Origin: Candidatus Omnitrophota bacterium
GTDB taxonomy: Bacteria > Omnitrophota > Gorgyraeia > Gorgyraeales > Gorgyraeaceae
Length of the DNA stretch: 64,000 nucleotides
Direction of reading: 5' to 3'
NCBI GenBank assembly: GCA_043814965.1
Contig: JBDRJN010000006.1
Span: 7,838-71,837 of the forward strand
Made by a program: the position numbers and the translations under genes. The notes below the pieces were generated by a model. It worked only from the letters and a program-made list of their open reading frames with translations. It was not told the origin of the DNA and made no database searches. Numbering within the stretch: the first letter of the stretch is position 1; the number at the start of each line of letters is the position of its first letter. This document shows, one piece after another, positions 1 through 64,000 of the stretch.

Positions 1-5
1 AGGCC

Positions 6-3000
6 GTGGAAAAATCAGACAGTTACTTTTCCATACTTGACGGCGGAGAAGAATATGATGATAAGGGAAGAATAACGCAAGATAATAAGATCATAAAATA
101 CGGAAACGGAAAGACGAAAAGTATAAACATAACGTATGTATATAATGGCAATAGCCAAAAAGCTGCCAGGATAATAGGAAATATGATCATCTCGCAGGAC
201 AAAGCAAAAAAGTCCATAGCCATAAGCGACAGGCCTCTGAGCGTAGCGTTCGGCAGAGACGGCAATATAGACTGGTCAACAGCGCGATATGTAGATAACG
301 ACGGCAATCTTACTGACGAAGCTCCTCCGACATCAATATCTGCTACCTTGTATAATAAGAAAGGCAAGCAGGATCTTCCCGAAGCCCCTGTCATAGGCGG
401 AAGCGTAGTTGTCCTGCCTGATAATCAGCGCGTTGTCAGTGAAGACAGCAGGGTATATGCGAATATTATTTCTTTTATCTCTGAAGCTGATAAGTGCAGG
501 GCCAATGATAGAGATAAGATCCTTCCTAATATCCACCAGATAATATCTACCAGGACCAATGTCCCAGCAGGAGAGAATACCTACACTACTACGATCACCT
601 ATACTATATATGACAATAAGGGCAATCCTCTGATAACCGGCAATAAGGATGCATGGAGCAATGCTTCGTGGGCCAGCGAATCAGACAATTATATATTTAA
701 TGGGGACGGGTATACGTATTATAGAAGCGCTTCTTTTATGAGTCCCGAAGATTTCTTAGCAGCCAATCCTGAAGCAACGAGTGGCCAGATAGAGGAAAAC
801 AGAGAAAAATGGGAGGCATTCAAGCAGTCTGAACACGAAGAAGTCTCTAATATGGACAATATAGGTGAAGTCATTATTAGAAAAGACGACCCAGGTAATT
901 TAATATATAGGAAGGTAGACCTTAAAGTGGGCAGTGATGCTGCTAAGTCTATCATACAGGAAGCAGGTAAGGCTGACCCTAAATTTGCAGATAATGTAAA
1001 AGGTGTATCTATCTATGTAGATGCGGAGAATAATATAACCTATCATATATCGGGTGAGAATGATGAGGTTATCGCAATGAGTGTAACGGAAAAGCAAGAA
1101 GATGAAAGCGTAAAGACAGGATGGAGTGACGGCAATAATACCTATATACTGAATGCTGAAAAACATGCTTATGAACTTACAAGGGTCAGTGTATATAACC
1201 CAGATCTACTGCCTAAAGGCGCGAATAAAAGCATAAAGAATTTTGCTGATAGTAACTGGGATAAGACACTCAGTACATTTAAATCTATCAATAAAGATGC
1301 TGCGCATGTCGACGCAGGCCAGATACAAAGGATCACGCTTGTAAAGGACGGAGAATCCTGGGTCGCCCAAGCTGACATCTCAGACGTTGACAACAAGATA
1401 CTGAATGGTTTAAACATAAAAGGCATAGAGTTGAATACGCAGAACATTGTGCGTGCTGTAATGTTTGTAAGTAAGGGCAGAGCAACATCCAATTTTATAG
1501 ATGCGGACGGAAGGATCCTCTATGTCGTGGAGCATAAAGGCGGTAAATATAATCTTATAAGAAGTGTATGTTATAATCCAGAGTTTGAAGGCATGTCAGA
1601 TAAAGCTACAGCTAGACAGAAAAAGGCTGCTCAGGAGAATTGGGATAATCTATTTACAGCTTATGTTGCCAAAAACCCGGGATTTGACGATGCCAAATCA
1701 GGTGACTTAACTGAGATAATGATAGTGAGGTCAGAGGATGGCGATTCATTTGACCTTATAGCAAGCCTGAAAGAAGGCAGTGATGGTTTTAATGCTTCTA
1801 TAGAGAAGTTTAAGAAAGTCGAGAGAATGTTCAGCGATGAGATCTCTGTACCTGATAAGCGCGAAATCAAGACTGTACAAATAAGAAAGACCCAAAAAGG
1901 CAAAAAGACAGATTATGCTTATATTTTCTTGGATGAAAAGGGCGATTTGATAGCAGCAGGCAATGAAAAATACTGGATGACCGCTGGCGCAGAGCATATA
2001 TATGAATACGATGAAACTGCTGAGAAAAAGTATAAACATATTGAGCAGGGTATCATGGATGAGAAGGATAAAGGGAAAAATCCTGAAAAGTGGAACGCCT
2101 TGGTGAATACTGCCATGAAATTCCTCCCAGAGCTCCAAGGCCATACAGCTAACGAGATAGAGCCGCAATTAAAAGAGATCAGATTTATCAGGATCAACGG
2201 AGAATTTTCTAGCTGCAGAGTGACTCTAAAGCAAGGCACTATAGCTGAGAAGATTATAAAGGGTTTTCCGTCTAACTTGACAGAAGGAAAGAAAAATAGC
2301 GTAAAATTCGTAGTCATTCATAGGACTTCGAAAGAAGGATCATTAGCTTATTACCTCTATAATAAGCTTGATAAAGCCCCTATAGGAGTCGAGAACCCTA
2401 ATAAGTGGATAGTAGGCAATAGATTTAACCTGAAAAATGGAAGCGAGGAACATAAAAAGCTAGTAGAGGCATCCAATAAGGATATAGATAATATAAACAA
2501 TTCCAACAAGAAGACGCCTTACGAAGTCTCTTTATCATCTTCCGGAGATAGAAATAAGACTATTCCTAACCTCAAGATAGATGAGGTTAGGATAGAGGGA
2601 GAGATTACAGCGGATAGCAGGGTGATCTATACAATTTATCATAATGATAGTAAGGTTATGGTTGGTTCTCCTGGAGGCCAGTGGAAGATAGGAGATGAGG
2701 CTTTTGTAAAGATAGGCCTATACCCTGAAGAATTCTTAAAGTCTAATCCTGACGCGACAGAAGATGAAATAATGCAAAACAAAACTAAAGGCGTAAAATG
2801 GCAGGATAGGGGCTTATATATAAAGAACTTAAAGGATGGAATAGGGCCGCAGATAAGCAATATGCTGGAAGCAGGCGCAATAGATGAGGAGCGTTTAAAC
2901 TCATTAGGGATCCAGATCAAGAAAGGTGATAAAGATAAGCTAATAGCAGTTAAGTATAAAGAAGGCAGTTGGATCTATCTTGACGATAATGCGTCTCAGT

Positions 3001-6000
3001 TTACTGTCTTCCAGGGTTCAGGTGATGACAAGGCAGAATATGAAATAGATGTTTTAGGCAAGCTGCAGGAAATATTATTTGCAGGCGATATTGAGATGAG
3101 GATGAGATCAGAAAATCTCAAGAAGTATTTTAATAGGTTGGCTGAAATGATCCCTGAATCCGACAAGGATAAAGTCTCTACAGATAATATAGAGATATGC
3201 AAAAGTCATAGCACTACGGTCATTCGTTTTAAACCAAAAGGGAAAGACTGGATACAGCTTACATCGAACCCTGATTTAAAACCTATAGAGTTACTTTCTT
3301 ATCTGGAGAGCATGACTGAGGCAAGAGGAGAATTTTTAATGAACCTACTTGGATTTTTAGTAAAAAAATCCCCGGATGCCTTGCCTGAAGACGTGAAACT
3401 CGTAAAGAAAAATAATACTACGCATATCTATTATAAAGGCATAGACCTTACAGATCCGAAAATAGAACCTACGTTATTACTCTCTTGTTTGGACAGGATA
3501 TTTTTTGGAAATAGATTGGAGAGCTTTTTACCTACTGTAGATGGCAACATAACTGAAAATGAAAAGATACTGCGCATTGACCATGTCCTTCGTTTAGAAG
3601 AAATGACCGAAAAGACAATCCTTGACTCCAAAGACTTCAAAATTGTCTGGCTACGAGGGGATACTAAAGAGACCAAAACAAATGGAAAATGGTACGTTGT
3701 TCCTAAAGGATCTATCTTTTCAGGATCAACTATAACTTTTACCAAATATAAATTAATGCGCGATGAAGAAGTCCCAATCGAGGTCAATTATAATGTAAAT
3801 GATAAAAAACAATATAAATTAGGCGATAAGGTAGTAGACGGAAAAGGAACTTGCTATACTTGTGTTCTTGGCCGAGACAAAAAGAGATACTGGGCTAAGA
3901 CAGATGAAATAGAGAGTGCAACTAAATGGGTAACAAAGAAGATCCTGAATAGTTCAGCGTATGAGATCATTGGCTTAGGAGATAGGGCTTTAATACCAGA
4001 AAAACTTTATGAAAAGATAACTTCTATTAATTGGGGAACACACCTTGATAAAGCAGAATGCCAGGAAGAACAGATAGAGATGTTTGAGGCAATCATAGAG
4101 ATAGTAAAGGAAAAATATGAAGATGCCAAGGCAGCAGCCTATAGGAGCGGAGCAAGTGTAACTTCAGGAGGCTATGTAAGTACAGATCCTGTGGCAAGAA
4201 GAAAAGTAGAAAGAGTTAAAAATTTACTTAATACTTTAACTGGCAGATTAGAACAGATGAAAGGCAGGGAATGGGATGCAAAGAGTAAAAAATGGATAAG
4301 ACGTAAAGATAAAAAATGGCTGCGCTGGGGCGAAGGAAATATAGGATATCAGACCACAACAACCCTGGTCCCGCATCCAGACAAGACTTTGAAAGCTGTA
4401 CGAAAAACCCTAACAGATGAAGAGCTTTTAAGGGAAATAAACGAGGTGACCGAGAATGATGCAGCTGAAGTCCACGGTGAGGGACTTGAGGCTTATGAAG
4501 AATATGTAGTTAAAGGAGTAGATAAGATAAGAGAGGATCTGAACAAGTTGCGTGAATTAAAGAAGGATAATTATAATAAAGGCAAGGCTAAAAAAGAAGC
4601 GCTTGATATGGCTGGCGCTATAGAGGGAGATTTTCAGAACATTAAGACAGCAGGCGCATTGATATATGCTTCCTGTATGAAATATGCGAACATAGAAAGT
4701 ACTTTGACGCAAAACCAGACTATTACCCAGAAGCTGGCAGGAACAGACGCAGGGCTACTTTTTAATTATGGGAAGAAACAGATACAAAGATTAAGAGCTA
4801 TTCAGAAAAATTTAAGAAAATGTATTATATCAATAAAATTAGGCAACATAAATGACGCGTCAGTCCTATATAACAGGACAGTTGGTTTGAACGATGCAAA
4901 CCTTAAAGAGGCGATGAAGGATTTTAGAGCCGCTAAGTTTGTGGCAGGCCTGGTTGACATGGTTATTGAATGGGCTGTTATTGCGCTTTTTACTTGGGGT
5001 GTTGGCAGCGCTCTTAACGGAGTTAAAGCAGCCTTTACAATAGCTGGCAGAAGCCTTGAGAGAACAGGAGAGATCTTAGCGAGATTAAATAAATTAATGC
5101 AGTTAAAGAAGATCGATGCTGCCAGGAAGATAGAGATACTGGCAAAGATCGGTATCAAAGGCAGGCATCTATGGAGATGGAATGCCCTGAATACATTGCT
5201 GGGTTATGGCGGCAGGCTAGGCCTTGTGAATTTCATGAAGACCAGCCTTAAAGCCGCAGTACATTTAGGCGGATTTAACGCAACGCTTGGAGCCATAGTC
5301 ATGCCGCTCATGTTTGGCGCAGGAGACCCGAATGACCCTGGTAGAAGGCATTTACTTCTTTTTTCAGAAGGATTCACCATGGAGGCGCTCCTTGAATACT
5401 TAGAATTCGTAAAAGGCGGAGTACAGTTTGCATTAACAGCTGCTCCGTTCTTTGGGATGGCAGTCCCGGGCGTTGGTATCGGGCTTGGTATAAGGGGTAT
5501 AACCAGAAAGGTAGCTGGCCTCTTAAAAGATAAAATGATAAGATTTTCTTCATGGGTTGGCCGCGCAGGAGATAGGTTGACAAAGATAGTCCTGGCGTTT
5601 AGTGAAGAGGGTGGAGTTGTAAATTTTGTAAGCAAAGGATTTTCACCTGATAAAAGAGGTTATTTGATGGCAGCTCAAGGTACAGGAGGTTTTGCCGGTT
5701 TTATCGGAAAACAAGCTCATATGGTAGATAGCGTATGGACCTTTCATCTTGCTACCCAGCTGGGAGAAACGCTTGGCAGGTTGACCGGTAATGAAACGTT
5801 TGCAAAATTCCTGGGAGCGATCAGCATGTTCCTCGTCCCTACAAGAGTAGCTATGCATAGCGGAGGCATGATCGGTTTCAGGGACGTAAATGGCAAGACC
5901 ATTAAATTTGACAAGATCAAGGATATATCAAAGAGAATAGAAACATCACGCGAACTATTAAAAGCACAGCAAGAAGGCAAGCTGGAAGGCGTTAGCGCCA

Positions 6001-9000
6001 CAGGTAACAGGATGAAGGTTGACGCAAAGGCTGTAAGGGAGCTTATCAATATACATAAAGACGCTACATTAAATAGAGAGGTCGAGCTAAAGACAGGCAA
6101 AAAGATCGACAAGGTAACTGAGGCAGAAAAATTAGAAGCTTTAAATGATATAGCAAAAGACATTGAATCCGAAAATAGGGAAAATTCCCTGGAGCTCTGG
6201 CGTATGGATAAAAATGGCGGTTTAAGATCAATAGATATAAATAGACGCAGTGTTGATATGAGGAACAGGGGATGGACTGCTGAATATATCAATGGCATGG
6301 AGGTCATGGCCAGGAATACGAACTATTTATCTGATGTTGACTTTGCAAAAGAGATCACCATGGAATGGAAGAGCGAATATAATATCTCCAGGCTGGAAAG
6401 TTTCAATTTAAATGATATAGGAATAGCTATTGGAAAAGGCAAGAGTACAGTAGAACTATCTAATGGTGAAAAGATAGAGCTGTCCGCAGGGTTTAAAGAT
6501 GCAGTCAGGGAAAAGATCACTAATGAAAAATGTGAAAATGCATTATTGGAGAGTGTATATGGTAAAGAAAAAGCGCAGGAATTAATAAAAGACCCTTTAA
6601 AAAGAAGCAGCGCATTGCTTGAGCTGTCAAGTAAGAGCCCTGAACTTTTATTGGCAAGCGTAGATAGTGAAGGAAACGTAAAGACAGTGATAGAGTTGGG
6701 GACAATGAAAAAAGGTTTTAAGAAAAGCTACTATAATAATAGATATAGTGCTCTTAGAGAGACTAATTCACCAGCTTCTTTAGCCGGACTTCAAGGAAAA
6801 TCTGAAATAAGCATCTTTATAAAGAAAAGCGCTGTGGGTGAATTAAAGTTATTAAATGAAAGAGTGGCGGATCTAAAAGATAATGTAGGGTCAGCTCAGG
6901 AACAATTAAATACCAGCAGGCGAGCTGAAGCAGGTAACGGCGTGACCCGTACAGGCATAGAGCTTGAGATACAAGTAAGACAGGCAGAGCTTAATGTTGC
7001 AGAGAAGGCATTGGATGTTGCTAGATTAGAAAGGATGGCTTCAAACCGCAGTGAAAAATTGATTGAAGCCAGGAATGTATTTAATGATGCTGTAAGAAAT
7101 TTATCCAGTGCTAAGAATATACAGAGTAACTATGCACATAGGTTTTTAAAGAAATCTTTAAGAGGGGGGAAACCTTGGACTAAAGAGGGCAGGGCTAAAC
7201 GTAGGGAGACTAAACTTTTAGGCGAGGCAGAGGGAGCTCAATCGGCACAAGAAGGGATGGCAGAACTTAAAAAAGATACCTCAAAAAAAGAATTCGTAAA
7301 ATGGCTTAAGAAAGAAAATATCCTTGATCCAGAGTCAAGTCCGGGCGAGGGAATAATAAAAGCTGAAATAGAAAAATGGACTAAGAGGGCCAATGAAACA
7401 AAAAAGGTTTTGAAAGACCCAGAGGCTATAAAGCTCCTAGAGAAAGTAAAATCTGCCAATGCAGAGATCACTGAAAAGATGAAGGGGATAGAGTTCGATT
7501 CATTTAGAGAACCAGCCAAAGAGATAGAGAATCTAAAGGATCAAATAAAGAAACTGGAAAAATCCCCATCTAAGAATTCAAAAGAGCTATTGGCCAAAAA
7601 GAAAGAATTGGTGGAATCAAAACAGAAGGCATTAGACGATGCCATAGGTGTTAAGGTCGCAGAGCTCCATAAAAATATTTTAGAATATAAGAAAAGCAAG
7701 GGTAAAGACTTTTCTGCTGCTGATGCTTATGCATATGCGGATATCGTATTTACAAAACTTGCAGGGATAAATGCAAAAGGCAGTGCATACAGCTTATTCG
7801 GCAGTCAAAGGATGATGCTGGCTGAGTTTTTCGCTGGAAGAAATGCAGGGGTAAGGGCAGGCGGAGGAAAGACTATAACCTTTGTATTGGATCTGGGAGT
7901 GAACAAGCTTTTACTCGGTAAAGAGTTTCAGGGAGAACTTTTATTGGAGAATATAGGTGCAGCCAGAAAATATATATCAGAGACTTTTGGAGAAAATGGA
8001 GTGAACCATGGAAAATTAGCAAAGGCATTTGGTATAGAACTGGTCAATGGCGTGGAGTTATATAAGCAGGAAGGCGGGACAGCGAAATTAATAGAGGCCT
8101 ATAAAAATACCGAAAAAGTCGTACTGATGGAAGCAACTACGAGGGGCCATCTCATGAACCAGGCAGTTACAAATGTAGAGTTGAGGGTGGCTTTAGCCAG
8201 CTCTAATGTTATAAGAGCGGATGAAGTGCATATACAAGTTACTTCAAGGACAGCATCAATAATAGGTAATAATACAATAGGCCCTTCTTCCACGCAGGTG
8301 GATCGCATTGAGAGGCTTTGGAATGAGATTGAAAAAAGCGGCATAACTGAGTCAACCATAAGTCTATCTAAATTTGATAAGAGCGTAGGAGAGATGAATA
8401 ATAGCGGAGGAAAACTTCATTTTGCCAAACTTGGCAGTGAGATAAAAATAAATGAAGCTGCCCATAAATATTTTACTGAGCGTGGTTATAAGACAGGAGA
8501 GCTTCAATCAGTACTTAGGGCCAGGGTTGATGTTGAAGGAAGGTCAGGTTCATATGCAATAACCAAAGACGGAAAGATAGCTCCTGTCAGCCAGTACGGA
8601 GAGGTGGAAGTAAGCCAGATCATGAAAGACGTGAACTACCAGCTGGCGATTGCAAAGAAACATGGCTTGAACGCCTATACTTCTGTAAGGCAGAGTACGA
8701 CTAGCATGCAGACATCTCTATCATATATTTTTGGAAATAAATATGCAAGTATCTGCGGCGCTTCAGCTACAACATCCGGCATAGAGGCGCTTATGCATAG
8801 TAAGATAGGTTCTAAAACAACAGATATAAGCGTTACCAAACTGGACCTATCCTTGTATAATACTGCAAAGACAGGCACAGAAAATGTCTATGGCGATGTT
8901 AAGGCATCATGGAAGAAGTCACTTCAGGCAAAGACAGAGAATGCTTCAAGAAATCTGAAGAATGCTAAAGAAAGGTTAGAGAGCGCAGAAAAAGAACTAG

Positions 9001-12000
9001 AGGCCAATCCAAAAAATAGATCATTAGAGACTAAGATAGAGAACTGGAAGAGGAAGGTTAATGAATTAGAGCAGATGCAAGAAGGCGGAGGCATCTTGAT
9101 AGCTACGAGAGACGTGGCAGGAATAGATCAGGCAAAACTAAAGGAGATAGCCAAAGAGCTGGGCATAGAAGTTGATTTTGAGATCGTAGACGGTAAATTT
9201 GAGGGAGATATGGTAAATGTGACTTCATCTGCCGGTAAGCTCGGGAAGGTGACGATTGTAAATGAAAGAGGAATGACAGGATGTAATTATAAAGGTAGAA
9301 TTGATTTATTTGTAATAGGGGCAGAGAGCATGCCTTCCACTTTATTTGCACAGCTTACACACAGGACCGGGCGAGGCGGAGCGATCACAACGCGTCATTT
9401 ATACATTGAGAGTAAGGCTATAACAGATAACCTGTCTTATGCAAAGACTAAAGAGGCTGAACTGCGCAGTGAAAATATATGGGGCAAAGAAGAAACTAAT
9501 AGTTTCTTAGGGGAAATGGAACGGGGCTTTGATTTTAACTCTTCTAAGGGAGTCAAGGATGCGTTAAAGCGTAATGCTGATTTCTTAGAAGCAATAGAGG
9601 TATCTGAATCAGTGAAGTTCTCTGCGCAGGATATTGCCAGGAACAAATTTGTCATAGAACCTTTAAAGAGGCTCTTGGAAGATCCAAAGATACAGGGCAC
9701 ATCTGCAGAAAAGGTTATAAAGAGAAAATTAGAAGAGGCCTTGAACCAGTCATCTCCATATGCGGATATACTGTTGCAGAAATCTTCTATTCAGGGCAGA
9801 GAGGCCTATACTGAGAATACAGTTAGATCAAGTATAAGAGAAGCTTATGAAGTAATGAGAGATATAGAGGCTAGCGTATCAGGATATGCCAAGACAAAGG
9901 TAGCATCTAACCTTAGCCAAGTCGTTAAATTTTCTAAGCAGGCAAAGGACTTTAGCAGAGTAGAGGCAATAAGTGATAAATCGCTTATGGAGGCGAAGAA
10001 CTTAAAAGAGGTAGCAGCTATTATAAAAGGCCTGTCAGACAAGATATTATCGACTGAAGGAAAGGGCAGCAAGGCCCCTGAAGTAGTAGAGGTCAGAGAA
10101 GCAGAAAAGAGCGTTGAAAAAGCAGTATTAGAGTTAAATCCTAATGCAACTATTGATAGAACAAAACTCAATGAAGCAGCTGGCGCAGTAGCTGAGGTCA
10201 ATAAGACCAGAGGTTCACCATTTACAGCCATACCAGCCTATAGCTCATTCTACGCAACACAGGTAAATAGCTTTATGGCTGATGATACAAAGGAGAACAA
10301 AGTCTACGCAAAAGTGCAGGATATAGCAGCTCAGGTAAATACCCAAGCATACCAGAACTCCTCAGATCAACAAAAAGCCAATATACTCCTAAATATAGTA
10401 CAGGGTGTGAATGAAAAGACAGCAAACCTTGCCCTCGCATACGTGAACCCAGAACTCAATCTAAATACAGTACAAAACTACGCTGTAGAAACTATAGGAG
10501 AGATAACAGATGCTATCATAGATGCTTCACTTGAGAGTGATATTGTTACGCTATCAGGCGATGTGGTAGGCGCTGGCAATGGAATAGGAGTGATTCCCGG
10601 AGGAGTCAGCGGAACAGGCAGGCTCAAAGACCTTATAGGATTTGAAGTAGCTAGCATGGAAGCTGAATTATTACAAGGCAGGCTAGAGACCACTGAAGCT
10701 GAAATAGACGCAGCTTATAGCCAAGATGTTAATGATAAATTAGGTGAGATCATAGAACAGGCAGAGGCTACAAAAACCATGGAAATCGGGGATGCATTTG
10801 ATGAATATGAAGCAACTCTTGACATGGAGATCGTAAAGGGCCAGATCGCAATGGATCTGGAGAAGCAAGATAATAAAGAGCTAGCGTTGAAGAGAGAAGA
10901 CTTGGCCGCAGCCCAGATAGAGCAAGATGAAATATCAGCCCAGCAGGAGTTTGATACTGAAATAACCCAGTCTATGGATGCAGTGGAAGAGACAGTTACG
11001 CGTATAGAAGATATAAAGGCTGAAGAGACAAGGCAGGAGATAAGATCAAGACAAGAAGAAAAGGACCTTAATTCTATAAAGACGCTTATAACAGACGCTA
11101 CGAGTGAAAAAGATCATACTGTTGCGCAGGCAAGGCTCACATTTACAGAACAGGCTATAAAGGCAAGGCTTTCCTCAGGGGATATTTCAGATAATGCAAG
11201 GGCTCAGTTAAATGCGCAGCTAGTAGTTGTAGGTAGCGCAAAGGAAGAGATAGCTTCCCTACAAGCTGAAGAAGAAGCGGCTAAAAAAGAGGAAGTAAGG
11301 GGCATTACTAATATCCTAGGTAATGTAATAAATAATACTATAAATATCATAAATAGTTCAGTAAAGAGATCGCAGGAGGCAAAAAGCCGCGAGGAATATG
11401 TGAATACTTATTCACATATAATAGATGAGGTAGTAAAGCTTTCAAACGGAGGCGATACTAACAATGAGGCTACCTTAGCATTGTTTAATATAATATCAAA
11501 TGGTATCTCTGCTAGATTGGAAGACCTGTCTTTTACTCCTGAGCAGAGACAGGACTTAATGAACCTGGAATCAAAGGTCCAGCTTGCAACGCGATCTATC
11601 AATGAAAACGCCATTAGATGGCAAGGCGTAAGAGAAGAGACGCATGACAGGTTTATATCAGGCCTGCAGGATACTATAAGGAGCATATCTTCTTACAGGG
11701 ACTTTGTGCTCGCTCAGCCTATAATAATGGCCACAAGAAATGCTATCAATATAAGAATTGCATCAAGCGATATCCCTGGAACTGAGAAGAGCCAGCTCAA
11801 TAATTACCTGGTGCTTTTGGATAGCCTGGAATCCCAGATGACCACAGAAGAAAAACTGAGGCAGATCAAGGTTAGAGAGCACAATGAATTTGCAGGGAAT
11901 ATGAAGGGCCTGATAAATCAAGCCTCTACAGCTTTTGCAAAGGGAGAAGAGGCTGTAGGCAATGCAATGTTCACAATGGCGCGCCAGAGCATCAACACAA

Positions 12001-15000
12001 GGCTTTCTTCTCCTACTCTTTCAAATTCAAGCGAACAAAGGGCTGAATTAAGAGGCCTCCTGAGCTTGACAGGCGGCGTACAGGAAGAGATAGAGATAGA
12101 AGAAACCGTTGTTCGAGCTGAAGAAACCGCCACAGCTCAAGATATATTTACACAAAATAAAGTAGTAGTGTTCAATAAAAATACCAATGAGTTTTCTACA
12201 GAGAGAGTGATCAAATTAAGCTCACTTCCAATGCCTGAAATAAGAGAGGCTTTTGCTCAAGCATTGTGGAATCTAGCTAAAAACGCGCCTTCTCATAAAA
12301 TGACATTAGCGAATTATGCGAGTTTCATCACAGGAGACAGGTTAGGCAATAAAGATATATATGCAGTAATAGATGATAAAAACAATGCATTGGCTATTCA
12401 GATAGTTGACTTTGATCCCAGCGATAAGACACAAGTTAGTTTATCTACCTGGATCAGCGCAGATAATATAAGTTTTGCAGGGAATCAGGTGCTTTCCTAT
12501 GCTGTAAACGACCTTTTGGATAAAGGAGTGGCTCAACTTGATTCAAAAGGCGTTTCATATACATCCAGGGTTAGAAATGCATTGCCTTCTGGTATAAACA
12601 ATGTCTCAGAGATGAGGAATCTTGTAAATGAAAACGCAGTAAATTTAGTAACTTCTTTGACAGGCGCAAGCATTAATAATCCTTCAGCAGGCTTAGTATT
12701 GCAGGAAATCACAGGTGTAAGACCTGATGTGTCTACAGAGACAGCTGTATTGGACGATGTAATTGAAAGCGTAGAGGTAAAGATAGAAGATACCTCAGTA
12801 GTAGTGGCAAGTAATGATGCCCTGGAAAATATCATAGATGAATTGGGCTATTCTGCATCAGCTGATGCGATTGTAACAGTACTCACTCCTTATATAAATA
12901 AAGGTACATTTACAGAGAATTTCTTTAAGAATGCCATAACTAACCTCATGCAGCCGATGGATTCAACAGGTATTAACTATACAAACTTAAATGTAGACGA
13001 AAGGGCTGTAATAGCAGGAGTTTTGCCTAGGATCACTTATCAGGATGTAGACGCGGATGGATATATAAATATAACAGTAAAAAGCATTGGCATTGGAGGG
13101 GGGCAAGAGCTTTTCCAAACAGCTGAGTTACTGGTAAACCACCTGGAAGGCCTTGGGATCGGAGAATCAGTCAAAGGAGGCAAGATCAAGATAAGGATCA
13201 GCCTTAATGGATTTGATTATAATCTCCAAGAGATCTCGGGCGCAAAGGAGAATATAGATCAGTTTATCAGCGGACTTCCAGATGTTTGGAAAAGCTCGAT
13301 TGAAACCCATTATACATATATAGATATAAATGACCCATCGACCTATGATGTCATGCTCGATGGCAAGTCAGATCTCTTATTTAATAAGAATACATGGCAT
13401 GCTAGTAACTATAACTGGGATTCTTATAGAGCAAGTAATTTCATAGATCTATTAGAAAGCAATGTTAAAGATGGCGGGTTCGTAAGTATGACCAATCCAT
13501 ATAAACCAGGTACTCCTTTATATGGTTCATTCAGTGATATAGCAGCTCCTTTTAATAGAAGGGCTACAGACTTTAGTTCTCCTTTGACATCGATCTTAAT
13601 GCCTGAAAGGACAGCTACCAGCCTAGAACAGCAAGATATAGAAGTTGCCAGCATGGAGGTTGAACTCGCAGAGTCAAAACAAGATGATATAGACAAAGCC
13701 TGGGATGAAAATACGAGTTATGAGGTTGTAGCAAGTAATATGGGCATGGTAAATAAGGATGAAAAAACTAGCCAAGAAAATGCAGTTTGGGAGCAAAAAG
13801 AAGCGCAATTTAAACTAACAGTTGATCTCGAAACAGCTAAGATGGAAACTGAAGAATTCAACGCCCAGGAAGAAATGGACATAGATAGGCTGGAAAGAGA
13901 TCATGCATCTAGCGCCAGAGAAGAAGAAATCACAGTAGAAGAGTATTTACAAGGGTTACAGAGTGAATTAGATGAAGAAAGAGCCCAATTGGACTATGAA
14001 GAGACATTGGCTCTACAGGATGAAGATTCAAAAGCTGGTGTACAGGAGATCATATCAGCAATAGCAGAGGATATCATAGCACACGACACAGAAGCAGCAT
14101 TAAAAAGAGAACAAGAAGATATAGCAAAGGCAAGGAGAGGTAAGGGAACAGCCAAGAGATCTTCCAAAGGCAAAAAGACATCCGAAGAAGGCGCTGAAGA
14201 GGTAATAGAAAAGACCGAGTACGCGGCTCTTGAAGCTACAGCGCCTCAATCTGATAAAGGCGGAGAGCCTCCTGTCGTAGGCGGAGAGGGCAAAGTAGAT
14301 TCTCAAGAAAAGCCGTCATCTCGTTTTCTGGCTGTAGGCGGAGAATATGCCAAGAATTACAGGCAAGCTGTAAATAATATACCTAACAGTAAATTGAGAA
14401 AAGCAGTGCAGTCAGGCATACAGATGGTATCTTACCATGCTAATAGCCCAATATATAAAGAACAATCTACTGATAAAGAAAGGGCAGTTACTTTGTCAGA
14501 GGCATTGGATGAGATACTTAATGAGCACTATGGAGTTACTGATCTTGAACGCCAAGATGCCGAAGATCGCATATTGAAATACATAAACCCGGAGCTGGGA
14601 TCCAAGGATCTGGAAAATACCATAGGCGAGATCTTTGCAGAAGAGAAAGTAAACACTGAAAAAAGCATCAAAGGCGCCCTAAAGGCATTGAATTCTACCA
14701 AGGTTATAGATAAAAAGAAACTAGAGGCTGCTTCTCAGGCAGTGTTAGAAGCTAATATAACAGGAAATTATATCGCAGGAGTAGAATATTTAGAGCTTTA
14801 CCAAGAATACATAGATTCTATAGAAAATAATGATCTATTAAAAGAGATAGTCAACCAAGGCGCTAGTAACCTTATATATCAAGTAGCAAATTCAAACTAT
14901 GGAGCATTGGATGACCAGGAAAAAAGGATCGTAATAATAGGCGCGGTAGATGAAGTGCTTAATCAATACGAAAACCCGCTACCGACTTTTGTTACTGTAG

Positions 15001-18000
15001 ATGGCGCAGAGCTTGAGCTGTATCAAGAGAAATCTGTTATCATGAGTAACATGGTCAAAGGCCTTGGCCGTGAAAAGATAGCGGATCTTATAATAAAGAC
15101 CATAAATCCAAGTTTAAGTTATAAGCAATTAGCTGGTGACTTGACAGGAGTATATGACTCGGAATATGCGGGAGAAACCAAGCTCTCCAGGTTTGGTATA
15201 TGGGTCAGGAAACATAAGTTACTGACAGGCGCAATATTGCTATTAGGTCTAATAGCTTGCTCACCTTCTCTATATTATTTTGATACAGGAGTAAAATACA
15301 TCCATGACCGTATAGATGGAATCACAGATAAAGACATTGATACAGGAAAAGGATTTTTTGACTCATATGTAGCATGGAAAGACAGTACAGCCAGGATAGA
15401 TGATACTATGATGGAGATAGACAGCGCAATAAGGGCTTTAGGCCCATCCGCAGATAGATCAACTATAAACAACCTGAATGCCCAGAAACAAGAATTAGAA
15501 AGAATGAGAGGATTGGGGCTGAAGGATGCAAACAACAATGACATTTATTATCCTCATAATACAGGCATACCTACCAACACTACTGTAAAAAAGAATGCAA
15601 AAGGACACTGGGAATATCTGGTCAATGGAACACCAGAGCCGTTATCTAGGTATAATATGGCGATCGGTGATGCTCCTGATGATTCATATAAAGACAGATT
15701 CGACGTACTTAATGAGACTCCAAAGATCTTCTGGAGGTCCGGCAAGGGAGAACAGACACCTATAGACATGCTTGATTCAGCAAATGTCGGCACTATAAGG
15801 TTCTATAGGGCTCCTTTGGATACCATAGGTGGAACGCAGTTCTCAGACTTGCTTGAGCAAAATTACAAAGAAACAGGAATGAAGTATATTATTCCTTATG
15901 CAGCGGGTATTGATAAAAAGGGGAACACAGAAAAAGAAAGTAAAAAATTAAAAGGAGATTCATATACAAATATTCTAGAGGCAAGTAAAGCAGCTGATCA
16001 ATACAGTGATGGCGAAGCGCTCTTAAATTACCAGCTTGGCAATGAAGGCAGTTATCGCCTTGAAGGCCAGTCAAAATATGAGCCTTGGTATGATGATACC
16101 TGGGACTTATTCAAGTTTTTCACAGTGCATAATGCTATGGCGGGGGATATACTTGATCAGGAAAAAAGGATTTCAGAGGAGACTGGTAAATTCAGGCACC
16201 ATGAGATCGCAATATCACTGCCTGATATTAAAAGTCATTTTCAATGGGCAGCAGAGATCAACCAGGTCTTCCCATATCTAGTGGACAATGAAGCTGAGGG
16301 GAAGGCCCTTACTCTCAAGCATTACAAAGATAAAGTAAAAGGCCTAGGGGATAGATTTAAGGATATAAAAAATAATACAGAGCTCCCCAGGAAAGTCAAA
16401 GGTCTTGATAAGTTTATAAGTGATATGAAGGTAGCGGGATTAGTAGTAGAAGAATATAAAAATGGCAATGGAAAAGCAAAATACGCTGATTGGATAAAGA
16501 CACAGGATAAGAATGTTTTACAGAAAATATACACGTTACATAGATACCAGAGGACCCTTATAGACCCATACAATCCTTTGATAAAGAGCGCAAAGAAGGA
16601 CTTGATAGATATACAAAATGGCAAAGATAAAGATAAGGCCAGCCGCATGCAGAAAGTACTGGACGCTCTCTATGATAATTTGGAAGCAGAGCGCGCAAAA
16701 CTAGCAAATGTAAACAGCATACCTCAATTAGTAAATGGGCATTATGACGGCAGCTGGATAACAGCGATAAACAACAGCTTGATAAGGCCTCGTTATTTTA
16801 TAGATAATATGACCTATGACCAATTCAGCGATGGTATAGTCGATGAAGGCAAGAGCGTAGAAGTATTTGATTTTCGTTATAACATGAGAATACTTGGAGT
16901 CAACTCTGTACAGCGCGATAAGGCAGGTGTTGCGGCGCTATTTAACGAGACGCCTGATATGCCGGTGATATTGCTTGAAGCTGGGCAGCATAAGAATGCC
17001 ATAGATGTACTTGATCCTAATAGACAATTGGAACTAACAATACAGGTAATAGAAGCAGCAAAGAACAATATGCCTGGTAACGATAAAGGAACTGGAAAAT
17101 GTATAGGCGTATCTCCGTTCTATTTTGATGAATTGTGGAAAGCATTTTCAGAAGAAAACGAGTGGTTTTGTAAATTAGGCCTATTTAATTATGATAATCG
17201 CCGTAAGATGGTCCCAAAGACCGATAATACTATAAATAGGCTTTCCAGATTGTTCCCTGCTCCTAATGTACCTATAACTATAGGAGGGAATAAAGAGCTG
17301 AAAAGACGCGAAAATATGCTGGATCAATTGCTGTCCTCGACAAGCATCGAAGTAAAAGGCCCAGGCACATACAATATAAGCTGGATCAGCGATGGCAAGG
17401 GTGATTGGCAGAGGTTTATGGACAAAGAAGTAGATGATAATTATAAAGAATATCTATCCACTCTCCAGGTTACCCCGACACCTGAAGGAAACATACTCAA
17501 ACATGAAATACCGGATGAAAATATAGGGGCATACAAAGATAAGTATTATACATATCACAGGGATGCATTTATAGAGGGGAGAGGACATCTAAGGATATCC
17601 ACTGCTTATAAGGATAAACAAGGAAATCCAGTCGCTATGGATCAAGGTAGTGACAGGTCATATTTTGCTCCAGGGGGAGGGTATGTTCCTATATGCACCA
17701 GAGATCTGTCAGGAAGGCGCGGAAAGACCTTACTCATCGCTTTTCCAAGAATGGAAGGAAAACGCCTTGTTACGGATACAGTTATGGTACCAAACGTCAT
17801 AAAGACCTATTATGAAGCAGAGAAACCTGATTTTACGACAAATTCCAGATTTTCAGTGGTATATGTACAGAATTGGTTGAGCGAGAGTCAATCACAGCCG
17901 TTCATCTCAATAGATGTCTACAACAATAACGAAGACTTGATATTCCCGGCCTCTATCAGGACCATATATTCTGAATTTGAGGTTATGGCAGGCCAGGAAC

Positions 18001-21000
18001 TGGATAAGGCGATATATCTAAATGACAGATACGGCCGCAGGTATTGCGGAATAACATTCTATGACCGCGGACTCGTGACAGATGATTATACTACTGTTGT
18101 AGGAGAGAATGCTACTTATGAAAAGCAGGTCCATTATCAGGAGGAAGATGCAATAGCTCTCAGGGATGCCAGGCAGAAGATAGATTCTCTAACTACAGAA
18201 TACAGCAGAATAGATAGTCTTTTGAGTTCAGATAGCAATCCAAGTAATGTAGTTAGGTTAGATTTTAATAAAAATAAAGAGATCGCAGGAAAAATATCCA
18301 AAGCAGAGACATACAATAAGACTTTCAAGGATATATTGTTAAATCAGCTGTCAAATGACAATAAAGAGTTATTCAAAAATACAGAGAAAAAGATGATCGA
18401 GAATCCTGCTAAGATCAACAGCATAAATGCGCCAGAGGCCTTTAGTGATGAGGAGAAGGTATTGTTTAATGGCTATAGGTCAGGCCTAAGCAAGGTGTAT
18501 AACTATAAGAAAGGAATAGACACAAATAATAAAGAAATATCCGAATGGGCTGTAGAATATGAAGCTATGTCAAAAGATGAGTCCAGGCCGAAAAAGGTAA
18601 GAGGGCAAGCTGAATGGATCGTGTCTAAACTAAAAAGACTCGATACGCTTAAAGGAAATATCAATGACGCAAAACTGGAATTTGACAATATAAGAAAAGA
18701 AGCAGCGCGCAATGGAGATGTCTATATAACAGCTTATTCAGTCCTCGGCAAAGCAATATGGATCAGCGGTCCTGACGGCGTAGCGCATCTGGGGCTTGAC
18801 GGGGAATACAAGATACTCAAGTGGGTACCGATACTTACAGAGACTACTTTTAAGGATAATATGATACTTGATGCTACTGGTTTCTGGAACAGGAACGATA
18901 TATATGCCCCTTCCAAAGAAGAGATGATAAAGCTGTTCTATGGCGAAGACGCTGATCTTGATATGAATATTACTAAATGGATACCTACTCTTCCTGGCCT
19001 CGAGACTTTCCGGGATATAGATAACTTAGTAAATAAGCTTGAAGGCCTTGGTATGATAGACGCCTTGGATGCACAGGTTAGGATATTTAGTCCTGATTCA
19101 TTGCCAAAGGATATAGCAGATGACGAAGCCTCTTATAAAAAACTGGCTAAAAAGTATGACTCTATGAATGACCTGGTAGATAAAAAATATTTTACATGGG
19201 TCAAGAACGATGTTGAAAAAAGCGCAATCGTCAAAGTTGAAGAAAGCGCAATAGTCAGAGTAGCTTCTATAGACAAACAGACTGATATGTCTTTACGATA
19301 TGCTGCATTTGGAGATGCGTGCAAGGAAAAAGGAAACTATAAAAATGCCAACAAATATTATAATGACGCGTGGAATTTTATAAGGACAGCTAAACCAAAG
19401 ATAAAGGGATTGATCCCTTCAGAGCTTGATATAGATAAAGGTGTAGTCAGGGTAGGCGCAGAGACTTATGCTTATGATAATATTAAACTGCCCCTTACTT
19501 GCCTAGATCTCGTTGATGGGCGCCTTAAAGGCACTAATCAGAAGCATGCTTTGGGATATGCCAACGAATTGATCGGTATTATATTCTCCAGCGAAATGCA
19601 GGATCCTTTAGGAAGCGGAGGTATAAGAAAAGCTCAGAGTGTGGACATAGAGCATCTGGAAAGTTACCAGATGCTGACAGTAGATCAGGTATCCGCTTAT
19701 GCCTTGTATCGCAAGGCCTCTATTCTAAAACAGAAATTTAAGGATGACAAGGCCCTCCGTGTCGCAGTACCTGATGCATCCGGACTAGTAAAATGGCTGA
19801 AGAGAGGATATGACAAGAATAAAAATAGATTCTATCTAAGGCTTGAGTATGATCAGACTGACGAATCTTATAAGAGCTTTGATTTCCAGGACCAGAAAGA
19901 ATCTTTCGAGGCGCATCAAAAGATAGTATCGATGTTAGGCAAAGACGGCCTTATAGAGCTATTCAATGACCTGGGTCAGAATATAGATGCTGAAAAGGCA
20001 GCGGATGAGCTTATACAGACATATTTACCCAAAGATGTCATACAAGGTTCTAGTGTTATGGCGAATGTTTTAGGCAGAGAACCTTTATTCGCTTATTCTT
20101 TTGCAAAATGGAATAAGGCAGGCCAGGTCAAGATGCCGCGCATTGAACAAACCATTGCTAATAAAGTCGCAAAGTGGTTAATGGATCGATTTAACTCACC
20201 TGATACTGTAGAAAAGCGTAACATGTATAATGACGTAGTCAATAGGGGCATAAGCGGAGCTATTTGGGCCGGCCTTTTGGCTGCGTTCGCATTTGTCACT
20301 ACAGGAGGTAACAAGATAAAAGATGCTTATATCGCTAGAAGACTACTAAGGAAAAAAGCCCCATTTGAACCAGAGGTCATGGAAGTGGAAAATAGCGATA
20401 TTAAAAAAGACCTGCTGGATAATATAAATGATGCCGCGTTTACAAATGCAAGGACAGAATTTGATGATTGGGCCCAGAAGACCGATCTAAGAACCAGGCT
20501 TAAAAAAGAAATAGATAACATAGAAGATGAATATGCAAAGGGTAATGAGATAAAGGTAAACCTAAACTTTGGTATGGATGCATTCGAAAGTAAGGTAAAC
20601 CTAAGCTTTGGTATGGATGCGTTCGAAAGTAGAGATGCTCAATCCGCAAGGGCAATAGATAAAGAGATAAGAAATAAAATAGAAGAACTAAAGATAAAGC
20701 ACCACTTAAGCAGTGATCCTTATGGCATAGCAGGGCCTCAGAAGCATCCGCTCATGGAGTTCTACAGGCATTGCGCTAGCGAGTTAAATGAATACTACTC
20801 AGCATGGGACAACAAGAGAGTAAATTCTGCTTTGACCATATTATCCGGAAAACTGATGACAGAGGATTTTAAACTTACCAGGTCCGAGCTTGAAGGTATT
20901 AAAGAAGAAGTCAAAGATGAGACAGGCGAAGAATTAACGGATTATGAATATTTCCATATATTAAGGCCTTTGGCAGTAGAGGCTTTCTATACACCTTATA

Positions 21001-24000
21001 TTGTAAATTACTACAAGCAGATGGGAAGAAGTAAGCTGGATGCAAAGGATTGGAAGTATATCGTAGGCCCTATACTCAAGGATATAGAGAAGAACCTATT
21101 CTCAGATGTTATAAAACCAAGCGCTATCAGCGATGAATATACTCTAGCGCAGTCAAAATCAAAAGACGGACTTTATATGCTTGTAAACGGCAAAGAGCAT
21201 GAGGTAGATGGCAAATACTATCGCATGCCTCTCAGAGAATATGTATGGTCAAGGATAATGTATAGAGATGTCAAGGGATTGGGAGGCAGGTCTACATTTG
21301 TAAATTGGATAGTGCGCAGGATCTCTGATCAAGTAGACGGCAGGAAGACGATATATGAGGTAACTCCTAGGCCGGCAGGAGGCAGGATCAGAGGTATTCT
21401 ATTTACCATAGCTTCGAAATTAGTCAATGTCCCTATGATAGGCGCTTTGATAAGGAAAATACCTTCGCTTAATATCTCTGAAAAGGTAGATAGAAAGAAC
21501 GTAGTAGTAGATGACAGCCCAAAGAGCCCGGAAGAAATAAGGAGATACGTAGAAAGACAGACTTACTTCTGGATAAATGTATTGAGCGTGGGCCTTGCAA
21601 AACAGAAGAGATTAAGAGGAGCGAATCTTGCTAAGAAGATGAAACGAGAGATAGAGAAGATAGATAATAAGATCAAAAAACTTGAAAAAGAAAAGAACGA
21701 TCTATTATCCAAAGGCCTCAATAAAGATGATGGCAGAGTAGAGGCTCTTGATAAAAAGATAGCCGCATGGCAACAGTATAAGAAAGACAGGAAATTCCCA
21801 TCAGCTGCTAAAGACCAGGGCATAGGAAGAGAAAAAGAGTATTCGTTCAATAATGAAGAAGTGGATGATCTCTTCAAGTATTTCAATCCTACACAGCTTG
21901 ACATAGTGGTAGATGAGAGTTTCTTGGGATTCCTCAAAAATTACGGTATAGAAGGAGATTATGAAATAGGTTCTAAGATCACCCTGGAAGAGCTTATACC
22001 TATCTTTACAGAGAAGCTTGAAAAAATAGACAATGAACTAAAACTGGATATTGAGCGCAATGAAAGGATGGATATCAAAGATAAAGAGCTAAAGGCCTTG
22101 AATGAAGAGATATCTAAATTAGAGGAAGATAAAGATATTGAAAAAACACTAAAGGCCTTGGAGAGAACTATTGCTGAATCCAGTGAAGAACTGGAGGCTT
22201 TGGGTAAAGAGATATCCAAGTTAAAGGATGCTGGAGATGCTCAGGAAGAAGATATAGATGCCTTAGAGGAGAAAAAAGAAGCTCTCGAAGAAAATATCAA
22301 AAAAGATATAGGAGAATTAGAAAAAGGTAATAAAAAGTTAAATGCCATAAAAGAAGATAAAGGAATCAAAGCCTATAAGAAGGAAATAGATGATAAGCTG
22401 ATAATGTTAAAAGAGGACAGAAAAGAGGTAAGGTTAGAGATTTATGACCTGTCAATGTATAAAAAAGAAGATTTTGTAAATAATATAATCAAGTTTTTCG
22501 ACGTCCAGGAAAATATAAAAGACGCTGTTATAGAGAACGAGGTCTATGGCTATCTGATAGTCGCGCCAAGACAGGGTGTTCTGAACTTCTTCTTATTCTG
22601 GATAAGGGCCTTTCCTAAATTGTTTACCAGGGGAGGGCACAGAGCTCTCTTATCAGGATTGGATAAAGTAAAAAGAGACCTGTTAAGCCTCAAGCAGGAA
22701 TTAGCCAATGATAGAAAAGAAGGTAAAGTAAGAGAAGCTGAGATCAAGAAAAAGATCGAAAATAGGGAAGGTGACTTAAAAGAATTAAAGGCAAAACTTA
22801 AAGAAGAAAGAAAAGACAACTGGAAGAAAAATGCGTTCTGGGCTCTTGTTTTAATAACGCATTTGGGATTCAATTACTTGCTGTGGGTAGGTGGCGTCTA
22901 CGAGACAATACTTACTGTGGTTAGCCTAGGAGGGACATTCAGCCTTGATGCATTGGGTACTGCGATAGTCATGTCAACCGTACTAATAATATTCGGGGTA
23001 TTGCTGCTGCCTCCTATAATCAATTTCGGACAGTATATAGTGACATCAGTCACTTCTTTCCAGGAAAAGGATTCTGAGATAAGGACAGATATAGACCTAA
23101 AGGGCGAAGGGGTGCTTCCTTGGGAGAAGAATTCATTCGGCCTTTCAGTGACAGCAGGCATAGGCGCATTAATAGTTTCGCTGGCAGTATTTGGCGCTCC
23201 TATTTTAACAGCAGCCGGGATAGCAGCAGCCGCGTCTTTAGTAGTGACCTATGGTGTAGACCTTATAAGGTCTATTTTCTTTAAAGACACAAAAGAACCC
23301 GCTTTGGTCCGTATTTACAATAAACACGCGGGCGCTGCTACGGAAGTAAAGGCTGATATAATCAAGGTCCACAATATTGCTGTGCTTTCGATGGCAAATG
23401 ACGATAGATATGAGATCACGGATGAAGAAGCGCAAAAATTACTGATAAAGGATATCACTTTGGAAGACCTTATAAGCCATGAAAAAACAGAAGATCTGAT
23501 CAAGGCCCTGGAAGAGGAGTTTAAGGACGGATCAGATCCGGTCAGGAATTTTACTGCTTCTTTAAAGGATCTTAAGCCGGGAGAAGACAAGAAGGATATT
23601 TTTAAGAAACTCTCTGGATCCGGGATCAATGAAGAAGAAAAGGCCAGATTAAATAAGATCAGGTATGATTTTATAATAGACAGGATATTCGAACAGTTTA
23701 GGGATAATGGCAGGACAATAGGAAAAGGCCTGGCAGGCTTGAAGTCAGAAGAAGCAAAGATATCCTATAAAGATGTTATGAACAGGTACTTGATGAAGAA
23801 TCCGCCTAAGTTGGTAAACAAATTCGATGATATGCCTTCGATCACGGTTTATGTAAGCAGGCTATTCGAGAAATACAGGTTTAAGTATGTTGAGATAGTA
23901 AAAAGACAGATCCGCGAAATAGAAACTCCGAAGAAAAAGCTGAAAATGGCTCTAGAAGGAAAACCTCTCGAACAGAGGAAACAGCAGAGAAATAAGCTCC

Positions 24001-27000
24001 ATTTTCATAAAGTAAATTACCGCGATAGAGGAGATATAGATTTCTATAAAGAAGGCGCGAAAGAGATGTTCAGCAGAGAGCGAATAGCGTCATATAAATT
24101 TATAGATGAGCTAAGAGAAGAGTTCAAAGATCCTGAGACTAGGTACAAAGAGGCGCTGGAAAAAGCTACAAATGATTTTATAGAAAATATAAAAGAAGGG
24201 GTTTATTACGACAATAAGAAGGAGTATATAACAGCATTAGAGAATATGTATAGGCATTTAGATCCTATGTCTTATGGAGTATCTAAGAATAATAGCGTAG
24301 AACTAAGATTATTAACAGATAATCTTGTTGTTAGACTTAAAAAACTATCTTCTTCAAAGGTTTCTTACGATTCTTATCTTGCTGTAAATATAGGAGATAT
24401 TTCCGCGGCAGAGATGGAATTAAAGGACAGAGATAAGAACTATATAATAAACATTATTAATTCTAATATGGATATCTTTGTGGAAAAATTCAACGAAAAA
24501 TTCGAAGATGCTCAACAAAAATATATAGTTGCTTTAGAGAATATATATAAAGGAAAAGGCCTTGGAGGGCCTGAATCCTATGGTGTATCAAAACAAGACA
24601 GCCTTAGATTAAAGAAGGCCACGGATGACTTTATAGAAAAATTAGAGAAGGCTTCTTCTTCAGTAACGACCTGGTATCCGGATATTGCTGCTAATATAAG
24701 GGATAGTTTTGTCAATGGGCTAGGGAATATGCAAGGCATGAATGATCCTAATGCACAGAATTATATTAATGCTTTAATAGAGTTCTATACATATGGTAAA
24801 CTGCAGGATCCTAAGGCTTATGGTGTATCAGAGGCAAATGCCAAGCTTATAAATGAAAAAGTAGCTCAATTCGAGGCAAGTGAAACTACGACTGCAGAGA
24901 GGACATCGGTAAGATGGGATAATTTTATTAAGAAATTAAGGAAAGAGTTTAAGAATACTGAAGATGGAAGCAAGAGGTTTATCAATGAATTAGTACAATT
25001 ACAGGCAATGGATGAGCTGGCAGATCCTACATATTATGGCGTAATACCTGAGAATTCCGCAAAGATGAAGAAGATGATAGAGGACTTTGTAAATAACAAA
25101 GAAAGCTGTTTATGGAGGACTCTCAGAGAGATGCAGAATATAAGGGATGCAATGTACGGTTTTATAGAGAATCTATATCCTAAGTTAGATGGTGAATCGG
25201 AGTTCAGTTACCAGTCAAGGATCAACGCGCTTACGGATGAAAAGGTCCAGCTGTATCTAGTTAATTTTGTATTAGCGCATTTTGGAGATAAGAAAAAAGA
25301 GATCATAGACAAATTGTCCAAAGAGGCCGCGTTGCTGGAAGATTATGGTATCACAGAGGAAGACCTGGAAAATGCCAGGAATATGACACCGCTTGAATTC
25401 AAAGATTTTGCAACACAATTCAATAATGAAAGTATATTTACTACTAGAGGCATAAAAGAAGGTAATAAAGATAAAAAACCTGAGGATGTACAAAAAGATA
25501 CTATCAAGAAATTATTAGAGCACAAGGATATATTAAATAAATATGGAGTTTCCGAGGAAGAAATAAATAATGCCAGCGGATTGGAGCCTTATCGCTCTAC
25601 TGGAGCTGATTTCGAAGATTTTATAAGGGGTTTAAAGACAAAATCACCGGAACTTAGGGAATTCATGCGTCAATTTGATAATAAAAAAGGATTCATAAAA
25701 AAAGAAAAGTTCCAAGAAGTGGAGGATTATCTAAACGATATAATAGAGATCAGTGAATATGGCAAAGATCATAACTGGGATATGTCATATTTTGAATCCA
25801 AGAGCATCTTCGCTGAGTCCAGTAAATATGACAGCGCCGCGGCAGCGATGTATGAGGTAACCAAAGATCTTGCATTTTTCTTTGATCTTGACTGTGAATT
25901 AAAGAGGGAACAGGCGGAGAATCTTTTAGCAGTGCTTCCTATGTTCAATGACCCTCAATTAGGGCTTCTGCTTACCCAGATATATATGTATACAGCCCGT
26001 ACTTCCAAGGAGACAGAGATAACTGACCTTGCTGAGGGAGGTTTTACAGGAGTGATACACGCATTTACAAAGAAGTTAGGAAAATCAGCATTCTATGGTA
26101 AAGGGATAATGAGGGTCGAATTTATAAGGAGGTTCCTGCACTTACAAGCTGACAATGTAATGGAAGATTTTACAGGCGCTATCGCATTTATCCTGGCAGG
26201 TATCAAGACAGACTATACGAAAGTTGTCAAAATGGGAGCAGGTTTTATCACTACCATGAAGCAGTATATAACAGCCGCTGGTAAATACTGCTCTGATTCT
26301 ACTGAGACGCTTCTTTCCAAGATTGGCCGTAGGTTCTGGCTGGCAAAGTCGCTTATGTTCAGCGATAAGGCAACTATGATAAACCAGCTTTCATTTTACT
26401 GGAAAAAGCTTTTAGTCTTTGTAGTAAATATGGGATTTATGGGCGCATACTGGGTAAGAGGCCTTAACCCATACGAGCCAGTATCCGGATACAGCCAGTA
26501 TTTTAGGGGCGCATTGCTTGTTTTAGGATTTGTATGGGGAGAGATGATAAATGTGATCGGTTTTAGGTCTAAACAAGAAAGATATGGGTTCTGGAAAGCC
26601 CTTGGATGGATGGGGACAAGATTTCCAAGATCGTTCTTATTCTATGTAAAGGCATTGACCATGCCTTACCTTGTCAAGAGCATAGCAGCAGCGAAATCAC
26701 AGACATTTTTTGGCGTGACAGGTACTGATGATAACCTGGCTAGAATGACTTTTAAAGAACTCTTTAATAGAGAGACCATTACTTATCGGATCGCGGCTAT
26801 ATATACAGCGCTCTGGGCCACCAGGCCGTTCGGCGTATTTAGATATGCGACAGCAGCGCTTATCTTAGGACTTATATTTGCAACGTTTTATGCGTCGTTC
26901 CATTTTAACGCACCGTGGAATACTGGCTGGAACCACGCAAGGAACGGCAATTGGAAGACCAGAAAAGGCGGCATAGCAGAACTAGCTAATTTACCAGTAG

Positions 27001-30000
27001 TAAACAATATAATCAATTGGGGTATGAGGACAGCTGATAAGAGATTGGGGAATTTTGTTATAAATGTAGGTATTAACCTTACCTGGTCTGTTGCTGCACT
27101 TACTTGGGCAGGCGCTTTGATAATAAAGGATTCTATCGTATCTTTATGGGAGGCATATAAAGGGATCGTCGGAGCAATCTTCTTTACTTATCCAAAGCGC
27201 GTTAAGGAGTCTGTGGTTGGGTTAAAACTGGTGGCTATTGATGCTGCAAATAATGCCCGCGCTTTAAGATATTCTTCTAAAGTAACAAAGATAGCCGCAA
27301 GTATCGTAGCATTACTTATACCAGATACTTTAACAGCAGGAATCGGAGATGTTGTATCATCAAGCCCTATAGAGGCTGTTTTGGGTGTATTGGGGCTGGG
27401 CGCTATCGCAGCAGGCATTACTTATATGAAGAATAAGTTTAATGGAGAAAGTGAAAAGGAAAGCCCTAGCATTTTAATGGAAGACGAGTCTTCCGGAATT
27501 ACAATAGAACTTGATAATAATATCTCAAAAGATGGTATAAAGGACCTGCAAAGATTAGCTCTTAGTATATCAGATGATTTTGATGAAGAGACATTTAAGG
27601 AGAATGGCGGTTATGTATTTGGCAGAGTAGAAAAAGACGGTCAATATGTTGTAACGGACCTCGTGCCATTTAAGGAATTTGAAGCAACAGATATAAGAGT
27701 AGACCCCACAGATAGCGATATTAAACAAGCCTTACTGGATAATGCAAGTGATGGTGTAAAGCTATTAGGTACTTATCATAATCATTGGATAAATAGGCAA
27801 CTTAGCAATCAAAGACCCGGGGCTTCTCCAGATGATTTTAAGAGCAATATTCTCGAGAGAGCAAAAGATCCTAATATAGGCGGAGAACATCTAGTAGCTG
27901 TAGAGGAGATAAATTTTGTATTAGAACCTGAGTTTGAAACTGAGCCTACGATCGAAGACCTCATGCAGGGCAATATTAAAGTAAGAGTAGATGAAGTCAA
28001 AATATATCCTTATAAGGTTAAGGACGGCAATTGGATCAGCTTAGATCCAGTTGAGTTCCAGAACAGCATCTTTAAAGTAGACGACTTAGAGCGCAATAAG
28101 GAGACTCAAACATTCACTGAGATCGCTCCCAGGGGAAGCCCTGAGATAGTCGTAGCAAGCGTAACGGAGGATATTCAAAGAAAAACCCAAAGGGTTTTTC
28201 TTTGGCCACTTCTGAAAACGTTTACAAAAAGGCTGACTCTTACAAAAACACTTCTATATATACTATTACCTCTCAATATATTCCTGGAAGTATATTCGCA
28301 GGACTTAAAAGACCATAATAATATCGCATCAAAACAGGACATAGAAGTAGTAAAAGAGGACTCTAAGAGCGATGTTGCCAGAAAGATCAATAAGGCTGTA
28401 GAAGGCCTATTATCTCTGAGAGACCCGATCACTAATCTGCCGCCAAGCCATTATGGGCATAAGGGCTTGGAGAAGACATATTATCTCTATGACCTGGCGC
28501 ACAACGCAATAGAGCTCAAGGTATCAGGAAAACAAAAAGAAGCAGAGATAATGCTTGATTATATTGCAAGGCGCATCGATATGCCGCTTGAAGAAGTCAA
28601 AAAGCATGCTGACAAGAACGGTGTATGGGGCATGATCCAGATATTCAAGCATCCTTTCGGGGAAGACCGTTTTGTAAAAGGCATAATAAATGCTATCAAT
28701 ATAGCGTCACGCGACAAGCAGGGAAAAGGCGAAGAATTCTGGTCAACTCCAGGGCCTATCGCATGGACCATCTTGGCAATGATACAGGTAAATCCTCAAA
28801 AATATACTAATCAGGCAGAACAACTGGCGGATGTATTGATAGCTATGCAGGATGAAGAAGGCGGCATAATAGACGGAACCAGGAACCTGGGGAATATAAA
28901 CACAGAACCTCATATGGATGGATATAGCGGATTCAGGATCATTATAGACGCATATAGGGCATTTGATAACCTATATAAGAAGACAAATGATGATAGATAT
29001 AAGACTGCAAGAGACAAGGCATGGAGCTGGTTTGAGAACGAGGCGCTTGATAAGGAAAGAGCTGTTATATTGCAGGGCCTTACATTGGGAGGAAATCCAA
29101 GTTATGTACATGCTACGGATGTCTATACATGGCCTATAGCGATGGCAACAGATAAATTGGACCCGAAATTGATATTAAAGTTGATAGAGACAGTAGAAAA
29201 AAGAAGCCTTGTTGATATTACTTATAAGAGGTCAGACGGTAAAAAAATAAATGTTATCCTGCCTGATTTTACAGACCCAACTGATGGCATGATAAAAGGC
29301 ATGAGGCATGGTTATCATCCTATGGGTTCTCCCGAATGGGCCGGCGGGTTTATTATTATGTATTATGAAGCAGCCTGTAGGCTTTGGAAAGAAGGATATA
29401 AGGACGAGGCAATAGAGCTTAAGGCAAAAGGCAGGGCAATGCTCAGTTACCTATGGATGACAGGCGTAGAAAAAGATGGTTTGATCACAGGGCCATATGC
29501 TACTTCTAAATGGCTTGAAGTAGGCCATGGCTGGTTTACCCCTACAAGCGATATAAGCACTGCATGGGACTGGACTATACTCCCAGCCCTTGAATATAAT
29601 CCATTTATTCTTGATGGAGGCTCATTAAAAGAAAGGCTTTCGGATATCCCAGATCTGTCATCAGAAAAAGCATCCGAGCTTTTAAGGAACGAGGTAAGAC
29701 ACCCTGCTTATGAAGAAAGCAGTATTAAAGTAGATGCGACTGAGGATGCAAGCTGGATATATCAGCCAGGCTGGTTCATGGAGAATAAGGTATGGCCTGG
29801 TTACAAGAACGGAGAAAGAGGCAATAAAGACGGGTTCAGGCAGGCCATAAGGTTCGGAGAAATAGTGTTGGATAAGTGGCTTTCAGATGCTATAAACGAA
29901 CAAAAGGCAAAGGAAAAAGAAGTAGGAGGGCTTATTGATTATCAATGGGGAAGTATTGATGAGGAAACAGAAGAGGCTGTCTGGAAATACCCTCTTCTCA

Positions 30001-33000
30001 ATGAGGTAGGCGCAGCCTGCTGGGCAATGGCTGCTTCTTATGTACAGTTGGGCGATGAAAAGAGCGCTAAAAAATATATAAAGATACTCATAAAAGATAT
30101 TCCTTATCATCAGATATATGAAGCGAGCGGGCCAGGTTTCTGGAATGCTATCAAATCATGGCACATGATGCCTAATAGTATAGATAGAGAAATGGCCGGG
30201 ATCTATAGAGAAGCCGCAAAAGAAGAAAACATACCTATAAGTATAGTACCTGAAAAAGGCCTTTCCAGCATAAATATAGCTCCTTCAAAGGAAAAGGCTC
30301 AAGGCGCAGGCAGTATAGACAAGATAGAGTCAAAGTCCAGGATAGAAACTATTGCCAATGGTATCAGCGGTTCATGGTCGGGATACGGGTCTAACTCTTC
30401 GTGGGCGGATGGGACATTTGACCTTAAGGATGCAAGGTCCATACGCATAACATTTCCTAAAAACCAGGCAGGCATAAATATATTTGTGAGATTATTAAAA
30501 AATAGGAGCATGGCCCCGAGCGATATAGGCAGAAGTCCAAAGATATACACAATACCTGCCGATGGAGTGGTCGAGATACCTATATCAGATTTTCCTGTCT
30601 CGACAAAAGACCTTGGTAACATAGAGCAGATCTCAGTGCATTCAGGTTCTAATGCCTGGAATAATCCTTTAAAGCAGAGCGAAGGCAGGAAGGCTATGTT
30701 CCAGAAGATAGAGATCATTATAGCTTCAAAAGACAAAGGATATATGCCTATAGAGGGAAAAGATGGTTTTGGCCATGGTTTTCCGATAGAGCTCTTTGGA
30801 TTAGGCCTAAGCGCCTTAGTAGGCATGGTAATCAATAAAAAGAATGACGGAGATACGATATACGAAGATGAAGACATGAAGGTCTCCTCTGAGAGAAGAG
30901 GAAGGCTGTATATCAGCAGTAAATCCAGGAAGATAGACATGGTCTATGATCCTAAGAGGAGTAAAGATAGGCTAAAGATCAGAGGCGCTTACGATGAAAA
31001 CAGCATGGAAGAATTAAGAAAAGATATAACAACTACCATAAAGAAAAAGTCACTTAAACTGCCCTATGGTTTTATGCAGGATATCGGGATAAAGAGTATA
31101 TTGAGCCCGGAAAGAGAACGTCCGTATAAGATAAGGGATAAGTTCAAACAGCTGATAGCATTCTATATGACAGGAAAACTTACAAAGCTAAGTGATGGAT
31201 TTGAGATATATCAAGGTTATTCTATGTTTGTAAGCGGCATAGCATTGCCTCATAGGTTTTCGGACAGTGAGCTGGATTTTCTTATAAAGTCAGTAAACAG
31301 GGGATATGTCTCGGAATATGACCTAAAGAGAAGATTCGGAAATAAAGAAAATTTTAAAGCTATAAAAGAAAAGATGATCTCTTTTACGAATGCGTTATTA
31401 GCTGTAAAGGAACTCAAGAAGAGAATAAAAGGTTCTTATAGTAAAAGCTCTATAGATATGGCTTTTAATGAGCTTTATACAGAGCTTAATAGTGTAAGTG
31501 ATTATAAGATAGACGAACTAGAGAAGAGATGGAAGAGGGTGATGGAAGAGACAGGTATATATGTACCTGAAAGATATAAGGAAAAAGATGATGCCAAAGA
31601 TAAATCTTTTTCAAAGAATAAATTATACTCATCCCTTATAATTCCTTTCCTAATGGTCATCCCGGGACTATCTACAAATGCAAATACCCCTATAGATACA
31701 AAATTACAATACAATCATCATTCCAATACGCAATACGATGTCTACAGAGAATTAGAGATGTTATCTTGGAACCTTTTTGAAGATAAAAATATAGATAGAC
31801 TAATAGAAATAGGCGAACCAGCAATTCCTTATTTACTTAAGGCCTTGCAGAGCGATAAATTATATAGCTCTCAACGTGAGGAGATTATAAAACGCCTTGG
31901 AGAAATAGGCGGTATGGAGTCTATTTCACAGCTGATCAATTTATTAAAGACTAAAGAATACCTTGTGCCTGAGCTTTCCGCAAAAGCTCTTATTAAGATA
32001 GCTGAAAGAAACTCTATAGATATGGCTAATCTTTATGGAGATAAAATAACAAGTCTTATATTAGCTAATTTGGAAAAATGGGATGAGCTAGCTAGCAAGA
32101 TGGGCCCCAGAGCAGTGGCTGGTTTAATGGAATATATTGATTATTATAAGATGTCCGAAAATAGCATAGAAACCTTGTCTAAAATACAGACTCCAGAAGC
32201 GATCTCTTATCTTGTAGACAATCTTTCTAGTGCAGCTAATGACAGAAAGATCATGATAATCAAGACTTTTGATAAAACAAAGGCAAATACTCCTCAGGTA
32301 ATTGAGGCATTAACAAAAGAGTTAAAAAATATAGATCTAAAGGTACGGATAGAGTCAAGTATTGCGCTTTATAATTTAGGAAATAATAGAGGATTACTCA
32401 CTCTGATAAAAGATATAAATAGTAATTTTGAAACTATATCTAATGATACAACTTTGTTGAGAAGGATGCCTTTACCTATTAAAAAACAACTTGCTTCTAG
32501 ATTTGCAAATTCCTTAGGCAAAGGCAAGTTTGATTTTTATCATTCTGGTGCCATCTGGCAGGAGTCATCTAATATTTCAGGTTTAGTTGCGATTGGAGAT
32601 GCAGCTATACCTTATCTAGTACCATTGTTAGATAGTCCTATTGCGCAGAAGAGAAAAAATGCAGTTATGGCATTAAGCAGCATAGGGATAAAAAATAAAG
32701 ATATTGCAGATAAGATAAATTCATTATTATTAAATGACCCTGATTATGAAGTCTGGCTTCAGTCTGGAAAGGCTTTGGTTAAAACTGCACGCATATACTT
32801 ACCGAGTTGGGAAAAAGATTTTTCAATGAATAAATTAATAGGACTTTTTAGTCAAATGGACTATCCGGAGCGTAAGTATGGAAAAGAAAATATCTTACAT
32901 TCTATTATTCAATGTTCAAATTTAGAAGGTCCTATAGGGGTATACGGAGATTTTGATTATCCTGAAGAAGCATCAGCTTTATTACATAAAATCAAAGAAC

Positions 33001-36000
33001 TAGGAGAACCAGCAATAAACTTTTTAATAGACGCTTTACCTGTGTATTTTTATCAAGGTTCTTATAGTGATAATTATTATCCTGCAGAACGATTATTACG
33101 ATTTATATTGCATGGGAATTCTCTGAGATTGTACAAGGCGTTACGCGAACCGCTTTATGAGAATACCCAGAGAGCAATGTCTCTTCGCGTGAAAAGGGAT
33201 CTAATGATAATAGATATACTGAAACAATCAGGAGCTGATGGTTTTTCAGGTTTTAAACTTAATGTTGGTAATTATAATGACCTATTCGATGATAACCCAA
33301 AGATCAGAAATGAAGCATATAAAATCCTTAATAAGGAAGGGTCTGCTAGAGAGTTAGTAAGGATCAGTAGGTTATTTAATAAATTAAGAGACGAAGAGGC
33401 AGCAATAAAGGACCAGGAAATAATAAATAATACAAAGGAAGGAAAACTAAATGCCTGGCGTATACGAGAAGCTATCAATAGGATCGGTAAAAATAACGCA
33501 ATTAGTTATTTAATGACAGGATTCAGTAAAGTTAAGACTATTGAATATGCGAGATCGATCACAGAGTTGGATACTGTTAAAGGAATGAATAGTTTAAGCC
33601 AACTTTTAGACAGTGATAAGTTTAATACTGGTTTTGAAGCCTCGAAGACATTATTAGAAATATCCAAAAAAGATTCTTTAGACCTTACTTCTTTTTTAAG
33701 TAAAGACAGGATGGAGAAGTTAAATACTTATAAACTGGTAAATGGTTATGATTGGTATAAGAAATTAGATAGCCTTGGTCAACCTACGATCTCTAACCTA
33801 AAGAAGATGTTGCAGTTAGATGTAGATACAGAAAACAGAATTAAGATCCTCATTGCTTTAATAAATAGAGGGGACAAGGAATTATTGCCTGACGTATCTG
33901 ATATTATAGAGAACCATGAAAATAGTGATATAAGGTATAGAGCAGCTAATATACTTGGAGATACAAGTAGTTATTGGGCTGAAGATGTTCTTTCGAATAG
34001 TTTAAAAAAAGAGAAAGATGTTAGGGTCAGGAGATCATTAATAGAATCTCTAGGTACGCTGAAATCTAAAAAAGCGTTTAGTTACTTAATAGAGCTAGTC
34101 AAAAAAGAAAATGAAGATATAGATATAAGAAAAGCAGCTATTAAAGCTGTTTCAGATATAGGCTACAAACCCCCTGAATTAGTAGATATCTTAATAAATA
34201 AACTAAGTGATTATTCACTTAAAGAAGATATTTTTGAAGCTATTGGAGCGTTAAAGATTCAAGAGGCAGTCCCGCATTTAATAGATATGATAGAAAAAGA
34301 GATGGATAAGGACAGCCATAATTTTGAATTAATCAATAAAGCGGCAAAGCCATTAGGAGATATAGGGAATAAAGATGCCCTGCCTATATTAATTGACCTA
34401 TTGGATATAGAGAAGAACGGAGTCTTAGAGACAGCAGTTGAGGCAATAGCAAAAATTGGCCCACCGGAAGACATGATAGATGACCTTATAGATCTATTTG
34501 AATTTAGAGAAATGAACGAAGATAAAAAAAGCCCTTACGATCCTTCATCCTATTACAGTACAACATTATGGGGGAATATTAGAAACGCCTTAGTAAAGAT
34601 AGGAAAACCTGCGCTTCCTTCATTGTTAGAGGCTTTTGCAGATGAGGATATACATGAAGAGAGAGGGTATTTTAGTGGGGATAGGGTCAGTGATTATATC
34701 AAACAAGCTGTTTCCGAGATCGAGAATGTTTCTTTAGACACAGATAGGAAGCTGGTTGACTATCTAAAATCAAAATTAAGATCTACTGATTCTGATATAA
34801 GAGATTATGCCTCAGATGTCTTAGAATTGCCTTATTTAGCTAGGATAGTGAGAGAAGATGAATATAATGAGACGCTTGATTCTATGGAGTCAAAGAAGAT
34901 CAGTGATCATGATGGTGCTATTGATGACTTGATCGATATTTTAAAGTTTAAAGAAGGCAGTAATGCGCTTCATGAAAGAGCAGTAAAACTACTTGTTAAA
35001 ATAGGAAAATCCGCAATACCTGAACTATTCGAGCTTCTTACGGATGAAGACGCAGTAGATAGTAGATATGTCAAAGAAGCTTTTTCTAAGATCGAGAACA
35101 TCTCTTTAGAGACTGATGAAGAATTAACCAGCTACTTAGAATCAAAGCTTAGATCCGATAACTCTAAAATCGTAAAAAATGTCTTAAAGGTACTTGATAA
35201 GATCTCACCTGACTCAAAAGTTGCAGCTAAATTCAAAAAAGAACGCACTGATCTATTCCTGAAATGGCTTGGTATCGCAGTTATCGCAGGCGCAGTATTA
35301 ACTGTACTAACTGCTGCATGGAGGGCGTGGCGCCAGGTAATGAAGGAACGCGCTGACAATGATCCTGCAGTAGCCTCTAATACTAAAAAGTCAATATTCA
35401 GCAGGATTTATTCTAAGATCAAGGATAAATTTACATTGTTTACGCTTATAAGTACTTTTTTAGTCATACCTAATCTATCTACAGGCATTTTTGCGCAGAT
35501 GCCGCAAGGGTGGAAACCGATATCTGAATATAATTATGATGAAGAAAGGCGAGTATATAGGAATAGAGCTTACTTAAAGATGCTTAATTATATTTCAGAA
35601 AATGGGATAAAAGAAAAAACCCATGAAGAATTAAGCCGCTTGGTTTATTTAGCAGACTCTTGTGTCTTGGAAAGAGAGAATGAAGAGAATACAAGAAAAT
35701 TAACAAGACATGGAGACCTTGCAGTTGTTGCTTTAGTGGAAGCTGTCAGATATTTACCTCTTCCATGGAGTGAAGATGGAAGGGCGGTATATTGGCAGAA
35801 GCGGTATATAAAAGAGGCTATTAAAAAAATAGGTAGTCGTTCAATACCTGCATTAGTATACGAAGTGAATGATGCTGATACTGCTATATATTTATTTGCG
35901 TTGGGTGTGCTTGGTGAATTAAAAAATGCTGGATCAGCTGTCGAACTTGCAAAATTAATAAATTCAGATAAATTCGAGGATGGAACTATAAAGATGCAGG

Positions 36001-39000
36001 TATGGGACGAACGCATTGGAATGTATATGGATAAGAAAAAGACAAAATTTGAAGTTATTTTAGAAACAATAGTAAAGATAAATAACAAAAATACAGTGCC
36101 GTACTTGTCAAAATTACTTACAGAAACAGTGGAATATGATGATATCTTTGAAGAAACGTATTCTTTTTATTCTATATATTCAGAGGAAAGAGAAAAGGTT
36201 GTATGTGCTATTGGTCAAATAGGAGGGGAGAAAGCTATATCTATTTTGGATAATGTATTAAAAAAGGATAAAGACCCATTAGTACGAATAAAAGCCATAC
36301 AAATGCTGGTAGATATTGGTAAACCTGCTGCTTCAAGCGTAATCAAGGCATTAAAGCATAAAGATAACAAGGTAAAATCTATAGCTATAGAGGCGATTGC
36401 TAAGACAAAAAATATAGAAGCAGTAGATAATTTGATACATATATTAATAGCTGAAGAGGATTGGCATATTAAGGAAATCGCAGGCCAGGCGCTTATTGAT
36501 ATAAGCAAAGAACATTCTTTAGACCTTGTGGAGCATGCTAAGAAAGAAGAAAAAGAATTATTAGATTTATATTTATTTATTATTAAAGGCGAATGGGAGA
36601 ATGTTGTTAAAATTGGCAGGCCAGCAATACCAGTCTTAGCTGAGCTATTAAAGAGCAAAGATACAGGGATATATAAGTCTGATCCTATAACTGTTCTCGG
36701 AGATATAGGCGATCCAAAGGTAACGCCTATCTTGCTTGATTTTATAGGTGAAGACGTGGTAGGGCCTGCAGCTCTTGAAGCTTTTATGAAAATAGGAAAA
36801 TCAGCTATTCCATACCTCATCAATACTTTAGAGAACAGCAAAGATTATTTATTAAAAGGAAAGTCCATTTATATACTTGGGAAATTAGGACATGATAATA
36901 AAGAAGTGATGAATATTTTAATTAACAATCTTAAGGGAGAAAAATATATAAAGCAGACTATAATTGCGCTTGGAGAGGCAAGGCCGCAAGAAGCCCTTTC
37001 TTATTTGATAGATATTGCGGAAGACGAAGATGATGCAAATATTTTAACTTTAACCGCAGAAGCCTTGGGAAAAATAGGAGACAAAAAGGCATTGCCTGCT
37101 TTACTTGAGTTATTGGAAACAGATGATTATAATGTCCTCTCTTATACTATGGATGCTATTGAAAAAATAGGCGTAACTAAAGATGCGATTGATGGATTGA
37201 TAAATGTATTAAAATTTAAAGAAGGAAATTACGGGATTTTTGAACAGGCTGAAAGGCTTCTTATAAAGATAGGGAAACCAGCGCTTCCATATTTGATCCA
37301 GGCAGGAGAAGATAAGGAGATAATAGCACCTAGTTATATTGAAAGAGCTGTAACCAGCATAGAAAATAATCCAGAAGAGATAATTGGCTATCTAGAATCT
37401 CAGCTTAAATCAGATGACAATAAAATGGTAAGAAATACCTTAAAGGCGCTTAAGATAATCTCACCTGACTCTAAAGCCGCGGCTAAATTCAAAAAAGAAC
37501 GCACCAATATATTCCTAAAATGGCTGGGTATAGCAGTTATCGCAGGCGCAATACTTACTGTACTTACTGCTGCATGGAGGGCGTGGCGCCAGGTTATAAA
37601 GGAGAACAAGATCAGCGTATTTATTGGAGGAGCGCTATTAACAGTTTTTTACTATTACTTATCTAATGATATGTCATTACCCATGGTCTCCCAGGCCTTA
37701 TTCTTAGGAGGAATTGTTTTAAAGAAAGATGAGTTCAAAGAATTAGACGCCTTATTAGAGTCAAAAGTGAAAAATAGCATGGTGTCTTTACATAGGAAGA
37801 TAGTCAGTGATTCAAGGAATAAAATACTTGGAGAAGACAAGAGAGAGCTTTATGAATTCAGTCTCAGGGACATAAAGAAATGGGCAGAGTTCTTTAATAA
37901 ATATAAAAGAGACTTAGGAGAGGCGGGAGCATTTATTAAAGGAGCGTATTATATATATTATGACAGGATGGAAAATGATCTTGATAGAGGTAGAGTATCT
38001 GGCCATATAGAAGATACGATATCAGGCTTGTTCCCGGAAGAAGAACTCCAGAAAAAGAGCTTAACGGACCTAGTAGATAATATAGGAAAACAAGATAAAA
38101 ATGTCTCCCAGGTAGAAGATATAAGATTGACATATCTTGAGGAAAAAGACGATACTTACAAGATATTAGACATTGAACTCGATATAAATCATAGAGATGA
38201 AGATAAGACACATGTGCCTGATAGAAAATCTTCAGAGCTTGTGCCTATTTCCCACACCATAGAAGACCTTGAAAAGATAGCCCAGGCAACAGCTCTTAAA
38301 GAGCCGGTTCTGCTTGTAGGAGAGACTGGTGTGGGGAAGACTTCTCTAGTCAGGTATCTTGCATCAGTTACGAATAATAATTTCAGGAGGTTCAATCTCA
38401 ACGGCCAGACTGATAAGACAGAGTTTATAGGAGGTTTTAAACCAAAAAATGAAGAAGGCAATACTGGATTTAAATGGAAAGACGGCATATTGATAGAGGC
38501 GATGAAGAAAGGACATTGGCTGCTTTTGGATGAGATAAATCTTGCTGAGCCTGAGATAGTGGAGCGCATAAGATATTTACTGGATAACAATGGATATCTT
38601 GTCGTAAGCGAACACGACGGAGAAAAATATATAAGCGCGGAAGAATATGACCAAAAGGTAATGGAACTTGTAAAAGGATACGAGGCTCAAGGCATAGAAA
38701 AGGCCAGAGAAGAGTTGATAAAGGACGCTATAGGCGAACTAAAATCAGGGCCTAGTCCTATATTCAGGATCCACCCTAATTTCAGGCTTTTTGCCACAAT
38801 GAACCCTCCCGAATACGAGGGCAGGAAGGATATGTCGCCCGCGCTTATGAACAAATTCAGGGTCAAATGGATAAAAGACCTTACGGAAAACGATATAAGG
38901 ACAATAATCCAGAAAAAATACAGATTCGATAAGGTTATAACTGATTCAATAATGGAGTTCCATAAAGCGCTCAAGAAACTTAACGGAAAAGACGGCTTGC

Positions 39001-42000
39001 TTGGAAGACAAGAAGGCCATACTTACTGCTTTACTATCAGGCATCTATTAAGGCTTGCAAATAGGCTTGATGACAGAAGAGAGAAAAACCTTTTAAATTC
39101 AACAGAAGATATTATAAGGGTATTATCTATAGAAATACAGGAAGTCTATAGAGAAGAAATAAAAGGCGATAGTGATATAAGATTATTTAATAACACGCTT
39201 GGTGCTATTTTTAAGGCAGGGGACTTGGATAAGGATATAGTTGTAGAGCAGAACAAGGAAGGCGGGATATGTGTAATAGGCCAAACAAGATTTCGCATAA
39301 AGAGCGAAAGAGGAAAGCTTGTACCAGGAGATGACGCTATCCTTAAACATGTTCCTACTACTAAAAAGTATCTTTCAAGTATAGCAAGAGCTGTAGACAT
39401 GAAGGAAAAGGTGCTTCTTGTAGGGCCTACAGGTTCGTCAAAGACATCCCTTATAAAGTATCTAGCGCACCTCACAAATAATGAATTTACAAGAGTAAAT
39501 CTTGATTCCCAGACTGACACGTCAGAACTTATAGGAAAACTTGTCCCGAAGAAAGAAGGGAACGGATTTCAGTGGACTGACGGTATCCTTGTAAAGGCCA
39601 TGACAGAAGGCCAATGGATACTTTTGGATGAAATAAACCTTGCTGAGCCTGATATATTGGAAAGAGTGAATTCGCTTTTAGATGACGACGGCTATATAGT
39701 GCTTACAGAAGACAATAACAGGAAAGTAGAATGCCACCCTGATTTCAGGCTTTTTGCTGCTATGAACCCGGAAAGCTATTCGGGAAGAAATAGATTGTCC
39801 AGGGCTATGAGGAATAAATTTTCAGAAAAATGGATCTCAGGGGATATGCCGAAAGAAGAGATAGAAGAAGTAGTAAGATTTTATCTTACGGATAAAGATA
39901 TTGCAAAGACTTTACCTATTGAAGAGGGCATAGCTGTATCAATATCCAAGGAAATAAGAAAAGCATATCTAACTATAAAAGATATGATTGATTCCGGCAG
40001 ATTAGGCAAACAGAAATTAAGCGGAGGAGATATAGGTGATTATGAGTTTAGCATGAGGGACCTGAGAGATTGGGCAGAATTTGTAAGAAGGCTTTCAAGC
40101 GCATCTAACATGAGCCACACAGAAGCCATGATACAAGGCGCATTGTATATCTTTAGAGATAGGTTAGAGGGGTTTGAAGATAAAAAGATATTTGAAGAAG
40201 AAATACTTAATAAGATAGACCAGGGTTCGATCTCTGCTAAAGAAAAGATAAATATAAGTTCCTTGGATGTAACAGAAGAGGAAGGCAGGGGAGAAATAGA
40301 GATATTAAAGCAGAAAATGGAAGAGGGAAGGCTTGATGAAGGAAAAGATCCGCAGGTAGTAGTATTGAAAAAATTTAAAGACCTTACAAAAAATCTTCCG
40401 ATTGAACTTAAAGGAGACCTTTATACAATAGAGAGTAAATTATCAGGTAATGATATGGCTCAGGGTATCCATGGATTTGCGATGTTGCCAGAGGGTATAG
40501 CTAAGGAATTAGTGGAATTTATACTTAATATGCCTGAGCTAACCCGCACTGATAATAAAAATATCGTTTGGAGCATGAAAAAAGCTGCTATAGATGTAAT
40601 AAGTTATCTTGAGAATAGCGGTATAAATATAAAAGACGCAATGTTATATATTCGTTTGAAAGAGGCGCTTAATAGCCCTTCTCAGGAAGTGAGAATAGCT
40701 AGCGCCTTGGCGATAAATTTAGATAATAATAGGACAAAAAAGCTTATAAAAGACCTCAAAATAGAAAGGCCTGATAAATTACCCAAAAAGGATATAAGAG
40801 AAAAGCTAAGCAAGGATTATCTAGGTATAGATGATTTAACTAAAGATGGAAATTCTAATATCCTTCCGTCAATACTATTTGGTATTTTAGCTCAAATTGT
40901 AATAGGAACAGGTAATCTATTAGGTTTAGAAAATACTTTTCTAAAAGTCGTAGCTTTTATAGGATTCTCCCTGGTTCCTTACGGGGTTTTAGCCTTGGTA
41001 AAGCAAACTTTATCTTTTAGCTATAACCTTATTTTCTCAAGGCAATATAAGATATTAAATAATATATATAAAAAGATACCTTTAAAATTAGCCGATTTTT
41101 ATGAATTAGTAAAAGATTTCTCTAAAAAACTTTTAGACACACGAACTTCAAATCTCAAAGCCGGTAAGGATAAAGAAAAAAATAGACTAACATTTTCGTC
41201 AGTAGTGGGAGGCCTTTTGATGGGCGTGACATTTGCTTTACGAGATGACTATATATTGCCATTTATTGCTGATTTTGTAAAGGATGCTTCAGGTTTGTGG
41301 GCTTCAGGAGGTGTATGGGCCCTACTTGGTTTAATGTGGTGGTCATTTTCATGGGTATTATATGCAGTACAGGATAAAGTCTTAACAGCTTTAAGGGAGA
41401 TGATATACCAGCCTTTATCTCGTAAATACGATCCTAAGAAGAAGGCAAATGAAAATTTTGATGCTTCAAAGGATATCTTAAGAGCGTATAGCCCTGAAAC
41501 AGTACAATCCTTCTCTCATCATAAAAAGCGTGATCCAGAAGAAAAGAACAGCTATTCAGAACTCTATACAAAGAAAGATCTAAATACAGTATTGAGGGAA
41601 GACGCTATAAGGCTGTATGAAGAGAACAACACTGTCAGTATAATGGATATAGCCTTGGAGATCAACAAAGACGAAGACATGCCTAAGAACCATGTGCCTG
41701 GCAAAAAGACAGCAGGACTCGTAAAGACAGTGTCTACTGTAAAGAATCTAAAGAAGATCGCGCTATCTATTGTAATGAATGATCCAGTGCTATTAGTAGG
41801 AGAATCCGGAGTTGGTAAGACCTCGCTCGTAAGATACCTTGCGTATCTGACAAACAATAATTACAGGAGATTTAACCTAAACGGCCAGACAGATAAGACA
41901 GAGTTTATAGGAGGGTGGAAGCCCAATAAAGAAGGCGGTTTTAAATGGGTGGATGGTATTTTAGTAAATGCCTTGAGGAGCGGTGACTGGCTGGTCTTGG

Positions 42001-45000
42001 ATGAGATCAATCTTGCAGAGTCGCAGGTAATAGAGAGGATAAATTCACTACTTGATGATGACGGACAACTTAGGATCACTGAAGGTGAAAAAGAAAGAGT
42101 GTTTATTAAGTCAGCTGAATATAGAAAGAGATCGAAGGAGATAGAGAACAAGGAGAGCATTTTAGAAGAAGATGCTATGAAGAAATTGGAAGAAGAGGGG
42201 ATATTTGAGATAAATCCGAATTTCAGGCTATTTGCTACTATGAACCCAACTGAGTATGCTGGAAGAAATATGCTTTCGCCTGCTCTTATGAACAGGTTCC
42301 GCGTGAAATGGATAGATGATCTATATACTAATGAGAAACAGGCGATCTTGAACTTAACATATGGCGATAAATATAATAACCCTGGGCTTAGCCAGAGACA
42401 TATAGAATATCTCACTCTCTTACATGAGGGCTTGCAGGCGCTTAGCGCATCAAGAAAACTCGGAGAAGAAGAAAGAGACCCTTATTACTATAGCCTAAGG
42501 GACTTAAGGAAGGTCTGTGACAGGGCATTGAAGAGGATGAAAAGCGAAAGTAAACCAGGCGAAGAAGTATCCGATAAATTAATAAATAATATTTTATACC
42601 AGGAATTCTTGGAGGTTTATGGCGACAGGACAAGAGATGAGCATGACTATGAAATATTAAAGGATATTGTATTAGGTACGAGGTTTGCTGGTGCGTTAGA
42701 AGATAATAAGTTTGACATAGTAGATAATAAAAAGACAACTTCATTTGGTGGTATAGAGATTGATAGATGGGACAAAGGTGGAAAATACATTCCTAGTAAT
42801 GAGGCAAAGCTTATAGAAAGCAAAACCACCAATAGGTACCTTAAAAAACTTGCTAAGAGCGTTTATATGAATGAAAAGACGCTTTTGGTAGGCCCTACAG
42901 GAAGCGCCAAGACGTCTTTAGTGAGGGGTTTAGCGTATCTTACAGGGAATAATTTTATGAGGATGAATCTTGATGCGCAGACTGATACAGGGGAGATAAT
43001 AGGGCATTTTATCCCAGAGGAAGGTTCTAAAGATAGATTCAAGTGGGTAGACGGAGACCTTGTTACTGCAATGAAAGAAGGCTATTGGGTGCTCTTTGAT
43101 GAGTTAAATCTTGCTGAGCCTGAGATACTAGAGAGGATAAATTCACTTCTCGATGAAGATGGTTCTTTAGTTATCACTGAAAACGAAGGAGAAAAATATA
43201 TACCTAGCGAACAATTCCAAAAACTAAGAGAGGAATATATCAGTAAGGGCCTTATAGATAATAATAACGAAAAGAATGTAATAGTTGTAACTAACGATAA
43301 AGGCGAGACAATAGAGAAGATATACGAAATACACCCTAATTTCCGATTGTTCTGCGCTATGAACCCAGAAAAATATTCTGGCAGGAACAGGCTCTCTATC
43401 GCAATGCGCAATAAATTGACAGAGATATGGGTACCTGGCCTTACTGATAAGGAAGAGATAAAGCATATAGTAAAAGGCTTTTTAGGGATCCCTGAAGGTG
43501 TGTCCAAGGATGTTATCGCAAGCCAGATGGTGTTCCTAAATGGTGAATTAAATAACCTAAAAGAAGAAGATCCCGAAGGTATATTAGAGGAGTATGAATT
43601 TACTATACGCGATCTAAAGGCATGGAGTGGGTATATAAATGAGTTCCAAGGTAAATTGGGCCTGGAAAACGCTTTTATAAAAGGCGCAAGGTATATATAT
43701 TATGACAGGTTCAAAACCGACAGCGAAAGAAAAGATTTTATAGAACTTATAAGAAAAGCTGTATCTAGGGAACCTCAAGAATATATAAATGAAGTCTTTA
43801 ATGCGAAGAGTAGTGAAGACCTCAAGGAACTTACTCCTGACGAAAACAATAAACTGCATGTATTGGGCGTTACTCTTGATATCAATAGAGAAGGAGGAGA
43901 GTATGTACCTGATATAGATAGATCAAAGCTCGTAATAACAGATGAGACTCTAAAAAATCTTGAAAAAGCAGCAGAATCTGTAAAGCTAAATGATAATCTA
44001 TTATTAGAAGGAGAGACGGGCGCAGGAAAGACTTCTTTAATAAGGTATCTTGCATCTATAACTAATAATAACTTTAGCAGGTTCAATCTTAGCGGCCAGA
44101 CAGAAAAGACAGATTTTATAGGAGGTTTCAAGCCTAAGGATGGTACTTTCGAATGGCAGGATGGCATACTCATAAGGGCATTAAAAGAAGGCCATTGGCT
44201 TGTCTTGGATGAGATAAATCTTGCATCATCACAGGTAATAGAGAGGATAAATTCCCTATTAGATGATGATGGTTTTATAGTAGTTACGGAGAATAAAGGC
44301 GAGAAATATATAAAGAGTGAACAATATCAAGCACTTAAGAAGCAATATACGGATGGCGGATTAAGCGAAGGAGAGGCAAAGGAAAGGCTTAATAATGTAG
44401 ACAGGATATTCGAGATAAACCTCAATTTCAGATTATTTGCCACTATGAACCCAGTAACATATGCCGGAAGAAAGAGATTTTCAAAAGCGCTTCTAAATAG
44501 ATTTAGGGTAAAGTGGATAGATGAGCTCCCAAGAGAAGACCTTAAAGAGATATTAGTTGAAAAATATAACCATACTAATATATCCAGTAAGCCTATAGAT
44601 AAGGCGCTGGATTTTTATTACAGCGCCAAGACCGCGGCAGATAAATACCCTCAGCTAAAATTGTGTTTTACAATAAGACATGTCTTAAGATGGTTCGATA
44701 GGATTAACTCTTATACCGGAAAAGATGTCGATAGTATGTTTGCTCTAGAGGCAGGGGAAGTATTTCTGGATGGTTTAGGAGAAGAGATTTCGGAACAAGA
44801 GATAAAAAGAGAGCTTGTAGAAAATATAAGAAATATCTTTGGCAGTCTGTACGAAGACAATGATATAGATATAGACAAACAAAAAGATACTATTAGCTTT
44901 GGAGAGATAAAGATAGCTGAGAAAAAAGGTAAGAGAGAACAATATATAGATAGAGAGCCTTTGTATGAGACAGATTCTACAAAAACGCTTTTAAAAAAGC

Positions 45001-48000
45001 TAGCAAAATGTGTAAATCAGAAAGAGCCGGTTCTTATGAAAGGCCTTACCGGAGGAGGAAAGACCTCTTTACCGAAATATTTATCTGATCTCACAAATAA
45101 TGATTTTGTTACACTGGACTTGGATGGCCAGACTGATACTGCGCAACTTATAGGGCAATATATCCCTGATGAAAATACAAAAACTGGTTACAGGTGGCAG
45201 GATGGGCTTCTTATAAGGGCAATGGAAAATGGCTGGTGGATACTCTTGGATGAGATAAACCTTGCTGAGGCGGATATATTGGAGAGGATAAACTCGCTCT
45301 TAGACGATGATGGGTATATAGTCCTGACTGAAGACAACAATAGGAAGGTAAAATGTCATCCTGATTTCAGGCTTTTTGCTGCCATGAACCCAGAGACCTA
45401 CGCAGGAAGGGCGAATCTTTCAATAGCGATGCTCAATAAATTTCACCAGATATGGGTTCCAAGGGATTTTACAGAAAAAGAAGATATAGAATTAGTCGGT
45501 CATTACTTAGAGACATATACAGCAATAGATAAGATGTCTTCCAGCGTACAGCATATAGAGTATAGAACTATGATAGAGAAAATGCCTTTTGATGTTATGT
45601 ATAGCGTGGCTGATCCATTAGGATTGATATATATAGGTATTAAATCGTTAAAGTCACTGATATCAAGTAAAAGGCATGGGCTTGATCTAAGTGTAAAATA
45701 TTATAATGAAAAAGGAGAAGAGATCACCGAGGACCTAAATAGAAAAGAAAAAAGAAACCTTAAAAAATTCAATCGCAGGCTTAAAGATATAGGTGTAGTA
45801 GCAAGTTATTTTGGAGGGGATTTTGAGGTAGATATACGCCCAGGGAAAAGATGGGCTATAGGATATCCTAAGGATCCGAATGAAAAACCAGTAATAACAT
45901 TCCCTAAGAATGAGCTTCTGGAAAAAGATAAGGATGTTGTGATAGGCAGTGCTTTACATGAAGCAGGACACAGAGACATATCGTGGATGGATAGTTTCTT
46001 TACCGAAAAAGAATCAAGAAGGTTTTTACTTAATGCAGTCGAGGACCCTCGCGTAAATGAATGGACTACTCTAAAGACAGAAGGGACAAGGAAATTTACA
46101 GAAGCTACATACATAGACGCATACCCAAAAGAGGCTAAGAAGAGTTTTGATGAACGAGGTATTATGCCTCACATACAGTTTGGCCTTGGGCTTATACATT
46201 ATTGGTATTATGGCGAAGAACACCCTGCGATAAAAAATACTAAAGTGTTAAAAGCTCTCCAGGATACAAGAGTGGATGCTGTAAAGGCATATAATATACA
46301 CGCAGGCACTATTACTATAACAAGGGATAAAGATATAAAGGATGGATTTATATTATATTCGCCTACATATGGTGAGCAGAAAATAGACTTGAAACTTGGT
46401 GATAGGCGCGCCTTGAGGATGAAAGACGCAGGGATGGTAGAGAGAACAGGCAAAGAAGAAATAACGTTTTATACAGGAGACGGAGAGATCCCAGTCATTT
46501 TTAAAGAAGAAGATTTCAGCAAGAAGAGCCTTTTAAATATGCGCCCGAGCGCAAAGGATAAGGAAATAGCAGCGATTGAATCAGCAAGGATCATAAAAGA
46601 AAAGATATTGCCTGTATATGAGACACTTGTAAAAGAGTCTGTAGATAATAAAAAAGAGGAGTTGAAAAAAGATAGCCTTAGCGAAGATATACAAAGCCAG
46701 GCCGAAAAGGAAGTAGAAGAAGAATCAAAGAAAGCAGCTGATGCATTAGGCCCAAAGATCTCAGAAGATGATCTAGAGGCCTCGGAGGATAAAAAGACAA
46801 AAGCTAAAGAAGACAGACAGCCAACGCCTGAAGCTAAAGAAAAATCACAGCCAATGTCAGTTGACAGCAAGAATGCGGAAGATGAAGACAAGAGAGATGG
46901 CAGTGATATAAAGGAAAGCGCTGAAGACGTAAAAGATGAACCAGGCGAACGTGAAGAATCCGACAGTGATAAGGAAAATAGGGGAGGCCAGGTTGATGCA
47001 GAGAGCTTCTTTAAAGATATGGTAAGAAAGTTTGAAACAGAAGTACCACAAACTACATATGACAATTACTATAGAGGCATAAGCAGGATCATAGAAAAGC
47101 TCTTTGGTATCCTAGATAATGAGCTCCATAAAGATACAAAATTTAGATATAAAGGCTATTTTGCAACAGGACCTAAGCCTGATATGAGAAAAGCAATGAC
47201 AATGAAAGAGACGGGAGATATGGATATATGGCTTAAACGTGTCAAGGCTATACAAAGAAGTTTTAAATTTAGCTTGGTTCTAGATGAAAGCGGATCTATG
47301 GGGCGCGGAGACAAGACAAACCCTGCTGTACAGGCCATGATAATATTTATGGAGGTTCTCTCCAGGTTGAACATAGATTTTTCTATAATAGGCTTTAGCG
47401 ACTCGCCTTCTATTCACATGAACTTTGGTGAAAGCTTCAAGCATAGTAAGAATAAAGTAGTAAAAGAAGTTATCAGATACATGGGTAAAGGCGGGACGAA
47501 TGACGCAAAGGCAGTAGAAAAGGCAACTGCCTTATTAGATAGGGAGATAAGTGATACAAAGATCATGATAGTGGTCAGTGACGGCTATGGAAATAGGGAG
47601 CTATTACGCAAGAATTTATTAAAGGCATATAAAAAAGGCATAGATGTAATAGGTCTAGGCATAGGATCTGGCATGGATTATGTTAAGGAGGTCTATGACT
47701 GCGCAAAGGTCATAGGGGACTTGAATGATCTGCCCAGGATAGTAGCCCAGGTGCTTATAGACATAATCGTAAAAGGAAAACACGTAAGGCGCAGTAATAG
47801 AGACAACGAGGTAGACATCTCTGGGGAAGTAACTAAGATAAATAAAACACAATCTGACGTCCCGGATAGCTTGACGCAATTAAACTCCATACCTATATAT
47901 CAATATATCGGTGCAGGCATAAAAGCGCTGAAGGCAGGCAGGAAACATCTAAAAGATATTAAGAAAGAGAGAGAACTCAAGAAAAAAGAGGAAGAAGAGA

Positions 48001-51000
48001 TCGCAGAACGCATGGAATTATCCAAGCCGACAGAGGAATATAAACCGACAATACATTCAGCCGGAGATCTAGCGATCCATGGAATAGACAATATGTCGTT
48101 AGAGATAGAACAGGGTAAAAACGCATATCTATACGGGACAATAAATCTTAATGTTGCAGCCAAGAATGTTACTGAGGCCTCAAAGGTAGTGCAGGATATA
48201 AAAGCCGGTTTGTTCACAGTTACTAAAAAAGATAAATTAAAATTAAAAGATATATTTGAAAAAATAGAAATAGTCAATGCATGGGATGAATCCGGCAAGG
48301 AGATCTTTGATGCTGGCAAAGAAGAAGAAGGCCAGGTCGGCACACTTTTAGGAGCAAGGTCTTTACGCTATAGGATAAAAGTTCCATGCGAAGAAACAGG
48401 CGAGTTCAAATATGCTTTAGGGTTTACATTCGATCCAAAGCTCAATGGAAAAAGCTGGAGTTATGTAAGAGATAATATTGGCATAAGTTCCTTTGCAGTA
48501 ATAAATGTGATAGATAAGACCCAAGCTTTTGAAAACAAGATCTTAAATGTACTTAGCGGGATATCCTTTAGCAGTTTAGAAGAGTTGATGGATAGGTTTG
48601 ATAACCCAGAGGAGAAAAAGAATATCTATGCCGCACTTAACAACCTATACAGCAAAAAGGCTATCAGTGTCATCTATGATAATATCGACCAGAAAGAGCT
48701 CCGTTATAGTTCGACTTCTTCCCTGGAAGAAGGCTTAAAGAACGGATCAATAATAGAGGCCAAGTCAGGCACAAAGATAAGGTTTTTTACAAAAGACGCG
48801 ATAGAAAAATCCGGCAAAAACTTAGTAAGGTATAAAGAAGGGTTATTTGATGTCCTGGATAAAGCTACGCTGCAATCCAAGCTTGATAAAAATGAGATAA
48901 GGCCTGTTTATACCAAAGAAGGCACCCTGTTTTATGAGAGAGAGTTAGTGCACAGTATGATAAAAGAGGAAAAGATCATACTCAGTAATTTCATTAACTC
49001 CGGACAATTTTTTATATTGGCAAAAGACAAAGATGATTATTTAAGAAAAGAGTTAAATAACTGTAAGAGTATATTTGAAGAGAACTTTAAGGACGCATCA
49101 AAGAACATACATGAGGCCTATGGATCAGCCCGCGAGATCTTTAATACTCCACAAAGGATAAATAGCTTAAAGAGGGCAGTGGAGATGGCTGTAAGCTTAA
49201 AGAAATGGAACGCTGATGACTATACTATCGCAGCTGCATTTTTGGAGAACATAGACCTTGAGAATAAAGATCATATAAAAAGGATAAAACAATTTGACAA
49301 AAGGTCAAAGGTCTTGAATATCCTTAAGAATTTCAGGAATGTATCCAACCTTCCGCATATACTAGAGCTGAATCTGGAGAACCATCTTGATATCCAGTAT
49401 AAGATGGACATGATCATAAAGACCTCGAGGACCCCGGAGGTAATGCTGCTTACATGGGCTGATATATTGAACAGGGTGAAGTCCGAGGAAAGAAAAGAAA
49501 ACTTTAAATATATTGCTCAAGCAGCAAGGACGCTTTACGGCCCCTTAGCAGATAGATTAGGCAGGGAAGATGTTGCCAAGGAGATCTGGCATACTATCTT
49601 TGAAAAGCAAGACCCGGAATTATGCAAGAAGGTGACAGAGGCAATGGAAAAAAGAATAGGCATGACCCTTAGCGAAGGAGAAGTGTTTTTGCATGAAGCA
49701 AAACTCAAGATAGAGAAGTATTTAAGAGACAATGATCTTAAGGCAAAGGTATACATAAGGGTCAAGTCACCTGTCTCTATGTTCGACAGGGCAAGAAAAG
49801 GACAGACAAAATATTCTACAGAAGAGGTCTTGCGCATTATCGAGACATCAAAAATGCTCAGGGATACATTAGGTATCATGGTGGTATTTGATGAGGAAGA
49901 ATACAAGATACACCAATCAGTATATTATATCGCAGCTGAGATAGCCAACATAGAAGAGGCATCGAAGTTCAGGAGAGAGGCGCTTTATGTCGACTATCCA
50001 AGGTATAGTTTCTACATAAAAGCAGAGAATGGCGCAGATATGAGCTTTATGGCTAAAGACAAAGATACCTATAAGACATATAGAGTAGGAGAATCTGCGC
50101 ACTGGCATTTTAAATTAAAAGACAGGATACTGGAAGGAAAGAAGCAGAGTTTTGAGTATTGGCCGGATGGCCTGGAATATGCAGGAGATTTTGAAAAAGA
50201 TTTTAATGCTCTAGTAATCGAACTGGATAAATATAGTTATGTGTATTATGCAGAACCTTCAAAGCAGTACACCTATCCCAAGATCATAAAACTTCCCTCA
50301 GGTTCTATTGCTGTAGACCTTGCGAGTGAAATGGGTGTATTGAACAGTGATTTTTCAGGAGTCACAGTAAAGAACCTTAAACATGACTATAATTATGGCA
50401 AAGAAATGGGAGGAACTATAAGATCAAGCCATCAACCATATGGCATTGACTATCTATTAAAGGATGGAGATATAGTCACTCCGTATAGCAGCAGAGAAGG
50501 ATTTCCTGAAAATAAAAGACTAGCCTTGACAGAAGCAATGAATAGATCGAAAAATCAGGCTGCCAGGGATTTTATAAAAGGGAAATTAAATATGTCCAAT
50601 CTAAGGATAGCTCAATGGGGAAAAGAGAGCTATCCTATACTGAATAAGATATGGCGTAGTATACTTATGGTGACAGGAGTTACACCTATACATGAACTTG
50701 GCCATATTTACGGAGCTCTTTTACAAGATGATGATAAAGTCATAAATAGCACTAAGACAATAGAAGAGTTTGAGATAAATACCAAAGGAGTATTCTTTGA
50801 AGGGAGGCTTAAGGGCCTGAAAGGGTCTTCTTTACTGTTAGGGGCTGCAGCAAATCTGATAGCTGTACCATTGGTAATATTTTCAAGTTTAGGAGCTGGA
50901 TTTGATAGTGTGTTGACGTATGTAGCGGGACTTCATATTATAGCTGGCCTTGTAGAAGTATTTTCCAGTAAGGGTGATGTAAGAAAGTTTTTTGGAGAAA

Positions 51001-54000
51001 GGCCGCTAAAAAGCATCATAGAGGATATACGTAACGGCTTGAGATCCATAAAAGACGATATATTTAAAGATAAATATAATATAAATAATGATCCTATAGA
51101 GCTTACTACACGAAAGAACTTTGAGGAGATCACCGAGAGATTCGAAGGCATAATAAAACACGGCAAGGTCTCTTCATCTGAGAAATTGCGGGATAAGATA
51201 ATACTTCTTACTATCAAGACGCCTCCTTTAAGGAATATGGCAGTATGGACGCTTAATAATATAAGTTCACGTCCAGCGCTGAGAGAAAGGCTTTCATTTA
51301 TACTTCCCATGCTGAAGTGGCTTCAGTCAAAATTTATAATCCCTGTATCAAGTAACCTTGAAGAGGCGACATATGAAGCAGAAAAAGTGATCCTTGATAA
51401 TAGGAAGAATGGCATTGGCCTTACACTTGACAGCGTCGGAGATGCTGTGCATTCAGAGGAAGAAGCAAAGCTGCATGTCGATCATTATCTCAGCATGATA
51501 AGGAATCTCGGGCCTAAAGCAAAGGACTGGGAGAAAAATGAATCTCTCGACAATGTAGAAAGGCTTCATTTTTCAGTAAAGCTTAGCGCTATTGTATATG
51601 ACGCGTGGAAAAAGAAAGGAAGAGGGTTCGCTAATAAATCAAAGATAAAAGAGACACTTAAGACACTTATAAGAGAAGCTAGCATTTACAATGCCTTTAT
51701 CCGCATTGACCTTGAAGAATACGGATACCGCGATACTACCATGGATATCTATAAGGAAGTCATTGAAGATCTTGCCAAGGAGGATGAGAATACCGTGGTA
51801 AGTGATGACAGGGGCACATTGAGGGTAGGGGTCGTAGTGCAGGCATATCTAAAAGATTCAGGAAAAGTCTTAAATGACTTATTGAACTGGGGAGAGACGT
51901 ATCATTATCGCGTGCCAATAAGGCTAGTAAAAGGCGCGTATGACGACAAGGAAAAGAAATGGGCAAGAGGCGAGTATAAAGAGGGCGAAGATGTATTTAA
52001 TGGAGGCAGGCCCTACCCAAGCCCTGTATTCAGGGAAAAGGAATCCACAGACGCTCATTATGAACTATTGAGTGAATATCTTATCATGAATAATGATAGG
52101 TTCCAGACAGCTATTGCATCGCACAATATCCGCTCTATATCACACGCAATGAGCCTTGCTGAAAATTATGAAGTTGATAAAAAGGATATTGAAATACAGA
52201 TGCTTTATGGCATGGGAGACCCTGTGAAATATGCTATCAGAGATCTAGGTTATCGTATTCGCGCGTATGCTCCTATAGGCTCATTTATAGAAGGTATGAA
52301 ATACTCGGGCCGACGCCTTAAAGAGCTTGCGAATAAGAGCAATGCGCTTACTAAGACCATGGCATGTGATTATAGATTCTTGAGAAGATTGAAAAAGGCC
52401 CCTAAATTCCAGTATGGCGACAGCCCTATTTATGTAGCAGAGGAATTTGTGGGAACACTTGAAGGGAGAAAAGAGGAGCTGCGCCTTAATAAAGCAAGAA
52501 GATGGTATGAGATATTCCCGTATAGTTTTATTATTGAGCATCCGTCTATCTTAGTATCGTGGCTCAATCATATACCTAACGCGGTCTTATATGGTTTTAT
52601 AAAACAGTTATTCCAGCCTTTTAATTATAAGTCCAGGGAGTTGGTGGATGAGTTGAGGCACAGCCTAAGACAAGAAAGGACATACAGCGCATTTATACTG
52701 TTGGATAAGATAAAAAAGATCACAAATAGAAGGTCACTTAAGTACTTATTGAATATTCTGTTCGATAAAACCATAAACAGCGAAAAGTATGAAGAAGTAA
52801 TATTAGAGATCAGAGACCATATCCAGCATATAAGGCATAAGCTTTATGCGTATAATGTAAAAAAAGATGCAAAGAACATGAAATACGATGAATACGACGA
52901 TATAAAGAAAGATTATCCATTTTTCTTTGATGATAATCAAGGCACATACCAGCATTTACGAAAGATAGCAAGCTATAAAGTGAGAAAATATAGAAGCATG
53001 AAAGGCAGTATAAATATATGGATCCCCGGGGGAGTGTCATTCTTTGAAGACGGGCCCAAGATACCATCTGCGTATATGGCAGCTATAATATTCCTGGAAG
53101 AAGCAAGGAAACAGGGATTAAAAGGCGAAGAGTTGGAGGAATTTAAAAAGGACCTTAATATTACTGTTACAGATGGCAATAAAGACGCGCTTTTACATGG
53201 CGAGATAGGGTCTTTTAATATCAATGCATTTATAAAAGAAAGCAGGCCTCTTACAAAAGAGGATAAAGAGATAGTCGAGAGATATTTTGATATCACAAAA
53301 GCTAGCGGGAGGTTAAAGGTAAAGCAAGATATAAGAGATATAATAAAATGCAAGAATGAACTATCTGTAAATTATATAAGGCCAGGGTTTTTTGATATTA
53401 TCATAGATCAGTTCGTTGAAACCAAGATAGAGATGCGCAATGAAGGGGACCGCTGGCCGATCCTAAATAACATACGTGTCGGAAACTTCATAGAAAGCCT
53501 TAAAATAGACGGAGATATCATCACTACGGGGGACAAGGGTTTTGAAGATAGTTCTTTTTTAAGAGGATATTCCAGTAAACTTCCTGTAAGCAGTTATTTC
53601 GGGGGAGAGAAATTGGAAGGATTTGCAAGGGTATACCAGAAGACATCACCTGCGTTTTACGATAACTGGCGGGACTTTGCTGCTGAGATCAATATGTTTA
53701 AAATTATTAAAAAGGATGGGATTAAATTAATGGATATCAGCCGGAAGATATTGGATACAGCATATGACTTGGCAGAGTTTGTTCATGGAGGACAGATAAG
53801 GACCAATAATAAAGAACCATATATGGAACATCTTGTAAGGACCACTATGATGCTCAGGGATGTATTCAATGTATTGGATAGATTCAAGGTCTCAGAACAT
53901 ACAAAAGTAGACCTATCAGGGTTATCCAATGATGAGATAAGACAGATAGATGACCTGTCAAGCGAGATAATATCTTCGATCGCGCTATTACATGATTCAG

Positions 54001-55586: not shown

Positions 55587-55602
55587 GAACTTAAAAAAAG
55601 AC

Positions 55603-55631
55603 TTTTAAAATGTGTATGGTTGTGGTATAAT
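55603..55631 (+). promoter_or_regulatory. Putative sigma70-type promoter for the PilZ gene (extended -10 'TGgTATAAT' 55623-55631; weak -35 'TTTTAA' 55603-55608 at 17-bp spacing)
   Basis: Perfect TATAAT hexamer with TG at -14/-15, 35 nt upstream of the start; sits in a 70-nt intergenic gap after the giant gene stop. Confidence 0.35.
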
Positions 55632-55666
55632 TACAATAATTACATTAAGTTAAGGAGGTGAATAAG

Positions 55667-56002
55667 ATGAAGTCAGGAGATTTTAAGGAAAGACGGAAAT
55701 TCAAAAGACTACAGATATCTGTTCCTGCGAAGATAAGGTATGGATCAGCAAGTGGAAAGGAAAAGGTATTGGAGGGTGTCACTCTTGACGTTAGTTTCAA
55801 CGGGGCATATTTGGTAAATATCAATATTGACAAGATCAATCCGGAAGACAACGTAAATATGTCCCTTTCAGTGCCTCGCGACAATTCCAGGGATTTTCCT
55901 TTTTCTCGGATCGTAGGTAAAGCAAGGGTAGTAAGAGTCGAGAAAAATGCCTTGGCGCTTGAATTTAATAAGGATGTTTCTAGGTTTTTTATTGCAAATT
56001 AA
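55667..56002 (+). CDS. PilZ-domain protein (c-di-GMP receptor)
   Basis: 'RRKFKR' (RxxxR) and 'DVSFNGA' (D-x-S-x-x-G) c-di-GMP-binding motifs at correct spacing. AAGGAGG at 55652-55658 lies 8 nt before ATG 55667. The ORF track begins at an in-frame GTG at 55658 inside the RBS, so the ATG is the likelier start. Confidence 0.7.
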   Translation: MKSGDFKERRKFKRLQISVPAKIRYGSASGKEKVLEGVTLDVSFNGAYLVNINIDKINPEDNVNMSLSVPRDNSRDFPFSRIVGKARVVRVEKNALALEFNKDVSRFFIAN

Positions 56003-56044
56003 AATTTTAATCCGTAATAAATATTAAAAGGATATGGAGGAATA

Positions 56045-57370
56045 ATGGGGTGTCGGTGTAGCAGATCTATGCTTTTTTTTATGACGAGTTTGTTCACTGT
56101 TTTTTTAAGTATTTTCTTGATCAGCTGTTCTCCTACAGCAAAACCTCAGGATTCAAATACAATAACTATATGGCACTGGATGAGCGATAGAGAGGGAGCT
56201 TTTAAAGAACTTGCAAGGATATATGAAGAAGAAAAAGGAATAAAAGTAAATTTTGAGCTTTATGCCCCGTCAGAGGTTTATACACAGAAGATAAGGGCCG
56301 CGGCGCAGACTAATACCCTCCCAGATATATTCGGCATACTTGGTAAAAAAAGAGATCTTGCTAGTTTTATAAAAGCAGGGCATATATATAATCTTACAGA
56401 AGATATGAAAGCCAATAATAGCGAATGGGAGAACAGGCTTTTTAATAAGGCTCTCTCTGTGAATGAATTTAAATCAGAAAATAGTTTTGACATAGAGCCT
56501 GGCATATATGGAATACCTCTGGATGTAACTAATCTCCAGATGCTATATAATAAGGACCTGTTAAGGCGGGTAGGATGGCCTGAAGACAGCCCTCCTGAGA
56601 CATGGGAGGAGTTTATAGAAGCCTCAAGGCTTCTTAATGAAAATAATATCCAGGGGTTTATAAGCGGCTGGGGAGAGATATGGATGATAGATTGCTTTGC
56701 TAGTAACTATGCATTCAATATAATGGGTGAGAAAAAAGTCCTTGATACCATAAAAGGCAAGGTGCCTTATACAGATCCTGATTGGATAAAGGTCTTTGGC
56801 CTATTTCGCCAGATGAGAGACGAAAAGATGCTGGCAAAGGGTGTTGTTACAATGGTCAATAAGACAGCAGAACAGCTTTTTGCAAATTCAAAGGCATGTT
56901 TTGCATTTAACGGATCTTGGTGTGTAAATGTCTATAGCGGCATGAACCCGGACCTAAATTACGGAGCAATGCTTCCTCCTAAAGTTCTTGACAAAAACCC
57001 GATGGTTATATGGGGAGGCGCTGGATCGAGCTTTATGGTCAATAACAGGGTCAGTGGCCCAAGGAAGGCGGTTGATTTTCTAAGATGGCTTACAGATACT
57101 CCGCAGCAAAGCTACCTTGCCGCAGCCACAAGAAACCTTCCTTCCAACAAAGAAAGCTTGAAAGATATCCCAGATATACTATTTCAATTCGCGGATGATA
57201 TGGATAATACTACGCACCCAAACGTATGGGGCGTTTCTGAGTTCCCGGAAGTTATAGAGACGTTCAACAAGGGCATACAGTCGATCATTATAGGCGAAAA
57301 GACGCCAGAAGGATTAGCTGGCGAGGTACAGGCAGTTAAGATGCGGGAGATGGAGAAGGCAGGACAATAA
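56045..57370 (+). CDS. ABC transporter substrate-binding lipoprotein, carbohydrate (family 1, MalE-like)
   Basis: N-terminal signal with lipobox 'FLISC'. Size and composition typical of sugar SBPs. Immediately followed by two MalF/MalG-type permeases. GGAGG at 56036-56040 (a short spacer, so ATG 56069 is an alternative start). Confidence 0.75.
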   Translation: MGCRCSRSMLFFMTSLFTVFLSIFLISCSPTAKPQDSNTITIWHWMSDREGAFKELARIYEEEKGIKVNFELYAPSEVYTQKIRAAAQTNTLPDIFGILGKKRDLASFIKAGHIYNLTEDMKANNSEWENRLFNKALSVNEFKSENSFDIEPGIYGIPLDVTNLQMLYNKDLLRRVGWPEDSPPETWEEFIEASRLLNENNIQGFISGWGEIWMIDCFASNYAFNIMGEKKVLDTIKGKVPYTDPDWIKVFGLFRQMRDEKMLAKGVVTMVNKTAEQLFANSKACFAFNGSWCVNVYSGMNPDLNYGAMLPPKVLDKNPMVIWGGAGSSFMVNNRVSGPRKAVDFLRWLTDTPQQSYLAAATRNLPSNKESLKDIPDILFQFADDMDNTTHPNVWGVSEFPEVIETFNKGIQSIIIGEKTPEGLAGEVQAVKMREMEKAGQ

Positions 57371-57396
57371 CGGGTTACGGGTTACGGGGTACGGGT
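57371..57396 (+). repeat. G-tract repeat 'CGGGTTACGGGTTACGGGGTACGGGT' (G3N4G3N4G4N3G3: canonical G-quadruplex-forming pattern) filling the whole SBP-permease intergenic gap
   Basis: Read directly; 69% GC in an otherwise AT-rich context, abutting the ATG at 57397. Confidence 0.8.
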
Positions 57397-58287
57397 ATGA
57401 AGGTCCAAAAAAATATACTTGAAAATTACTTATTTATATTGCCAGCAGTACTGATATTTTCTCTATTTTATATATATCCTTTCTACAAGGTTTTTACGCT
57501 TTCTTTGTGTCAATGGGATGGCATAGCTGGTTTTAGTTTTGTAAAAAGCTTTGTAGGTTTAAGGAACTTTAAGGAACTTTTGTTTCAAGATAGAGTATGG
57601 TGGCAGGCTATGGGGCATGCAGGATATATCACACTTATTGCCCTGACATTTCAAAATGCATTAGCCTTGAGCCTGGCTTGGGCGTGCGACAGGGATATAA
57701 AAGGAGGCAATATATATAGGGTAATATTCTATCTTCCGCCTGTGTTATCAGAGATAGTAGTGGGGCTTGTGTGGCGCTGGATATATGACGGAAATTACGG
57801 CCTCCTGAATCACTGGCTTACTAATATGGGATTGCATCATTTGGTAAGAGATTGGCTTTCGGACCCAAAGACAGCTTTAACAGCAGTCGCTGCTATCCAT
57901 TGCTGGAAGGGTTTTGGATGGGGATTTATTATATTTTTAGCAGGCTTACAGACTATACCTAGGCAGCTCTATGAAGCAGGAAGAGTAGATGGGGCGAATT
58001 CATGGCAGATGTTCAAGAGCATCACTTTACCTTTGATGGTCCCTGTATTTATATTGGTATCTGTACTTACGATATTAGGCACTATGCAGGTATTTGTATT
58101 GATACTTTCTATGACAAATGGCGGCCCGGGTTATCATACAGAGGTCCCCGTCACAAGGATCCTGACCACAATGGTAGGTTCTTCAAGGTTTGGTTATGCG
58201 TGCAGCCAGGGGATAGTATTTGGAGTTATATTATTAGCGATTTCATTTATACAGATAAAGCTCTCTAAACATACGTATAAAACATGA
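57397..58287 (+). CDS. ABC transporter permease (MalF/UgpA-type, binding-protein-dependent transport system inner-membrane component)
   Basis: Six hydrophobic helices; EAA loop 'EAGRVDGANSWQMFKSITLPL'. Confidence 0.85.
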   Translation: MKVQKNILENYLFILPAVLIFSLFYIYPFYKVFTLSLCQWDGIAGFSFVKSFVGLRNFKELLFQDRVWWQAMGHAGYITLIALTFQNALALSLAWACDRDIKGGNIYRVIFYLPPVLSEIVVGLVWRWIYDGNYGLLNHWLTNMGLHHLVRDWLSDPKTALTAVAAIHCWKGFGWGFIIFLAGLQTIPRQLYEAGRVDGANSWQMFKSITLPLMVPVFILVSVLTILGTMQVFVLILSMTNGGPGYHTEVPVTRILTTMVGSSRFGYACSQGIVFGVILLAISFIQIKLSKHTYKT

Positions 58288-58365
58288 ATAGTCATGATAT
58301 CAAAAATCAAAGATTAAAATGCAAAATTATAGATTAAAATTCAAAAATAAAAAAGAGAGAAATTA

Positions 58366-59214
58366 ATGGAAGAGACTGCTATATACAAACTAAGGCATTT
58401 TACTAAACACGCGCTTATGCATATATTTTTAGCAAGCGTAGCAGTCACATGCGTGTTCCCTCTTCTCTGGATGATAGGCTCAGCTCTCAAGACGCAGGAG
58501 ACTATATTCAGCGATATGAGTATAATCCCCAGAAACCCTATGTGGAGCAATTTTGTCATGGCCTGGACCAAGGGAGGATTCGGGATGTATTTTTTTAATA
58601 GTGTTATTTATACAGTGACAGTCGTGACTGGCATTGTCATAATCGCATCTTTGGCTGCATTTGCATTTTCACGGCTTAAGTTTCCTGGTAAGAATATCTT
58701 GTTCTATATGTTTTTAGCGGCTATGATGATACCTCTTCCAGGCAGCTTTGTGCCCTTGTATGTACTTATGACAAAGCTCCATCTTGTAAATACAAGGATC
58801 GGTTATATACTATGCATGATAAACGTAGGGCTTTCTTTCAGCATATATTTACTTAAGACATTTTTTGACAAGATGCCTTCTGCGCTTGAAGATGCAGCTA
58901 GGATCGATGGATGCAATAAACTCGGCATCTGGTGGAATGTTGCCTTGCCGCTCGCAAGGCCTGCTATAGCAGTGATAGTGATATTCAATTCTTTAAATGT
59001 ATGGAATGAATATATACTTGCGACACTTATATTCTCAAGCAAGTCTTTAATGCCTCTGCAAAGGGCTCTTATGATATTTCAGGGTACTCACATAACAGAG
59101 TATCCGCTTTTGATGGCAGGCATCACAATAACAGTTTTGCCTATAATATCAGTATATTTATTTATGCAGAAACATATTATAAAGGGTATAACAGCAGGGA
59201 TTATTGTCGGGTAA
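58366..59214 (+). CDS. ABC transporter permease (MalG/UgpE-type)
   Basis: EAA loop 'EDAARIDGCNKLGIWWNVALPLARP'; six TM helices; operonic with the preceding permease. Confidence 0.85.
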   Translation: MEETAIYKLRHFTKHALMHIFLASVAVTCVFPLLWMIGSALKTQETIFSDMSIIPRNPMWSNFVMAWTKGGFGMYFFNSVIYTVTVVTGIVIIASLAAFAFSRLKFPGKNILFYMFLAAMMIPLPGSFVPLYVLMTKLHLVNTRIGYILCMINVGLSFSIYLLKTFFDKMPSALEDAARIDGCNKLGIWWNVALPLARPAIAVIVIFNSLNVWNEYILATLIFSSKSLMPLQRALMIFQGTHITEYPLLMAGITITVLPIISVYLFMQKHIIKGITAGIIVG

Positions 59215-59216
59215 CG

Positions 59217-59235
59217 CCTGCCTGCCGCAGGCAGG
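59217..59235 (+). terminator. GC-rich perfect hairpin (9-bp arms 'cctgcctgc' / 'gcaggcagg') directly after the permease stop; no U-tract
   Basis: 59217-59225 is the reverse complement of 59227-59235. Followed by G-tracts rather than T-run, so terminator function is uncertain. Confidence 0.3.
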
Positions 59236-59307
59236 GGGTACAGGGTACGGGAAATGGAGTAGAGATGGCTGATTACGGGTTACGGGTTACGGGGTACGGG
59301 GTACGGG
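59234..59307 (+). repeat. Second cluster of GGGTTAC/GGGGTAC G-tract repeats (G-quadruplex-type), flanking and overlapping the start of the glycoside hydrolase gene
   Basis: 'GGGGGTACAGGGTACGGG' 59234-59251 and 'CGGGTTACGGGTTACGGGGTACGGGGTACGGG' 59276-59307. Same unit as 57371-57396. Confidence 0.8.
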
Positions 59308-61613
59308 TTTGCGCGGCAATACTATTGTTAACATCATGGGCTGGGCCTGTATCATGCGAAGAAGTCGATACTTTAGGATTAACTGTCTCTCAAGAAAAGC
59401 CCTTTTCTCCCAATGAGCTTATATTACGCGCATGGGAGGCATGGGGCGCAAAGGATTATGAGAAGACATTTGAATATACAACTAGATGTATCGAGCTTTA
59501 TTCTGATGAGGCAAAAAAAGAGCAGGCCCTTCTAAAAGGTTTTCCCGCTATAGATGCAATAGAGCAATATGCGGCTTTAAATGCTGTCGGGACAAGTTTT
59601 TTTATACAGGGAGAGGCGTATCTATTGAATGGTAAAATAGATGAAGCCAGGAAGGCATTTAATACAGCTATAACAGAATATAGTTATTCTCAGAACTGGG
59701 ATCCGAGGGGATGGTTCTGGAGCGTGAAAGAAAAGAGCATTGCCAGCCTTGAAAAGCTTGATAAAAAAGAGGAGATAGATGAAAAAAAGAAGATAGCTAT
59801 AGCAATACCTAAGACAAAGGTCACTCTTTATGACGCTGGTAAAGAAGAGATGATCGATTATGAAAAATACGGGGAATTTAAGAATGTCGGTAAGTATAAT
59901 TATAAATATGTGGTCAATGACCAAGAAGGCCTTTCTCAGGCAGCGGGGGAAGGGGTCTATCCTAACACCTCAAGCATCAATTGGGACCAGAATTATATAA
60001 GAGTAAAAAAAGAAGGAAAGCTCAAAGGCAATCATTGGGACTTTATAAATACAGATGACCTGGAAGCAAATTTTTACAAATGGAGCACTGCGCCAGAACC
60101 TACAGGTGTCAAGCTCTTTTATGCAGCTATAGCGCTTGAAAGATCAGGTTTATTAAAACATGCGATAAAGACCTATTATTCTATAGCGGTGCATTTTCCT
60201 AAATCAGTAGGATGGACTTATTTTCGCACGCCCTGGTATATCGCTCAGGTCGCGCTTGATAGGATAGATTATATATTAAGGAATAACCCAGAGCTTGGAA
60301 TGGAGTTAAAAGATGCGGGTATATATATCGAGAATGGATTCGATAACAATATAGCAAATGACATATTCGTAGTAAATCCTGGAAAAATCGTAAAGCTTGG
60401 TATTGTAGATAGGATGAAGAATAAATTATCAGGCAAAAAGGGTGTTGAATTAGGGGGTGTGATAAAGCAAGTCGGCGACGGCAGGGTAGACCTTGTGAAG
60501 TTCAAGAATGGACACTGGCAGCTGAGGTTGGAAGGCAGGCCTTATCTGATAAAAGCCCTTGCGTATACGCCAAATAGAGTTGGGCAAAGTCCTGATGAAG
60601 GTACGTTGGAAGATTGGATGCAGGCAGACTATAATGGCAATGGAAAGTGTGACGCAGTGTACGACAGCTGGGTGGATAAGAATTATAACAATATAAAGGA
60701 TAAAGACGAAGAAGTGGTAGGAGATTTTCAGTTATTGAAAGACATGAACTGTAATACTATCAGGCTATATCACCATGCATCCAATAAAGAGCTCTTGAGG
60801 GACCTGTATAATAATTACGGTATAATGGCGATAATGGGAGATCTTTTGGGGGCCTATACCGTAGGAAGCGGCGCTGGCTGGTACGAAGGGACTGATTATA
60901 AAAATGAGGAACATAGAAGAAACATGCTAGAGAGCGTACGTAAGATGGTAGAGGAGTTCAAGGATGAGCCTTATGTACTTTTCTGGATGCTTGGTAATGA
61001 AAATAATTATGGTGTTGCAAATAATGCCAAAAAAGACCCAGCGACTTACTATGAGTTTGTGAATGAAGCAAGCAGGATGATAAAGTCTATTGACAGGGAC
61101 CATCCAGTTGCAGTGTGCAGCGGGGACTTATTGTTCCTCGACGAATTTAGTAAAAGCTGCCCGGACGTAGATATATACGGGGCAAATGCATATAGAGGTA
61201 AACACGGGTTTGGAAAGAGTTTTTGGAACAATGTAAAGATCGTGTGCGATAAGCCTGTAATAATAACAGAATACGGCTGTCCCAGCTATATGGAAGGCAG
61301 ATCAAGGGAATTTAGCGAAGACAGGCAGGCAGAGTATCTCAAGGGCAATTGGGAAGATATAGCGTATAATACAGCAGGCAATAAAGGCGTTGGTAATGCG
61401 ATAGGAGGAGTGCTTTTTGAATGGATTGATGAGTGGTGGAAGGCTTATGAACCGTCAGTACACGATGCTGCTAGAAATTGGTCTGGCCCGTTCCCCGATG
61501 GCTGGAACTATGAAGAATGGCTTGGGATAGTAAGCCAGGGGAATGGAGAGCATAGCCCTTTTCTAAGGCGGCTTAAAAAAGCTTATTTTGTTTATAAAGA
61601 ACTTTGGATATAA
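59265..61613 (+). CDS. Secreted glycoside hydrolase, clan GH-A TIM-barrel catalytic core (GH2/GH5-like) fused to an N-terminal helical (TPR-like) region
   Basis: Acid/base motif 'VLFWMLGNENNYG' (WxxGNE) and nucleophile motif 'VIITEYGCPS' (compare GUS 'MITEYGVD'); 'FEWIDEWWK'; N-terminal hydrophobic signal. Paralogous to 62448-63662. Confidence 0.6.
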   Translation: MADYGLRVTGYGVRVCAAILLLTSWAGPVSCEEVDTLGLTVSQEKPFSPNELILRAWEAWGAKDYEKTFEYTTRCIELYSDEAKKEQALLKGFPAIDAIEQYAALNAVGTSFFIQGEAYLLNGKIDEARKAFNTAITEYSYSQNWDPRGWFWSVKEKSIASLEKLDKKEEIDEKKKIAIAIPKTKVTLYDAGKEEMIDYEKYGEFKNVGKYNYKYVVNDQEGLSQAAGEGVYPNTSSINWDQNYIRVKKEGKLKGNHWDFINTDDLEANFYKWSTAPEPTGVKLFYAAIALERSGLLKHAIKTYYSIAVHFPKSVGWTYFRTPWYIAQVALDRIDYILRNNPELGMELKDAGIYIENGFDNNIANDIFVVNPGKIVKLGIVDRMKNKLSGKKGVELGGVIKQVGDGRVDLVKFKNGHWQLRLEGRPYLIKALAYTPNRVGQSPDEGTLEDWMQADYNGNGKCDAVYDSWVDKNYNNIKDKDEEVVGDFQLLKDMNCNTIRLYHHASNKELLRDLYNNYGIMAIMGDLLGAYTVGSGAGWYEGTDYKNEEHRRNMLESVRKMVEEFKDEPYVLFWMLGNENNYGVANNAKKDPATYYEFVNEASRMIKSIDRDHPVAVCSGDLLFLDEFSKSCPDVDIYGANAYRGKHGFGKSFWNNVKIVCDKPVIITEYGCPSYMEGRSREFSEDRQAEYLKGNWEDIAYNTAGNKGVGNAIGGVLFEWIDEWWKAYEPSVHDAARNWSGPFPDGWNYEEWLGIVSQGNGEHSPFLRRLKKAYFVYKELWI

Positions 61614-61699
61614 TGGAAGGAGGTGTGTTCTAAATATCAAAAATTAAATATAAAAATCAAAAATGAGAAAAGAAACATGAACCAGAAAGGAGTGGTAGT

Positions 61700-62377
61700 A
61701 TGAAAAGAAGCATAACTTTAACATTGCTAGTTGTATCAGGCTTGATACTGTTTAGCATTGCGAGCTGCGGAGGGTCCAATGACAGGCAATATGCAGGATC
61801 TGACACCGTAGAGCTAAAGCAGTATGCTAAGCTGGATGCCAGTCAAGCAGCAGGAGGAGCTTTCAAGACATTCCCTATCTATACTGATGGGCGTTCGCCG
61901 GATAATCACTATATACCTTCTGGGTATATGGGAGATTTTTCAGATGTTCGGATCGACCAGTCGTGTTTTGATAACCCTTATGCCGGGTCTACTTGCATAA
62001 AGATAACTTACACCAATAAGGCTAGCCAAGGCGCAAGATGGGTGGGGACTTACTGGCAGAACCCTGCAAATAACTGGGGAGATAAGAAAGGCGGATTCGA
62101 TCTTACAGGCGCTGCAAAACTATCATTTTACGCAAAAGGTGAAAAAGGCGGCGAAAGGATCGAAGAGTTCAAGATGGGAGGGCTCACTGGCCAATATCCT
62201 GATTCAGATGTTGCTGGTATAGGGCCGGTACTTCTTACAAAAGAGTGGAAAAAGTATGAGGTCGATCTAGGAGGCAAGGACCTTAGTTATATCAGTGGAG
62301 GTTTTTGCTGGGCAACAAATCTTGATGTAAATCCTAACGGCGCTGTTTTTTATTTAGATGATATAAGATACGAATGA
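61700..62377 (+). CDS. Lipoprotein with a beta-sandwich carbohydrate-binding-module-like domain
   Basis: Signal with lipobox 'SIASC'. Aromatic/Gly-rich 'ARWVGTYWQNPANNWGDKKGGFDLTGAAKLSFYAKGEKGG' is typical of CBM/lectin folds. RBS 'aaaggagtgg' before the ATG. Confidence 0.5.
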   Translation: MKRSITLTLLVVSGLILFSIASCGGSNDRQYAGSDTVELKQYAKLDASQAAGGAFKTFPIYTDGRSPDNHYIPSGYMGDFSDVRIDQSCFDNPYAGSTCIKITYTNKASQGARWVGTYWQNPANNWGDKKGGFDLTGAAKLSFYAKGEKGGERIEEFKMGGLTGQYPDSDVAGIGPVLLTKEWKKYEVDLGGKDLSYISGGFCWATNLDVNPNGAVFYLDDIRYE

Positions 62378-62384
62378 TTTAAAA

Positions 62385-62425
62385 GATGGGATTTTGGCAT
62401 GGGTGACCCATGCCAAAATCCCATC
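62385..62425 (+). promoter_or_regulatory. Perfect 20-bp inverted repeat 'GATGGGATTTTGGCATGGGT g ACCCATGCCAAAATCCCATC' (operator-like palindrome or strong terminator hairpin)
   Basis: Arms 62385-62404 and 62406-62425 are exact reverse complements. Located in the 70-nt gap between the lipoprotein stop (62377) and the next GH gene start (62448); only a weak 'cttt' follows. Confidence 0.5.
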
Positions 62426-62447
62426 ACAACTTTATGGAAAGTGAGAT

Positions 62448-63662
62448 ATGAAAACAATAGGTCTTAAGATTTTATCAGTGCTTTTATTCGGCGGGTTAGT
62501 CTTCAGTGTTTTTGCGAACAGGGCTGCTAAGTCAGATCGTATCTATGTAAAGGATCTTGATAATGGAAGATCTCAATTAATAGTAAATAACAGGCCTTAT
62601 ATCATAAAGGGTGTAGTATATAGCCCTGCGCCCATAGGCATGACACATACATATAATTTTTGGTCAGATCCTAAAAAACCCTATATTGCAGACGCTAAAC
62701 TTATGAAAAAGATGGGAGTCAATACTATAAGGGTATATAAATTAGAAGGAGACCCTGAAGAAATAAAAGAGGCTATAACGTTTTTATACGATAAATATAA
62801 AATACGCGTTGCAGTAGGCCATTGGCTGGGTTTTTGGGACAATCCAAATTATGCAGACCCGGCTTTTAGAGAAAAAGTAAAACAGGATGTAATAGAGATG
62901 GTCAATACTTATAAGGACACAAAAGGTATACTATGTTGGATCCTTGGGAATGAGAATAATTTTTCCTTTACGTATGGCCCTCAGGCCGTGAATATCTGGA
63001 CCACCGACGATATAGAGGCATTAGGCGACCCGTATCTAAAAAGGCTTGAAAGGGCAAAGATATACTATTCGTTCGTGAATGAGATCTCAAGAGAGATCAA
63101 AAAGATAGACCCTGGCCATGTGACAGTCTTGGCTAATGCAGAGACCAATGATATCTGCAATATATCACCTGATATTACAAAAGATATAGACTTGTTAGGC
63201 GCCTCTGTCTATAGGGGCAAGAGTTTTGGGAGTTTCTTCAGGCATGTCCAGCTTAAATTTAGAAGGCCTGTCATGGTAACGGAATTCGGCTGTGATAGAT
63301 ATGATGCGTATCTTGATAAAGAAGATGAAAGCTCTCAGGCAGAGTTTATAAAAGCTGAATGGGAAGAGATAGAGAAAAATACTTACAAAGGCAGCGGTGT
63401 AGGGAATTGCGTAGGCGGGTTTGTATTTGAATGGACAGATGAGTGGTGGAAATACAATGAGTATTCTTCCAGCGGCTGGTATATACACGACATAGTGTCA
63501 AGCTGGTCTAACGGGGCATATTATTTTGACATAAAGGCCCCTAACAATTTTAATATAAATGAAGAGTGGTGGGGTATATGCAGTTTAGAAAAAAGAGAGG
63601 GAGCCCTTGACGAACGTAAGCCCACTAAGGCATACTTTGTGTTAAAGGAGTTGTGGAGATAA
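62448..63662 (+). CDS. Secreted glycoside hydrolase, clan GH-A TIM-barrel (paralog of the C-terminal half of 59265-61613)
   Basis: Signal peptide 'MKTIGLKILSVLLFGGLVFSVFA'; 'ILCWILGNENNFS' (acid/base), 'VMVTEFGCDRY' (nucleophile), 'FVFEWTDEWWK'. Confidence 0.6.
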   Translation: MKTIGLKILSVLLFGGLVFSVFANRAAKSDRIYVKDLDNGRSQLIVNNRPYIIKGVVYSPAPIGMTHTYNFWSDPKKPYIADAKLMKKMGVNTIRVYKLEGDPEEIKEAITFLYDKYKIRVAVGHWLGFWDNPNYADPAFREKVKQDVIEMVNTYKDTKGILCWILGNENNFSFTYGPQAVNIWTTDDIEALGDPYLKRLERAKIYYSFVNEISREIKKIDPGHVTVLANAETNDICNISPDITKDIDLLGASVYRGKSFGSFFRHVQLKFRRPVMVTEFGCDRYDAYLDKEDESSQAEFIKAEWEEIEKNTYKGSGVGNCVGGFVFEWTDEWWKYNEYSSSGWYIHDIVSSWSNGAYYFDIKAPNNFNINEEWWGICSLEKREGALDERKPTKAYFVLKELWR

Positions 63663-63663
63663 G

Positions 63664-64000
63664 ATGAGAAGCCTTCTGAACAGGGTGTCATTGATTTTCA
63701 TTACGTGTATATTCTTGGCAAATATATGCATAGGTATGTCCTATGCCCAAAAACAGGATATTGCTGAGAGTTTTGGCCTATGTAGTAAAGGCATAGATGC
63801 GTATTGTGATGGGAATCTGTATGAAGCTAAAAATATTTTAGAGCAGGCGGTTAAACTGGATCCGAGAAATAATGAGGCTCAAGGATATCTAGATCTTGTA
63901 AACGCAGAGATAAAGATGCGTTCAGAAGGAAAACTGGATTTTCATAATAGAGGATCTGATCTCGTAAGAGAAAGGGATCTTTTAAATGGCGAAGAGAAAA
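63664..64000 (+). CDS. TPR-repeat secreted protein (3'-partial, runs off window)
   Basis: ATG 63664 sits 1 nt after the preceding stop. Signal-like 'LIFITCIFLANICIGMSYA', then TPR-like 'GNLYEAKNILEQAVKLDPRNNEAQGYLDLV'. Not in the ORF track because there is no stop inside the window. Confidence 0.45.
   Translation, partial: MRSLLNRVSLIFITCIFLANICIGMSYAQKQDIAESFGLCSKGIDAYCDGNLYEAKNILEQAVKLDPRNNEAQGYLDLVNAEIKMRSEGKLDFHNRGSDLVRERDLLNGEEK

Follow-up and report, generated by a model that had tools for sequence, protein, structure and literature searches.

An Omnitrophota giant gene of at least 55.6 kb, at a conserved pilZ-importer-hydrolase locus, encodes six tandem AAA+ modules, a VWA domain and a putative glucan synthase-like module

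The DNA analysed here (the window) is a stretch of 64,000 nucleotides from a 152,804-bp contig of the NCBI MAG 'Candidatus Omnitrophota bacterium'. Its frame +3 contains no stop codon from nt 3 through 55,583 and closes with the stop at 55,584-55,586, giving 18,527 sense codons for the 3′ part of a giant ORF (3..55586; this and every feature below lie on the + strand). The ORF listing gives 6..55586 because the first GTG was taken as its start. We found the ORF to be open at the left edge of the window, and the protein is therefore longer than 18,527 aa, which agrees with the initial annotation of a single stop-free 55.6-kb gene whose product is larger still; amino acid positions are counted from this left edge, and the 5′ end lies outside the window. 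Base composition predicts a stop roughly every 13 codons, so that the chance probability of such a run is ~1e-625, and the other two sense frames carry about 100 stops per 3 kb each. Periodicity and codon usage are uniform: the position-specific composition is the same across all 19 of the 3-kb bins of the gene, and RSCU correlates at 0.90-0.97 among four parts of the gene and at 0.90-0.92 between the gene and seven downstream genes, against 0.70 for a shifted-frame control.

Several other accounts of this DNA were considered and rejected. No Rfam family or tRNA was found within the giant gene, which disposes of embedded RNA genes. An antisense gene was rejected on the grounds that the longest antisense ORF across the giant gene has 214 codons, the long antisense ORFs all lying in the usual shadow frame, and the earlier view that nothing credible is encoded antisense is upheld. 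All three stop codons are absent from the ORF, yet the neighbouring downstream genes terminate at TAA and TGA, and reassignment of stop codons was rejected for this reason. A collapsed repeat array was rejected for a gene that is non-repetitive at the nucleotide level, in which tandem repeats number only two (both tiny) and no nucleotide repeats able to collapse in assembly were found.

The locus order is giant gene, pilZ, sugar ABC importer and glycoside hydrolases. The PilZ-domain gene (MFH1478641.1; 55667..56002) has a strong Shine-Dalgarno sequence (AAGGAGG) and is followed by a solute-binding protein with two permeases (MFH1478643.1, MFH1478644.1; 56045..59214). The next stretch (59265..63662), which is syntenic in the relatives L089-L097, encodes a TPR and GH2-like hydrolase (MFH1478645.1), a 225-aa uncharacterised protein (MFH1478646.1) and a GH72/GH42-like protein (MFH1478647.1). 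Six flanking proteins (MFH1478641.1 and MFH1478643.1-MFH1478647.1) are exact NCBI entries, all from an Omnitrophota MAG. This downstream locus agrees with that described for published giants (section 11 of West-Roberts et al., 2023; Nielsen and Lui, 2026), in which genes for a solute-binding protein, for ABC permeases and for GH2 hydrolases likewise follow pilZ. In five sister lineages, too, a giant gene precedes this downstream gene order, and the syntenic relative L089 carries a complete giant gene of 41,888 aa that is 100% identical across five independent assemblies. The flanking genes in sister lineages are 50-88% identical to those of the window, whereas their giant genes at the orthologous locus have 3′ ends unrelated to the one seen here. 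Because the 3′ ends differ wholly next to flanking genes so well conserved, the comparison points to rapid modular turnover at one fixed locus.

The N-terminal 'dark' region (aa 1 to ~8,290; 3..24884) is coding and non-repetitive (self-comparison found no internal repeats) and has no recognisable domain; hydropathy marks isolated TM-like runs at aa 1646, 5073, 6749, 7132, 7655 and 7720. Recognisable catalytic motifs had been placed from about 7.8 kb onwards in the initial annotation, and this was not borne out, since Pfam and NCBIfam return nothing before nt ~31.7 kb, even with 1000-aa pieces at E<=1, and there is no Walker A motif before aa 12,773. There was also no match for the first 9,800 aa in a PDB sequence search, for the dark region in PADLOC and NCBIfam, or for dark-region peptides in a metagenome scan. 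A word-indexed search with aa 1-3000 was negative too, which is weak evidence: the same search left the tail (aa 15,941-18,527) unmatched despite the strong Pro_dh domain there and is therefore insensitive with long queries. Single-sequence AlphaFold2 prediction of aa 5001-5900 was uninformative (pLDDT 34). Two conserved segments follow, both with no assigned function. The first (aa 8,295-8,436; 24885..25310), upstream of the synthase-like module, matches proteins P0121 (iE 2e-36) and P0145; the second (aa 9,637-9,853; 28911..29561) matches the C-terminal part (iE 2e-20) of P0123, a 2,179-aa protein which also has glucan-synthase, B12-binding and radical-SAM domains.

Between the two segments, a deep homologue search indicates a divergent module resembling the FKS1/BcsA-like processive beta-glucan synthases (aa ~8,580-9,140; 25740..27422). 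The window segment alone falls below the Pfam detection threshold. It has 25 homologues (top identity 48%), in which Pfam Glucan_synthase and Glyco_trans_2_3 are found at the stretch matching the window segment, and the family profile that includes the segment matches the catalytic-plus-TM core of FKS1/GSC2 (GT48) at E 2e-21 and of BcsA (GT2) at E 5e-17. An aspartate (D69, FFFDLD in the window) and an ED pair (E162-D163, MED in the window) are invariant across the family, and these are followed by TM-like runs (aa 8836, 8943, 9097 and 9117) and, at the end, an FNP-like motif, all of which recalls FKS and BcsA. The QxxRW of BcsA is absent from the window segment, which has GKY in its place; FKS, with 'TKI' at this position, does not have QxxRW either. 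Unlike FKS1 and BcsA, the module is very divergent and is embedded in a giant polypeptide. We regard it as a putative, divergent FKS/BcsA-like glycosyltransferase.

The first Pfam matches belong to a HEAT-repeat region (aa ~10,580-12,400; 31740..37202; HEAT_2 E 3.5e-74, with HEAT_PBS and HEAT_EZ), which matches alphaRep/HEAT structures in the PDB and has an internal duplication, visible as self-similarity over aa 11,000-12,400. By hydropathy, a TM-like helix at aa 11,751-11,769 (35253..35309), of sequence RTDLFLKWLGIAVIAGAVLTVLTAA, forms part of the first copy of a duplicated HEAT-plus-TM unit, and a near-identical run at aa 12,503-12,521 (37509..37565) forms part of the second, just before the AAA+ ring.

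The ring region begins with a midasin-type AAA lid (aa 12,578-12,672; 37734..38018; MDN1_4th and AAA_lid_7), which precedes six tandem AAA+ modules of the dynein/midasin/MoxR class (aa ~12,700-15,300; 38100..45902; Pfam AAA_5 at E 1e-83 and 6e-105). Walker A motifs (aa 12773, 13141, 13933, 14297, 14670 and 15014) and Walker B motifs (aa 12839, 13205, 13996, 14362, 14732 and 15079) are intact in all six modules, the nearest relatives of the ring come from Omnitrophota MAGs (35-46% identity), and a structure model searched with Foldseek matched dynein, Rea1, CbbQ and NorQ. Modules 2 and 3 are separated by an insertion of ~400 aa (40500..41702) that appears to be all-helical from its spacing, hydropathy and a low-confidence model. 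It holds two TM-like runs (aa 13,624-13,666), TM-like runs also lie at this point in the relatives L002-L004, L009 and L013-L016, and on hydropathy and the low-confidence model we read the insertion as a membrane hairpin. After the ring come an acidic stretch (aa 15,555-15,669; 46665..47009; 36% D/E) and a VWA domain (aa 15,758-15,890; 47274..47672; E 2e-13), whose MIDAS motif DESGS (at 15,761) is kept in the VWA domains of relatives as L[VI]xDESGSM. The ring-plus-VWA block is conserved, colinear and at 39-43% identity, in about 17 other giant ORFs, where the six Walker B motifs, DESGSM and the TM-like runs of the insertion recur; at 17 of the 18 bacterial loci with the block, the ORF is open for at least 10 kb upstream.

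The protein runs on for 2,600 aa beyond the VWA domain. This tail contains an HD_4 (RelA/SpoT-type HD) phosphohydrolase (aa 16,382-16,520; 49146..49562; E 6e-7; 29.7 bits, cut-off 27.2), a pair of TM-like runs seen by hydropathy (aa 16,945-16,987; 50835..50963), a proline dehydrogenase (aa 17,127-17,447; 51381..52343) and a GNAT acetyltransferase (aa 18,233-18,320; 54699..54962; Acetyltransf_1 E 4e-5; 24.4 bits, cut-off 20.7). The proline dehydrogenase is predicted to be full length, the Pro_dh match (E 4e-64; 217 bits, cut-off 27) spanning model positions 2-274 of 278; the domain also matches PutA structures (5ur2) at E 5e-43, and no P5C dehydrogenase domain follows it. From left to right, then, the mosaic begins with more than 8,000 domain-free aa and the synthase-like module, which has TM-like runs. 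The C-terminal 8,000 aa comprise the HEAT repeats with a duplicated TM-like helix on either flank, the ring, the acidic stretch, the VWA domain and the HD, proline dehydrogenase and GNAT domains. The mixture described by the initial annotation, in which metabolic enzymes and interaction repeats accompany motor ATPases and membrane segments, is thus real.

Across the visible protein we count about 15-21 TM-like runs, a figure from a crude hydropathy scan rather than a trained predictor, which agrees with the published density of ~22 helices per Omnitrophota protein of at least 10,000 aa. Giant genes have been delimited as ORFs of >20 kb (Seymour et al., 2023) or as proteins of at least 10,000 aa (Nielsen and Lui, 2026; bioRxiv 10.64898/2026.06.07.730766), and a further set comprises 46 giants of >90 kb (West-Roberts et al., 2023; bioRxiv 10.1101/2023.11.21.568195). 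The window gene, at 55.6 kb and 18,527 aa or more (both lower bounds), exceeds the first two thresholds. Because 5,761 Omnitrophota proteins of at least 10,000 aa have been reported (the longest of 147,155 aa, and in 94% of complete genomes) and giants are known at the sister loci, it is a further member of a known Omnitrophota giant-gene type whose size is not exceptional there. The comparison with Omnitrophota giants made by the initial annotation was apt, given proteins from an Omnitrophota MAG and a downstream locus as published; to rank this protein among the largest of prokaryotes was an overstatement. The gene taken alone is one more among thousands of catalogued giant ORFs, and its existence is not new.

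Within that type, the closest likeness is to the 'Archaeovorin'-type giants (West-Roberts et al., 2023), among them the 39,678-aa protein of V. archaeovorus LiM, and to the 'multi-enzyme metabolic cluster' class (Nielsen and Lui, 2026). Shared with these are the Omnitrophota host, an ORF of tens of kb, HEAT as the commonest domain and frequent AAA_5, glycosyltransferase content (here the putative FKS/BcsA-like module), scattered metabolic enzymes (HD and GNAT, here with proline dehydrogenase), many TM segments (here TM-like runs by hydropathy), a long domain-free N-terminal part and little sequence conservation between genomes. The features described for published giants include a type II/type IV secretion-like locus upstream and an N-terminal signal peptide or C39/S8 peptidase; the N-terminus and upstream secretion locus of the window gene lie outside the window. 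Unlike published giants, the visible part has no SecA_DEAD, methyltransferase, NUDIX, GT1/GT5 or peptidase domain. A divergent SecA_DEAD or SecA preprotein-binding domain occurs in most full-length giants (West-Roberts et al., 2023); no SecA family matched in the visible 18,527 aa (Pfam and NCBIfam), and such a domain could sit in the N-terminal part outside the window. Dockerin and TSP3 repeats have no match in the visible 18,527 aa either, which separates the gene from the Dockerin type (West-Roberts et al., 2023). Conversely, neither an FKS-like synthase nor a midasin-like series of six tandem AAA_5 modules, acidic stretch and MIDAS-type VWA domain figures in the published descriptions of Omnitrophota giants consulted here.

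What Omnitrophota giant proteins do is so far a matter of hypothesis in published work. Our data strongly favour a genuine single giant gene of the multi-enzyme/Archaeovorin-like class, at its conserved pilZ-importer-hydrolase locus, whose product would be a membrane-threaded motor contributing to a surface 'coat'. On this model, the polypeptide would cross the inner membrane some 15-20 times. The parts that depend on ATP and FAD, namely ring, VWA, HD, proline dehydrogenase and GNAT, would lie on the cytoplasmic face, because the hydrophobic runs interrupting them come in pairs, and the outer side would hold the HEAT block enclosed by the duplicated helices. The synthase-like module may extrude a beta-glucan-type polymer. 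The ring might act like a fused MoxR-VWA or midasin machine, in which ATP hydrolysis pulls a ligand held at the MIDAS metal site; the partner remodelled or assembled by such pulling would plausibly be envelope complexes or the rest of the megaprotein. A c-di-GMP-binding PilZ protein, sugar import and hydrolase genes and the giant protein would together fit the published 'coat' model, and the coat could help the bacterium to attach to host or prey cells and to feed on them. The ring block, the hidden synthase-like module and the variable 3′ ends are possible tractable handles on proteins whose function has so far been guessed at. In particular, a synthase-like module within the dark region suggests that giants may make surface glycan besides degrading host glycans, and ring, acidic stretch and VWA domain form a discrete block of ~3,400 aa with, judging by their motifs, six apparently active ATPase sites, which bears on the origin of fused dynein/midasin-type rings.

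Several alternatives were weighed. An assembly artefact, either a chimeric contig with unrelated genes fused in frame or a pseudogene array that had collapsed, might be suspected from the fact that the exact sequence was found in one assembly only and that sister lineages have nothing like its 3′ end at the orthologous locus. It is nonetheless extremely improbable: the open frame far exceeds chance, codon usage and composition are uniform and match the flanking genes, collapsible repeats are missing, the 11-kb HEAT-ring-VWA stretch is colinear with independent assemblies from other species, and giant ORFs recur at the same locus in at least five lineages, one of them identical across five assemblies. 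Equally improbable is a classical giant of another kind (a repetitive adhesin/RTX protein, an NRPS/PKS megasynthase or a polymorphic toxin). Size would suit these, and a variable C-terminus at a conserved locus recalls the C-terminal displacement of Rhs/CdiA toxins, but there are no Ig, cadherin, RTX, Rhs, condensation, adenylation, ketosynthase or toxin domains and no PADLOC match, the protein is non-repetitive outside the HEAT and AAA regions, and the next gene is the conserved pilZ rather than a small immunity-like gene. A more serious, if still doubtful, alternative is a polyprotein, translated as one chain and cleaved into separate membrane and soluble proteins, so that the giant would be a precursor only. 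Functionally unrelated modules with long unannotated linkers and pairs of TM-like runs between them would be in keeping with this, as would C-terminal modules that differ wholesale among sister lineages, as expected of loosely coupled cargo; moreover, C39/S8 peptidase domains have been reported near the N-termini of giants, raising the possibility of cleavage (West-Roberts et al., 2023). On the other hand, no peptidase domain was detected in the visible 18,527 aa, and the published proteomics of V. archaeovorus does not resolve processing.

A separate question is where the ring came from. Midasin (MDN1/Rea1) is its top sequence match among solved structures (E ~1e-150), and the two share six AAA+ modules per chain, the AAA_5, AAA_lid_7 and MDN1_4th families, an odd/even alternation of modules and, after an acidic stretch, a VWA domain (C-terminal in midasin) whose MIDAS motif has the form DxSxS. 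Each of the six bacterial modules best matches midasin AAA3 or AAA5, and HMM cross-scoring places modules 2-5 in register with the parity of midasin AAA2-AAA5; an offset of one module relative to midasin, proposed from P-loop signatures, was not upheld by this scoring. Midasin being by far the top PDB and database match after Omnitrophota, with midasin-specific lids and modules in register, the block might be a horizontally acquired fragment of a eukaryotic midasin gene. This we consider improbable. The bacterial modules are 36-54% identical to one another but only ~30% to those of midasin, and a neighbour-joining tree without a MoxR outgroup groups them in a single clade. All six sets of Walker motifs are intact, unlike in midasin, and only the bacterial proteins have the insertion with its putative TM hairpin. 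In the window protein the ring sits inside a chain of >18,500 aa and would be anchored via this hairpin, which follows module 2 and precedes module 3. The N-terminal domain of midasin has no match here, and a PDB search with the post-ring spacer and VWA region found no sequence match to the midasin linker or MIDAS domain; the linker of midasin spans ~1,700 aa, against ~250 aa here from the end of the ring (~aa 15,300) to an acidic stretch of ~115 aa.

The bacterial MoxR-VWA pairs (NorQ-NorD, CbbQ-CbbO and RavA-ViaA) offer the other comparison. They share the AAA+ fold class, single modules of our predicted model superposing on CbbQ and NorQ with TM-scores of 0.86-0.88, and by analogy both may link ring and VWA/MIDAS partner in function and act at or on membrane complexes. 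In those systems, however, a homohexamer works with a separate VWA partner, whereas here a single fused chain carries six diverged modules together with the VWA domain, and the sequence similarity of the ring to them (E ~1e-12) is far below that to midasin. The six-fold tandem AAA+ arrangement is currently viewed as having arisen early in eukaryotic evolution (Zhang and Aravind, 2012, citing Iyer et al., 2004). We raise, tentatively and as a minority possibility, the idea that the conserved C-terminal block of a subset of the giants is a prokaryotic, membrane-anchored single-chain ring of six AAA+ modules, with its acidic stretch and MIDAS-type VWA domain, which goes back to the same multi-module ancestor as midasin and did not arise separately by fusion of MoxR-like units. 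If so, a fused ring of the dynein/midasin type would exist in bacteria and a force-generating motor would reside inside giant proteins.

The giant gene is genuine, and its interpretation as a single stop-free bacterial giant gene in the initial annotation was correct. Frame +3 is free of stops from nt 3 to 55,583 of the window and terminates at 55,584-55,586, giving 18,527 sense codons; the ORF listing reads 6..55586 because counting there starts at the first GTG. With a G+C content of 39%, one stop per ~13 codons is expected, and the chance of an uninterrupted run of this length is therefore ~1e-625. Each of the two other sense frames carries ~100 stops per 3 kb, and nothing credible is encoded antisense, as had been claimed, the longest antisense ORF (214 codons) lying in the usual shadow frame. 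All 19 bins of 3 kb display GC1>GC3>GC2 together with ~70% purine at codon position 1. RSCU correlations are 0.90-0.97 among four parts of the giant gene and 0.90-0.92 between it and the seven downstream genes, against 0.70 for a frame-shifted control. Neither Rfam families nor tRNAs were found in the gene, and it contains two tandem repeats, both trivial. Judged from sequence, a chimeric contig or a collapsed array appears very unlikely as its source. Because TAA and TGA serve as stops in the neighbouring genes, stop-codon recoding is ruled out.

Six of the seven downstream ORFs exactly match NCBI proteins (MFH1478641.1 and MFH1478643.1-MFH1478647.1), whose annotation reads 'MAG: Candidatus Omnitrophota bacterium' and whose contig is 152,804 bp long (locus tags around ABIG92_02560-02590); the source genome is not a GTDB species representative. 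The first gene after the giant-gene stop encodes PilZ (55,667-56,002, + strand) and has a strong ribosome-binding site. It is followed on the same strand by genes for a solute-binding protein and two ABC permeases, and then by those for a TPR + GH2-like hydrolase, a 225-aa unknown protein and a GH72/GH42-like protein. An identical downstream arrangement has been published for Omnitrophota giant genes (West-Roberts et al. 2023, bioRxiv 10.1101/2023.11.21.568195), and the GH2 flanks have been confirmed (Nielsen & Lui 2026, bioRxiv 10.64898/2026.06.07.730766). The known proteins that reach 10,000 aa number at least 5,761, with a maximum of 147,155 aa, and they occur in 94% of complete genomes. 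Given these counts and the published locus, the kind of gene is already known and the size here is mid-range; the gene adds one more case and is no discovery by itself. Its added value lies in a midasin-like ring with putative membrane anchors, a candidate glucan-synthase-like module hidden in the otherwise unannotated 'dark' region, and the complete divergence of 3' ends at a syntenic locus.

This divergence emerges from comparison with sister lineages. The window's permease clusters at 90% identity with proteins from other assemblies, and four further lineages have permeases ~84% identical, with 50-88% identity for the remaining six downstream proteins. Their gene order is giant gene, PilZ, solute-binding protein, two permeases, GH2, unknown and GH72-like, except that the sister locus L097 has an extra MFS gene right after the solute-binding protein. 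Across the seven syntenic genes, identity is 66-74% for nucleotides and 50-88% for proteins, PilZ being the least conserved (50%). Nucleotide similarity starts at window position 55,592, just 3' of the giant-gene stop. The boundary falls at 55,586/55,592 in the window and at 8,030/8,151 in sister locus L089, and likewise in L095, L096 and L097. The complete sister giant from L089 (GCA_964415355.1, CAYPYS010000001.1, about 243,700-369,400) has 41,888 aa, the final 2,675 of which are free of stops and match at 100% identity across five independent assemblies; the others are cut by contig ends at 28,837, 29,192, 15,237 and 10,277 aa. No similarity was detectable between the last 2,200-2,700 aa of the sister giants and any part of the window's 18,527 aa, and the sister 3' ends are mutually unrelated except for one 530-aa block. 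The C-terminal domains of the 41,888-aa relative are PIG-L and ISN1, versus VWA, HD, Pro_dh and GNAT here. With unrelated ends beside syntenic flanks, the 3' end of the giant gene has thus undergone complete turnover while the locus stayed conserved. The reported singleton rate of 80% agrees with this turnover, which is observed here at orthologous sites.

Two short elements were also seen among the downstream genes. Arrays of the heptamer (T/G)TACGGG (about four and five copies, + strand) lie at 57,368-57,396, between the solute-binding-protein stop and the permease start, and at 59,273-59,309, at or just past where the GH2-like gene is annotated to start. The 64-kb window has no other G-quadruplex-type motifs; the two-unit pattern TTACGGGTTACGGG, allowing up to 2 mismatches, has 7 matches versus 0.07 expected. 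The arrays are not present in the syntenic relatives and may be regulatory elements, either slippage-prone or of the G4 type. In the 70-nt gap that separates the 225-aa gene from the GH72-like gene, a perfect inverted repeat of 19 bp encloses a 3-nt loop (GATGGGATTTTGGCATGGG TCA CCCATGCCAAAATCCCATC, 62,385-62,425); it could be a terminator or a protein-binding palindrome.

The initial annotation had placed recognisable catalytic motifs from about 7.8 kb onwards, which did not hold up: aa 1-10,580 gave no match to Pfam or NCBIfam, including when cut into 1000-aa pieces and searched at E<=1 (nt = 3*aa throughout), and sequence searches of the PDB gave none over aa 1-9,800. A word-indexed homologue search returned nothing for a 2,587-aa query despite its Pro_dh domain (Pfam E 4e-64), and negatives of that search on long queries are therefore not proof that homologues are absent. 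Exhaustive phmmer with aa 8,001-9,200 found 25 homologues, all aligned to aa ~8,580-8,990. The top one, with 48% identity, is a fragment of 582 aa; the others are 21-28% identical, lie mostly within long proteins (up to 5,368 aa) and carry Pfam Glucan_synthase (GT48) and Glyco_trans_2_3 precisely over the aligned stretch. Invariant in the alignment are a D (FFFDLD in the window) and an ED pair (MED). The family profile matches the catalytic and TM core of FKS1/GSC2 (E 2e-21) and BcsA (E 5e-17). The window segment has GKY where the BcsA-type QxxRW stands, and by itself this segment falls below detection by Pfam. The dark region is not empty, in that it holds a predicted, hidden glucan-synthase-like module; two further conserved pieces (aa 8,295-8,436 and 9,637-9,853) have no function assigned.

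Beyond the dark region, the domain order bears out the motor ATPases, membrane segments, interaction repeats and metabolic enzymes that had been proposed. The protein is repetitive only in its HEAT and AAA regions. HEAT repeats (aa ~10,580-12,400) include a duplicated unit, each copy closing in a near-identical TM-like helix (aa 11,751 and 12,503), and are followed by a midasin-type lid (aa 12,578-12,672) and six AAA+ modules, M1-M6 (aa ~12,700-15,300). These have Walker A motifs (GxxGxxKTS) at aa 12773, 13141, 13933, 14297, 14670 and 15014, and Walker B motifs (hhhhDE) at 12839, 13205, 13996, 14362, 14732 and 15079. A helical insertion of ~400 aa between modules 2 and 3 (aa ~13,500-13,900) contains two hydrophobic runs (13,624-13,666). 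Then come an acidic stretch (36% D/E, aa 15,555-15,669), a VWA domain with DESGS (15,758-15,890), HD_4 (16,382-16,520), a pair of hydrophobic runs (16,945-16,987), proline dehydrogenase (17,127-17,447; E 4e-64, and E 5e-43 to PutA structures) and GNAT (18,233-18,320). The two TM-like helices, RT[DN][LI]FLKWLGIAVIAGA[VI]LTVLTAA at nt 35,253-35,309 and 37,509-37,565, are 752 aa apart and both close a HEAT block; this HEAT-plus-anchor unit just upstream of the ring seems to have been duplicated internally in recent times.

In genome and metagenome collections, relatives of the ring segment did not exceed 46% identity. Database matches to the ring were Omnitrophota fragments (38-43%) and then eukaryotic midasins (24-30%). 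The same block is present in 18 bacterial loci from genomes and metagenomes, with colinearity that extends from the end of the HEAT repeats across the VWA domain (39-43% identity). The relatives also contain L[VI]xDESGSM, six Walker B motifs and, in the equivalent insertion, TM-like runs. In 17 of the 18, the block sits in an ORF open to the 5' edge of the locus (at least 10 kb upstream where the contig allows), with G+C contents of 38 to 60%. Five of those ORFs end 60-500 aa past the VWA domain; the gene here continues for 2,600 residues more. Its six modules share 36-54% identity and form the groups M1/3/5 and M2/4/6. In a neighbour-joining tree the bacterial modules form one clade and cluster by position across species, and the six-fold ring is therefore older than those species. 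Modules of two ring loci, L006 and L018, cluster among themselves by parity and not with their positional counterparts, which suggests independent re-duplication or homogenisation in some lineages. Several MAGs that carry the same ring-bearing giant ORF (L002/L012, L004, L008 and L009/L017) are labelled 'uncultured Planctomycetia' or 'Planctomycetales', and either the block also occurs in Planctomycetota or these are Omnitrophota under a different naming scheme.

Beyond the directly observed reading frame, origin, domain order, intact motifs, ring-block conservation and locus, the giant megaprotein probably passes through the inner membrane repeatedly. Hydrophobic runs within the ring (13,624 and 13,648) and within the tail (16,945 and 16,969) are paired, which would keep every domain that depends on ATP, FAD or acetyl-CoA in the cytoplasm. 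Flanked by the helices at aa 11,751 and 12,503, the HEAT block would lie on the outer side, an orientation reported for HEAT repeats (West-Roberts 2023). Glucan extrusion would fall to the synthase-like module and the link to c-di-GMP to PilZ; the importer and hydrolases would take up the sugars released.

The papers on Omnitrophota giants covered here name AAA_5 only within a top-20 list and make no mention of midasin or dynein, and the standard view, in the passage of Zhang & Aravind (2012) that cites Iyer 2004, places the origin of the six-fold AAA+ tandem in early eukaryotes. The best match of the ring among solved structures is midasin/Rea1 (E about 1e-150), and a structure predicted for modules 2-3, in which the AAA cores reach pLDDT 75-90, resembles dynein motors and Rea1/Mdn1 rings. 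HMM cross-scoring with 64 midasins places parity in register, AAA2/AAA4 preferring even and AAA3/AAA5 odd bacterial modules, with a double-centred diagonal of +2 to +10 bits for modules 2-5; the terminal modules are off register (M1 pairs with AAA6, M6 with AAA1). However, the bacterial modules are ~30% identical to any midasin module as against 36-54% to one another. Sequence searches of the giant protein found no midasin N-terminal domain, no 1,700-aa linker and no specific MIDAS-domain similarity, so that the ring protein is not a midasin orthologue. Single modules also superpose on CbbQ and NorQ at TM-scores of 0.86-0.88. By analogy, the ring plausibly works like midasin or like a fused MoxR-VWA pair: powered by ATP hydrolysis, it would pull a ligand that is bound to the MIDAS site, much as midasin removes assembly factors and as NorQ-NorD and CbbQ-CbbO remodel enzymes.

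Follow-up and report, generated by a model that had tools for sequence, protein, structure and literature searches.

SecA is a free-standing protein of ∼800–950 amino acid residues that begins with a membrane-binding helix and, in many species, ends in a Cys-rich tail that binds zinc; to engage SecY, canonical SecA needs its scaffold domain, its wing domain and its two-helix finger. Divergent SecA_DEAD and SecA preprotein-binding domains, without the scaffold and wing, have been reported within giant Omnitrophota proteins, and the authors proposed that these SecA-like domains serve to export the very giant protein that carries them (West-Roberts et al., bioRxiv 10.1101/2023.11.21.568195). Such embedded domains occur in proteins of 10,000 to over 100,000 amino acid residues from Omnitrophota and some Actinobacteria (10.1101/2023.11.21.568195; 10.64898/2026.06.07.730766), and a PF07517 architecture cluster of 20 proteins was described in the 2026 preprint (bioRxiv 10.64898/2026.06.07.730766).

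The window analyzed here, a stretch of 64,000 nt from a Candidatus Omnitrophota bacterium, encodes what is very probably a highly divergent SecA-family motor with a PPXD-like insert (nt 7704–9902), embedded in a giant membrane protein. It shares with the published Omnitrophota domains the phylum, the setting in a giant protein that has many TM segments as well as HEAT and AAA_5 content, an adjoining carbohydrate import operon, the combination of a motor and a PPXD-like insert with undetectable scaffold and wing, and the proposed role. The published domains were found by HMM-based searches (with PF07517 in the 2026 preprint), whereas the module described here has no Pfam or NCBIfam SecA match, reads DEVH rather than DEVD, and has a helical tail that is conserved. 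As the 2023 report had already described such domains in giant proteins of this phylum, the module is not a new kind but an additional, more divergent example of that kind. The lack of a Pfam or NCBIfam SecA match places it either farther out than the published domains or in a separate clade, and since a SecA HMM recognized none of its homologues (0/64), any tie to the Pfam-detectable clade is hypothetical.

The giant ORF and the extent of the module

The ORF that hosts the module (nt 3–55586, plus strand, frame 3) fills nearly the whole window and runs through 18,527 codons without an internal stop, encoding a protein of at least 18,527 amino acid residues. Because the ORF runs off the left edge of the window, its N-terminus possibly lies farther upstream. 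In agreement with the prediction of a host protein rich in TM-like segments, ∼20 hydrophobic 19-residue windows were counted along the ORF by a crude hydropathy analysis, and none of them fell inside the module. By the same crude measure, the closest hydrophobic segments lie ∼900 residues upstream and ∼1,770 residues downstream, and the module is therefore not anchored beside a membrane segment. Nearly all TM-like segments in the window come after it. A midasin-like AAA+ array, which is a motor of the remodelling type, is found farther downstream in the same polypeptide, which also has HEAT and AAA_5 content. Directly downstream of the ORF are a sugar ABC importer (SBP and two permeases) and GH genes; the product of the adjoining SBP gene shared 100% identity with NCBI MFH1478642.1, a protein of a Candidatus Omnitrophota MAG.

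When the giant protein was searched with a family HMM built from 34 sequences, one match was obtained (residues 2568–3300, counted from nt 3; nt 7704–9902, plus strand; ∼730 residues), and the module is thus present as a single copy within the window, ∼2,570 residues from its left edge and with ∼15,200 residues after it. The interval originally predicted, nt 7800–9415, covers the motor, and the conserved module is wider. Homologues were represented by 64 clusters, 51 of them at E ≤ 1e-10; nearly all are fragments of giant proteins (up to 7,195 amino acid residues), and giant ORFs in Firestonebacteria and Elusimicrobiota MAGs are among the detectable relatives. The module is the sole part of the region common to the giant and its homologues, the flanks being without conservation. 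In domain order, it consists of two RecA-like NBDs, with the PPXD-like insert in NBD1, a variable helical hairpin and a helical tail of ∼160 residues. Residue numbers such as Q41, K62 and R560 follow the numbering of the analyzed segment and not that of the giant protein.

Detection of SecA homology

The segment had been predicted to resemble the SecA motor, a resemblance that would be due to chance if Pfam or HHpred returned neither SecA nor an SF2 helicase. With Pfam nothing was found, whereas profile–profile comparison by hhalign recovered SecA. In the Pfam search of the window, no SecA (PF07517, PF01043 or PF07516) or helicase match was obtained for the segment at E ≤ 10. The three SecA models were likewise absent from 13 family members at E ≤ 1, and no NCBIfam SecA model matched these 13 members at the same threshold. 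A self-built SecA HMM, used at the HMMER level, did not match the module, and a PDB sequence search with the module gave no SecA. The best BLASTP E-value against E. coli SecA was only 0.31, and the Smith–Waterman score with default gap penalties had a z-score of −0.3 relative to shuffled sequences.

When the 13-sequence family alignment was compared by hhalign with an alignment of 12 SecA/SecA2 sequences, a probability of 97.3% and an E-value of 2.3e-11 were obtained over 467 columns, the match running from segment positions 19–566 against E. coli SecA 69–582, that is, from the Q motif to motif VI. With 34 family sequences, the probability rose to 98.5% (E = 3.5e-15). In a control with single E. 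coli proteins, SecA scored 55.8 (E = 5e-6, 277 columns), followed by RhlE (33.7, E = 2e-3), HrpB (23.1, E = 0.09) and UvrB (21.7, E = 0.12). The AF2 model of the module (pLDDT 70.5, pTM 0.63) was compared with the PDB by Foldseek, and ranks 1–24 were all SecA or SecA2 (E = 5.6e-14 to 3.9e-8, 656–913 alignment columns); the first non-SecA match was MDA5 (E = 1.4e-6). The predicted SecA-like SF2 motor was thus borne out by both methods, and SecA is the closest SF2 relative of the two RecA-like NBDs.

Motifs of NBD1 and the PPXD-like insert

The N-terminal part of NBD1 (RecA-like domain 1; nt 7728–8270, plus strand) contains the Q motif, Walker A and Walker B, and this segment alone matched SecA by hhalign (E = 6e-5). 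The P-loop alignment of the original prediction held in the profile–profile comparison, in which ‘FGSQRMML...RAGGGKT’ (nt 7797–7874, plus strand) aligned with the SecA Q motif and Walker A (Q87 and G107-K108-T109). The stretch ‘TRGHLMN’ (nt 8139–8159, plus strand) holds the invariant H155 and N158. Walker B, which had been considered degenerate, reads ‘DEVH’ and is accompanied by ‘SRTASIIG’ (nt 8220–8267, plus strand); its D179-E180 aligned with SecA D209-E210, the longer stretch ADEVHIQVTSRTASIIG (nt 8217–8267) matched the SecA counterpart, and D179-E180-x-H182 was invariant in the 13 homologues, as were Q41, G61-K62-T63, H155 and N158. In the C-terminal part of NBD1 (nt 8700–8870, plus strand; hhalign E = 1.6e-3 at the matching SecA columns), T343, G358 and T362 were invariant. 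Motif III, ‘CGASATT’ (nt 8754–8774, plus strand), is the equivalent of SecA ‘GMTGTA’ and reads ‘LGMTATA’ in some homologues.

The long gap noticed in NBD1 corresponds to an insertion of ∼143 residues (segment residues 196–338; nt 8271–8699, plus strand) between Walker B/‘IISG’ and motif III, exactly at the position of the SecA PPXD. Within it, ‘YAITKDGK’ (nt 8553–8576, plus strand) is the equivalent of SecA ‘DYIVKDGE’. Against the PPXD columns of SecA, the insert alone gave hhalign E-values of 9e-4 with 34 sequences and 0.45 with 13; together with motif III, and with 34 sequences, the value was 1.4e-6. PF01043 itself matched neither in the window (E ≤ 10) nor in the 13 family members (E ≤ 1). 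The AF2 model of the insert had a pLDDT of 83. In a Foldseek search of the PDB with the insert alone, the best match was SecA2 6t4h (E = 0.07, TMq 0.47), followed by five other SecA entries, with E = 0.07–3 for the SecA2 and SecA matches together, while the non-SecA matches had TMq values of at most 0.21. With moderate confidence, resting on sequence profiles and a predicted model, the insert may be regarded as PPXD-like, with a weak but specific match to the preprotein-crosslinking domain of SecA.

NBD2 and the catalytic residues

Between NBD1 and NBD2 lies a lineage-variable helical hairpin (nt 8874–9077, plus strand), which is K/E-rich and coiled-coil-like, with AF2 helices at 397–440 and 445–464 and variable alignment columns. 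The compact NBD2 (RecA-like domain 2; nt 9078–9410, plus strand) contains motifs IV, V and VI and matched SecA on its own (hhalign E = 2.2e-5); AF2 confidence was low at its residues 465–537. The stretch ILIATRDVAGID (from nt 9090), which had been assigned to motif V, is instead the motif IV strand (‘GILIAT’, nt 9090–9107, plus strand) and its helix. It corresponds to SecA PVLVGTISIEKSEL and falls where the family alignment is variable. Motif V proper is the family-conserved VTIVNERGMTGCNY (nt 9249–9290, plus strand), the equivalent of SecA VTIATNMAGRGTDI. The motif VI assignment stood: FAQLTHRTGRGG (nt 9345–9380, plus strand) aligned with SecA Q570, R574 and R577, and the alignment of FAQLTHRTGRGG...RHLYIES (nt 9345–9413) extended over the next strand. 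The NBD2 invariants G532, Q556, R560 and R563 aligned to SecA G510, Q570, R574 and R577.

At pairwise identities of ∼25–31%, the homologues keep Q41, GKT61-63, D179-E180-x-H182, Q556, R560 and R563 invariant. Of the SecA catalytic set (K108, D209/E210, R509 and R574/R577), five of six are kept in the module. The sole divergent catalytic position is the equivalent of R509, where the whole family has Thr (‘NERGxTGxD’) and an Arg lies three positions before it. The suggestion of a regulatory or inactive motor is not supported, the Walker A Lys, the DExH of Walker B and the two arginines of motif VI being invariant at this level of divergence; judged from the retained ATP-binding and hydrolysis residues, the module is apparently a functional ATPase.

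The C-terminal helical tail

Motif VI is followed by an all-helical C-terminal extension (nt 9411–9890, plus strand) whose conservation reaches segment position ∼735; F645 and N687 are invariant in it, and it includes VKFSAQDIARNKFVIEPLKRLL (nt 9612–9677, plus strand). In the AF2 model, its helices were placed at 620–664 (45 residues), 673–687 and 705–730. The check for a downstream helical scaffold and wing found neither: the comparison of the tail with the SecA HSD/HWD gave nothing significant (E = 0.2–0.4), and no helical scaffold domain, two-helix finger or wing domain (PF07516, SecA_SW) was detectable by sequence in the module. The tail may be a cryptic scaffold-like domain. Its translation (nt 9411–9890) contains no cysteines.

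Comparison with SecA, SecA2 and SF2 helicases

Compared with canonical SecA (E. coli SecA; PDB 2FSF, 3DIN, 5EUL and 1TF2), the module is colinear in the Q motif, Walker A, Walker B, ‘RTxxIIxG’, the PPXD position and motifs III, IV, V and VI, and SecA is its best structural match, at ∼14% identity in the structural alignments. Canonical SecA, however, is a free-standing protein of ∼900 residues, whereas the module forms part of a protein with over 18,500. It further differs in lacking a zinc-binding C-terminal tail and any detectable scaffold or wing, in failing every SecA HMM, and in its compact NBD2, its extra helical hairpin and the Thr in place of R509. SecA2 (M. tuberculosis 4UAQ; C. difficile 6SXH/6T4H) is also free-standing and is readily matched by SecA HMMs, neither of which holds for the module, and it keeps the scaffold helix and the two-helix finger, neither of which was detected here.

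Discussion

A chance resemblance, or a decayed and inactive motor relic now reduced to a spacer within a rapidly evolving giant protein, would account for the empty single-sequence searches, for a Smith–Waterman score no better than that of shuffled sequences and for the low model confidence in parts of NBD2. It is nevertheless highly improbable in view of the 64 homologous clusters, the catalytic residues that stay invariant at ∼25–31% identity, the profile–profile E-values down to 3.5e-15, and the fact that the module is the sole conserved island between flanks that have diverged beyond recognition. An ordinary SF2 DExH/DEAD nucleic-acid helicase or translocase with a lineage-specific insertion, whose likeness to SecA would reflect the common RecA-like core, is also improbable, if less extremely so. 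At the HMMER level, generic helicase models did match some of the 13 homologues (DEAD in four, best E = 4.8e-4; ResIII in two, best E = 1.2e-5; Helicase_C in one), all as matches of the sub-threshold type. SF2 DEAD-box/DExH helicases (such as RhlE, DDX10 and MDA5/LGP2), however, ranked far below SecA in the hhalign control and in Foldseek, and they have neither a PPXD-like insert at the position found in the module nor the SecA-type ‘RTxxIIxG’ and ‘GMTxTA’ motifs.

The SecA ancestry is retained in another alternative, in which the module no longer works with SecY and would use ATP to act as a polypeptide clamp, chaperone or switch, helping to fold, assemble, process or regulate other parts of the giant protein or its partners without membrane transport. 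The undetectable scaffold, wing and two-helix finger argue for it, as do the replaced R509-equivalent arginine and a conserved helical tail that is the family's own and unlike SecA in sequence. The distance to the closest hydrophobic segments and the remodelling-type motor formed by the midasin-like AAA+ array in the same polypeptide point the same way. We consider a role apart from SecY unlikely, though it deserves weight.

For the SecA-family motor, cis-translocation as the putative function is a tentative assignment that we regard as quite possible; SecA-family identity and cis-translocation, taken jointly, are slightly favoured. As no hydrophobic segment lies inside the module and ATP is needed, it would be an active ATPase on the cytoplasmic side, where it would grip polypeptide and not nucleic acid. 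Because it stands ahead of ∼15,200 residues and nearly all TM-like segments, the module would fold early in the very long translation of the giant. Once folded, it could help to push or insert extracytoplasmic segments that come later in its own chain, or segments of partner proteins, across the membrane, with the cell's SecYEG as the probable route. SecY is not encoded within the window.

A more elaborate form of the cis-translocation reading, speculative and rather unlikely to hold in full, is a built-in export motor that would fold early during a ∼20-minute translation, dock to SecYEG through its cryptic scaffold-like tail and thread its own later segments. Together with the downstream midasin-like AAA+ ring, it might then turn the giant protein into a multi-motor machine that services itself, and the family might represent an HMM-invisible SecA lineage of Omnitrophota, Firestonebacteria and Elusimicrobiota.

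SecA ancestry of the embedded module

The giant ORF of the window (nt 3–55586, + strand) contains a segment of ∼730 residues at nt 7704–9902, referred to here as the module. The interval 7800–9415, which the original prediction had flagged as a SecA-like motor, corresponds, as claimed, to about aa 2,600–3,140 of the giant reading frame (counted from nt 3). When the segment was used as the query, phmmer against all PDB sequences returned nothing relevant, and no match was obtained when genomes and metagenomes were scanned with this one sequence, or in the word-indexed protein search with either the segment or the family alignment. Four genome loci and one metagenome locus were found when a 4-sequence alignment served as the query. 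NCBIfam gave no match for the module family, and no family member was matched by SecA HMMs. In direct comparisons with E. coli SecA, none of them significant, BLASTP aligned nothing beyond short, colinear stretches (best E 0.31), Smith–Waterman did not outscore shuffled sequences under default gap penalties (z-score –0.3) and reached a z-score of 3.3 when the gaps were softened, and the family HMM reached a non-significant 3.5 bits in HMMER, its three matching regions being colinear and correctly placed. Two Thermotoga SecA chains ranked first when the family profile was run with HMMER against 177,635 PDB sequences, at a non-significant E of 0.57.

The original prediction was to be judged by Pfam and by profile–profile comparison; it fell in the first, where at E ≤ 10 neither SecA nor any helicase family was found on the segment and only noise appeared (Phage_min_cap2 at 0.16), and it stood in the second. 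The 13-sequence family alignment was compared by hhalign with an alignment built from E. coli SecA and eleven diverse SecA/SecA2 genes, and the two were aligned with a probability of 97.3% (E 2.3e-11, 467 columns), segment residues 19–566 being matched to E. coli SecA 69–582 from the Q motif through motif VI, with the NBD1 insertion included. With all 34 full-length family segments, the probability rose to 98.5% (E 3.5e-15); greedy hhalign (mact 0.05) was uninformative. The AlphaFold2 model calculated on the 13-sequence alignment (pLDDT 70.5, pTM 0.63) was searched with Foldseek against the PDB, and ranks 1–24 were all SecA or SecA2 (E 5.6e-14 to 3.9e-8, 656–913 alignment columns), the first helicase being MDA5 at 1.4e-6.

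Motor motifs, NBD1 insertion and helical tail

Residues are given in segment numbering, in which residue s begins at nt 7686 + 3(s–1). The motor opens with the Q motif and Walker A (residues 38–63, 'FGSQRMML...RAGGGKT'), followed by 'TRGHLMN' (152–158) and by Walker B with its SecA-type continuation (178–194, 'ADEVHIQVTSRTASIIG'), the SecA counterpart of which is a 20-residue stretch. An insertion of ∼143 residues (196–338) separates these from motif III (357–363, 'CGASATT'), which in some homologues reads 'LGMTATA', nearly the 'GMTGTA' of SecA. A variable helical hairpin (397–464) precedes the motif IV strand (469–474, 'GILIAT'), motif V (522–535, 'VTIVNERGMTGCNY') and motif VI (554–565, 'FAQLTHRTGRGG'). 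In the 13-sequence alignment, Q41, G61-K62-T63, H155, N158, D179-E180-x-H182, G358, T362, G532, Q556, R560, R563, F645 and N687 are invariant, corresponding to the Q motif, Walker A, Walker B (in DExH form) and motifs III, V and VI of an SF2 ATPase. The motif V arginine of SecA (R509) is replaced by Thr in the whole family, with an Arg three residues before, and, judged from the alignment, this substitution appears to be the sole real departure from the SecA active site.

Three earlier readings were rejected on family conservation. Walker B, which had been described as degenerate, is an intact and invariant DExH; the idea of an inactive motor was abandoned, the residues for nucleotide binding and hydrolysis being intact as read from the sequence; and 'ILIATRDVAGID', which had been taken for motif V, is actually the motif IV strand with its helix and varies within the family, the conserved pattern of motif V being 'IxNERGxTGxD'.

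The insertion lies at the exact position of the SecA preprotein-crosslinking domain (PPXD) and has 'YAITKDGK...PV...G', like 'DYIVKDGE..IVDE.TGR' in SecA. When the insertion alone was compared with the PPXD columns by hhalign, E was 9e-4 with 34 sequences and a non-significant 0.45 with 13 sequences; with motif III included, E was 1.4e-6. It was also modeled separately with AlphaFold (pLDDT 83), and the only full-length Foldseek matches of this model were SecA2 6t4h (E 0.07, probability 0.91, TMq 0.47) and five more SecA entries, while unrelated matches had TMq of at most 0.21. These comparisons give moderate, specific support to the insertion as a putative PPXD-like domain.

After motif VI, a conserved, all-helical tail of ∼160 residues follows, which includes a 45-residue helix (620–664) and carries a conserved 'F..QDTLR.K.VI.PLK'. 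The original prediction had proposed a check for SecA scaffold and wing domains downstream of the motor; comparison of the tail with these domains by hhalign was not significant (E 0.2–0.4), the best local match falling where the scaffold helix begins ('ESRNFDIRK'). The tail may be a scaffold in cryptic form or else a novel domain.

Conservation of the module among homologues

Exhaustive searching with HMMER across 1.84 billion cluster representatives identified 64 homologues of the module, 51 of which reach E ≤ 1e-10. Almost all of the 64 are long fragments (1,000–7,195 aa) in which the homologous span is ∼720 residues, and the members of the 13-sequence alignment are 24–31% identical to the window sequence. 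One cluster representative of 120 aa (P0026) is 100% identical to window 9003–9170 (aa 3001–3056), over that stretch only, and is presumably a piece of this gene as recovered in a different, fragmented assembly.

The family HMM matches the giant protein only once (aa 2568–3300), and searches of the protein revealed neither a second SecA-like copy nor any repeat of the module within it. When the whole giant protein was searched in chunks against the 64 homologues, the module was the sole part in common; it is likewise the only portion of the first ∼10,000 residues that is conserved with any of them, and it therefore appears as a strongly conserved island amid otherwise unrecognisable sequence.

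The species-representative relatives, from a Candidatus Firestonebacteria MAG, an Elusimicrobiota MAG and two unclassified MAGs (GC 50–61%, against 40% in the window), lie inside giant ORFs of which more than 3,400–5,200 aa are visible, with the module at 10001–∼12300 of each locus. In two of these loci (L015 and L017), the giant ORF stops 3–3.7 kb past the module and the next long ORF (>1,100 and >2,000 aa) begins at once, so the arrangement that follows the module is not conserved; no Pfam domains were found in the scanned parts of these two giant ORFs. Homologues with a complete N-terminus (cluster representatives P0004, P0005, P0010, P0020, P0022 and P0027) begin with a hydrophobic helix (positions ∼7–37), and the module is placed 1,700–5,100 residues further on. 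In several homologues, as in the window (aa 1646–1671, nt 4938–5015), a hydrophobic segment precedes the module by ∼800–1,050 aa; inside the module such segments never occur. A SecA-like match in Embleya is a 720-aa ORF and is not giant.

The host protein and its neighbourhood

The giant ORF takes up nearly the entire window, with 18,527 codons without a stop, and, being open at the left edge, it may extend upstream of nt 1. The host is an Omnitrophota giant gene, as established by the SBP gene downstream (56045–57370), which is 100% identical to NCBI MFH1478642.1 of a Candidatus Omnitrophota bacterium MAG and for which every named protein among the 120 homologues listed is from Omnitrophota, and by operon synteny in another Omnitrophota MAG (GCA_018814825.1, contig L021, 1128–8643). 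This sugar-uptake and glycoside-hydrolase operon (56045–63662), directly downstream of the giant gene, encodes the SBP and two permeases of a sugar-type ABC importer, a GH2-like protein with TPR, a 225-aa unknown protein and a GH. The syntenic contig stops 1.1 kb upstream of its SBP gene, and a giant gene might also be present there.

No Pfam domains were found at E ≤ 0.01 in the first ∼10,000 residues of the giant ORF (nt 3–30002), and ∼20 hydrophobic 19-residue windows are dispersed over the protein. The distal third carries HEAT repeats (32601–37139), a series of six or more AAA_5 modules of the midasin/dynein type with AAA_lid_7 and MDN1_4th lids (aa ∼12,578–15,145), which together with a following VWA/MIDAS domain (47274–47672) occupies 37734–47672, an HD_4 domain of the RelA/SpoT type (49146–49562), a strong proline dehydrogenase domain (51381–52343, E 2e-64) and, at 54699–54962, a GNAT acetyltransferase domain. 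The AAA_5 modules are mutually 33–42% identical. With the VWA/MIDAS domain they make up a midasin (Rea1)-like ring-plus-MIDAS architecture, carried on one polypeptide together with the SecA-like motor. A unit of ∼135 aa is duplicated at 34935–35348 and 37203–37604 (59% identical) and includes a TM-like helix ('LFLKWLGIAVIAGAVLTVL' / 'IFLKWLGIAVIAGAILTVL'). Over window 1–56000, the coding strand is markedly purine-rich (GC skew +0.14 to +0.30, AT skew +0.07 to +0.30), and five antisense ORFs of 184–213 aa (e.g., 30299–30940) are probably spurious.

Proposed function and significance

We hold with high confidence that the module is a SecA-family motor with a PPXD-like insert. It descends from the SecA motor, and it is predicted to work like one, as an active, cytoplasmic ATPase that would grip polypeptide. 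Placed ahead of ∼15,200 residues and nearly all of the putative TM-like segments in the window, the module would be folded long before the remaining chain emerges from the ribosome, and from there it might drive the insertion or export of later segments of its own chain, or of partners, through SecYEG, a role that we put forward tentatively.

The main rival is a clamp or chaperone for polypeptides, derived from SecA but now working without SecY; the altered motif V and a scaffold, wing and two-helix finger that are undetectable would fit it, and we regard it as rather unlikely. A plain nucleic-acid helicase is disfavoured as improbable. A few family members match Pfam DEAD or ResIII, weakly, which counts against a SecA reading; when the family profile was compared by hhalign with single E. 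coli proteins, SecA scored highest at 55.8 (E 5e-6, 277 columns), ahead of RhlE, a DEAD-box helicase (33.7), the DEAH protein HrpB (23.1) and UvrB (21.7). Chance resemblance or a dead relic is very improbable; the module is under strong purifying selection, and its standing as the sole conserved island in thousands of unrecognisable residues argues for the motor being functionally essential.

In 2023, 'most' full-length Omnitrophota giant genes were described as encoding divergent SecA DEAD and preprotein-binding domains without scaffold or wing domain, and West-Roberts et al. put forward a self-export or insertion role for these SecA-like domains (10.1101/2023.11.21.568195); of 916 long proteins in a 2026 preprint, 20 form a PF07517 architecture cluster (10.64898/2026.06.07.730766). 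An embedded SecA-like motor is therefore of a known kind. Unlike the published domains, the module is invisible to SecA HMMs, carries a Walker B of the DExH type, has R509 replaced, possesses its own conserved helical tail, and has relatives that extend outside Omnitrophota. It is not SecA proper, because the curated models do not recognise it, it is not free-standing, and it has no demonstrable scaffold or wing.

For the synthesis, insertion and export of a chain with tens of thousands of residues and many membrane passes, a SecA-type motor carried by the giant protein itself is the leading, already published hypothesis. Such motors can be too divergent for Pfam or NCBIfam, and catalogues based on PF07517 therefore undercount them; some giant proteins catalogued without SecA may carry one. 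Relatives of the module are present in giant ORFs of other phyla, and the family alignment could serve as an HMM seed for finding the whole family. The module provides a case that confirms a striking published idea.

Follow-up and report, generated by a model that had tools for sequence, protein, structure and literature searches.

The window, which is the whole 64,000-nucleotide stretch of an Omnitrophota MAG that we analysed, is almost wholly taken up by one open reading frame (nt 3-55586). The giant ORF and the genes that follow it are listed here.

3..55586, + strand: giant ORF of at least 18,527 aa, in one frame without a stop codon, its 5' end open at the window edge
55658..56002, + strand: stand-alone PilZ-domain gene, 72 bp past the giant ORF (Pfam PF07238, E 5.3e-9, 36.8 bits)
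within 56045..63662, + strand: sugar ABC importer (binding protein and two permeases), context
within 56045..63662, + strand: lipoprotein of 225 aa, context
59265-61613 and 62448-63662, + strand: two secreted GH158-like glycosidases, context

Residue i of the giant protein corresponds to nt 3i..3i+2, and the N-terminus of the protein falls outside the window. Pfam domains (HEAT, six AAA_5, VWA, HD_4, Pro_dh and GNAT) are confined to the C-terminal 8,500 aa. The product of the PilZ gene keeps both 'RRKFKR' and 'DVSFNG', and relatives conserve the gene in this position; we treat it as context of the synthase module described below and claim no membership for it. GH158 enzymes are beta(1,3)-glucanases (PMC13195107), and the GH158-like beta-1,3-glucanase genes downstream of the giant ORF provide only positional context for the question of a product.

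Hydrophobic clusters and module layout

Using Kyte-Doolittle (KD) hydropathy in 19-residue windows across the whole giant protein, we recovered every hydrophobic cluster named in the original prediction. Hydrophobic 19-mers were not above chance protein-wide (KD ≥1.6, 19 vs 12.8 expected; KD ≥1.3, 34 vs 35.3 expected); isolated segments therefore carry no weight by themselves and only clusters do, and this applies to the single helices that had been proposed at 35.27 and 37.53 kb.

The multi-pass membrane block proposed at 26.0-27.45 kb is real. Residues 8790-9145 have a GRAVY of +0.35, compared with -0.475 for the whole protein, and rank 11th among 18,172 windows of the same length, with the maximum at aa 8784. 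The highest hydrophobicity of any ~356-aa window was 0.384, above all 200 shuffles (highest value, 0.240), and the block has six KD peaks ≥1.3 in 360 aa, compared with at most five in shuffles. Its individual KD scores are only 1.25-1.76, and its summed Hessa-scale values are +0.7 to +7. Trp is enriched (3.7% vs 1.2%), as are Ala, Gly and Phe, and Asp, Glu and Lys are depleted; AT skew falls at 26-28 kb, as expected from U-rich hydrophobic codons. The original prediction had placed the whole of 25990-27450 in the membrane domain, but the first ~137 aa (nt 25990-26400) make up a soluble, catalytic half of the glycosyltransferase (GT) domain. The parts of the surrounding module are as follows.

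22788..27482, + strand: whole Fks1/GT48-like module, a probable processive synthase, aa ~7596-9160 (TM bundle, split cytosolic GT-A domain, TM bundle)
22833..23273, + strand: TM bundle preceding the GT domain, four helices (aa 7611-7629, 7651-7673, 7712-7731, 7737-7757)
23685..23930, + strand: start of the GT domain, aa 7895-7976, 'EEAKISYKDVMNRYL...MPSITVYVSRLFEKY', equivalent to Fks1 'EAERRISFFAQSL...MPTFTVLTPHYSE851'
24912..25262, + strand: GT48-type N-half motifs, aa 8304-8420, 'RWDNFIKKL' and 'FVNNKESCLWRTLREMQNIRDAMYGFIENLYP'
25812..26372, + strand: catalytic C-half of the GT domain, aa 8604-8790, placed by hmmalign to Fks1
26409..26564, + strand: Fks1 TM7/TM8 equivalents, aa 8803-8821 / 8836-8854, from profile alignment to Fks1 1283-1382
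26565..26780, + strand: cytosolic interface helices and gating-loop equivalent, aa 8855-8926, 'FFGVTGT'
26781..26900, + strand: Fks1 TM9/TM10 equivalents, aa 8927-8941 / 8947-8966, ending in 'FHFNA', equivalent to Fks1 'FVFNP' (N1490)
27060..27425, + strand: tail helices of non-conserved sequence, aa 9020-9041 / 9047-9064 (tentative hairpin) and 9097-9115 / 9123-9141

Family profiles matched the giant protein in collinear order and as a single copy, at aa 7603-7669 (weak), 7899-7974 (iE 4e-7), 8304-8673 (iE 1e-29) and 8608-9027 (iE 6.5e-131, with a profile that includes the window's own sequence). The pre-GT bundle, with KD peaks up to 2.63, has K/R-rich outer flanks (7/15 and 4/18) and no K/R in its outside loops; its match to the N-terminal helices of the family is weak and collinear. 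Two inserts of about 330 and 170 aa (aa ~7977-8303 and ~8421-8589) split the GT domain.

A model with four helices before the GT domain and eight after it obeys the positive-inside rule, an analysis that had been suggested for these loops: inside loops contain 48 K+R in 264 aa, compared with 2 in 57 aa outside (18% vs 3.5%). Because the module spans aa ~7600-9150, the cluster at 22.8-23.3 kb is explained as the helices preceding the GT domain, and a ~1,040-aa cytosolic stretch with that domain separates it from the second cluster. The two clusters are thus halves of one synthase module, which largely settles a topology previously described as unclear. In the model, every periplasmic loop is just 5-21 aa long. 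At least eight helices had been proposed for the block, and this number fits: four come from homology and AlphaFold, and the four tail helices are tentative TM segments based on hydropathy and flank charge, in a region of AlphaFold pLDDT <50. The second tail hairpin has the loop 'DVVSSSP' and K/R-rich flanks. Elsewhere in the protein, the clusters at 40.85-41.4 kb (four helices) and 50.8-50.96 kb (two helices) also have K/R-rich outer flanks. Given even helix counts and such flanks, the cofactor-dependent domains can all stay cytosolic without huge external loops, and no ATPase is forced outside the cell.

Relationship to Fks1 and BcsA

We used an exhaustive phmmer search of 1.84 billion representatives, which identified 19 relatives (including P0004, E 4.5e-11, and P0007, E 2.3e-9). 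Each is a fragment of another huge protein, and the stretch conserved among them is aa ~8604-8975. Their partner domains are TPR, PHP, APH and HEAT; SecA is absent. One fragment was binned as Asgard (Njordarchaeales), an assignment that is unreliable because the contig is only 2.9 kb long.

Pfam Glucan_synthase (PF02364, cut-off 37.2 bits) matched P0007 at 90 bits (profile 5-503 of 819) and P0004 at 47 bits. Among C-half segments, 6/20 matched Glucan_synthase and 11/20 matched Glyco_trans_2_3 weakly; the window copy, unlike these, matches neither, and has no Pfam match of any kind even at E ≤1. Searched against the PDB, the family profile, which includes the window copy, matched Fks1 (E 3.6e-18, residues 1085-1493, covering the catalytic C-half and TM7-TM10), Fks2 (3.6e-17) and BcsA (5.7e-14), and unrelated proteins were absent from the matches. 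P0007 aligns directly to Fks1 796-1273, including the GT48-specific N-half. The window copy alone had no phmmer match in the PDB, and a profile restricted to its subfamily (window, P0001, P0002) found BcsA only, marginally (E 0.08), and not Fks1. Fks1 is therefore reached by a transitive link that depends on intermediate sequences, and pairwise identity to it is 14.5%.

The GT48-specific N-half features that we looked for (EAxRRI..., the beta-1 strand with the E851 equivalent, '..EW..' and 'QTLYRTxxG..Y..A') appeared in collinear order in the profile matches to aa 7899-7974 and 8304-8420. The N-half family profile detected the GT domain start by hmmsearch (iE 1.9e-8 and 4.2e-7), relative P0001 matched aa 8296-8420 (iE 6.7e-35), and 'FVNNKESCLWRTLREMQNIRDAMYGFIENLYP' has a 34-residue counterpart in Fks1.

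In the C-half, which also contains 'FYGKG', K8608 aligns with Fks1 K1082, D8628-L-D8630 with D1102-A-N1104, E8721-D8722 with E1221-D1222, and K8761 and E8768 with K1261 and the interface-helix-2 region. Equivalents of the functionally essential Fks1 residues, whose roles have been described (PMC12715860; 10.1101/2023.03.19.532754), are present and nearly invariant across the family (D 15/15, ED 19/19, K8761 17/19, E8768 18/19). The window copy keeps all of the near-invariant residues (G8699, E8721, D8722, G8733, E8768 and K8789) and also D8628, K8761 and K8608. It departs from the family consensus at K8908 (T, in the gating loop), W8762 (Y), H8738 (Y) and P8758 (A). Of the GT2 signature (D, DxD, (T)ED and QxxRW), DxD and ED are present; QxxRW was not found, the window having 'AGKYC' and the family consensus being 'PxxKW'. 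The D-A-N motif of metal-independent GT48 catalysis is replaced by D8628-L-D8630 in the window copy, and the third DxD position varies across the family (D 7, H 4, N 2, other 2).

The TM7 equivalent carries a conserved 'NP(Y/F)' at its outer end, and the TM8 equivalent a conserved polar pair within the helix, E/Q8847 and N8850 ('(E/Q)A(I/V)N'; column conservation N 14/18, E/Q 14/18, N8822 13/18). The loop that follows (12 K+R in 72 aa) contains the gating-loop motif (family consensus 'KFxxTxK', Fks1 'YISTGR', BcsA FxVTxK), with its Lys replaced by Thr in the window copy. Fks1 R1455 aligns with R8929 and N1490 with N8969; Gly-615 to Asn-1490 of Fks1 is the fold common to Fks1, BcsA and CesA (10.1101/2023.03.19.532754).

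Structure prediction, which had been proposed for this block, was done with AlphaFold on a 20-sequence alignment and gave a model that is confident only for aa 8609-8969 (pLDDT 70-91), with an alpha/beta pattern in the GT C-half and helices at the TM7/TM8 (H197-229, H243-272) and TM9/TM10 (H336-350, H358-378) equivalents. Foldseek identified 46 PDB matches at E ≤1e-3; the best 50 matches listed are all membrane processive synthases, comprising BcsA (3.7e-7, TM-score 0.43-0.46), Fks1/2, hyaluronan synthases, chitin synthases, plant CesA and cyclic glucan synthase, with no SecY-like or other protein channel among them. The model thus predicts the cellulose-synthase fold, in which a GT-A domain sits on a TM channel through interface helices.

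Interpretation and alternatives

The module is homologous to these synthases, shares their fold, retains their motifs and has a charge-consistent topology. We consider it likely that the 26.0-27.45 kb block is the post-catalytic membrane domain of one very divergent Fks1/GT48-like synthase module at aa ~7600-9150. The block very probably lines a channel, as had been suggested, but one of the processive polysaccharide-synthase type, supplied by the module's own cytosolic GT domain. The retained residues suggest, somewhat less firmly, that the module is catalytically active; its product may tentatively be a beta-glucan, possibly beta-1,3. Four TM helices would come first, followed by a cytosolic GT-A domain with two large inserts and then by about eight TM helices, among which lie the interface helices and a segment resembling a gating loop. 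If it works as Fks1 and BcsA do, the cytosolic domain would bind an NDP-sugar through K8608 and D8628-x-D8630, and E8721-D8722 would catalyse transfer of the sugar onto the growing chain. The chain would then be driven along a pore whose walls are the helices that precede and follow the GT domain, among them the TM8 equivalent bearing the conserved E/Q...N pair, and exit on the periplasmic side. With both module ends cytosolic, neighbouring parts of the giant would also be cytosolic.

An appreciably less probable reading is that the module is a degenerate synthase or pseudo-enzyme of Fks1/BcsA-like descent, which now does no more than help other membrane anchors or scaffolds to hold the giant at the inner membrane. 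The window copy is too divergent for detection by Pfam or directly in the PDB, it has lost the gating-loop Lys and several consensus positions, and large inserts split its GT domain; moreover, the other even-numbered helix bundles look like plain anchors, and Omnitrophota giants are generally rich in TM helices (10.64898/2026.06.07.730766). However, retention of every near-invariant residue listed above, of D8628, K8761 and K8608, and of the polar E...N pair in the TM8 equivalent would be unexpected for a mere anchor.

The original prediction envisaged a channel-like unit next to a SecA-like motor. Such a unit would be a generic or protein-conducting channel that acts with the adjacent ATPase to thread or export the giant polypeptide. 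Divergent SecA_DEAD domains do adjoin TM regions in many Omnitrophota giants (10.1101/2023.11.21.568195), and this protein extends beyond the window at its N-terminal end; nevertheless, we regard this arrangement as very improbable. SecA has no Pfam match anywhere in the 18,527 aa, and none accompanies the relatives, whose partners are TPR, PHP, APH and HEAT. Within ATPase domains, the Walker A pattern is absent before aa 12,773, and the two residues at which it does match, aa 5611 and 12260, belong to no such domain. The sole ATPases detected form a midasin-like AAA+ ring at aa 12773-15014, 10 kb downstream of the block, so no SecA-like motor is detectable beside it in the window by Pfam or Walker A scan. 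Speaking against a Sec-type translocation unit are the missing SecA match, the lack of a nearby Walker A ATPase and the glycan synthases, with no protein channels, among the best 50 fold matches listed. A soluble all-alpha domain, with the hydrophobic runs buried in its core rather than spanning the membrane, is scarcely credible: the low KD and Hessa-scale values and the ~13 such 19-mers expected by chance in a protein this long would allow it, but cluster-level hydrophobicity exceeds every shuffle, four helices align with the experimentally resolved TM7-TM10 of Fks1, K/R asymmetry is strong, and the best 50 structural neighbours listed are all integral membrane enzymes.

Comparison with known systems

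The giant protein has the size (>10,000 aa, in an Omnitrophota MAG), the many TM helices among HEAT repeats, and the AAA_5, GNAT, HD and sugar-metabolism domains of the multi-enzyme, inner-membrane-anchored Omnitrophota giants ('Archaeovorins'), and naive prediction of its localisation is likewise ambiguous. The neighbouring gene encodes a product 100% identical to a Candidatus Omnitrophota MAG protein. GT1, GT5, starch-synthase and SecA_DEAD domains have been reported in such giants (West-Roberts et al. 2023, 10.1101/2023.11.21.568195; 10.64898/2026.06.07.730766), whereas SecA_DEAD is absent from the window. Membrane-threaded Omnitrophota giants are therefore already described; the Fks1-like module appears to be undescribed, as the text of these two papers mentions no glucan-synthase, GT48 or cellulose-synthase-like module.

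The cyclic beta-1,2-glucan synthase Cgs (PDB 8RF9; Foldseek rank 50) is also a large multi-domain bacterial membrane protein with a GT between TM helices and further enzymatic domains after them; however, its GT family is another one, its size is far below that of the giant and its product is cyclic; the likeness is confined to the fold. BcsA (GT2; PDB 4HG6, 4P00) ranked best in the Foldseek search (E 3.7e-7 to 1e-5, TM-score 0.43-0.46, ~390 columns). It has the DxD and ED motifs in common with the module, along with a gating-loop-like FxVTx and a channel built from the helices on both sides of the GT domain. In contrast to BcsA, the module has 'xGKY' (family 'xxKW') in place of QxxRW, no fused PilZ domain or BcsB partner, and a GT N-half of GT48 type, with the sequence match limited to the catalytic C-half.

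The GT48 enzymes (Fks1/callose synthase) make beta-1,3-glucan from UDP-glucose and are activated by Rho1-GTP. The module resembles Fks1 in the order of its parts (TM helices, GT-A domain, TM helices), in its GT48-type N-half motifs, in its equivalents of K1082, D1102, E1221-D1222 and K1261, and in a collinear TM7-TM10 region through the 'FNP' motif (family profile E 3.6e-18). It differs in having D-L-D instead of the metal-independent D-A-N, about four pre-GT helices instead of six, two GT inserts and no extracellular Cys pairs; the AC domain and Rho1-binding features were not detected in it, and it lies inside a bacterial protein of >18,500 aa at 14.5% identity, below Pfam detection. To our knowledge, GT48 synthases, such as those of fungi and plants, have otherwise been found in eukaryotes. 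It is conceivable, if speculative, that Omnitrophota and neighbouring uncultured lineages hold an unrecognised prokaryotic branch of GT48 (Fks1/callose synthase), which occurs solely as part of giant proteins anchored in the membrane. In that case the family could be a sister of the fungal and plant synthases or the lineage from which they arose; and an active module would mean that these ultra-small bacteria, which are reportedly predatory, export a polymer of the beta-glucan type from a giant multi-enzyme 'factory'.

The giant protein and its hydrophobic block

One reading frame without a stop codon extends from the first bases of the window, and the seven ordinary genes 3' of it lie on the identical strand. 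Pfam detected no domain within aa 1-10,000 of the encoded protein, scanned as 5,000- or 1,000-aa pieces, and a PDB sequence search with aa 1-10,000 in pieces returned nothing significant; beyond aa 10,000, Pfam identified HEAT repeats, six AAA_5 domains, VWA, HD_4, proline dehydrogenase, and GNAT.

The giant ORF and its AAA+ region
nt 3-55586, + strand: giant ORF, at least 18,527 aa; residue i occupies nt 3i to 3i+2
aa ~12,580-15,150, + strand: midasin/dynein-type ring of six AAA_5 domains (Pfam)
aa 15,758-15,890, + strand: VWA domain (Pfam)

An MDN1-type lid, the six AAA_5 domains, and a C-terminal VWA/MIDAS-like domain form a complete midasin/Rea1-like unit within the giant (nt 37700-47700; aa ~12,578-15,890). 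Throughout the giant gene (nt 1-56000), the coding strand is strongly purine-rich (GC skew of +0.14 to +0.30, AT skew of ~+0.2); AT skew falls to 0.067 at the membrane block (26-28 kb) and to 0.03-0.13 in the ordinary genes downstream. An Rfam scan of the window gave no match, and neither strand of nt 22.8-27.5 kb has a competing ORF of >107 aa.

A Kyte-Doolittle (KD) scan reproduced every hydrophobic cluster in the original prediction. The block at aa 8790-9145 has a GRAVY of +0.35, versus -0.475 for the whole protein, and is enriched in Trp, Ala, Gly, and Phe and depleted in Asp, Glu, and Lys. Among all 356-aa segments of the protein, the one starting at aa 8784 is the most hydrophobic (0.384; all ≤0.240 in 200 shuffles), and six peaks with KD ≥1.3 are packed into 360 aa, versus ≤5 in each of 200 shuffles. 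Across the whole protein, hydrophobic 19-mers number 19 versus 12.8 expected at KD ≥1.6 and 34 versus 35.3 at KD ≥1.3, which is chance level; therefore, the isolated 19-mers (aa 5073, 6749, 7132, 10259, and 10858) prove nothing alone, and helix counts published for giants of this size should be read with these chance-level 19-mers in mind.

A weakly hydrophobic cluster is present at aa 1646-1951. Deep inside the ORF (nt ~15207-15260; aa 5069-5086) lies a lipoprotein signal of textbook type, RKHKLLTGAILLLGLIAC, with a positive n-region, a hydrophobic core, and an L-I-A-C lipobox; its hydropathy alone is at chance level. This internal lipobox could reflect processing of the giant protein, or else a start site inside the ORF. 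Immediately past the membrane block (nt ~27600-27870; aa ~9205-9290), the motifs 'GRVEKDG...GTYHNHW...GASPDDF' resemble those of JAMM/MPN metalloproteases. A protease at this position, to which only these motifs point, was set aside as a candidate (Pfam Prok-JAB E of 0.23; no PDB match).

Relatives of the block and the predicted synthase module

A word-indexed protein search with the block found no match, and a word-indexed search with the family alignment found just two, both ordinary cellulose-synthase-like proteins. HMMER, run exhaustively against 1.84 billion cluster representatives, recovered 19 relatives (E of 1.5e-98, 5.5e-29, then 1e-11 and weaker); evidently, the word index misses relatives that exhaustive search recovers. 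Scans of genome and metagenome contigs found no close relative. All 19 relatives are fragments of, or pieces inside, very long proteins, and those with a named source are mostly from Omnitrophota MAGs. The closest is a 582-aa fragment with 45% identity, binned as Desantisbacteria. The stretch common to the relatives (aa ~8604-8975) carries the motif series K..(20 aa)..DxD, FYGKG, DDxVSED, and PxxKWxxGSxE, followed by conserved hydrophobic helices.

Two relatives exceeded the Pfam threshold for Glucan_synthase (GT48; 37.2 bits): P0007, at 90 bits (positions 5-503 of the 819 in the profile), and P0004, at 47 bits. Several other relatives touched Glyco_trans_2_3. When compared with all PDB sequences, a profile of the family (window copy and 19 relatives) matched the yeast glucan synthase Fks1 at E = 3.6e-18 (positions 4-360 to residues 1085-1493), Fks2 at E = 3.6e-17, and the bacterial cellulose synthase BcsA at E = 5.7e-14 (catalytic half only); the remaining matches, E. 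coli BcsA and plant CesA, were weaker, and there were no others. P0007 alone aligned to Fks1 residues 796-1273, including the N-terminal half, which GT2 enzymes lack.

Divergence of the window copy is extreme: Pfam gave no match even at E ≤1, no PDB sequence matched directly, and a profile of the three-member subfamily to which the copy belongs matched only BcsA (E = 0.08). We assign the copy because of highly significant links to intermediate sequences, conserved motifs, and fold. From a single sequence, AlphaFold gave a pLDDT of 35; with the 20-sequence alignment, aa 8609-8969 reached 70-91, and the tail stayed at <50. Foldseek returned 46 PDB matches at E ≤1e-3, and the best 50 listed were all processive membrane polysaccharide synthases, comprising BcsA (E of 3.7e-7 to 1e-5, TM-score of 0.43-0.46 over ~390 columns), Fks1 and Fks2 (E of about 1e-5), and also hyaluronan synthases, chitin synthases, plant CesA, and a cyclic glucan synthase.

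Residue equivalents were read from an alignment of the window and Fks1 against the family profile, with roles as published for Fks1. K8608 corresponds to Fks1 K1082, with a spacing of 20 residues to the Asp in both; E8721-D8722 corresponds to E1221-D1222, and R8929 to R1455. K8761 is the counterpart of K1261, which lies in interface helix 2 and is essential in yeast (PMC12715860, 10.1101/2023.03.19.532754), and N8969 that of N1490, which ends the core common to Fks1, BcsA, and CesA (10.1101/2023.03.19.532754). D8628-L-D8630 aligns with D1102-A-N, such that the window copy has DxD whereas Fks1 has DAN. Column conservation within the family is 15/15 for the D, 19/19 for the E and D of ED, and 17/19 for the K. 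One family member, P0003, has the exact D-A-N motif of Fks1 and is annotated as originating from a Candidatus Njordarchaeales (Asgard) MAG; this binning is doubtful because the contig is just 2.9 kb.

Features of the predicted module
aa 7603-7669, + strand: helices preceding the GT domain; weak match to the N-half profile
aa 7899-7974, + strand: GT-domain start, 'EEAKISYKDVMNRYL...MPSITVYVSRLFEKY', counterpart of Fks1 'EAERRISFFAQSL...MPTFTVLTPHYSE'
aa 8304-8673, + strand: N-half motifs 'RWDNFIKKL' and 'CLWRTLREMQNIRDAMYGFIENLYP' (the latter with an Fks1 counterpart), extending to the K...DxD region
aa 8803-8821, + strand: TM7 equivalent; conserved NP(Y/F) at the outer end
aa 8836-8854, + strand: TM8 equivalent; conserved polar pair E/Q8847...N8850
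72-aa cytosolic stretch, + strand: interface helices and gating-loop-like 'FFGVTGT'; family consensus KFxxTxK
aa 8927-8941 and 8947-8966, + strand: TM9 and TM10 equivalents (alignment to the family profile)
after the TM10 equivalent, + strand: Trp-rich cytosolic loop
aa 9020-9041, 9047-9064, 9097-9115, and 9123-9141, + strand: four further helices; sequence not conserved

TM8 of Fks1 gates the glucan path. The gating-loop motif of BcsA is FxVTxK, whereas the window copy reads 'FFGVTGT', with the Lys lost. A profile built from the N-terminal halves of the relatives matches three collinear stretches of the window; therefore, the clusters at 22.8-23.3 kb and 26.0-27.45 kb belong to a single module (aa ~7600-9150), as its two membrane halves. 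The ~1,040-aa stretch between them, which contains the GT domain and inserts of ~330 and ~170 aa, is placed in the cytosol. The giant protein contains one copy of the module.

Homology of this module to the Fks1/BcsA-like synthases, and a shared fold, are very probable. We lean towards a catalytically active enzyme, and beta-1,3-glucan as its product is a possibility that we regard as rather unlikely.

Membrane topology of the giant

The predicted module has four transmembrane helices before and eight after the GT domain, with both ends cytosolic. Its loops follow the positive-inside rule, with 48 K+R in 264 aa inside (18%) versus 2 in 57 aa outside (3.5%), and all outside loops in this model are 5-21 aa long. 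The suggestion that the block could form a channel-like unit holds as far as a channel is concerned, but the fold search returned glycan synthases, which points to a glycan conduit.

The same prediction had placed the block next to a SecA-like motor. No Pfam SecA family match occurs anywhere in the giant protein, and all Walker A motifs that lie inside an ATPase domain belong to the AAA+ ring (aa 12773, 13933, 14670, and 15014); further pattern matches, at aa 5611 and 12260, fall outside any ATPase domain. Because of these results, and because the relatives have other neighboring domains (TPR, PHP, APH, and HEAT), the block is not beside a SecA-like motor in the window.

Hydrophobic clusters beyond the module
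40.85-41.4 kb, + strand: four helices within the ring, between AAA2 and AAA3 (hydropathy scan)
50.8-50.96 kb, + strand: hairpin between HD_4 and Pro_dh (hydropathy scan)

The insert between AAA2 and AAA3 is ~510 aa long, and its four hydrophobic helices (aa 13624-13789) would tether the AAA+ ring to the membrane. A duplicated unit (aa 11,619-11,782 and 12,374-12,534; nt 34857-35348 and 37122-37604), 57% identical over 167 aa by targeted BLAST (E = 2e-52), contains the two strong single helices, at 35.27 and 37.53 kb; whole-protein self-BLAST returned nothing, although targeted BLAST recovers this pair. Each copy ends in a near-identical strong transmembrane helix, 'FLKWLGIAVIAGA(V/I)LTVLTAAW', and the copies flank a HEAT-repeat region, which would be periplasmic if each copy is single-pass. 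Whether they form one pair or two hairpins, these helices give an even number of crossings. With clusters of even parity, there is therefore a topology in which every nucleotide- or cofactor-dependent domain is cytosolic, and the hydrophobic runs do not force ATPase domains outside the cell.

Downstream genes and relation to known systems

Genes 3' of the giant ORF
nt 55658-56002, + strand: stand-alone PilZ gene (c-di-GMP receptor; PF07238, E = 5.3e-9), 72 bp 3' of the giant ORF
nt 56045-63662, + strand: sugar ABC importer, then two secreted glycosidases, 3' of PilZ

The PilZ motifs RxxxR and DxSxxG are intact, and the position of this gene is conserved in four related loci; in a fifth (L006), PilZ is fused to a ROK kinase. 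The best solved relatives of the glycosidases are GH158 enzymes (9ORO, E = 2.2e-15; 6PAL, E = 2.3e-11 and 3.8e-6), which are beta(1,3)-glucanases (PMC13195107). The product of the gene at nt 59265-61613, one of the two, shows 100% identity to a Candidatus Omnitrophota MAG protein. Across Omnitrophota (L001, L002, L004, L005, and L006), PilZ, a sugar ABC importer, two secreted GH158-like enzymes, and a ROK kinase form a conserved cluster.

The PilZ/GH158-like arrangement resembles the bcs type. A bcs-like operon of synthase, PilZ, and GH158-like genes is weakened as an explanation, since the cluster recurs behind unrelated giants and once behind none. In other Omnitrophota, the upstream genes encode 5,959, 41,888, and 45,376 aa (the last in the complete genome CP070837.1), such that a same-strand upstream giant is present in 4/5 genomes with a visible upstream gene (5,959, 41,888, 45,376, and, in the window, at least 18,527 aa). 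No homology of the C-termini of these giants to the window protein or to one another was detected; the position of a giant gene upstream of the cluster is conserved, and its sequence is not. Most simply, the PilZ-ABC-GH158-ROK cluster is a beta-glucan uptake unit whose link to the synthase module is positional only.

Membrane-threaded Omnitrophota giants with ambiguous topology have been described (10.1101/2023.11.21.568195; 10.64898/2026.06.07.730766), with membrane-spanning helices or a signal peptide in 94% of long proteins (10.64898/2026.06.07.730766). The text of neither survey (10.1101/2023.11.21.568195; 10.64898/2026.06.07.730766) mentions a glucan-synthase- or cellulose-synthase-like module. 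The module gives 1,550 aa of former "dark matter" a concrete, testable function and resolves a large part of the topology question left by both surveys. Exhaustive search with profile building was the sole route to it and may resolve further parts of aa 1-10,000, such as the weakly hydrophobic cluster at aa 1646-1951. The module also suggests that at least some giants build cell-surface polysaccharide, rather than acting in degradation alone.

To our knowledge, GT48 is regarded as essentially eukaryotic; its enzymes are the targets of echinocandin antifungals. Full-text literature matches for PF02364/GT48 were eukaryotic studies only. The module is a very divergent new form of a known synthase machine in an unusual host protein, and a divergent prokaryotic GT48-like branch having DxD in place of DAN would be relevant to the origin of GT48 from GT2-type synthases.

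Follow-up and report, generated by a model that had tools for sequence, protein, structure and literature searches.

Two tandem HEAT-repeat cassettes bracketed by membrane segments precede a midasin-like ring in a giant protein of Omnitrophota

We analyzed a stretch of 64,000 nucleotides from a Candidatus Omnitrophota bacterium (the window), in which the region before a midasin-like AAA ring encodes two tandem HEAT cassettes. Each cassette has a signal-peptide-like segment (TM-a) and a membrane anchor (TM-b) at its ends. We infer that these giant-protein cassettes are probably exported loops held by TM-a and TM-b, with the ring in the cytoplasm.

Results

The cassettes lie in one giant ORF (nt 1-55586, frame 3) that is open at the window start and has no stop codon before nt 55584-55586, giving a protein of at least 18,526 residues; all features described here are on the plus strand. 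The entire span of nt 31740-37606, earlier annotated as a repeat array, is within this frame. By hydropathy only, the protein contains 28 uncharged hydrophobic runs of 15 or more residues. An internal lipobox, 'LLLGLIAC/S', is found at aa 5072-5086. A PilZ-domain gene (nt 55658-56002; PF07238, E = 5e-9) directly follows the giant gene, which also has a GH2 gene as a neighbor; the GH2 product is 100% identical to NCBI MFH1478645.1, encoded by a Ca. Omnitrophota MAG. The protein belongs to the class of giant membrane proteins already described in Omnitrophota.

The first-pass annotation regarded the array as HEAT/PBS-lyase-like, and profile and structure searches agree that the region encodes a HEAT/PBS-type alpha-solenoid. 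Both Pfam families scored above their cut-offs, HEAT_2 (PF13646) with E = 6e-74 (244.9 bits against 27.7) and HEAT_PBS (PF03130) with E = 8e-25 (84.9 bits against 20.9). The array is patchy. When examined as 200-residue tiles, 5 of 10 were above the Pfam threshold, 3 were slightly under it and 2 (aa 10961-11160 and aa 11761-11960) had no match. A purpose-built HMM recognized 16 canonical 'IGxPA(I/L)PxL' units, all inside aa 10592-12438; in place of the 'dozens' of units reported earlier, only these canonical ones, about 16, can be recognized. Every one of the 318 homologues found is a bacterial HEAT-repeat protein. The AlphaFold model of aa 12059-12600 (pLDDT 86, pTM 0.72) consists of helical hairpins throughout, module 3 among them, with about 27 helices in aa 12059-12485 (pLDDT 78-98), while aa 11905-12040 were modeled as helical with a beta-hairpin insert at aa 11994-12013. 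The best folds in the PDB by Foldseek were alphaRep, CAND1, AP2, SF3B1 and importins.

Hydropathy confirmed the two transmembrane helices noted previously and raised the total to six hydrophobic segments within nt 31623-37721. Cassette A opens with TM-a1 ('KDKSFSKNK/LYSSLIIPFLMVIPGLSTNA/NTP'; nt 31623-31694, aa 10540-10563), which is signal-peptide-like and weakly similar to TM-a2. Its solenoid (nt 31695-35264, aa 10564-11753), with canonical HEAT_2 in patches, leads to TM-b1, a stop-transfer-type helix ('WLGIAVIAGAVLTVLTAAW'; nt 35265-35321, aa 11754-11772). A basic loop with 10 K/R against 4 D/E (nt 35322-35429, aa 11773-11808), which is probably cytoplasmic, connects TM-b1 to the signal-peptide-like TM-a2 ('KKSIFSRIYSKIKDK/FTLFTLISTFLVIPNLSTGIFA/QMP'; nt 35430-35513, aa 11809-11836). 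TM-a2 has a homologue, 'KSIFSNIRRRFTLFTMIILFTLIPILPAKA/N', in Ca. Gorgyraea atricola. The solenoid of cassette B (nt 35514-37520, aa 11837-12505) ends at TM-b2 ('WLGIAVIAGAILTVLTAAW'; nt 37521-37577, aa 12506-12524), and two short hydrophobic helices follow (nt 37611-37721; aa 12536-12554 and 12556-12572). Few segments of the protein are as hydrophobic as the two TM-b helices (KD 2.2-2.3), which share the form 'FLKWLGIAVIAGA(V/I)LTVLTAAWRAWRQV' at aa 11751-11778 and aa 12503-12530. The order in each cassette is TM-a, a HEAT solenoid of 670-1,190 residues, a conserved TM-b of 19-23 residues and a short, strongly basic loop, where TM-a comprises a basic n-region, an h-region of 13-16 residues ended by Pro, and then small-x-Ala.

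The three copies of a module of about 150 residues reported earlier are present, although the duplicated unit is about 475 residues, not 150. Copy 1 (nt 34452-34799, aa 11483-11598) lacks the helix, copy 2 (nt 34872-35348, aa 11623-11781) ends in TM-b1 and copy 3 (nt 37146-37604, aa 12381-12533) ends in TM-b2. Copies 2 and 3 are 58% identical (E = 3e-55), with HEAT_2 scores slightly under the cut-off (22.6 and 25.1 bits, respectively), and copies 1 and 2 are 40% identical (E = 2e-17). Since aa 12059-12533 are colinear with aa 11307-11781 (34% identity over 513 columns, E = 8e-56), a degenerate fourth copy can be placed at nt 36690-37055 (about aa 12229-12350) as the positional homologue of copy 1. 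An old duplication that covered at least 475 residues would be the origin of the two cassettes.

The TM-b helices differ from the rest of this duplication at the DNA level. Nt 35205-35349 and 37461-37606 are identical at 128 of 146 positions (87.7%), as expected from the earlier estimate of about 88% at 2.26 kb apart, and a repeat search aligned nt 35118-35347 with nt 37374-37603 at 83% with a spacing of 2256. No other self-match in the 64 kb is stronger (blastn E = 1e-53). The dS was 0.39 in the tract versus 2.1 and 1.6 in two upstream segments. Since synonymous sites are saturated across the old duplication and not in the helix tract, we attribute the latter to gene conversion; of the recent duplication or gene conversion suggested previously, it is gene conversion that stands, while the underlying duplication is old. 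We propose that a TM-b tract of about 150 nt (nt 35202-35350 and its partner, nt 37458-37606) would have been homogenized after the duplication, and that the junctions probably double as a recombination substrate for changes in cassette number.

It is conceivable but very improbable that near-identical helices arose from very strong purifying selection, for example on a helix-helix contact, without gene conversion. The dN/dS of the tract (about 0.15), the recurrence of a KW-(I/L)-G helix start in relatives and a Fisher test of the tract against the rest of the module that is only marginal (p = 0.05) are compatible with selection. Yet the synonymous sites are conserved as well: among identical residues of the tract, 31 of 41 codons were identical when 15.2 were expected (p = 6e-7). 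As a control, an AAA repeat of higher amino acid identity (94%) is near saturation at its synonymous sites, with 27 of 47 identical codons against 20.4 expected (p = 0.04). The pattern also recurs in at least 5 junction copies of Gorgyraea, whose junctions are about 35% identical to those of the window. RNA structure does not account for the conservation of the tract (z = +0.8 and -0.2). As the window is a MAG contig, the second copy might be a mis-join or repeat expansion of the metagenome assembly, which we regard as extremely improbable. With 18 mismatches in 146 positions, the copies are too divergent for assembler confusion, their flanks differ, the frame is open over 55 kb, and an independent genome has at least six such junctions.

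That genome is Ca. Gorgyraea atricola, whose protein MDP8230456.1, annotated as 'HEAT repeat domain-containing protein, partial', was the only match to the cassette in 1.84 billion representatives. Its TM-b, loop and TM-a junctions are homologous to those in the window. They are 50-86% identical to each other with an excess of codon identity (p = 1e-6 to 1e-18), whereas the HEAT sequences flanking them are 27-46% identical and, in most copy pairs, near synonymous saturation. When copies of the two genomes were compared, the window pair was 88-93% identical and about 35% identical to the Gorgyraea copies. The cassette is conserved between the two genomes, as is the homogenization of its junctions.

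The repeats lie directly N-terminal to the ring, which the first-pass annotation also placed after them. The ring contains six AAA_5 modules (nt 37752-45515, aa 12583-15170), with AAA_5 (E = 7e-136) matching five stretches in aa 10001-15000 and one in aa 15008-15144. A hydrophobic insert of four segments lies between AAA2 and AAA3 (nt 40848-41372), and a VWA/MIDAS domain with the DxSxS motif 'DESGS' is found at nt 47274-47672 (aa 15757-15889). Pfam also matched AAA_lid_7, MDN1_4th and VWA. The best PDB match of the ring was Midasin (E = 6e-138, versus 1e-13 for CbbQ/NorQ).

Hydropathy and the positive-inside rule were used to deduce the orientation of the cassettes, together with parity relative to an ATPase that has to be in the cytoplasm. 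We propose that TM-a would lead the chain out of the cytoplasm and TM-b would return it, such that the HEAT blocks would form large loops on the outside, fastened to the membrane, with the AAA+ ring and VWA domain in the cytoplasm. Four relatives of about 40% identity (L001-L004) have a HEAT_2 block (E = 1e-83 to 1e-101) and a colinear AAA ring with exactly one TM helix between them, and the C-terminal flank of this helix carries 5-6 K/R. In L001, L003 and L004, the sequences that reach that far, the N-terminal flank of the TM that precedes the HEAT block is of the kind 'RYIIKQKK'. The Sec-type signal peptide is characterized by a basic n-region, an h-region of 7-15 residues and a c-region that combines a helix breaker with small residues at -3/-1; by inspection, TM-a has this n/h/c anatomy in 9 segments from 4 genomes (the window, Gorgyraea and L001/L004). 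Other bacterial HEAT proteins (P0002, P0003 and P0034) have a signal peptide at the N-terminus or a single TM in the interior. Taken together, an extracytoplasmic position of the HEAT loops is most likely, with the midasin-like ring on the cytoplasmic side.

Certain features qualify the topology of individual proteins. The charge bias at TM-b1 and TM-b2 by itself is ambiguous because their N-terminal flanks are also basic (5 K/R). Parity in the window depends on both segments after TM-b2 spanning the membrane; these are 19 and 17 residues long and were modeled as helices of 15 and 10 residues (pLDDT about 60), and we infer that they are a degenerate TM-a and a return helix needed for the chain to come back to the side of the ring. 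The basic loop and TM-a2 were modeled with low AlphaFold confidence. The Gorgyraea protein has an extra N-terminal hydrophobic segment ahead of its first TM-a which, if a true TM, would invert parity there. Passages of West-Roberts et al. (10.1101/2023.11.21.568195) describe TM-based localization in these proteins as unreliable. The first-pass annotation had considered two single TM passes in a HEAT solenoid topologically odd. With each TM-b paired with a TM-a and two more segments after the last helix, parity is preserved; because every HEAT block has a signal-peptide-like segment ahead of it and a stop-transfer helix behind it, the arrangement is not odd.

The suggestion that the array is an interaction scaffold for the ring is doubtful on the same grounds. 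The HEAT blocks would then be cytoplasmic and present partners to the ring, with hairpins of TM-b and TM-a merely holding the solenoid at the membrane's inner face. Such a location is typical of HEAT proteins, and 46% of the giants of Omnitrophota are interpreted as cytoplasmic proteins with TM anchors in passages of a 2026 preprint (10.64898/2026.06.07.730766). HEAT block and ring are immediate neighbors in the window and four relatives, and with aa 12536-12572 as one span, parity in the window would allow a cytoplasmic solenoid. However, the single TM in all four relatives means that cytoplasmic HEAT blocks would put the ATPase ring outside the cell, loops of about +6 net charge would be outside contrary to the positive-inside rule, and the h-regions of TM-a, followed by Pro and small-x-Ala, have, by inspection, the anatomy of signal peptides and not of anchors. 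We consider the cytoplasmic scaffold unlikely. Because the charge bias at every loop sets the HEAT blocks across the membrane from the ring, direct contact between the two is probably impossible. From the general behavior of HEAT solenoids, the likely role of the blocks would be that of an extracytoplasmic protein-binding surface.

It is less likely still that the protein is a polyprotein, in which the TM-a segments would be internal signal peptides cut co-translationally by signal peptidase I after small-x-Ala to release separate HEAT ectodomains, each anchored by its C-terminal TM-b. The c-region is conserved at every TM-a, as in 'PAKA/N', 'PIKA/N', 'TNA/N', 'IFA/Q' and 'THA/Q', and the lipobox suggests further internal export signals; these motifs, however, were judged by eye, and uncleaved signal-anchor segments can look alike. 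Whether cleavage of giants occurs is posed as an open question in passages of West-Roberts et al. (10.1101/2023.11.21.568195), and internal signal-peptide calls are treated as artefacts in passages of the 2026 preprint (10.64898/2026.06.07.730766).

Discussion

We favor uncleaved loops of HEAT repeats outside the membrane, and this arrangement can be compared with several known systems. The window protein shares with the Omnitrophota giants an ORF of more than 10,000 residues, many TM segments and its origin, and, according to passages of the two studies of these giants (10.1101/2023.11.21.568195; 10.64898/2026.06.07.730766), HEAT_2 and AAA_5 among the common domains, long Pfam-free stretches and a PilZ gene directly downstream, the latter being reported for the majority of giant genes. 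The same passages report a divergent SecA DEAD-like domain for most giants, and those searched held no description of the TM-a/HEAT/TM-b cassette, homogenized junctions or midasin-type ring. SecA-DEAD and C39 were undetected in the part of the protein within the window, whose N-terminus is outside it: SecA had no Pfam match in aa 1-10000 and was not among the PDB matches of aa 2538-3437 (phmmer).

Gorgyraea MDP8230456.1 shares only about 35% identity with the window protein and has at least 6 cassettes rather than 2; its true N-terminus is present and its other end is cut by the contig end. Both proteins have a junction of '...LKVL..ISP..', TM-b, a basic loop and a 'KSIFS.I...FTLFT..LIP' TM-a, with HEAT blocks between junctions and junction copies homogenized within the protein. 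With PBS-lyase-type HEAT proteins (PF03130/PF13646) and the alphaRep designs derived from them, which are its best structural matches, the window protein shares a helix-turn-helix unit of 31 residues with an 'IG.PA(I/V)P.L' turn. It differs in that non-canonical helices and a beta-hairpin occur among its units, which have membrane segments on either side and form part of a giant polypeptide.

In flavivirus-type polyproteins, the alternation of internal signal and stop-transfer segments threads successive domains across the membrane. The likeness to the window protein is in this alternation and does not extend to homology. Midasin/Rea1 and the window protein both carry six AAA_5 modules on a single chain, together with AAA_lid_7 and MDN1_4th lids, and in both a VWA/MIDAS domain with DxSxS comes after an acidic stretch. 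Unlike Midasin/Rea1, the ring described here is bacterial and membrane-embedded, with four hydrophobic segments between AAA2 and AAA3; no long helical linker was identified in the window protein, in which HD, proline dehydrogenase and GNAT domains are fused to the ring.

Organization of the giant ORF and its neighborhood

The ORF that carries the HEAT repeats lies in frame 3 and is free of stop codons from window base 1 to 55586, encoding at least 18,526 residues; the other forward frames contain about 2,000 stops each. Its first 10,000 residues (window 6–30005) are without a Pfam domain at E ≤ 0.01. Two motifs in this part resemble known ones, 'AGGGKT' at aa 2618 (SecA-like) and 'HNHW...S..D' at aa 9255 (JAMM-like), but neither assignment is supported by Pfam or PDB sequence searches. 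A short tandem repeat in this unannotated N-terminal part (window 20553–20631, 40 nt, 95%) encodes 'VNLNFGMDAFES' twice. After aa 10,000, Pfam domains follow in the order HEAT_2/HEAT_PBS (aa ~10,580–12,500) and six AAA_5 (aa ~12,583–15,170), with VWA, HD_4, proline dehydrogenase and GNAT domains C-terminal to the ring.

A PilZ-domain gene (55658–56002) stands directly after the giant gene, as is the case for most Omnitrophota giant genes (West-Roberts et al. 2023, 10.1101/2023.11.21.568195). A sugar ABC transporter (SBP and two permeases) and GH2-like and GH72-like genes are located 3' of it. The GH2 gene (59265–61613) matches NCBI MFH1478645.1, which comes from a Candidatus Omnitrophota MAG, at 100% identity. 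Because of the Omnitrophota MAG origin and the downstream PilZ gene, we assign the locus to the class of giant membrane proteins already published for Omnitrophota. The twenty commonest domains of these giants include HEAT_2 and AAA_5 (10.1101/2023.11.21.568195); TM helices or a signal peptide were found in about 94% of them, and a repeated Pfam domain in 65% (10.64898/2026.06.07.730766). The locus is an ordinary part of this known, exotic gene class, and the features described here are refinements within the class rather than a new one.

HEAT blocks are bracketed by pairs of membrane segments

The first-pass annotation had described a HEAT/PBS-lyase-like array with a triplicated module of about 150 residues. 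The array is indeed HEAT-like but patchy at the profile level: five of ten 200-aa tiles scored above the Pfam cut-off, three, including those with modules 2 and 3, fell just under it, and two had no match. A purpose-built HMM detected 16 'IGxPA(I/L)PxL' units, all within aa 10592–12438 and none in the rest of the protein. The AlphaFold model of aa 12059–12600, which includes module 3, consists of unbroken helical hairpins (pLDDT 86, pTM 0.72) with alphaRep, CAND1, AP2, SF3B1 and importins as the closest PDB folds; by this prediction, the fold of the modeled stretch is HEAT-like. A database search with the same stretch returned 318 matches, all of them generic bacterial HEAT-repeat proteins. 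Scanning metagenomes for module 3 together with its TM helix gave no relative. Three module copies were recovered (copies 2 and 3 are 58% identical, E 3e-55; copies 1 and 2, 40%), but the size and number of the repeated unit had to be revised. The whole of aa 12059–12533 is colinear with aa 11307–11781 (34% over 513 columns, E 8e-56), and a degenerate fourth copy is found at ~aa 12229–12350. The alignment indicates that two sub-modules were already present in the ancestral duplicated unit.

The near-identical helix reported to occur twice was located at aa 11751–11778 and 12503–12530, where hydrophobicity is among the highest in the protein. The topology is no longer odd, as two single passes had made it seem, because there are six hydrophobic segments and a membrane pair brackets each HEAT block. 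The segment that opens a block, TM-a1 at aa 10540–10563, is followed by HEAT block A and the closing helix TM-b1 (aa 11754–11772). A 36-residue loop (aa 11773–11808) with 10 K/R versus 4 D/E leads to TM-a2 (aa 11809–11836), HEAT block B and TM-b2 (aa 12506–12524), and two short hydrophobic helices (aa 12536–12554 and 12556–12572) separate TM-b2 from the AAA ring, which begins at aa 12583. We refer to TM-b, the basic loop and the next TM-a as a junction. Each TM-a has a basic n-region, an h-region of 13–16 residues ended by Pro, and then a small-x-Ala site ('TNA|N', 'IFA|Q'); by sequence, these segments look like signal peptides. AlphaFold confidence was low for a possible hairpin packing of TM-b1 against TM-a2.

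An old duplication with a later homogenized helix tract

The two DNA tracts that encode TM-b (35205–35349 and 37461–37606) align with 128/146 identical positions (87.7%), in agreement with the earlier estimate of about 88%. They form the strongest self-match of the window (blastn 207 bits, E 1e-53), and a repeat search extended the pair to 230 nt at 83% with a spacing of 2256. Recent internal duplication and gene conversion had both been offered as explanations. We examined synonymous sites using Nei-Gojobori dS between the window paralogues and a codon expectation derived from the usage of the gene itself. The dS was 2.1 for aa 11307–11617 and 1.6 for aa 11618–11732, while it was 0.39, with a dN of 0.06, for the TM tract at aa 11733–11784. 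Identical residues in the tract shared the same codon at 31 of 41 positions versus 15.2 expected (p 6e-7), and a Fisher test of synonymous conservation in the tract versus the rest of the module was marginal (p 0.05). As a control, we used the second-strongest DNA self-repeat (window 39615–39769 and 45237–45391, 84.5% over 155 nt), which spans the Walker-B regions of AAA2 and AAA6 and is 94% identical in protein. It used the same codon at 27 of 47 positions versus 20.4 expected (p 0.04); since its synonymous sites are near saturation, protein conservation alone accounts for its identity. RNA structure was rejected as the cause of the tract conservation, as folding was no better than that of shuffled sequences (z +0.8 and −0.2). 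The dS contrast and the codon excess therefore indicate that the duplication is old rather than recent, and that the helix tract of about 150 nt was homogenized later by gene conversion. The 3' edge of the tract is sharp and coincides with the end of homology, and the 5' side decays gradually.

HEAT cassettes in a second genus

With module 2, its TM and the loop (aa 11601–11855) as the query, a word-indexed search gave no homologue. An exhaustive phmmer search of 1.84 billion representative proteins with the junction (aa 11700–11855) returned one, MDP8230456.1 of Candidatus Gorgyraea atricola, with seven matched stretches (E 3e-44). This 'HEAT repeat domain-containing protein, partial' has 3,534 aa and is ended by the contig end (JAVCCW010000025.1, locus positions 10001–20602). 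It begins right after a housekeeping cluster of rpsB, tsf, pyrH, frr, rtcB and serS, and has an extra N-terminal hydrophobic segment ahead of the first signal-like segment. The protein is made of at least six HEAT cassettes with near-identical junctions, each cassette consisting of a signal-like segment 'KSIFSNIRRRFTLFTMIILFTLIPILPAKA|N', 430–960 HEAT residues, '...LKVLEQISPEDA..KK', a TM helix and a Pro-rich basic loop. Its junctions are clearly homologous to TM-b1, the loop and TM-a2 of the window, and the HEAT cassette is thus a family trait conserved in a second genus. Three other Omnitrophota HEAT-repeat homologues (P0002, P0003 and P0034) have either a signal peptide at the N-terminus or one internal TM that separates HEAT arrays.

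The Gorgyraea junction copies are 50–86% identical with an excess of identical codons (p 1e-6 to 1e-18), whereas the adjacent 300 HEAT residues are 27–46% identical and near synonymous saturation in most pairs; some HEAT copy pairs keep a smaller codon-identity excess. Junctions of the window and of Gorgyraea are only ~35% identical to each other. Taken together, the patterns in the two genomes are the signature of concerted evolution, which suggests that junctions may be sites of cassette recombination.

The midasin-like ring and the orientation of the HEAT blocks

The midasin-like unit (37752–47672) comprises six AAA_5 domains, AAA_lid_7 and MDN1_4th lids, an acidic stretch and a VWA domain with the DxSxS motif 'DESGS'. 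An insert between AAA2 and AAA3 (40848–41372, aa 13615–13789) contains four hydrophobic segments, and the ring itself therefore appears to be membrane-tethered. Relatives in four genomes (L001–L004; three MAGs labeled Planctomycetia or Planctomycetales and one Ca. Omnitrophota) are colinear with the ring and VWA region at ~40% identity, and also have hydrophobic segments at the position of this insert. All four are parts of ORFs of more than 5,000 aa, and in each a strong HEAT_2 block (E 1e-83 to 1e-101) lies a short way N-terminal to the ring. They also share a conserved segment of ~240 residues with HExxH ('LLLMETEHELQHI') between the stop-transfer helix and the ring (L004 ~4430–4600), which is absent from the window. 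An alignment-based metagenome scan with AAA1 yielded 80 loci, all distant AAA_5 proteins, and the HEAT turn motif was found in none of the 80.

We infer that the HEAT blocks are on the extracytoplasmic side, mainly because the ATPase ring must be cytoplasmic. In 4/4 relatives, exactly one TM helix with 5–6 K/R in its C-terminal flank separates the HEAT block from the ring. In the three sequences that reach that far (L001, L003 and L004), the TM preceding the HEAT block is flanked on its N-terminal side by a basic stretch, for example 'RYIIKQKK'. In L004, placing the HEAT block outside and the ring inside satisfies the positive-inside rule at 7/7 membrane segments. As caveats, TM-b has basic N-terminal flanks as well, the pair of helices that follows TM-b2 is short and modeled with low confidence, and West-Roberts et al. 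(10.1101/2023.11.21.568195) warn that TM-based localization is unreliable for these giant proteins. The first-pass annotation took the HEAT array for an interaction scaffold preceding the AAA ring. We consider a cytoplasmic scaffold unlikely, as it would violate the charge bias and place the ATPase outside the cell in the relatives.

The model that we favor builds on the HEAT fold, the cassette anatomy, the old duplication, the gene conversion, the conservation in a second genus and the adjacency of the midasin-like ring, all of which are established by the data. TM-a would start export, the HEAT solenoid would present a binding surface outside, and TM-b would stop the transfer. The ring would act in the cytoplasm, and the helix between HEAT and ring would be the single covalent link across the membrane. 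Taken as a whole, exported HEAT cassettes with a cytoplasmic ring are the probable arrangement.

A lipoprotein-type signal, 'RKHKLLTGAILLLGLIAC|SPS', is present deep within the giant ORF (window 15219–15263, aa 5072–5086). It has a basic n-region, a hydrophobic core and a lipobox L-I-A-C, and is the sole such match in 18,526 residues. This lipobox and the conserved small-x-Ala sites at TM-a are consistent with genuine internal export and cleavage signals, in which case Omnitrophota giants would be bacterial polyproteins. We regard this as rather improbable. If true, the chain would cross the membrane one cassette at a time, and cleavage by signal peptidases I and II would yield separate surface proteins, each with its own anchor. 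The homogenized junctions would be recombination hot spots where cassettes are added or lost.

Implications and comparison with known systems

How the giants are arranged in the membrane and whether they stay in one piece are two questions left open by West-Roberts et al. (10.1101/2023.11.21.568195). The unit of signal-like segment, HEAT solenoid, stop-transfer helix and basic loop is a compact, repeatable handle on both. It is small enough for topology mapping by reporter fusions, and the exact candidate cleavage sites predicted from it, A|Q and A|N, could be looked for in proteomes. Recombination at homogenized junctions is a suggested mechanism for the lengthening of such genes. The keyword-matched passages of 10.1101/2023.11.21.568195 and 10.64898/2026.06.07.730766 make no mention of the cassette, the homogenized junctions or a midasin-type ring, and a literature search for midasin and Omnitrophota yielded a single paper, in which no connection is drawn between the two.

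Among PDB entries, the ring matches eukaryotic Midasin best (E 6e-138), with CbbQ/NorQ far behind (1e-13). In contrast to Midasin, the unit in the window is bacterial, and HD_4, proline dehydrogenase and GNAT domains follow it in the same chain. With the HEAT blocks outside, one helix would couple a midasin-type motor to a binding surface on the extracytoplasmic side, which would be unusual among MoxR/midasin-class ATPases.

What the first reader, a model, noticed from the sequence alone, without database searches (positions are those of the whole stretch)
38200..47780. Complete midasin (Rea1/MDN1)-like module: six tandem AAA_5 ATPases, then a D/E-rich tract, then a MIDAS vWA domain, in a prokaryote-style gene
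Six in-frame P-loops (38319, 39423, 41799, 42891, 44010, 45042) each carry the AAA_5/midasin hallmarks 'W.LLDEINLAE' and 'HPNFRLFATMNP..Y.GR..LS.A..NRF', plus a recurring lid motif '(Y/C)xF(S/T)(L/I)R(D/H)L'. After the ring come a ~120-aa acidic tract (46650-47010) and a vWA domain with an intact DxSxS..T..D MIDAS (47250-47780). In eukaryotic midasin the MIDAS docks onto the AAA ring and pulls assembly factors off pre-60S ribosomes, so this order implies an ATP-driven single-chain mechanoenzyme that grips a ligand through its MIDAS. Unlike midasin the linker is short (~380 aa), and a seventh lid-like motif ('ELYEFSLRDIKKW', nt ~37846-37890) precedes AAA1, hinting at a degenerate AAA0. It is also unlike bacterial MoxR/CbbQ-vWA pairs, where the AAA and vWA are separate proteins and the AAA is a single domain.
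Basis: partly seen in the sequence, partly recalled or inferred. Interest (0 to 1): 0.9.

Follow-up and report, generated by a model that had tools for sequence, protein, structure and literature searches.

The report
Bacterial single-chain midasin-like AAA–MIDAS machine
Inside a giant (more than 18,500-residue) membrane protein of an Omnitrophota bacterium sits a real six-ATPase ring fused to its own metal-dependent "gripper" domain; it is built like the eukaryotic ribosome-assembly motor midasin but arose separately, by fusing and triplicating a widespread, unstudied bacterial two-gene system.

Summary
There are six in-frame AAA_5 units (Pfam E 1e-159), a 121-aa acidic disordered tract and a VWA domain with an intact MIDAS. 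All lie in one 55.6-kb ORF of a Candidatus Omnitrophota MAG.

- Both halves are specifically midasin-like. The AAA units match Rea1/Mdn1 at E 1e-155, against 1e-13 for CbbQ/NorQ. The VWA is closest to the midasin MIDAS and includes the ring-docking "MIDAS loop".
- The six units do not map one-to-one onto midasin AAA1-6. They are an (AB)x3 triplication.
- The "seventh lid" is probably AAA6's missing sensor-2 lid, moved to the N-terminus.
- A ~430-aa insertion with four hydrophobic (likely membrane-spanning) segments splits AAA2 from AAA3.

The module is the fused form of a bacterial operon: a one- or two-domain AAA_5 ATPase plus a zincin–linker–MIDAS protein. I found this operon in many phyla (up to 685 clusters at 50% identity).

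Most likely it is a membrane-tethered, finger-in-pore, ATP-driven remodeller, possibly coupled to cleavage. It is a new variant of a known kind. Interest 0.65.

The parts
37509..37667 (+). Two hydrophobic (probable transmembrane) segments just upstream of the module
   Evidence: Kyte-Doolittle scan: aa 12502-12520 (score 2.29) and aa 12536-12554 (1.35).
37734..38144 (+). Pre-lid: an AAA small-domain fragment with the sensor-2 motif YEFSLRDI. There is no large domain upstream of it. Proposed to be the permuted sixth lid.
   Evidence: Pfam MDN1_4th E 3.7e-13. My unit HMM matches only lid positions 243-329. It aligns colinearly, together with AAA1, to AAA4-lid+AAA5 at 42% identity. It is conserved in L004, L006, L007, L008 and P0062.
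38184..39287 (+). AAA1 (odd type, GETGVGKTS) with complete lid
39291..40376 (+). AAA2 (even type, GPTGSSKTS) with complete lid
40377..41663 (+). Insertion of ~430 aa between AAA2 and AAA3: a HEAT-like stretch plus four hydrophobic segments (nt 40872-41000 and 41184-41369)
   Evidence: An insertion with 4-6 hydrophobic segments sits at the same place in L004-L008, P0001 and P0004-P0006.
41664..42755 (+). AAA3 (odd type) with lid
42759..43874 (+). AAA4 (even type) with lid
43875..44909 (+). AAA5 (odd type) with lid
44907..45752 (+). AAA6 (even type, GLTGGGKTS): catalytic motifs intact, but no sensor-2 lid motif
   Evidence: The same loss is seen in all five homologous loci.
45753..46751 (+). Zincin-like HExxH domain (HEAGH at nt 45957; NAVEDPRVN) with a beta-rich insert and a helical hairpin
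46752..47048 (+). Disordered acidic low-complexity tether
   Evidence: AF2 pLDDT <50 for residues 334-432 of the model. Composition: D+E 33-34%, net charge -14 to -18. Its composition is not conserved in homologues.
47049..47777 (+). VWA/MIDAS domain. It includes the counterpart of the midasin MIDAS loop ('finger', nt ~47130-47252) and DxSxS at nt 47283-47297.
   Evidence: Pfam VWA E 5e-14. Profile vs PDB: midasin is the best hit, E 3e-19. Foldseek: MDN1 MIDAS 8ql1 E 4e-9, TM 0.69; then Rea1 MIDAS and NorD VWA. The finger aligns to the Rea1/Mdn1 loop at 15-16 of 54 identities, with 0 of 2000 shuffles reaching the score.

Best explanation
The module is a membrane-tethered, single-chain AAA+ ring with its own built-in adaptor.

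Anatomy (shown):
- Six midasin-type AAA_5 domains, arranged as three A-B pairs.
- A zincin-like HExxH domain.
- A disordered acidic tether.

Origin (shown): it is the fused, triplicated version of a widespread bacterial two-gene system. That system pairs an ATPase of one or two AAA_5 domains with a zincin-linker-VWA protein. By sequence, both proteins are closer to midasin than are any of the prokaryotic AAA_5/VWA systems with solved structures.

How it most likely works (inferred by analogy with Rea1/Mdn1 and NorQD):
1. [quoted passage not shown]
2. The N-terminal pre-lid completes the AAA6 site and the AAA6-AAA1 joint.
3. The VWA swings back on its tether and inserts its finger into the pore.
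4. The MIDAS metal grips an acidic residue of a target protein.
5. ATP hydrolysis, possible at up to six intact sites, twists or pulls the VWA and so remodels or extracts the target.

The zincin site is near-invariant across the family. I therefore take cleavage of the gripped polypeptide as the most likely output. This is the weakest step.

Encoding all six domains in cis hard-wires the 6:1 ring-to-adaptor ratio. A domain buried in an 18,000-residue membrane protein could hardly reach that ratio by self-assembly.
For: Architecture and motifs.

Specific kinship to midasin:
- AAA units. A midasin AAA3 unit scores 137-148 bits against bacterial di-AAA units, 64-69 bits against CbbQ/NorQ and 49 bits against CobS.
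- MIDAS.

Finger-in-pore precedent: Rea1 MIDAS loop (PMC6624252); NorD VWA finger and a single NorD per NorQ hexamer (PMC13036017).

Operon forms:
- L003: di-AAA 733 aa plus HV 854 aa. L001: mono-AAA 490 aa plus HV 685 aa. 'HV' is my shorthand for the HExxH-linker-VWA protein.
- The two genes are adjacent in 11 of 11 operon loci, from Omnitrophota-unrelated MAGs labelled UBP9, Vulcanimicrobiota, Bacillota, Burkholderiales, Gammaproteobacteria and Patescibacteria.
- Named di-AAA homologues also come from Eremiobacterota, Armatimonadota and Acidobacteria MAGs.
- The HV family has 685 clusters at E<=1e-30.

Conservation of the fused form: the same layout (pre-lid, AAA1-2, insertion with hydrophobic segments, AAA3-6, HV) occurs in L004, L005 (N-terminally cut), L006, L007 and L008. 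In the four loci with complete upstream sequence (L004, L006-L008) there are six large domains and six sensor-2 lids, with the sixth lid displaced.

Zincin fold and invariant HExxH...NxxED.

The insertion has an even number (4) of hydrophobic segments, which keeps both halves of the array on one side of the membrane.
Against: - No structure of the whole ring could be predicted because of the 1,200-aa limit. Ring closure, the role of the pre-lid and docking of the finger are all inferred.
- The ~430-aa insertion could instead separate AAA1-2 from AAA3-6 functionally.
- No target is known. Gene neighbourhoods show no universal third partner, and no UBL-type ligand was found in the ORF.
- The acidity of the tether is not conserved in homologues.
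- The transmembrane calls rest on a simple hydropathy scan.
Confidence: 0.55

Rival explanations
1. It is a cofactor- or metal-insertion chaperone of the NorQD / CbbQO / CobST type. It has the same finger-in-pore mechanics, but the output is opening of a target enzyme (perhaps one of the enzyme domains of the giant protein) for metal or cofactor loading. The HExxH domain would serve as a metal-holding or target-binding N-terminal domain, not as a protease.
For: CobT is the second-best PDB match of the HV profile (E 6e-16), and CobT_C and VWA_CoxE give weak Pfam hits. NorD VWA is among the top structural matches. All characterised prokaryotic AAA_5-VWA pairs are maturation factors (PMC13036017; PMC7159879). 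HD, proline dehydrogenase and other enzyme domains lie in the same ORF.
Against: The AAA units are far closer to midasin than to CbbQ, NorQ or CobS. The HExxH...NxxED motif is near-invariant in 46 diverse members and sits on a zincin fold, which is typical of peptidases. The operons are not next to any recognisable metalloenzyme client.
Confidence: 0.25
2. The six AAA domains do not form one ring. The A-B pairs would act as separate units, or would assemble between molecules as the stand-alone di-AAA proteins presumably do by trimerising. Alternatively, some are structural relics.
For: A ~430-aa insertion with four hydrophobic segments separates AAA1-2 from AAA3-6. Stand-alone di-AAA proteins exist. 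Fused forms with only two AAA domains plus HV also exist (P0138, P0104).
Against: Exactly six large domains and six sensor-2 lids are kept in the window and in the four loci with complete upstream sequence (L004, L006-L008), with position-specific orthology of the units. All six keep the Walker A, Walker B, sensor-1 and Arg residues. AAA6 has intact catalytic motifs, which need an Arg finger from a neighbouring large domain, and that implies closure (inference from general AAA+ knowledge). Four hydrophobic segments return the chain to the same side of the membrane.
Confidence: 0.12
3. It is a true midasin orthologue, acquired from a eukaryote or ancestral to midasin as a six-domain protein, with a ribosome-related function.
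For: Eukaryotic midasins are the best hits outside the Omnitrophota group. The domain order is the same, and the midasin lids and MIDAS loop are conserved.
Against: There is no one-to-one correspondence of the six units with midasin AAA1-6; the units are closer to each other than to any midasin unit. There is no midasin N-terminal domain and no ~1,700-aa linker; a zincin domain stands in its place. The module is embedded in a giant membrane protein. Operon forms are spread across bacterial phyla. Bacteria lack the Rsa4/Ytm1 ligands (general knowledge).
Confidence: 0.03

Closest known systems
Eukaryotic midasin (Rea1/Mdn1/MDN1)
   Same: - Six AAA_5 domains in one chain with midasin-type lids (Pfam AAA_lid_7, MDN1_4th).
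- A disordered acidic tract followed by a C-terminal MIDAS VWA.
- The VWA is most similar to the midasin MIDAS in both sequence and predicted structure.
- It carries the counterpart of the pore-inserting MIDAS loop.
   Different: - The units are an (AB)x3 triplication with no one-to-one orthology to AAA1-6.
- All six sites look catalytically competent.
- The sixth lid is displaced to the N-terminus.
- A ~430-aa insertion with four hydrophobic segments lies between AAA2 and AAA3.
- There is no N-terminal domain and no ~1,700-aa linker; a 333-aa zincin-like HExxH domain takes its place.
- The acidic tract is ~100-120 aa rather than several hundred.
- It is part of a bacterial membrane protein of more than 18,500 aa.
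Bacterial di-AAA_5 + zincin-linker-VWA ('HV') operons (uncharacterised; labelled 'midasin' or 'AAA family ATPase' by annotation pipelines)
   Same: The AAA subtype is the same (39-40% identity to the window units). The HV unit is the same in its HExxH domain, low-complexity tether, finger and MIDAS (28-44% identity).
   Different: In the operons these are two separate proteins with one or two AAA domains, so the ring must form by oligomerisation. Their last lid is complete, and they have no membrane insertion. The window fuses everything and triplicates the pair.
NorQ/NorD, CbbQ/CbbO, CobS/CobT (MoxR-class AAA_5 hexamer plus one VWA adaptor)
   Same: An AAA_5 ring works with a single adaptor built as N-terminal domain, linker and MIDAS VWA. 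The NorD finger enters the NorQ pore. CobT also has an acidic tract before its VWA.
   Different: Those systems use separate polypeptides and a homo-hexamer of single-domain ATPases. Their sequence similarity to the window's AAA units is much lower (41-51 bits for the whole 2,767-aa query, against 509-523 bits for midasin). No zincin HExxH domain is reported in them. Their known roles are metal insertion or Rubisco activation.
FtsH-type AAA+ metalloproteases
   Same: An AAA+ ring and an HExxH zinc site share one membrane-anchored chain. This is a possible functional analogy.
   Different: FtsH belongs to a different AAA clade (classical, not the helix-2-insert/AAA_5 clade). It has an M41 peptidase fold, forms a homo-hexamer and has no VWA. 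The similarity is analogy only and was not tested.

Membership tests
Midasin (Rea1/MDN1) family | Six tandem AAA_5 domains in one polypeptide with midasin-type lids | tested here: met
   Pfam AAA_5 E 1.4e-159 with six stretches, plus AAA_lid_7 and MDN1_4th. PDB phmmer: midasin E ~1e-155.
Midasin (Rea1/MDN1) family | One-to-one orthology of the six AAA domains with midasin AAA1-AAA6 | tested here: not met
   The window units are 36-45% identical to each other and 27-32% to midasin AAA2-5. The NJ tree groups odd and even units separately from the midasin clades, with weak support (31%) for the deepest split.
Midasin (Rea1/MDN1) family | Long (~1,700-aa) helical linker between the ring and the D/E-rich region, and an N-terminal domain before AAA1 | tested here: not met
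   A 333-aa zincin-like domain sits between AAA6 and the acidic tract. Upstream of AAA1 are HEAT repeats, hydrophobic segments and a lid fragment.
Midasin (Rea1/MDN1) family | D/E-rich disordered region before the MIDAS | tested here: met
   121 aa, 34% D+E, net charge -18, predicted disordered. It is much shorter than in midasin, and its acidity is not conserved in bacterial homologues.
Midasin (Rea1/MDN1) family | C-terminal MIDAS (DxSxS...T...D) with the midasin-specific pore-docking loop (element II) | tested here: met
   DESGS/T/D are intact. The HV profile aligns across the Rea1/Mdn1 loop and beta1. Pairwise identity is 15-16 of 54, with 0 of 2000 shuffles reaching the score. Foldseek's best hits are MDN1 and Rea1 MIDAS. 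Actual docking was not tested.
Midasin (Rea1/MDN1) family | Removes UBL-domain assembly factors (Rsa4, Ytm1) from pre-60S particles | not testable with these tools
   No such ligands are known in bacteria (general knowledge). No UBL domain was detected in the ORF by Pfam.
MoxR-class AAA_5 + VWA adaptor systems (NorQD, CbbQO, CobST type) | AAA_5/MoxR-class ATPase working with a partner that ends in a MIDAS VWA, encoded together | tested here: met
   In the window the two are fused. In L001, L003, L009 and L011-L017/L020 they are adjacent genes.
MoxR-class AAA_5 + VWA adaptor systems (NorQD, CbbQO, CobST type) | Homo-hexamer of single-domain ATPase subunits and a separate adaptor polypeptide | tested here: not met
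   The window has six different AAA domains and the adaptor in one chain.
Zincin (HExxH) metallopeptidases, gluzincin type | HExxH on an active-site helix, a third acidic ligand on the following helix, and a preceding beta-sheet | tested here: met
Zincin (HExxH) metallopeptidases, gluzincin type | Zinc binding and peptidase activity | not testable with these tools
   Needs biochemistry. No Pfam or NCBIfam peptidase family is matched, and Foldseek E is >=0.2.

The most novel reading that the evidence does not exclude
This reading has two parts.

1. The bacterial di-AAA_5 + zincin-linker-MIDAS operon family is the direct prokaryotic stock from which eukaryotic midasin arose. This would replace the generic 'MoxR' ancestor. 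Omnitrophota-like bacteria then independently reinvented the single-chain six-domain ring.

2. The machine is a new kind of ATP-dependent protease. A MIDAS grips the substrate, an AAA_5 ring pulls on it through a finger in its pore, and a zincin domain cuts it. In the giant protein this could process the giant polypeptide itself or captured prey proteins.
Probability: 0.25. Interest if true: 0.85.

Novelty: new variant of a known kind. Interest (0 to 1): 0.65.

Why it matters
The textbook view is that six tandem AAA+ domains in one chain (dynein, midasin) arose early in eukaryotes from single-domain MoxR-like ATPases (PMC3495828). Three points follow from what is here.

1. A bacterium has built the same solution in parallel: a single-chain six-AAA_5 ring with a tethered MIDAS.

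2. The one- and two-domain operon relatives are much closer to midasin, on both the AAA and the MIDAS side, than the prokaryotic systems studied so far. That makes the origin of midasin testable by phylogeny. It also offers small, soluble bacterial models (about 730 aa plus 850 aa) for the finger-in-pore mechanism.

3. The zincin domain is unexpected and is conserved in up to ~685 sequence clusters. It suggests an unstudied family of AAA-MIDAS-peptidase machines.

For Omnitrophota giant proteins, whose function is largely unknown, this is one of the few parts with a readable mechanism. It must sit in the cytoplasm, which helps to orient the topology of the rest of the protein.

Tried and rejected
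- A homologue search with the whole 3,356-aa module timed out; I used shorter queries instead.
- A search with the HV region returned only 5 hits, probably because acidic-tract words dominated the word index. The exhaustive profile search replaced it.
- Biopython bootstrapping timed out. My own NJ/bootstrap had a distance-saturation warning, so its support values are conservative. I rely mainly on the identity matrix.
- Pfam and NCBIfam gave nothing for the HExxH domain, even at E<=1.
- PADLOC gave only generic P-loop hits, so there is no evidence for a known defence system.
- Foldseek of the full HV model was dominated by the VWA, so I spent the second AF2 job on the HExxH domain alone.
- The search for a conserved third partner found none. 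A 147-150-aa gene occurs only in mono-AAA operons. PmbA/TldD occurs in only two loci.
- Alignments A1 and A3 needed trimming before the tools would accept them.
- Literature searches found no description of a prokaryotic six-AAA_5+VWA protein or of the zincin-VWA adaptor. The library is incomplete: Iyer et al. 2004 could not be read.
- I rejected an 'AAA0 remnant', because no large-domain signal lies upstream.
- I rejected the minus-strand ORFs 41861-42415 and 46469-47065 as genes. They lie inside the giant ORF, and the second mirrors the GA-rich acidic tract.
- I rejected an assembly artefact, because the same layout appears in five independent MAG contigs.

Full report
**Setting.** Nearly the whole window is one + strand ORF (nt 6-55586, 18,526 aa, still open at the 5' end).
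- It is followed by an ABC sugar-uptake operon and glycoside hydrolases.
- Two downstream proteins are exact matches to NCBI entries from a Candidatus Omnitrophota MAG (MFH1478645.1, MFH1478647.1; contig 152,804 bp).
- This is the 'giant gene' setting described for Omnitrophota (bioRxiv 10.1101/2023.11.21.568195; PMC10066038).
- Those papers list AAA_5 among the frequent domains of giant proteins. They do not describe the module studied here.

Walker A motifs lie at the six reported positions.
- Pfam gives AAA_5 at E 1.4e-159 in six stretches, midasin lid families (AAA_lid_7, MDN1_4th) and VWA.
- All six units keep the Walker A Lys, Walker B Asp-Glu, sensor-1 Asn and the GR arginine.
- The acidic tract is real but modest: 121 aa, 34% D+E, 19% K+R, net charge -18. 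It is nonetheless the most D/E-rich stretch of the ORF and is predicted disordered.
- The MIDAS residues are intact.

The units alternate between two types.
- AAA1, 3 and 5 (GE[TS]G.GKTS) are 44-45% identical to each other.
- AAA2, 4 and 6 (G.TG..KTS) are 42-46% identical to each other.
- Odd versus even units are 33-39% identical.
- Between AAA2 and AAA3 lies a ~430-aa insertion with a HEAT-like stretch and four hydrophobic segments. Two more hydrophobic segments precede the module.
- The lid fragment before AAA1 has no large domain upstream. It aligns, in continuity with AAA1, to the AAA4 lid plus AAA5 at 42% identity over 409 aa.
- AAA6 keeps its catalytic motifs but has lost the sensor-2 part of its lid.

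**Conservation of the layout.** A scan of species-representative genomes recovered the same layout inside giant ORFs: pre-lid, AAA1-2, insertion with hydrophobic segments, AAA3-6, C-terminal unit.
- It occurs in four MAG contigs labelled 'uncultured Planctomycetia/Planctomycetales' and one labelled Omnitrophota. The Omnitrophota contig is cut at its N-terminus.
- Partial NCBI proteins from Omnitrophota show the same layout.
- In every case AAA6 lacks the sensor-2 motif. Where the upstream sequence is present, a pre-lid carries it.
- The count is therefore always six large domains and six sensor-2 lids, with one lid displaced.
- From the general rule that a small domain packs on the next large domain in AAA+ rings, I infer that the pre-lid closes the AAA6-AAA1 joint. 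It would not be a relic of an 'AAA0'. This is inference; I could not model it.

**Relation to midasin, AAA side.**
- The six-unit region matches Rea1/Mdn1 at E ~1e-155 (523 bits, 7 stretches). CbbQ, NorQ and CobS match at 1e-13 to 1e-10.
- Outside the Omnitrophota group, the best database hits are eukaryotic midasins.
- The window units are closer to each other (36-45%) than to any midasin AAA2-5 (27-32%). No window unit prefers a particular midasin unit.
- An NJ tree separates odd and even bacterial clades from the midasin AAA2, 3, 4 and 5 clades, though the deepest node has weak support.
- The six-fold array therefore arose by triplication of an A-B pair within bacteria. It does not descend from a shared six-domain ancestor. 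Gene conversion could blur this, so a proper ML analysis is still needed.

**The C-terminal half is one conserved unit, which I call HV.** Alignment of the region after AAA6 with homologues shows four parts: an HExxH domain, a low-complexity tether of variable composition, a conserved segment, and the VWA.
- A profile of HV hits the C-terminal MIDAS region of Mdn1/Rea1 best in the PDB (E 3e-19 to 8e-19). CobT follows at 6e-16 and integrin I domains at ~1e-8.
- The alignment runs through the segment just before beta1, 'G(D/Y)(F/Y)xTGxxLxxR...IWLRRxKPxxR'. In Rea1 this is the MIDAS loop (element II).
[quoted passage not shown] NorD has an equivalent 'finger' in the NorQ pore (PMC13036017).
- The window segment aligns to the yeast loops with 15-16 of 54 identities, and 0 of 2000 shuffles reach the score.
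- The AF2 model of the whole HV unit has a confident VWA (pLDDT 80-89) and a disordered tether. Its best structural matches are human MDN1 MIDAS (8ql1, E 4e-9, TM 0.69), Rea1 MIDAS and NorD VWA.

**The 'linker' is a zincin-like domain.**
- With a 46-sequence alignment, AF2 gives pLDDT 92.5 for aa 15250-15584.
- HEAGH lies on one helix and NAVED on the next, preceded by a small sheet. A beta-rich insert and a long helical hairpin follow.
- H, E, H, N, E and D are near-invariant across the 46 diverse members, as are the MIDAS residues.
- Foldseek finds only weak matches to minigluzincins.
- No Pfam or NCBIfam model covers the domain.

**Origin: a bacterial two-gene system.**
- P0125 (685 aa) is a stand-alone HV protein that directly follows a 490-aa AAA_5 gene (L001).
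- P0038 (733 aa, two midasin-type AAA_5 domains with complete lids) is directly followed by an 854-aa HV protein, in a contig with ordinary bacterial genes (L003).
- The genome scan found di-AAA+HV pairs in MAGs labelled UBP9, Vulcanimicrobiota, Bacillota and Burkholderiales. It found mono-AAA+HV pairs in Gammaproteobacteria and Patescibacteria MAGs. The two genes are adjacent in 11 of 11 loci.
- Named di-AAA homologues also come from Eremiobacterota, Armatimonadota and Acidobacteria MAGs. JGI's pipeline already calls several of them 'midasin'.
- An exhaustive profile search finds 685 clusters (50% identity) at E<=1e-30. Most are 620-890 aa, and some sit inside proteins of 3,000-7,500 aa.
- Other fused forms exist: HEAT array + 2 AAA + HV (P0138), and at least five AAA + HV (P0265).
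- A fungal midasin AAA3 unit scores 137-148 bits against the bacterial di-AAA units. It scores 64-69 bits against CbbQ/NorQ and 49 bits against CobS.
- This family is therefore a much closer prokaryotic relative of midasin than the systems studied so far.

**How it most likely works.**
- Shown: the parts, their order, the intact catalytic and MIDAS residues, the finger homology, the zincin fold, and the operon ancestry.
- Inferred:
  - One ring of six domains forms on the cytoplasmic side. ATP is needed, and four hydrophobic segments return the chain to the same side.
  - The pre-lid closes the ring.
  - The VWA docks by its finger, and the MIDAS grips an acidic residue of a target.
  - ATP hydrolysis twists or pulls the adaptor, as proposed for Rea1 and NorQD.
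- Fusion fixes the 6:1 ring-to-adaptor ratio, which matches the single NorD seen bound per NorQ hexamer.
- The output is uncertain. Because the zincin site is under strong conservation, I favour cleavage of the gripped chain. The main rival is a cofactor- or metal-insertion chaperone.
- No target could be deduced. There is no universal third gene, and no UBL-like domain in the ORF.

**Novelty.** The kind is known: an AAA_5 ring plus a MIDAS adaptor, and midasin as its single-chain form. What is new:
- a prokaryotic single-chain six-domain version that arose in parallel;
- its permuted sixth lid;
- its insertion with hydrophobic segments inside the array;
- the zincin domain in the adaptor;
- recognition of the operon family as midasin's closest prokaryotic relatives.

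I found no paper describing any of this. The library is incomplete, however, and automated annotations ('midasin', 'AAA family ATPase', 'VWA domain-containing protein') already exist. I rate it a new variant of a known kind, interest 0.65.

Noticed in passing
window 47800-55586: The C-terminal ~2,600 aa of the same giant ORF carry an HD_4 domain (nt ~49150-49560) with a weak TGS hit after it, which resembles a RelA/SpoT-like layout. They also carry a proline dehydrogenase domain (nt ~51380-52340, Pfam E 1e-64) and a GNAT acetyltransferase (nt ~54700-54960).
   Followed up: partly
window 50691-50960: A second HExxH motif (HELGH, nt 50691) lies just before two strongly hydrophobic segments (nt 50835-50960), with a weak Peptidase_M54 hit. 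It may be a membrane-embedded metalloprotease-like element. P0124 has a similar HExxH next to hydrophobic (likely membrane-spanning) segments after its VWA.
   Followed up: no
window 6-24000: The first ~8,000 residues of the ORF have no Pfam hit at all at E<=0.001.
   Followed up: no
window 35253-35309 and 37509-37565: A nearly identical hydrophobic motif, LFLKWLGIAVIAGA(V/I)LTVL, occurs twice, 752 aa apart. The regions between the two copies are not detectably repeated.
   Followed up: partly
L001 3964-4404; L015 11883-12329; L017 11995-12441; L018 3953-4417; L020 11871-12320: Operons with a single-domain AAA_5 plus HV carry a conserved third gene of 147-150 aa with no Pfam hit. It is absent from di-AAA operons and from the giant ORF.
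   Followed up: partly
L003 15178-17884; L013 12649-15316: A PmbA/TldD metalloprotease pair lies directly downstream of the di-AAA+HV operon in two related loci. It may reflect shared synteny rather than function.
   Followed up: no
window 46469-47065 (-) and 41861-42415 (-): Minus-strand ORFs of 198 and 184 aa lie inside the giant ORF. The first mirrors the GA-rich acidic tract. I treated both as spurious.
   Followed up: no
P0138 (3,123 aa), P0104, P0265 (3,190 aa): Other fused architectures of the same family exist: a long HEAT array + two AAA_5 + HV; HV + HEAT + AAA_5 pairs; and at least five divergent AAA_5 + HV in one protein of ~3,200 aa.
   Followed up: partly
window 56045-63662: Downstream of the giant gene lie a sugar ABC transporter (a solute-binding protein and two permeases) and GH2-like and other glycoside hydrolase genes. 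This matches the carbohydrate-import context reported for Omnitrophota giant genes (bioRxiv 10.1101/2023.11.21.568195).
   Followed up: partly
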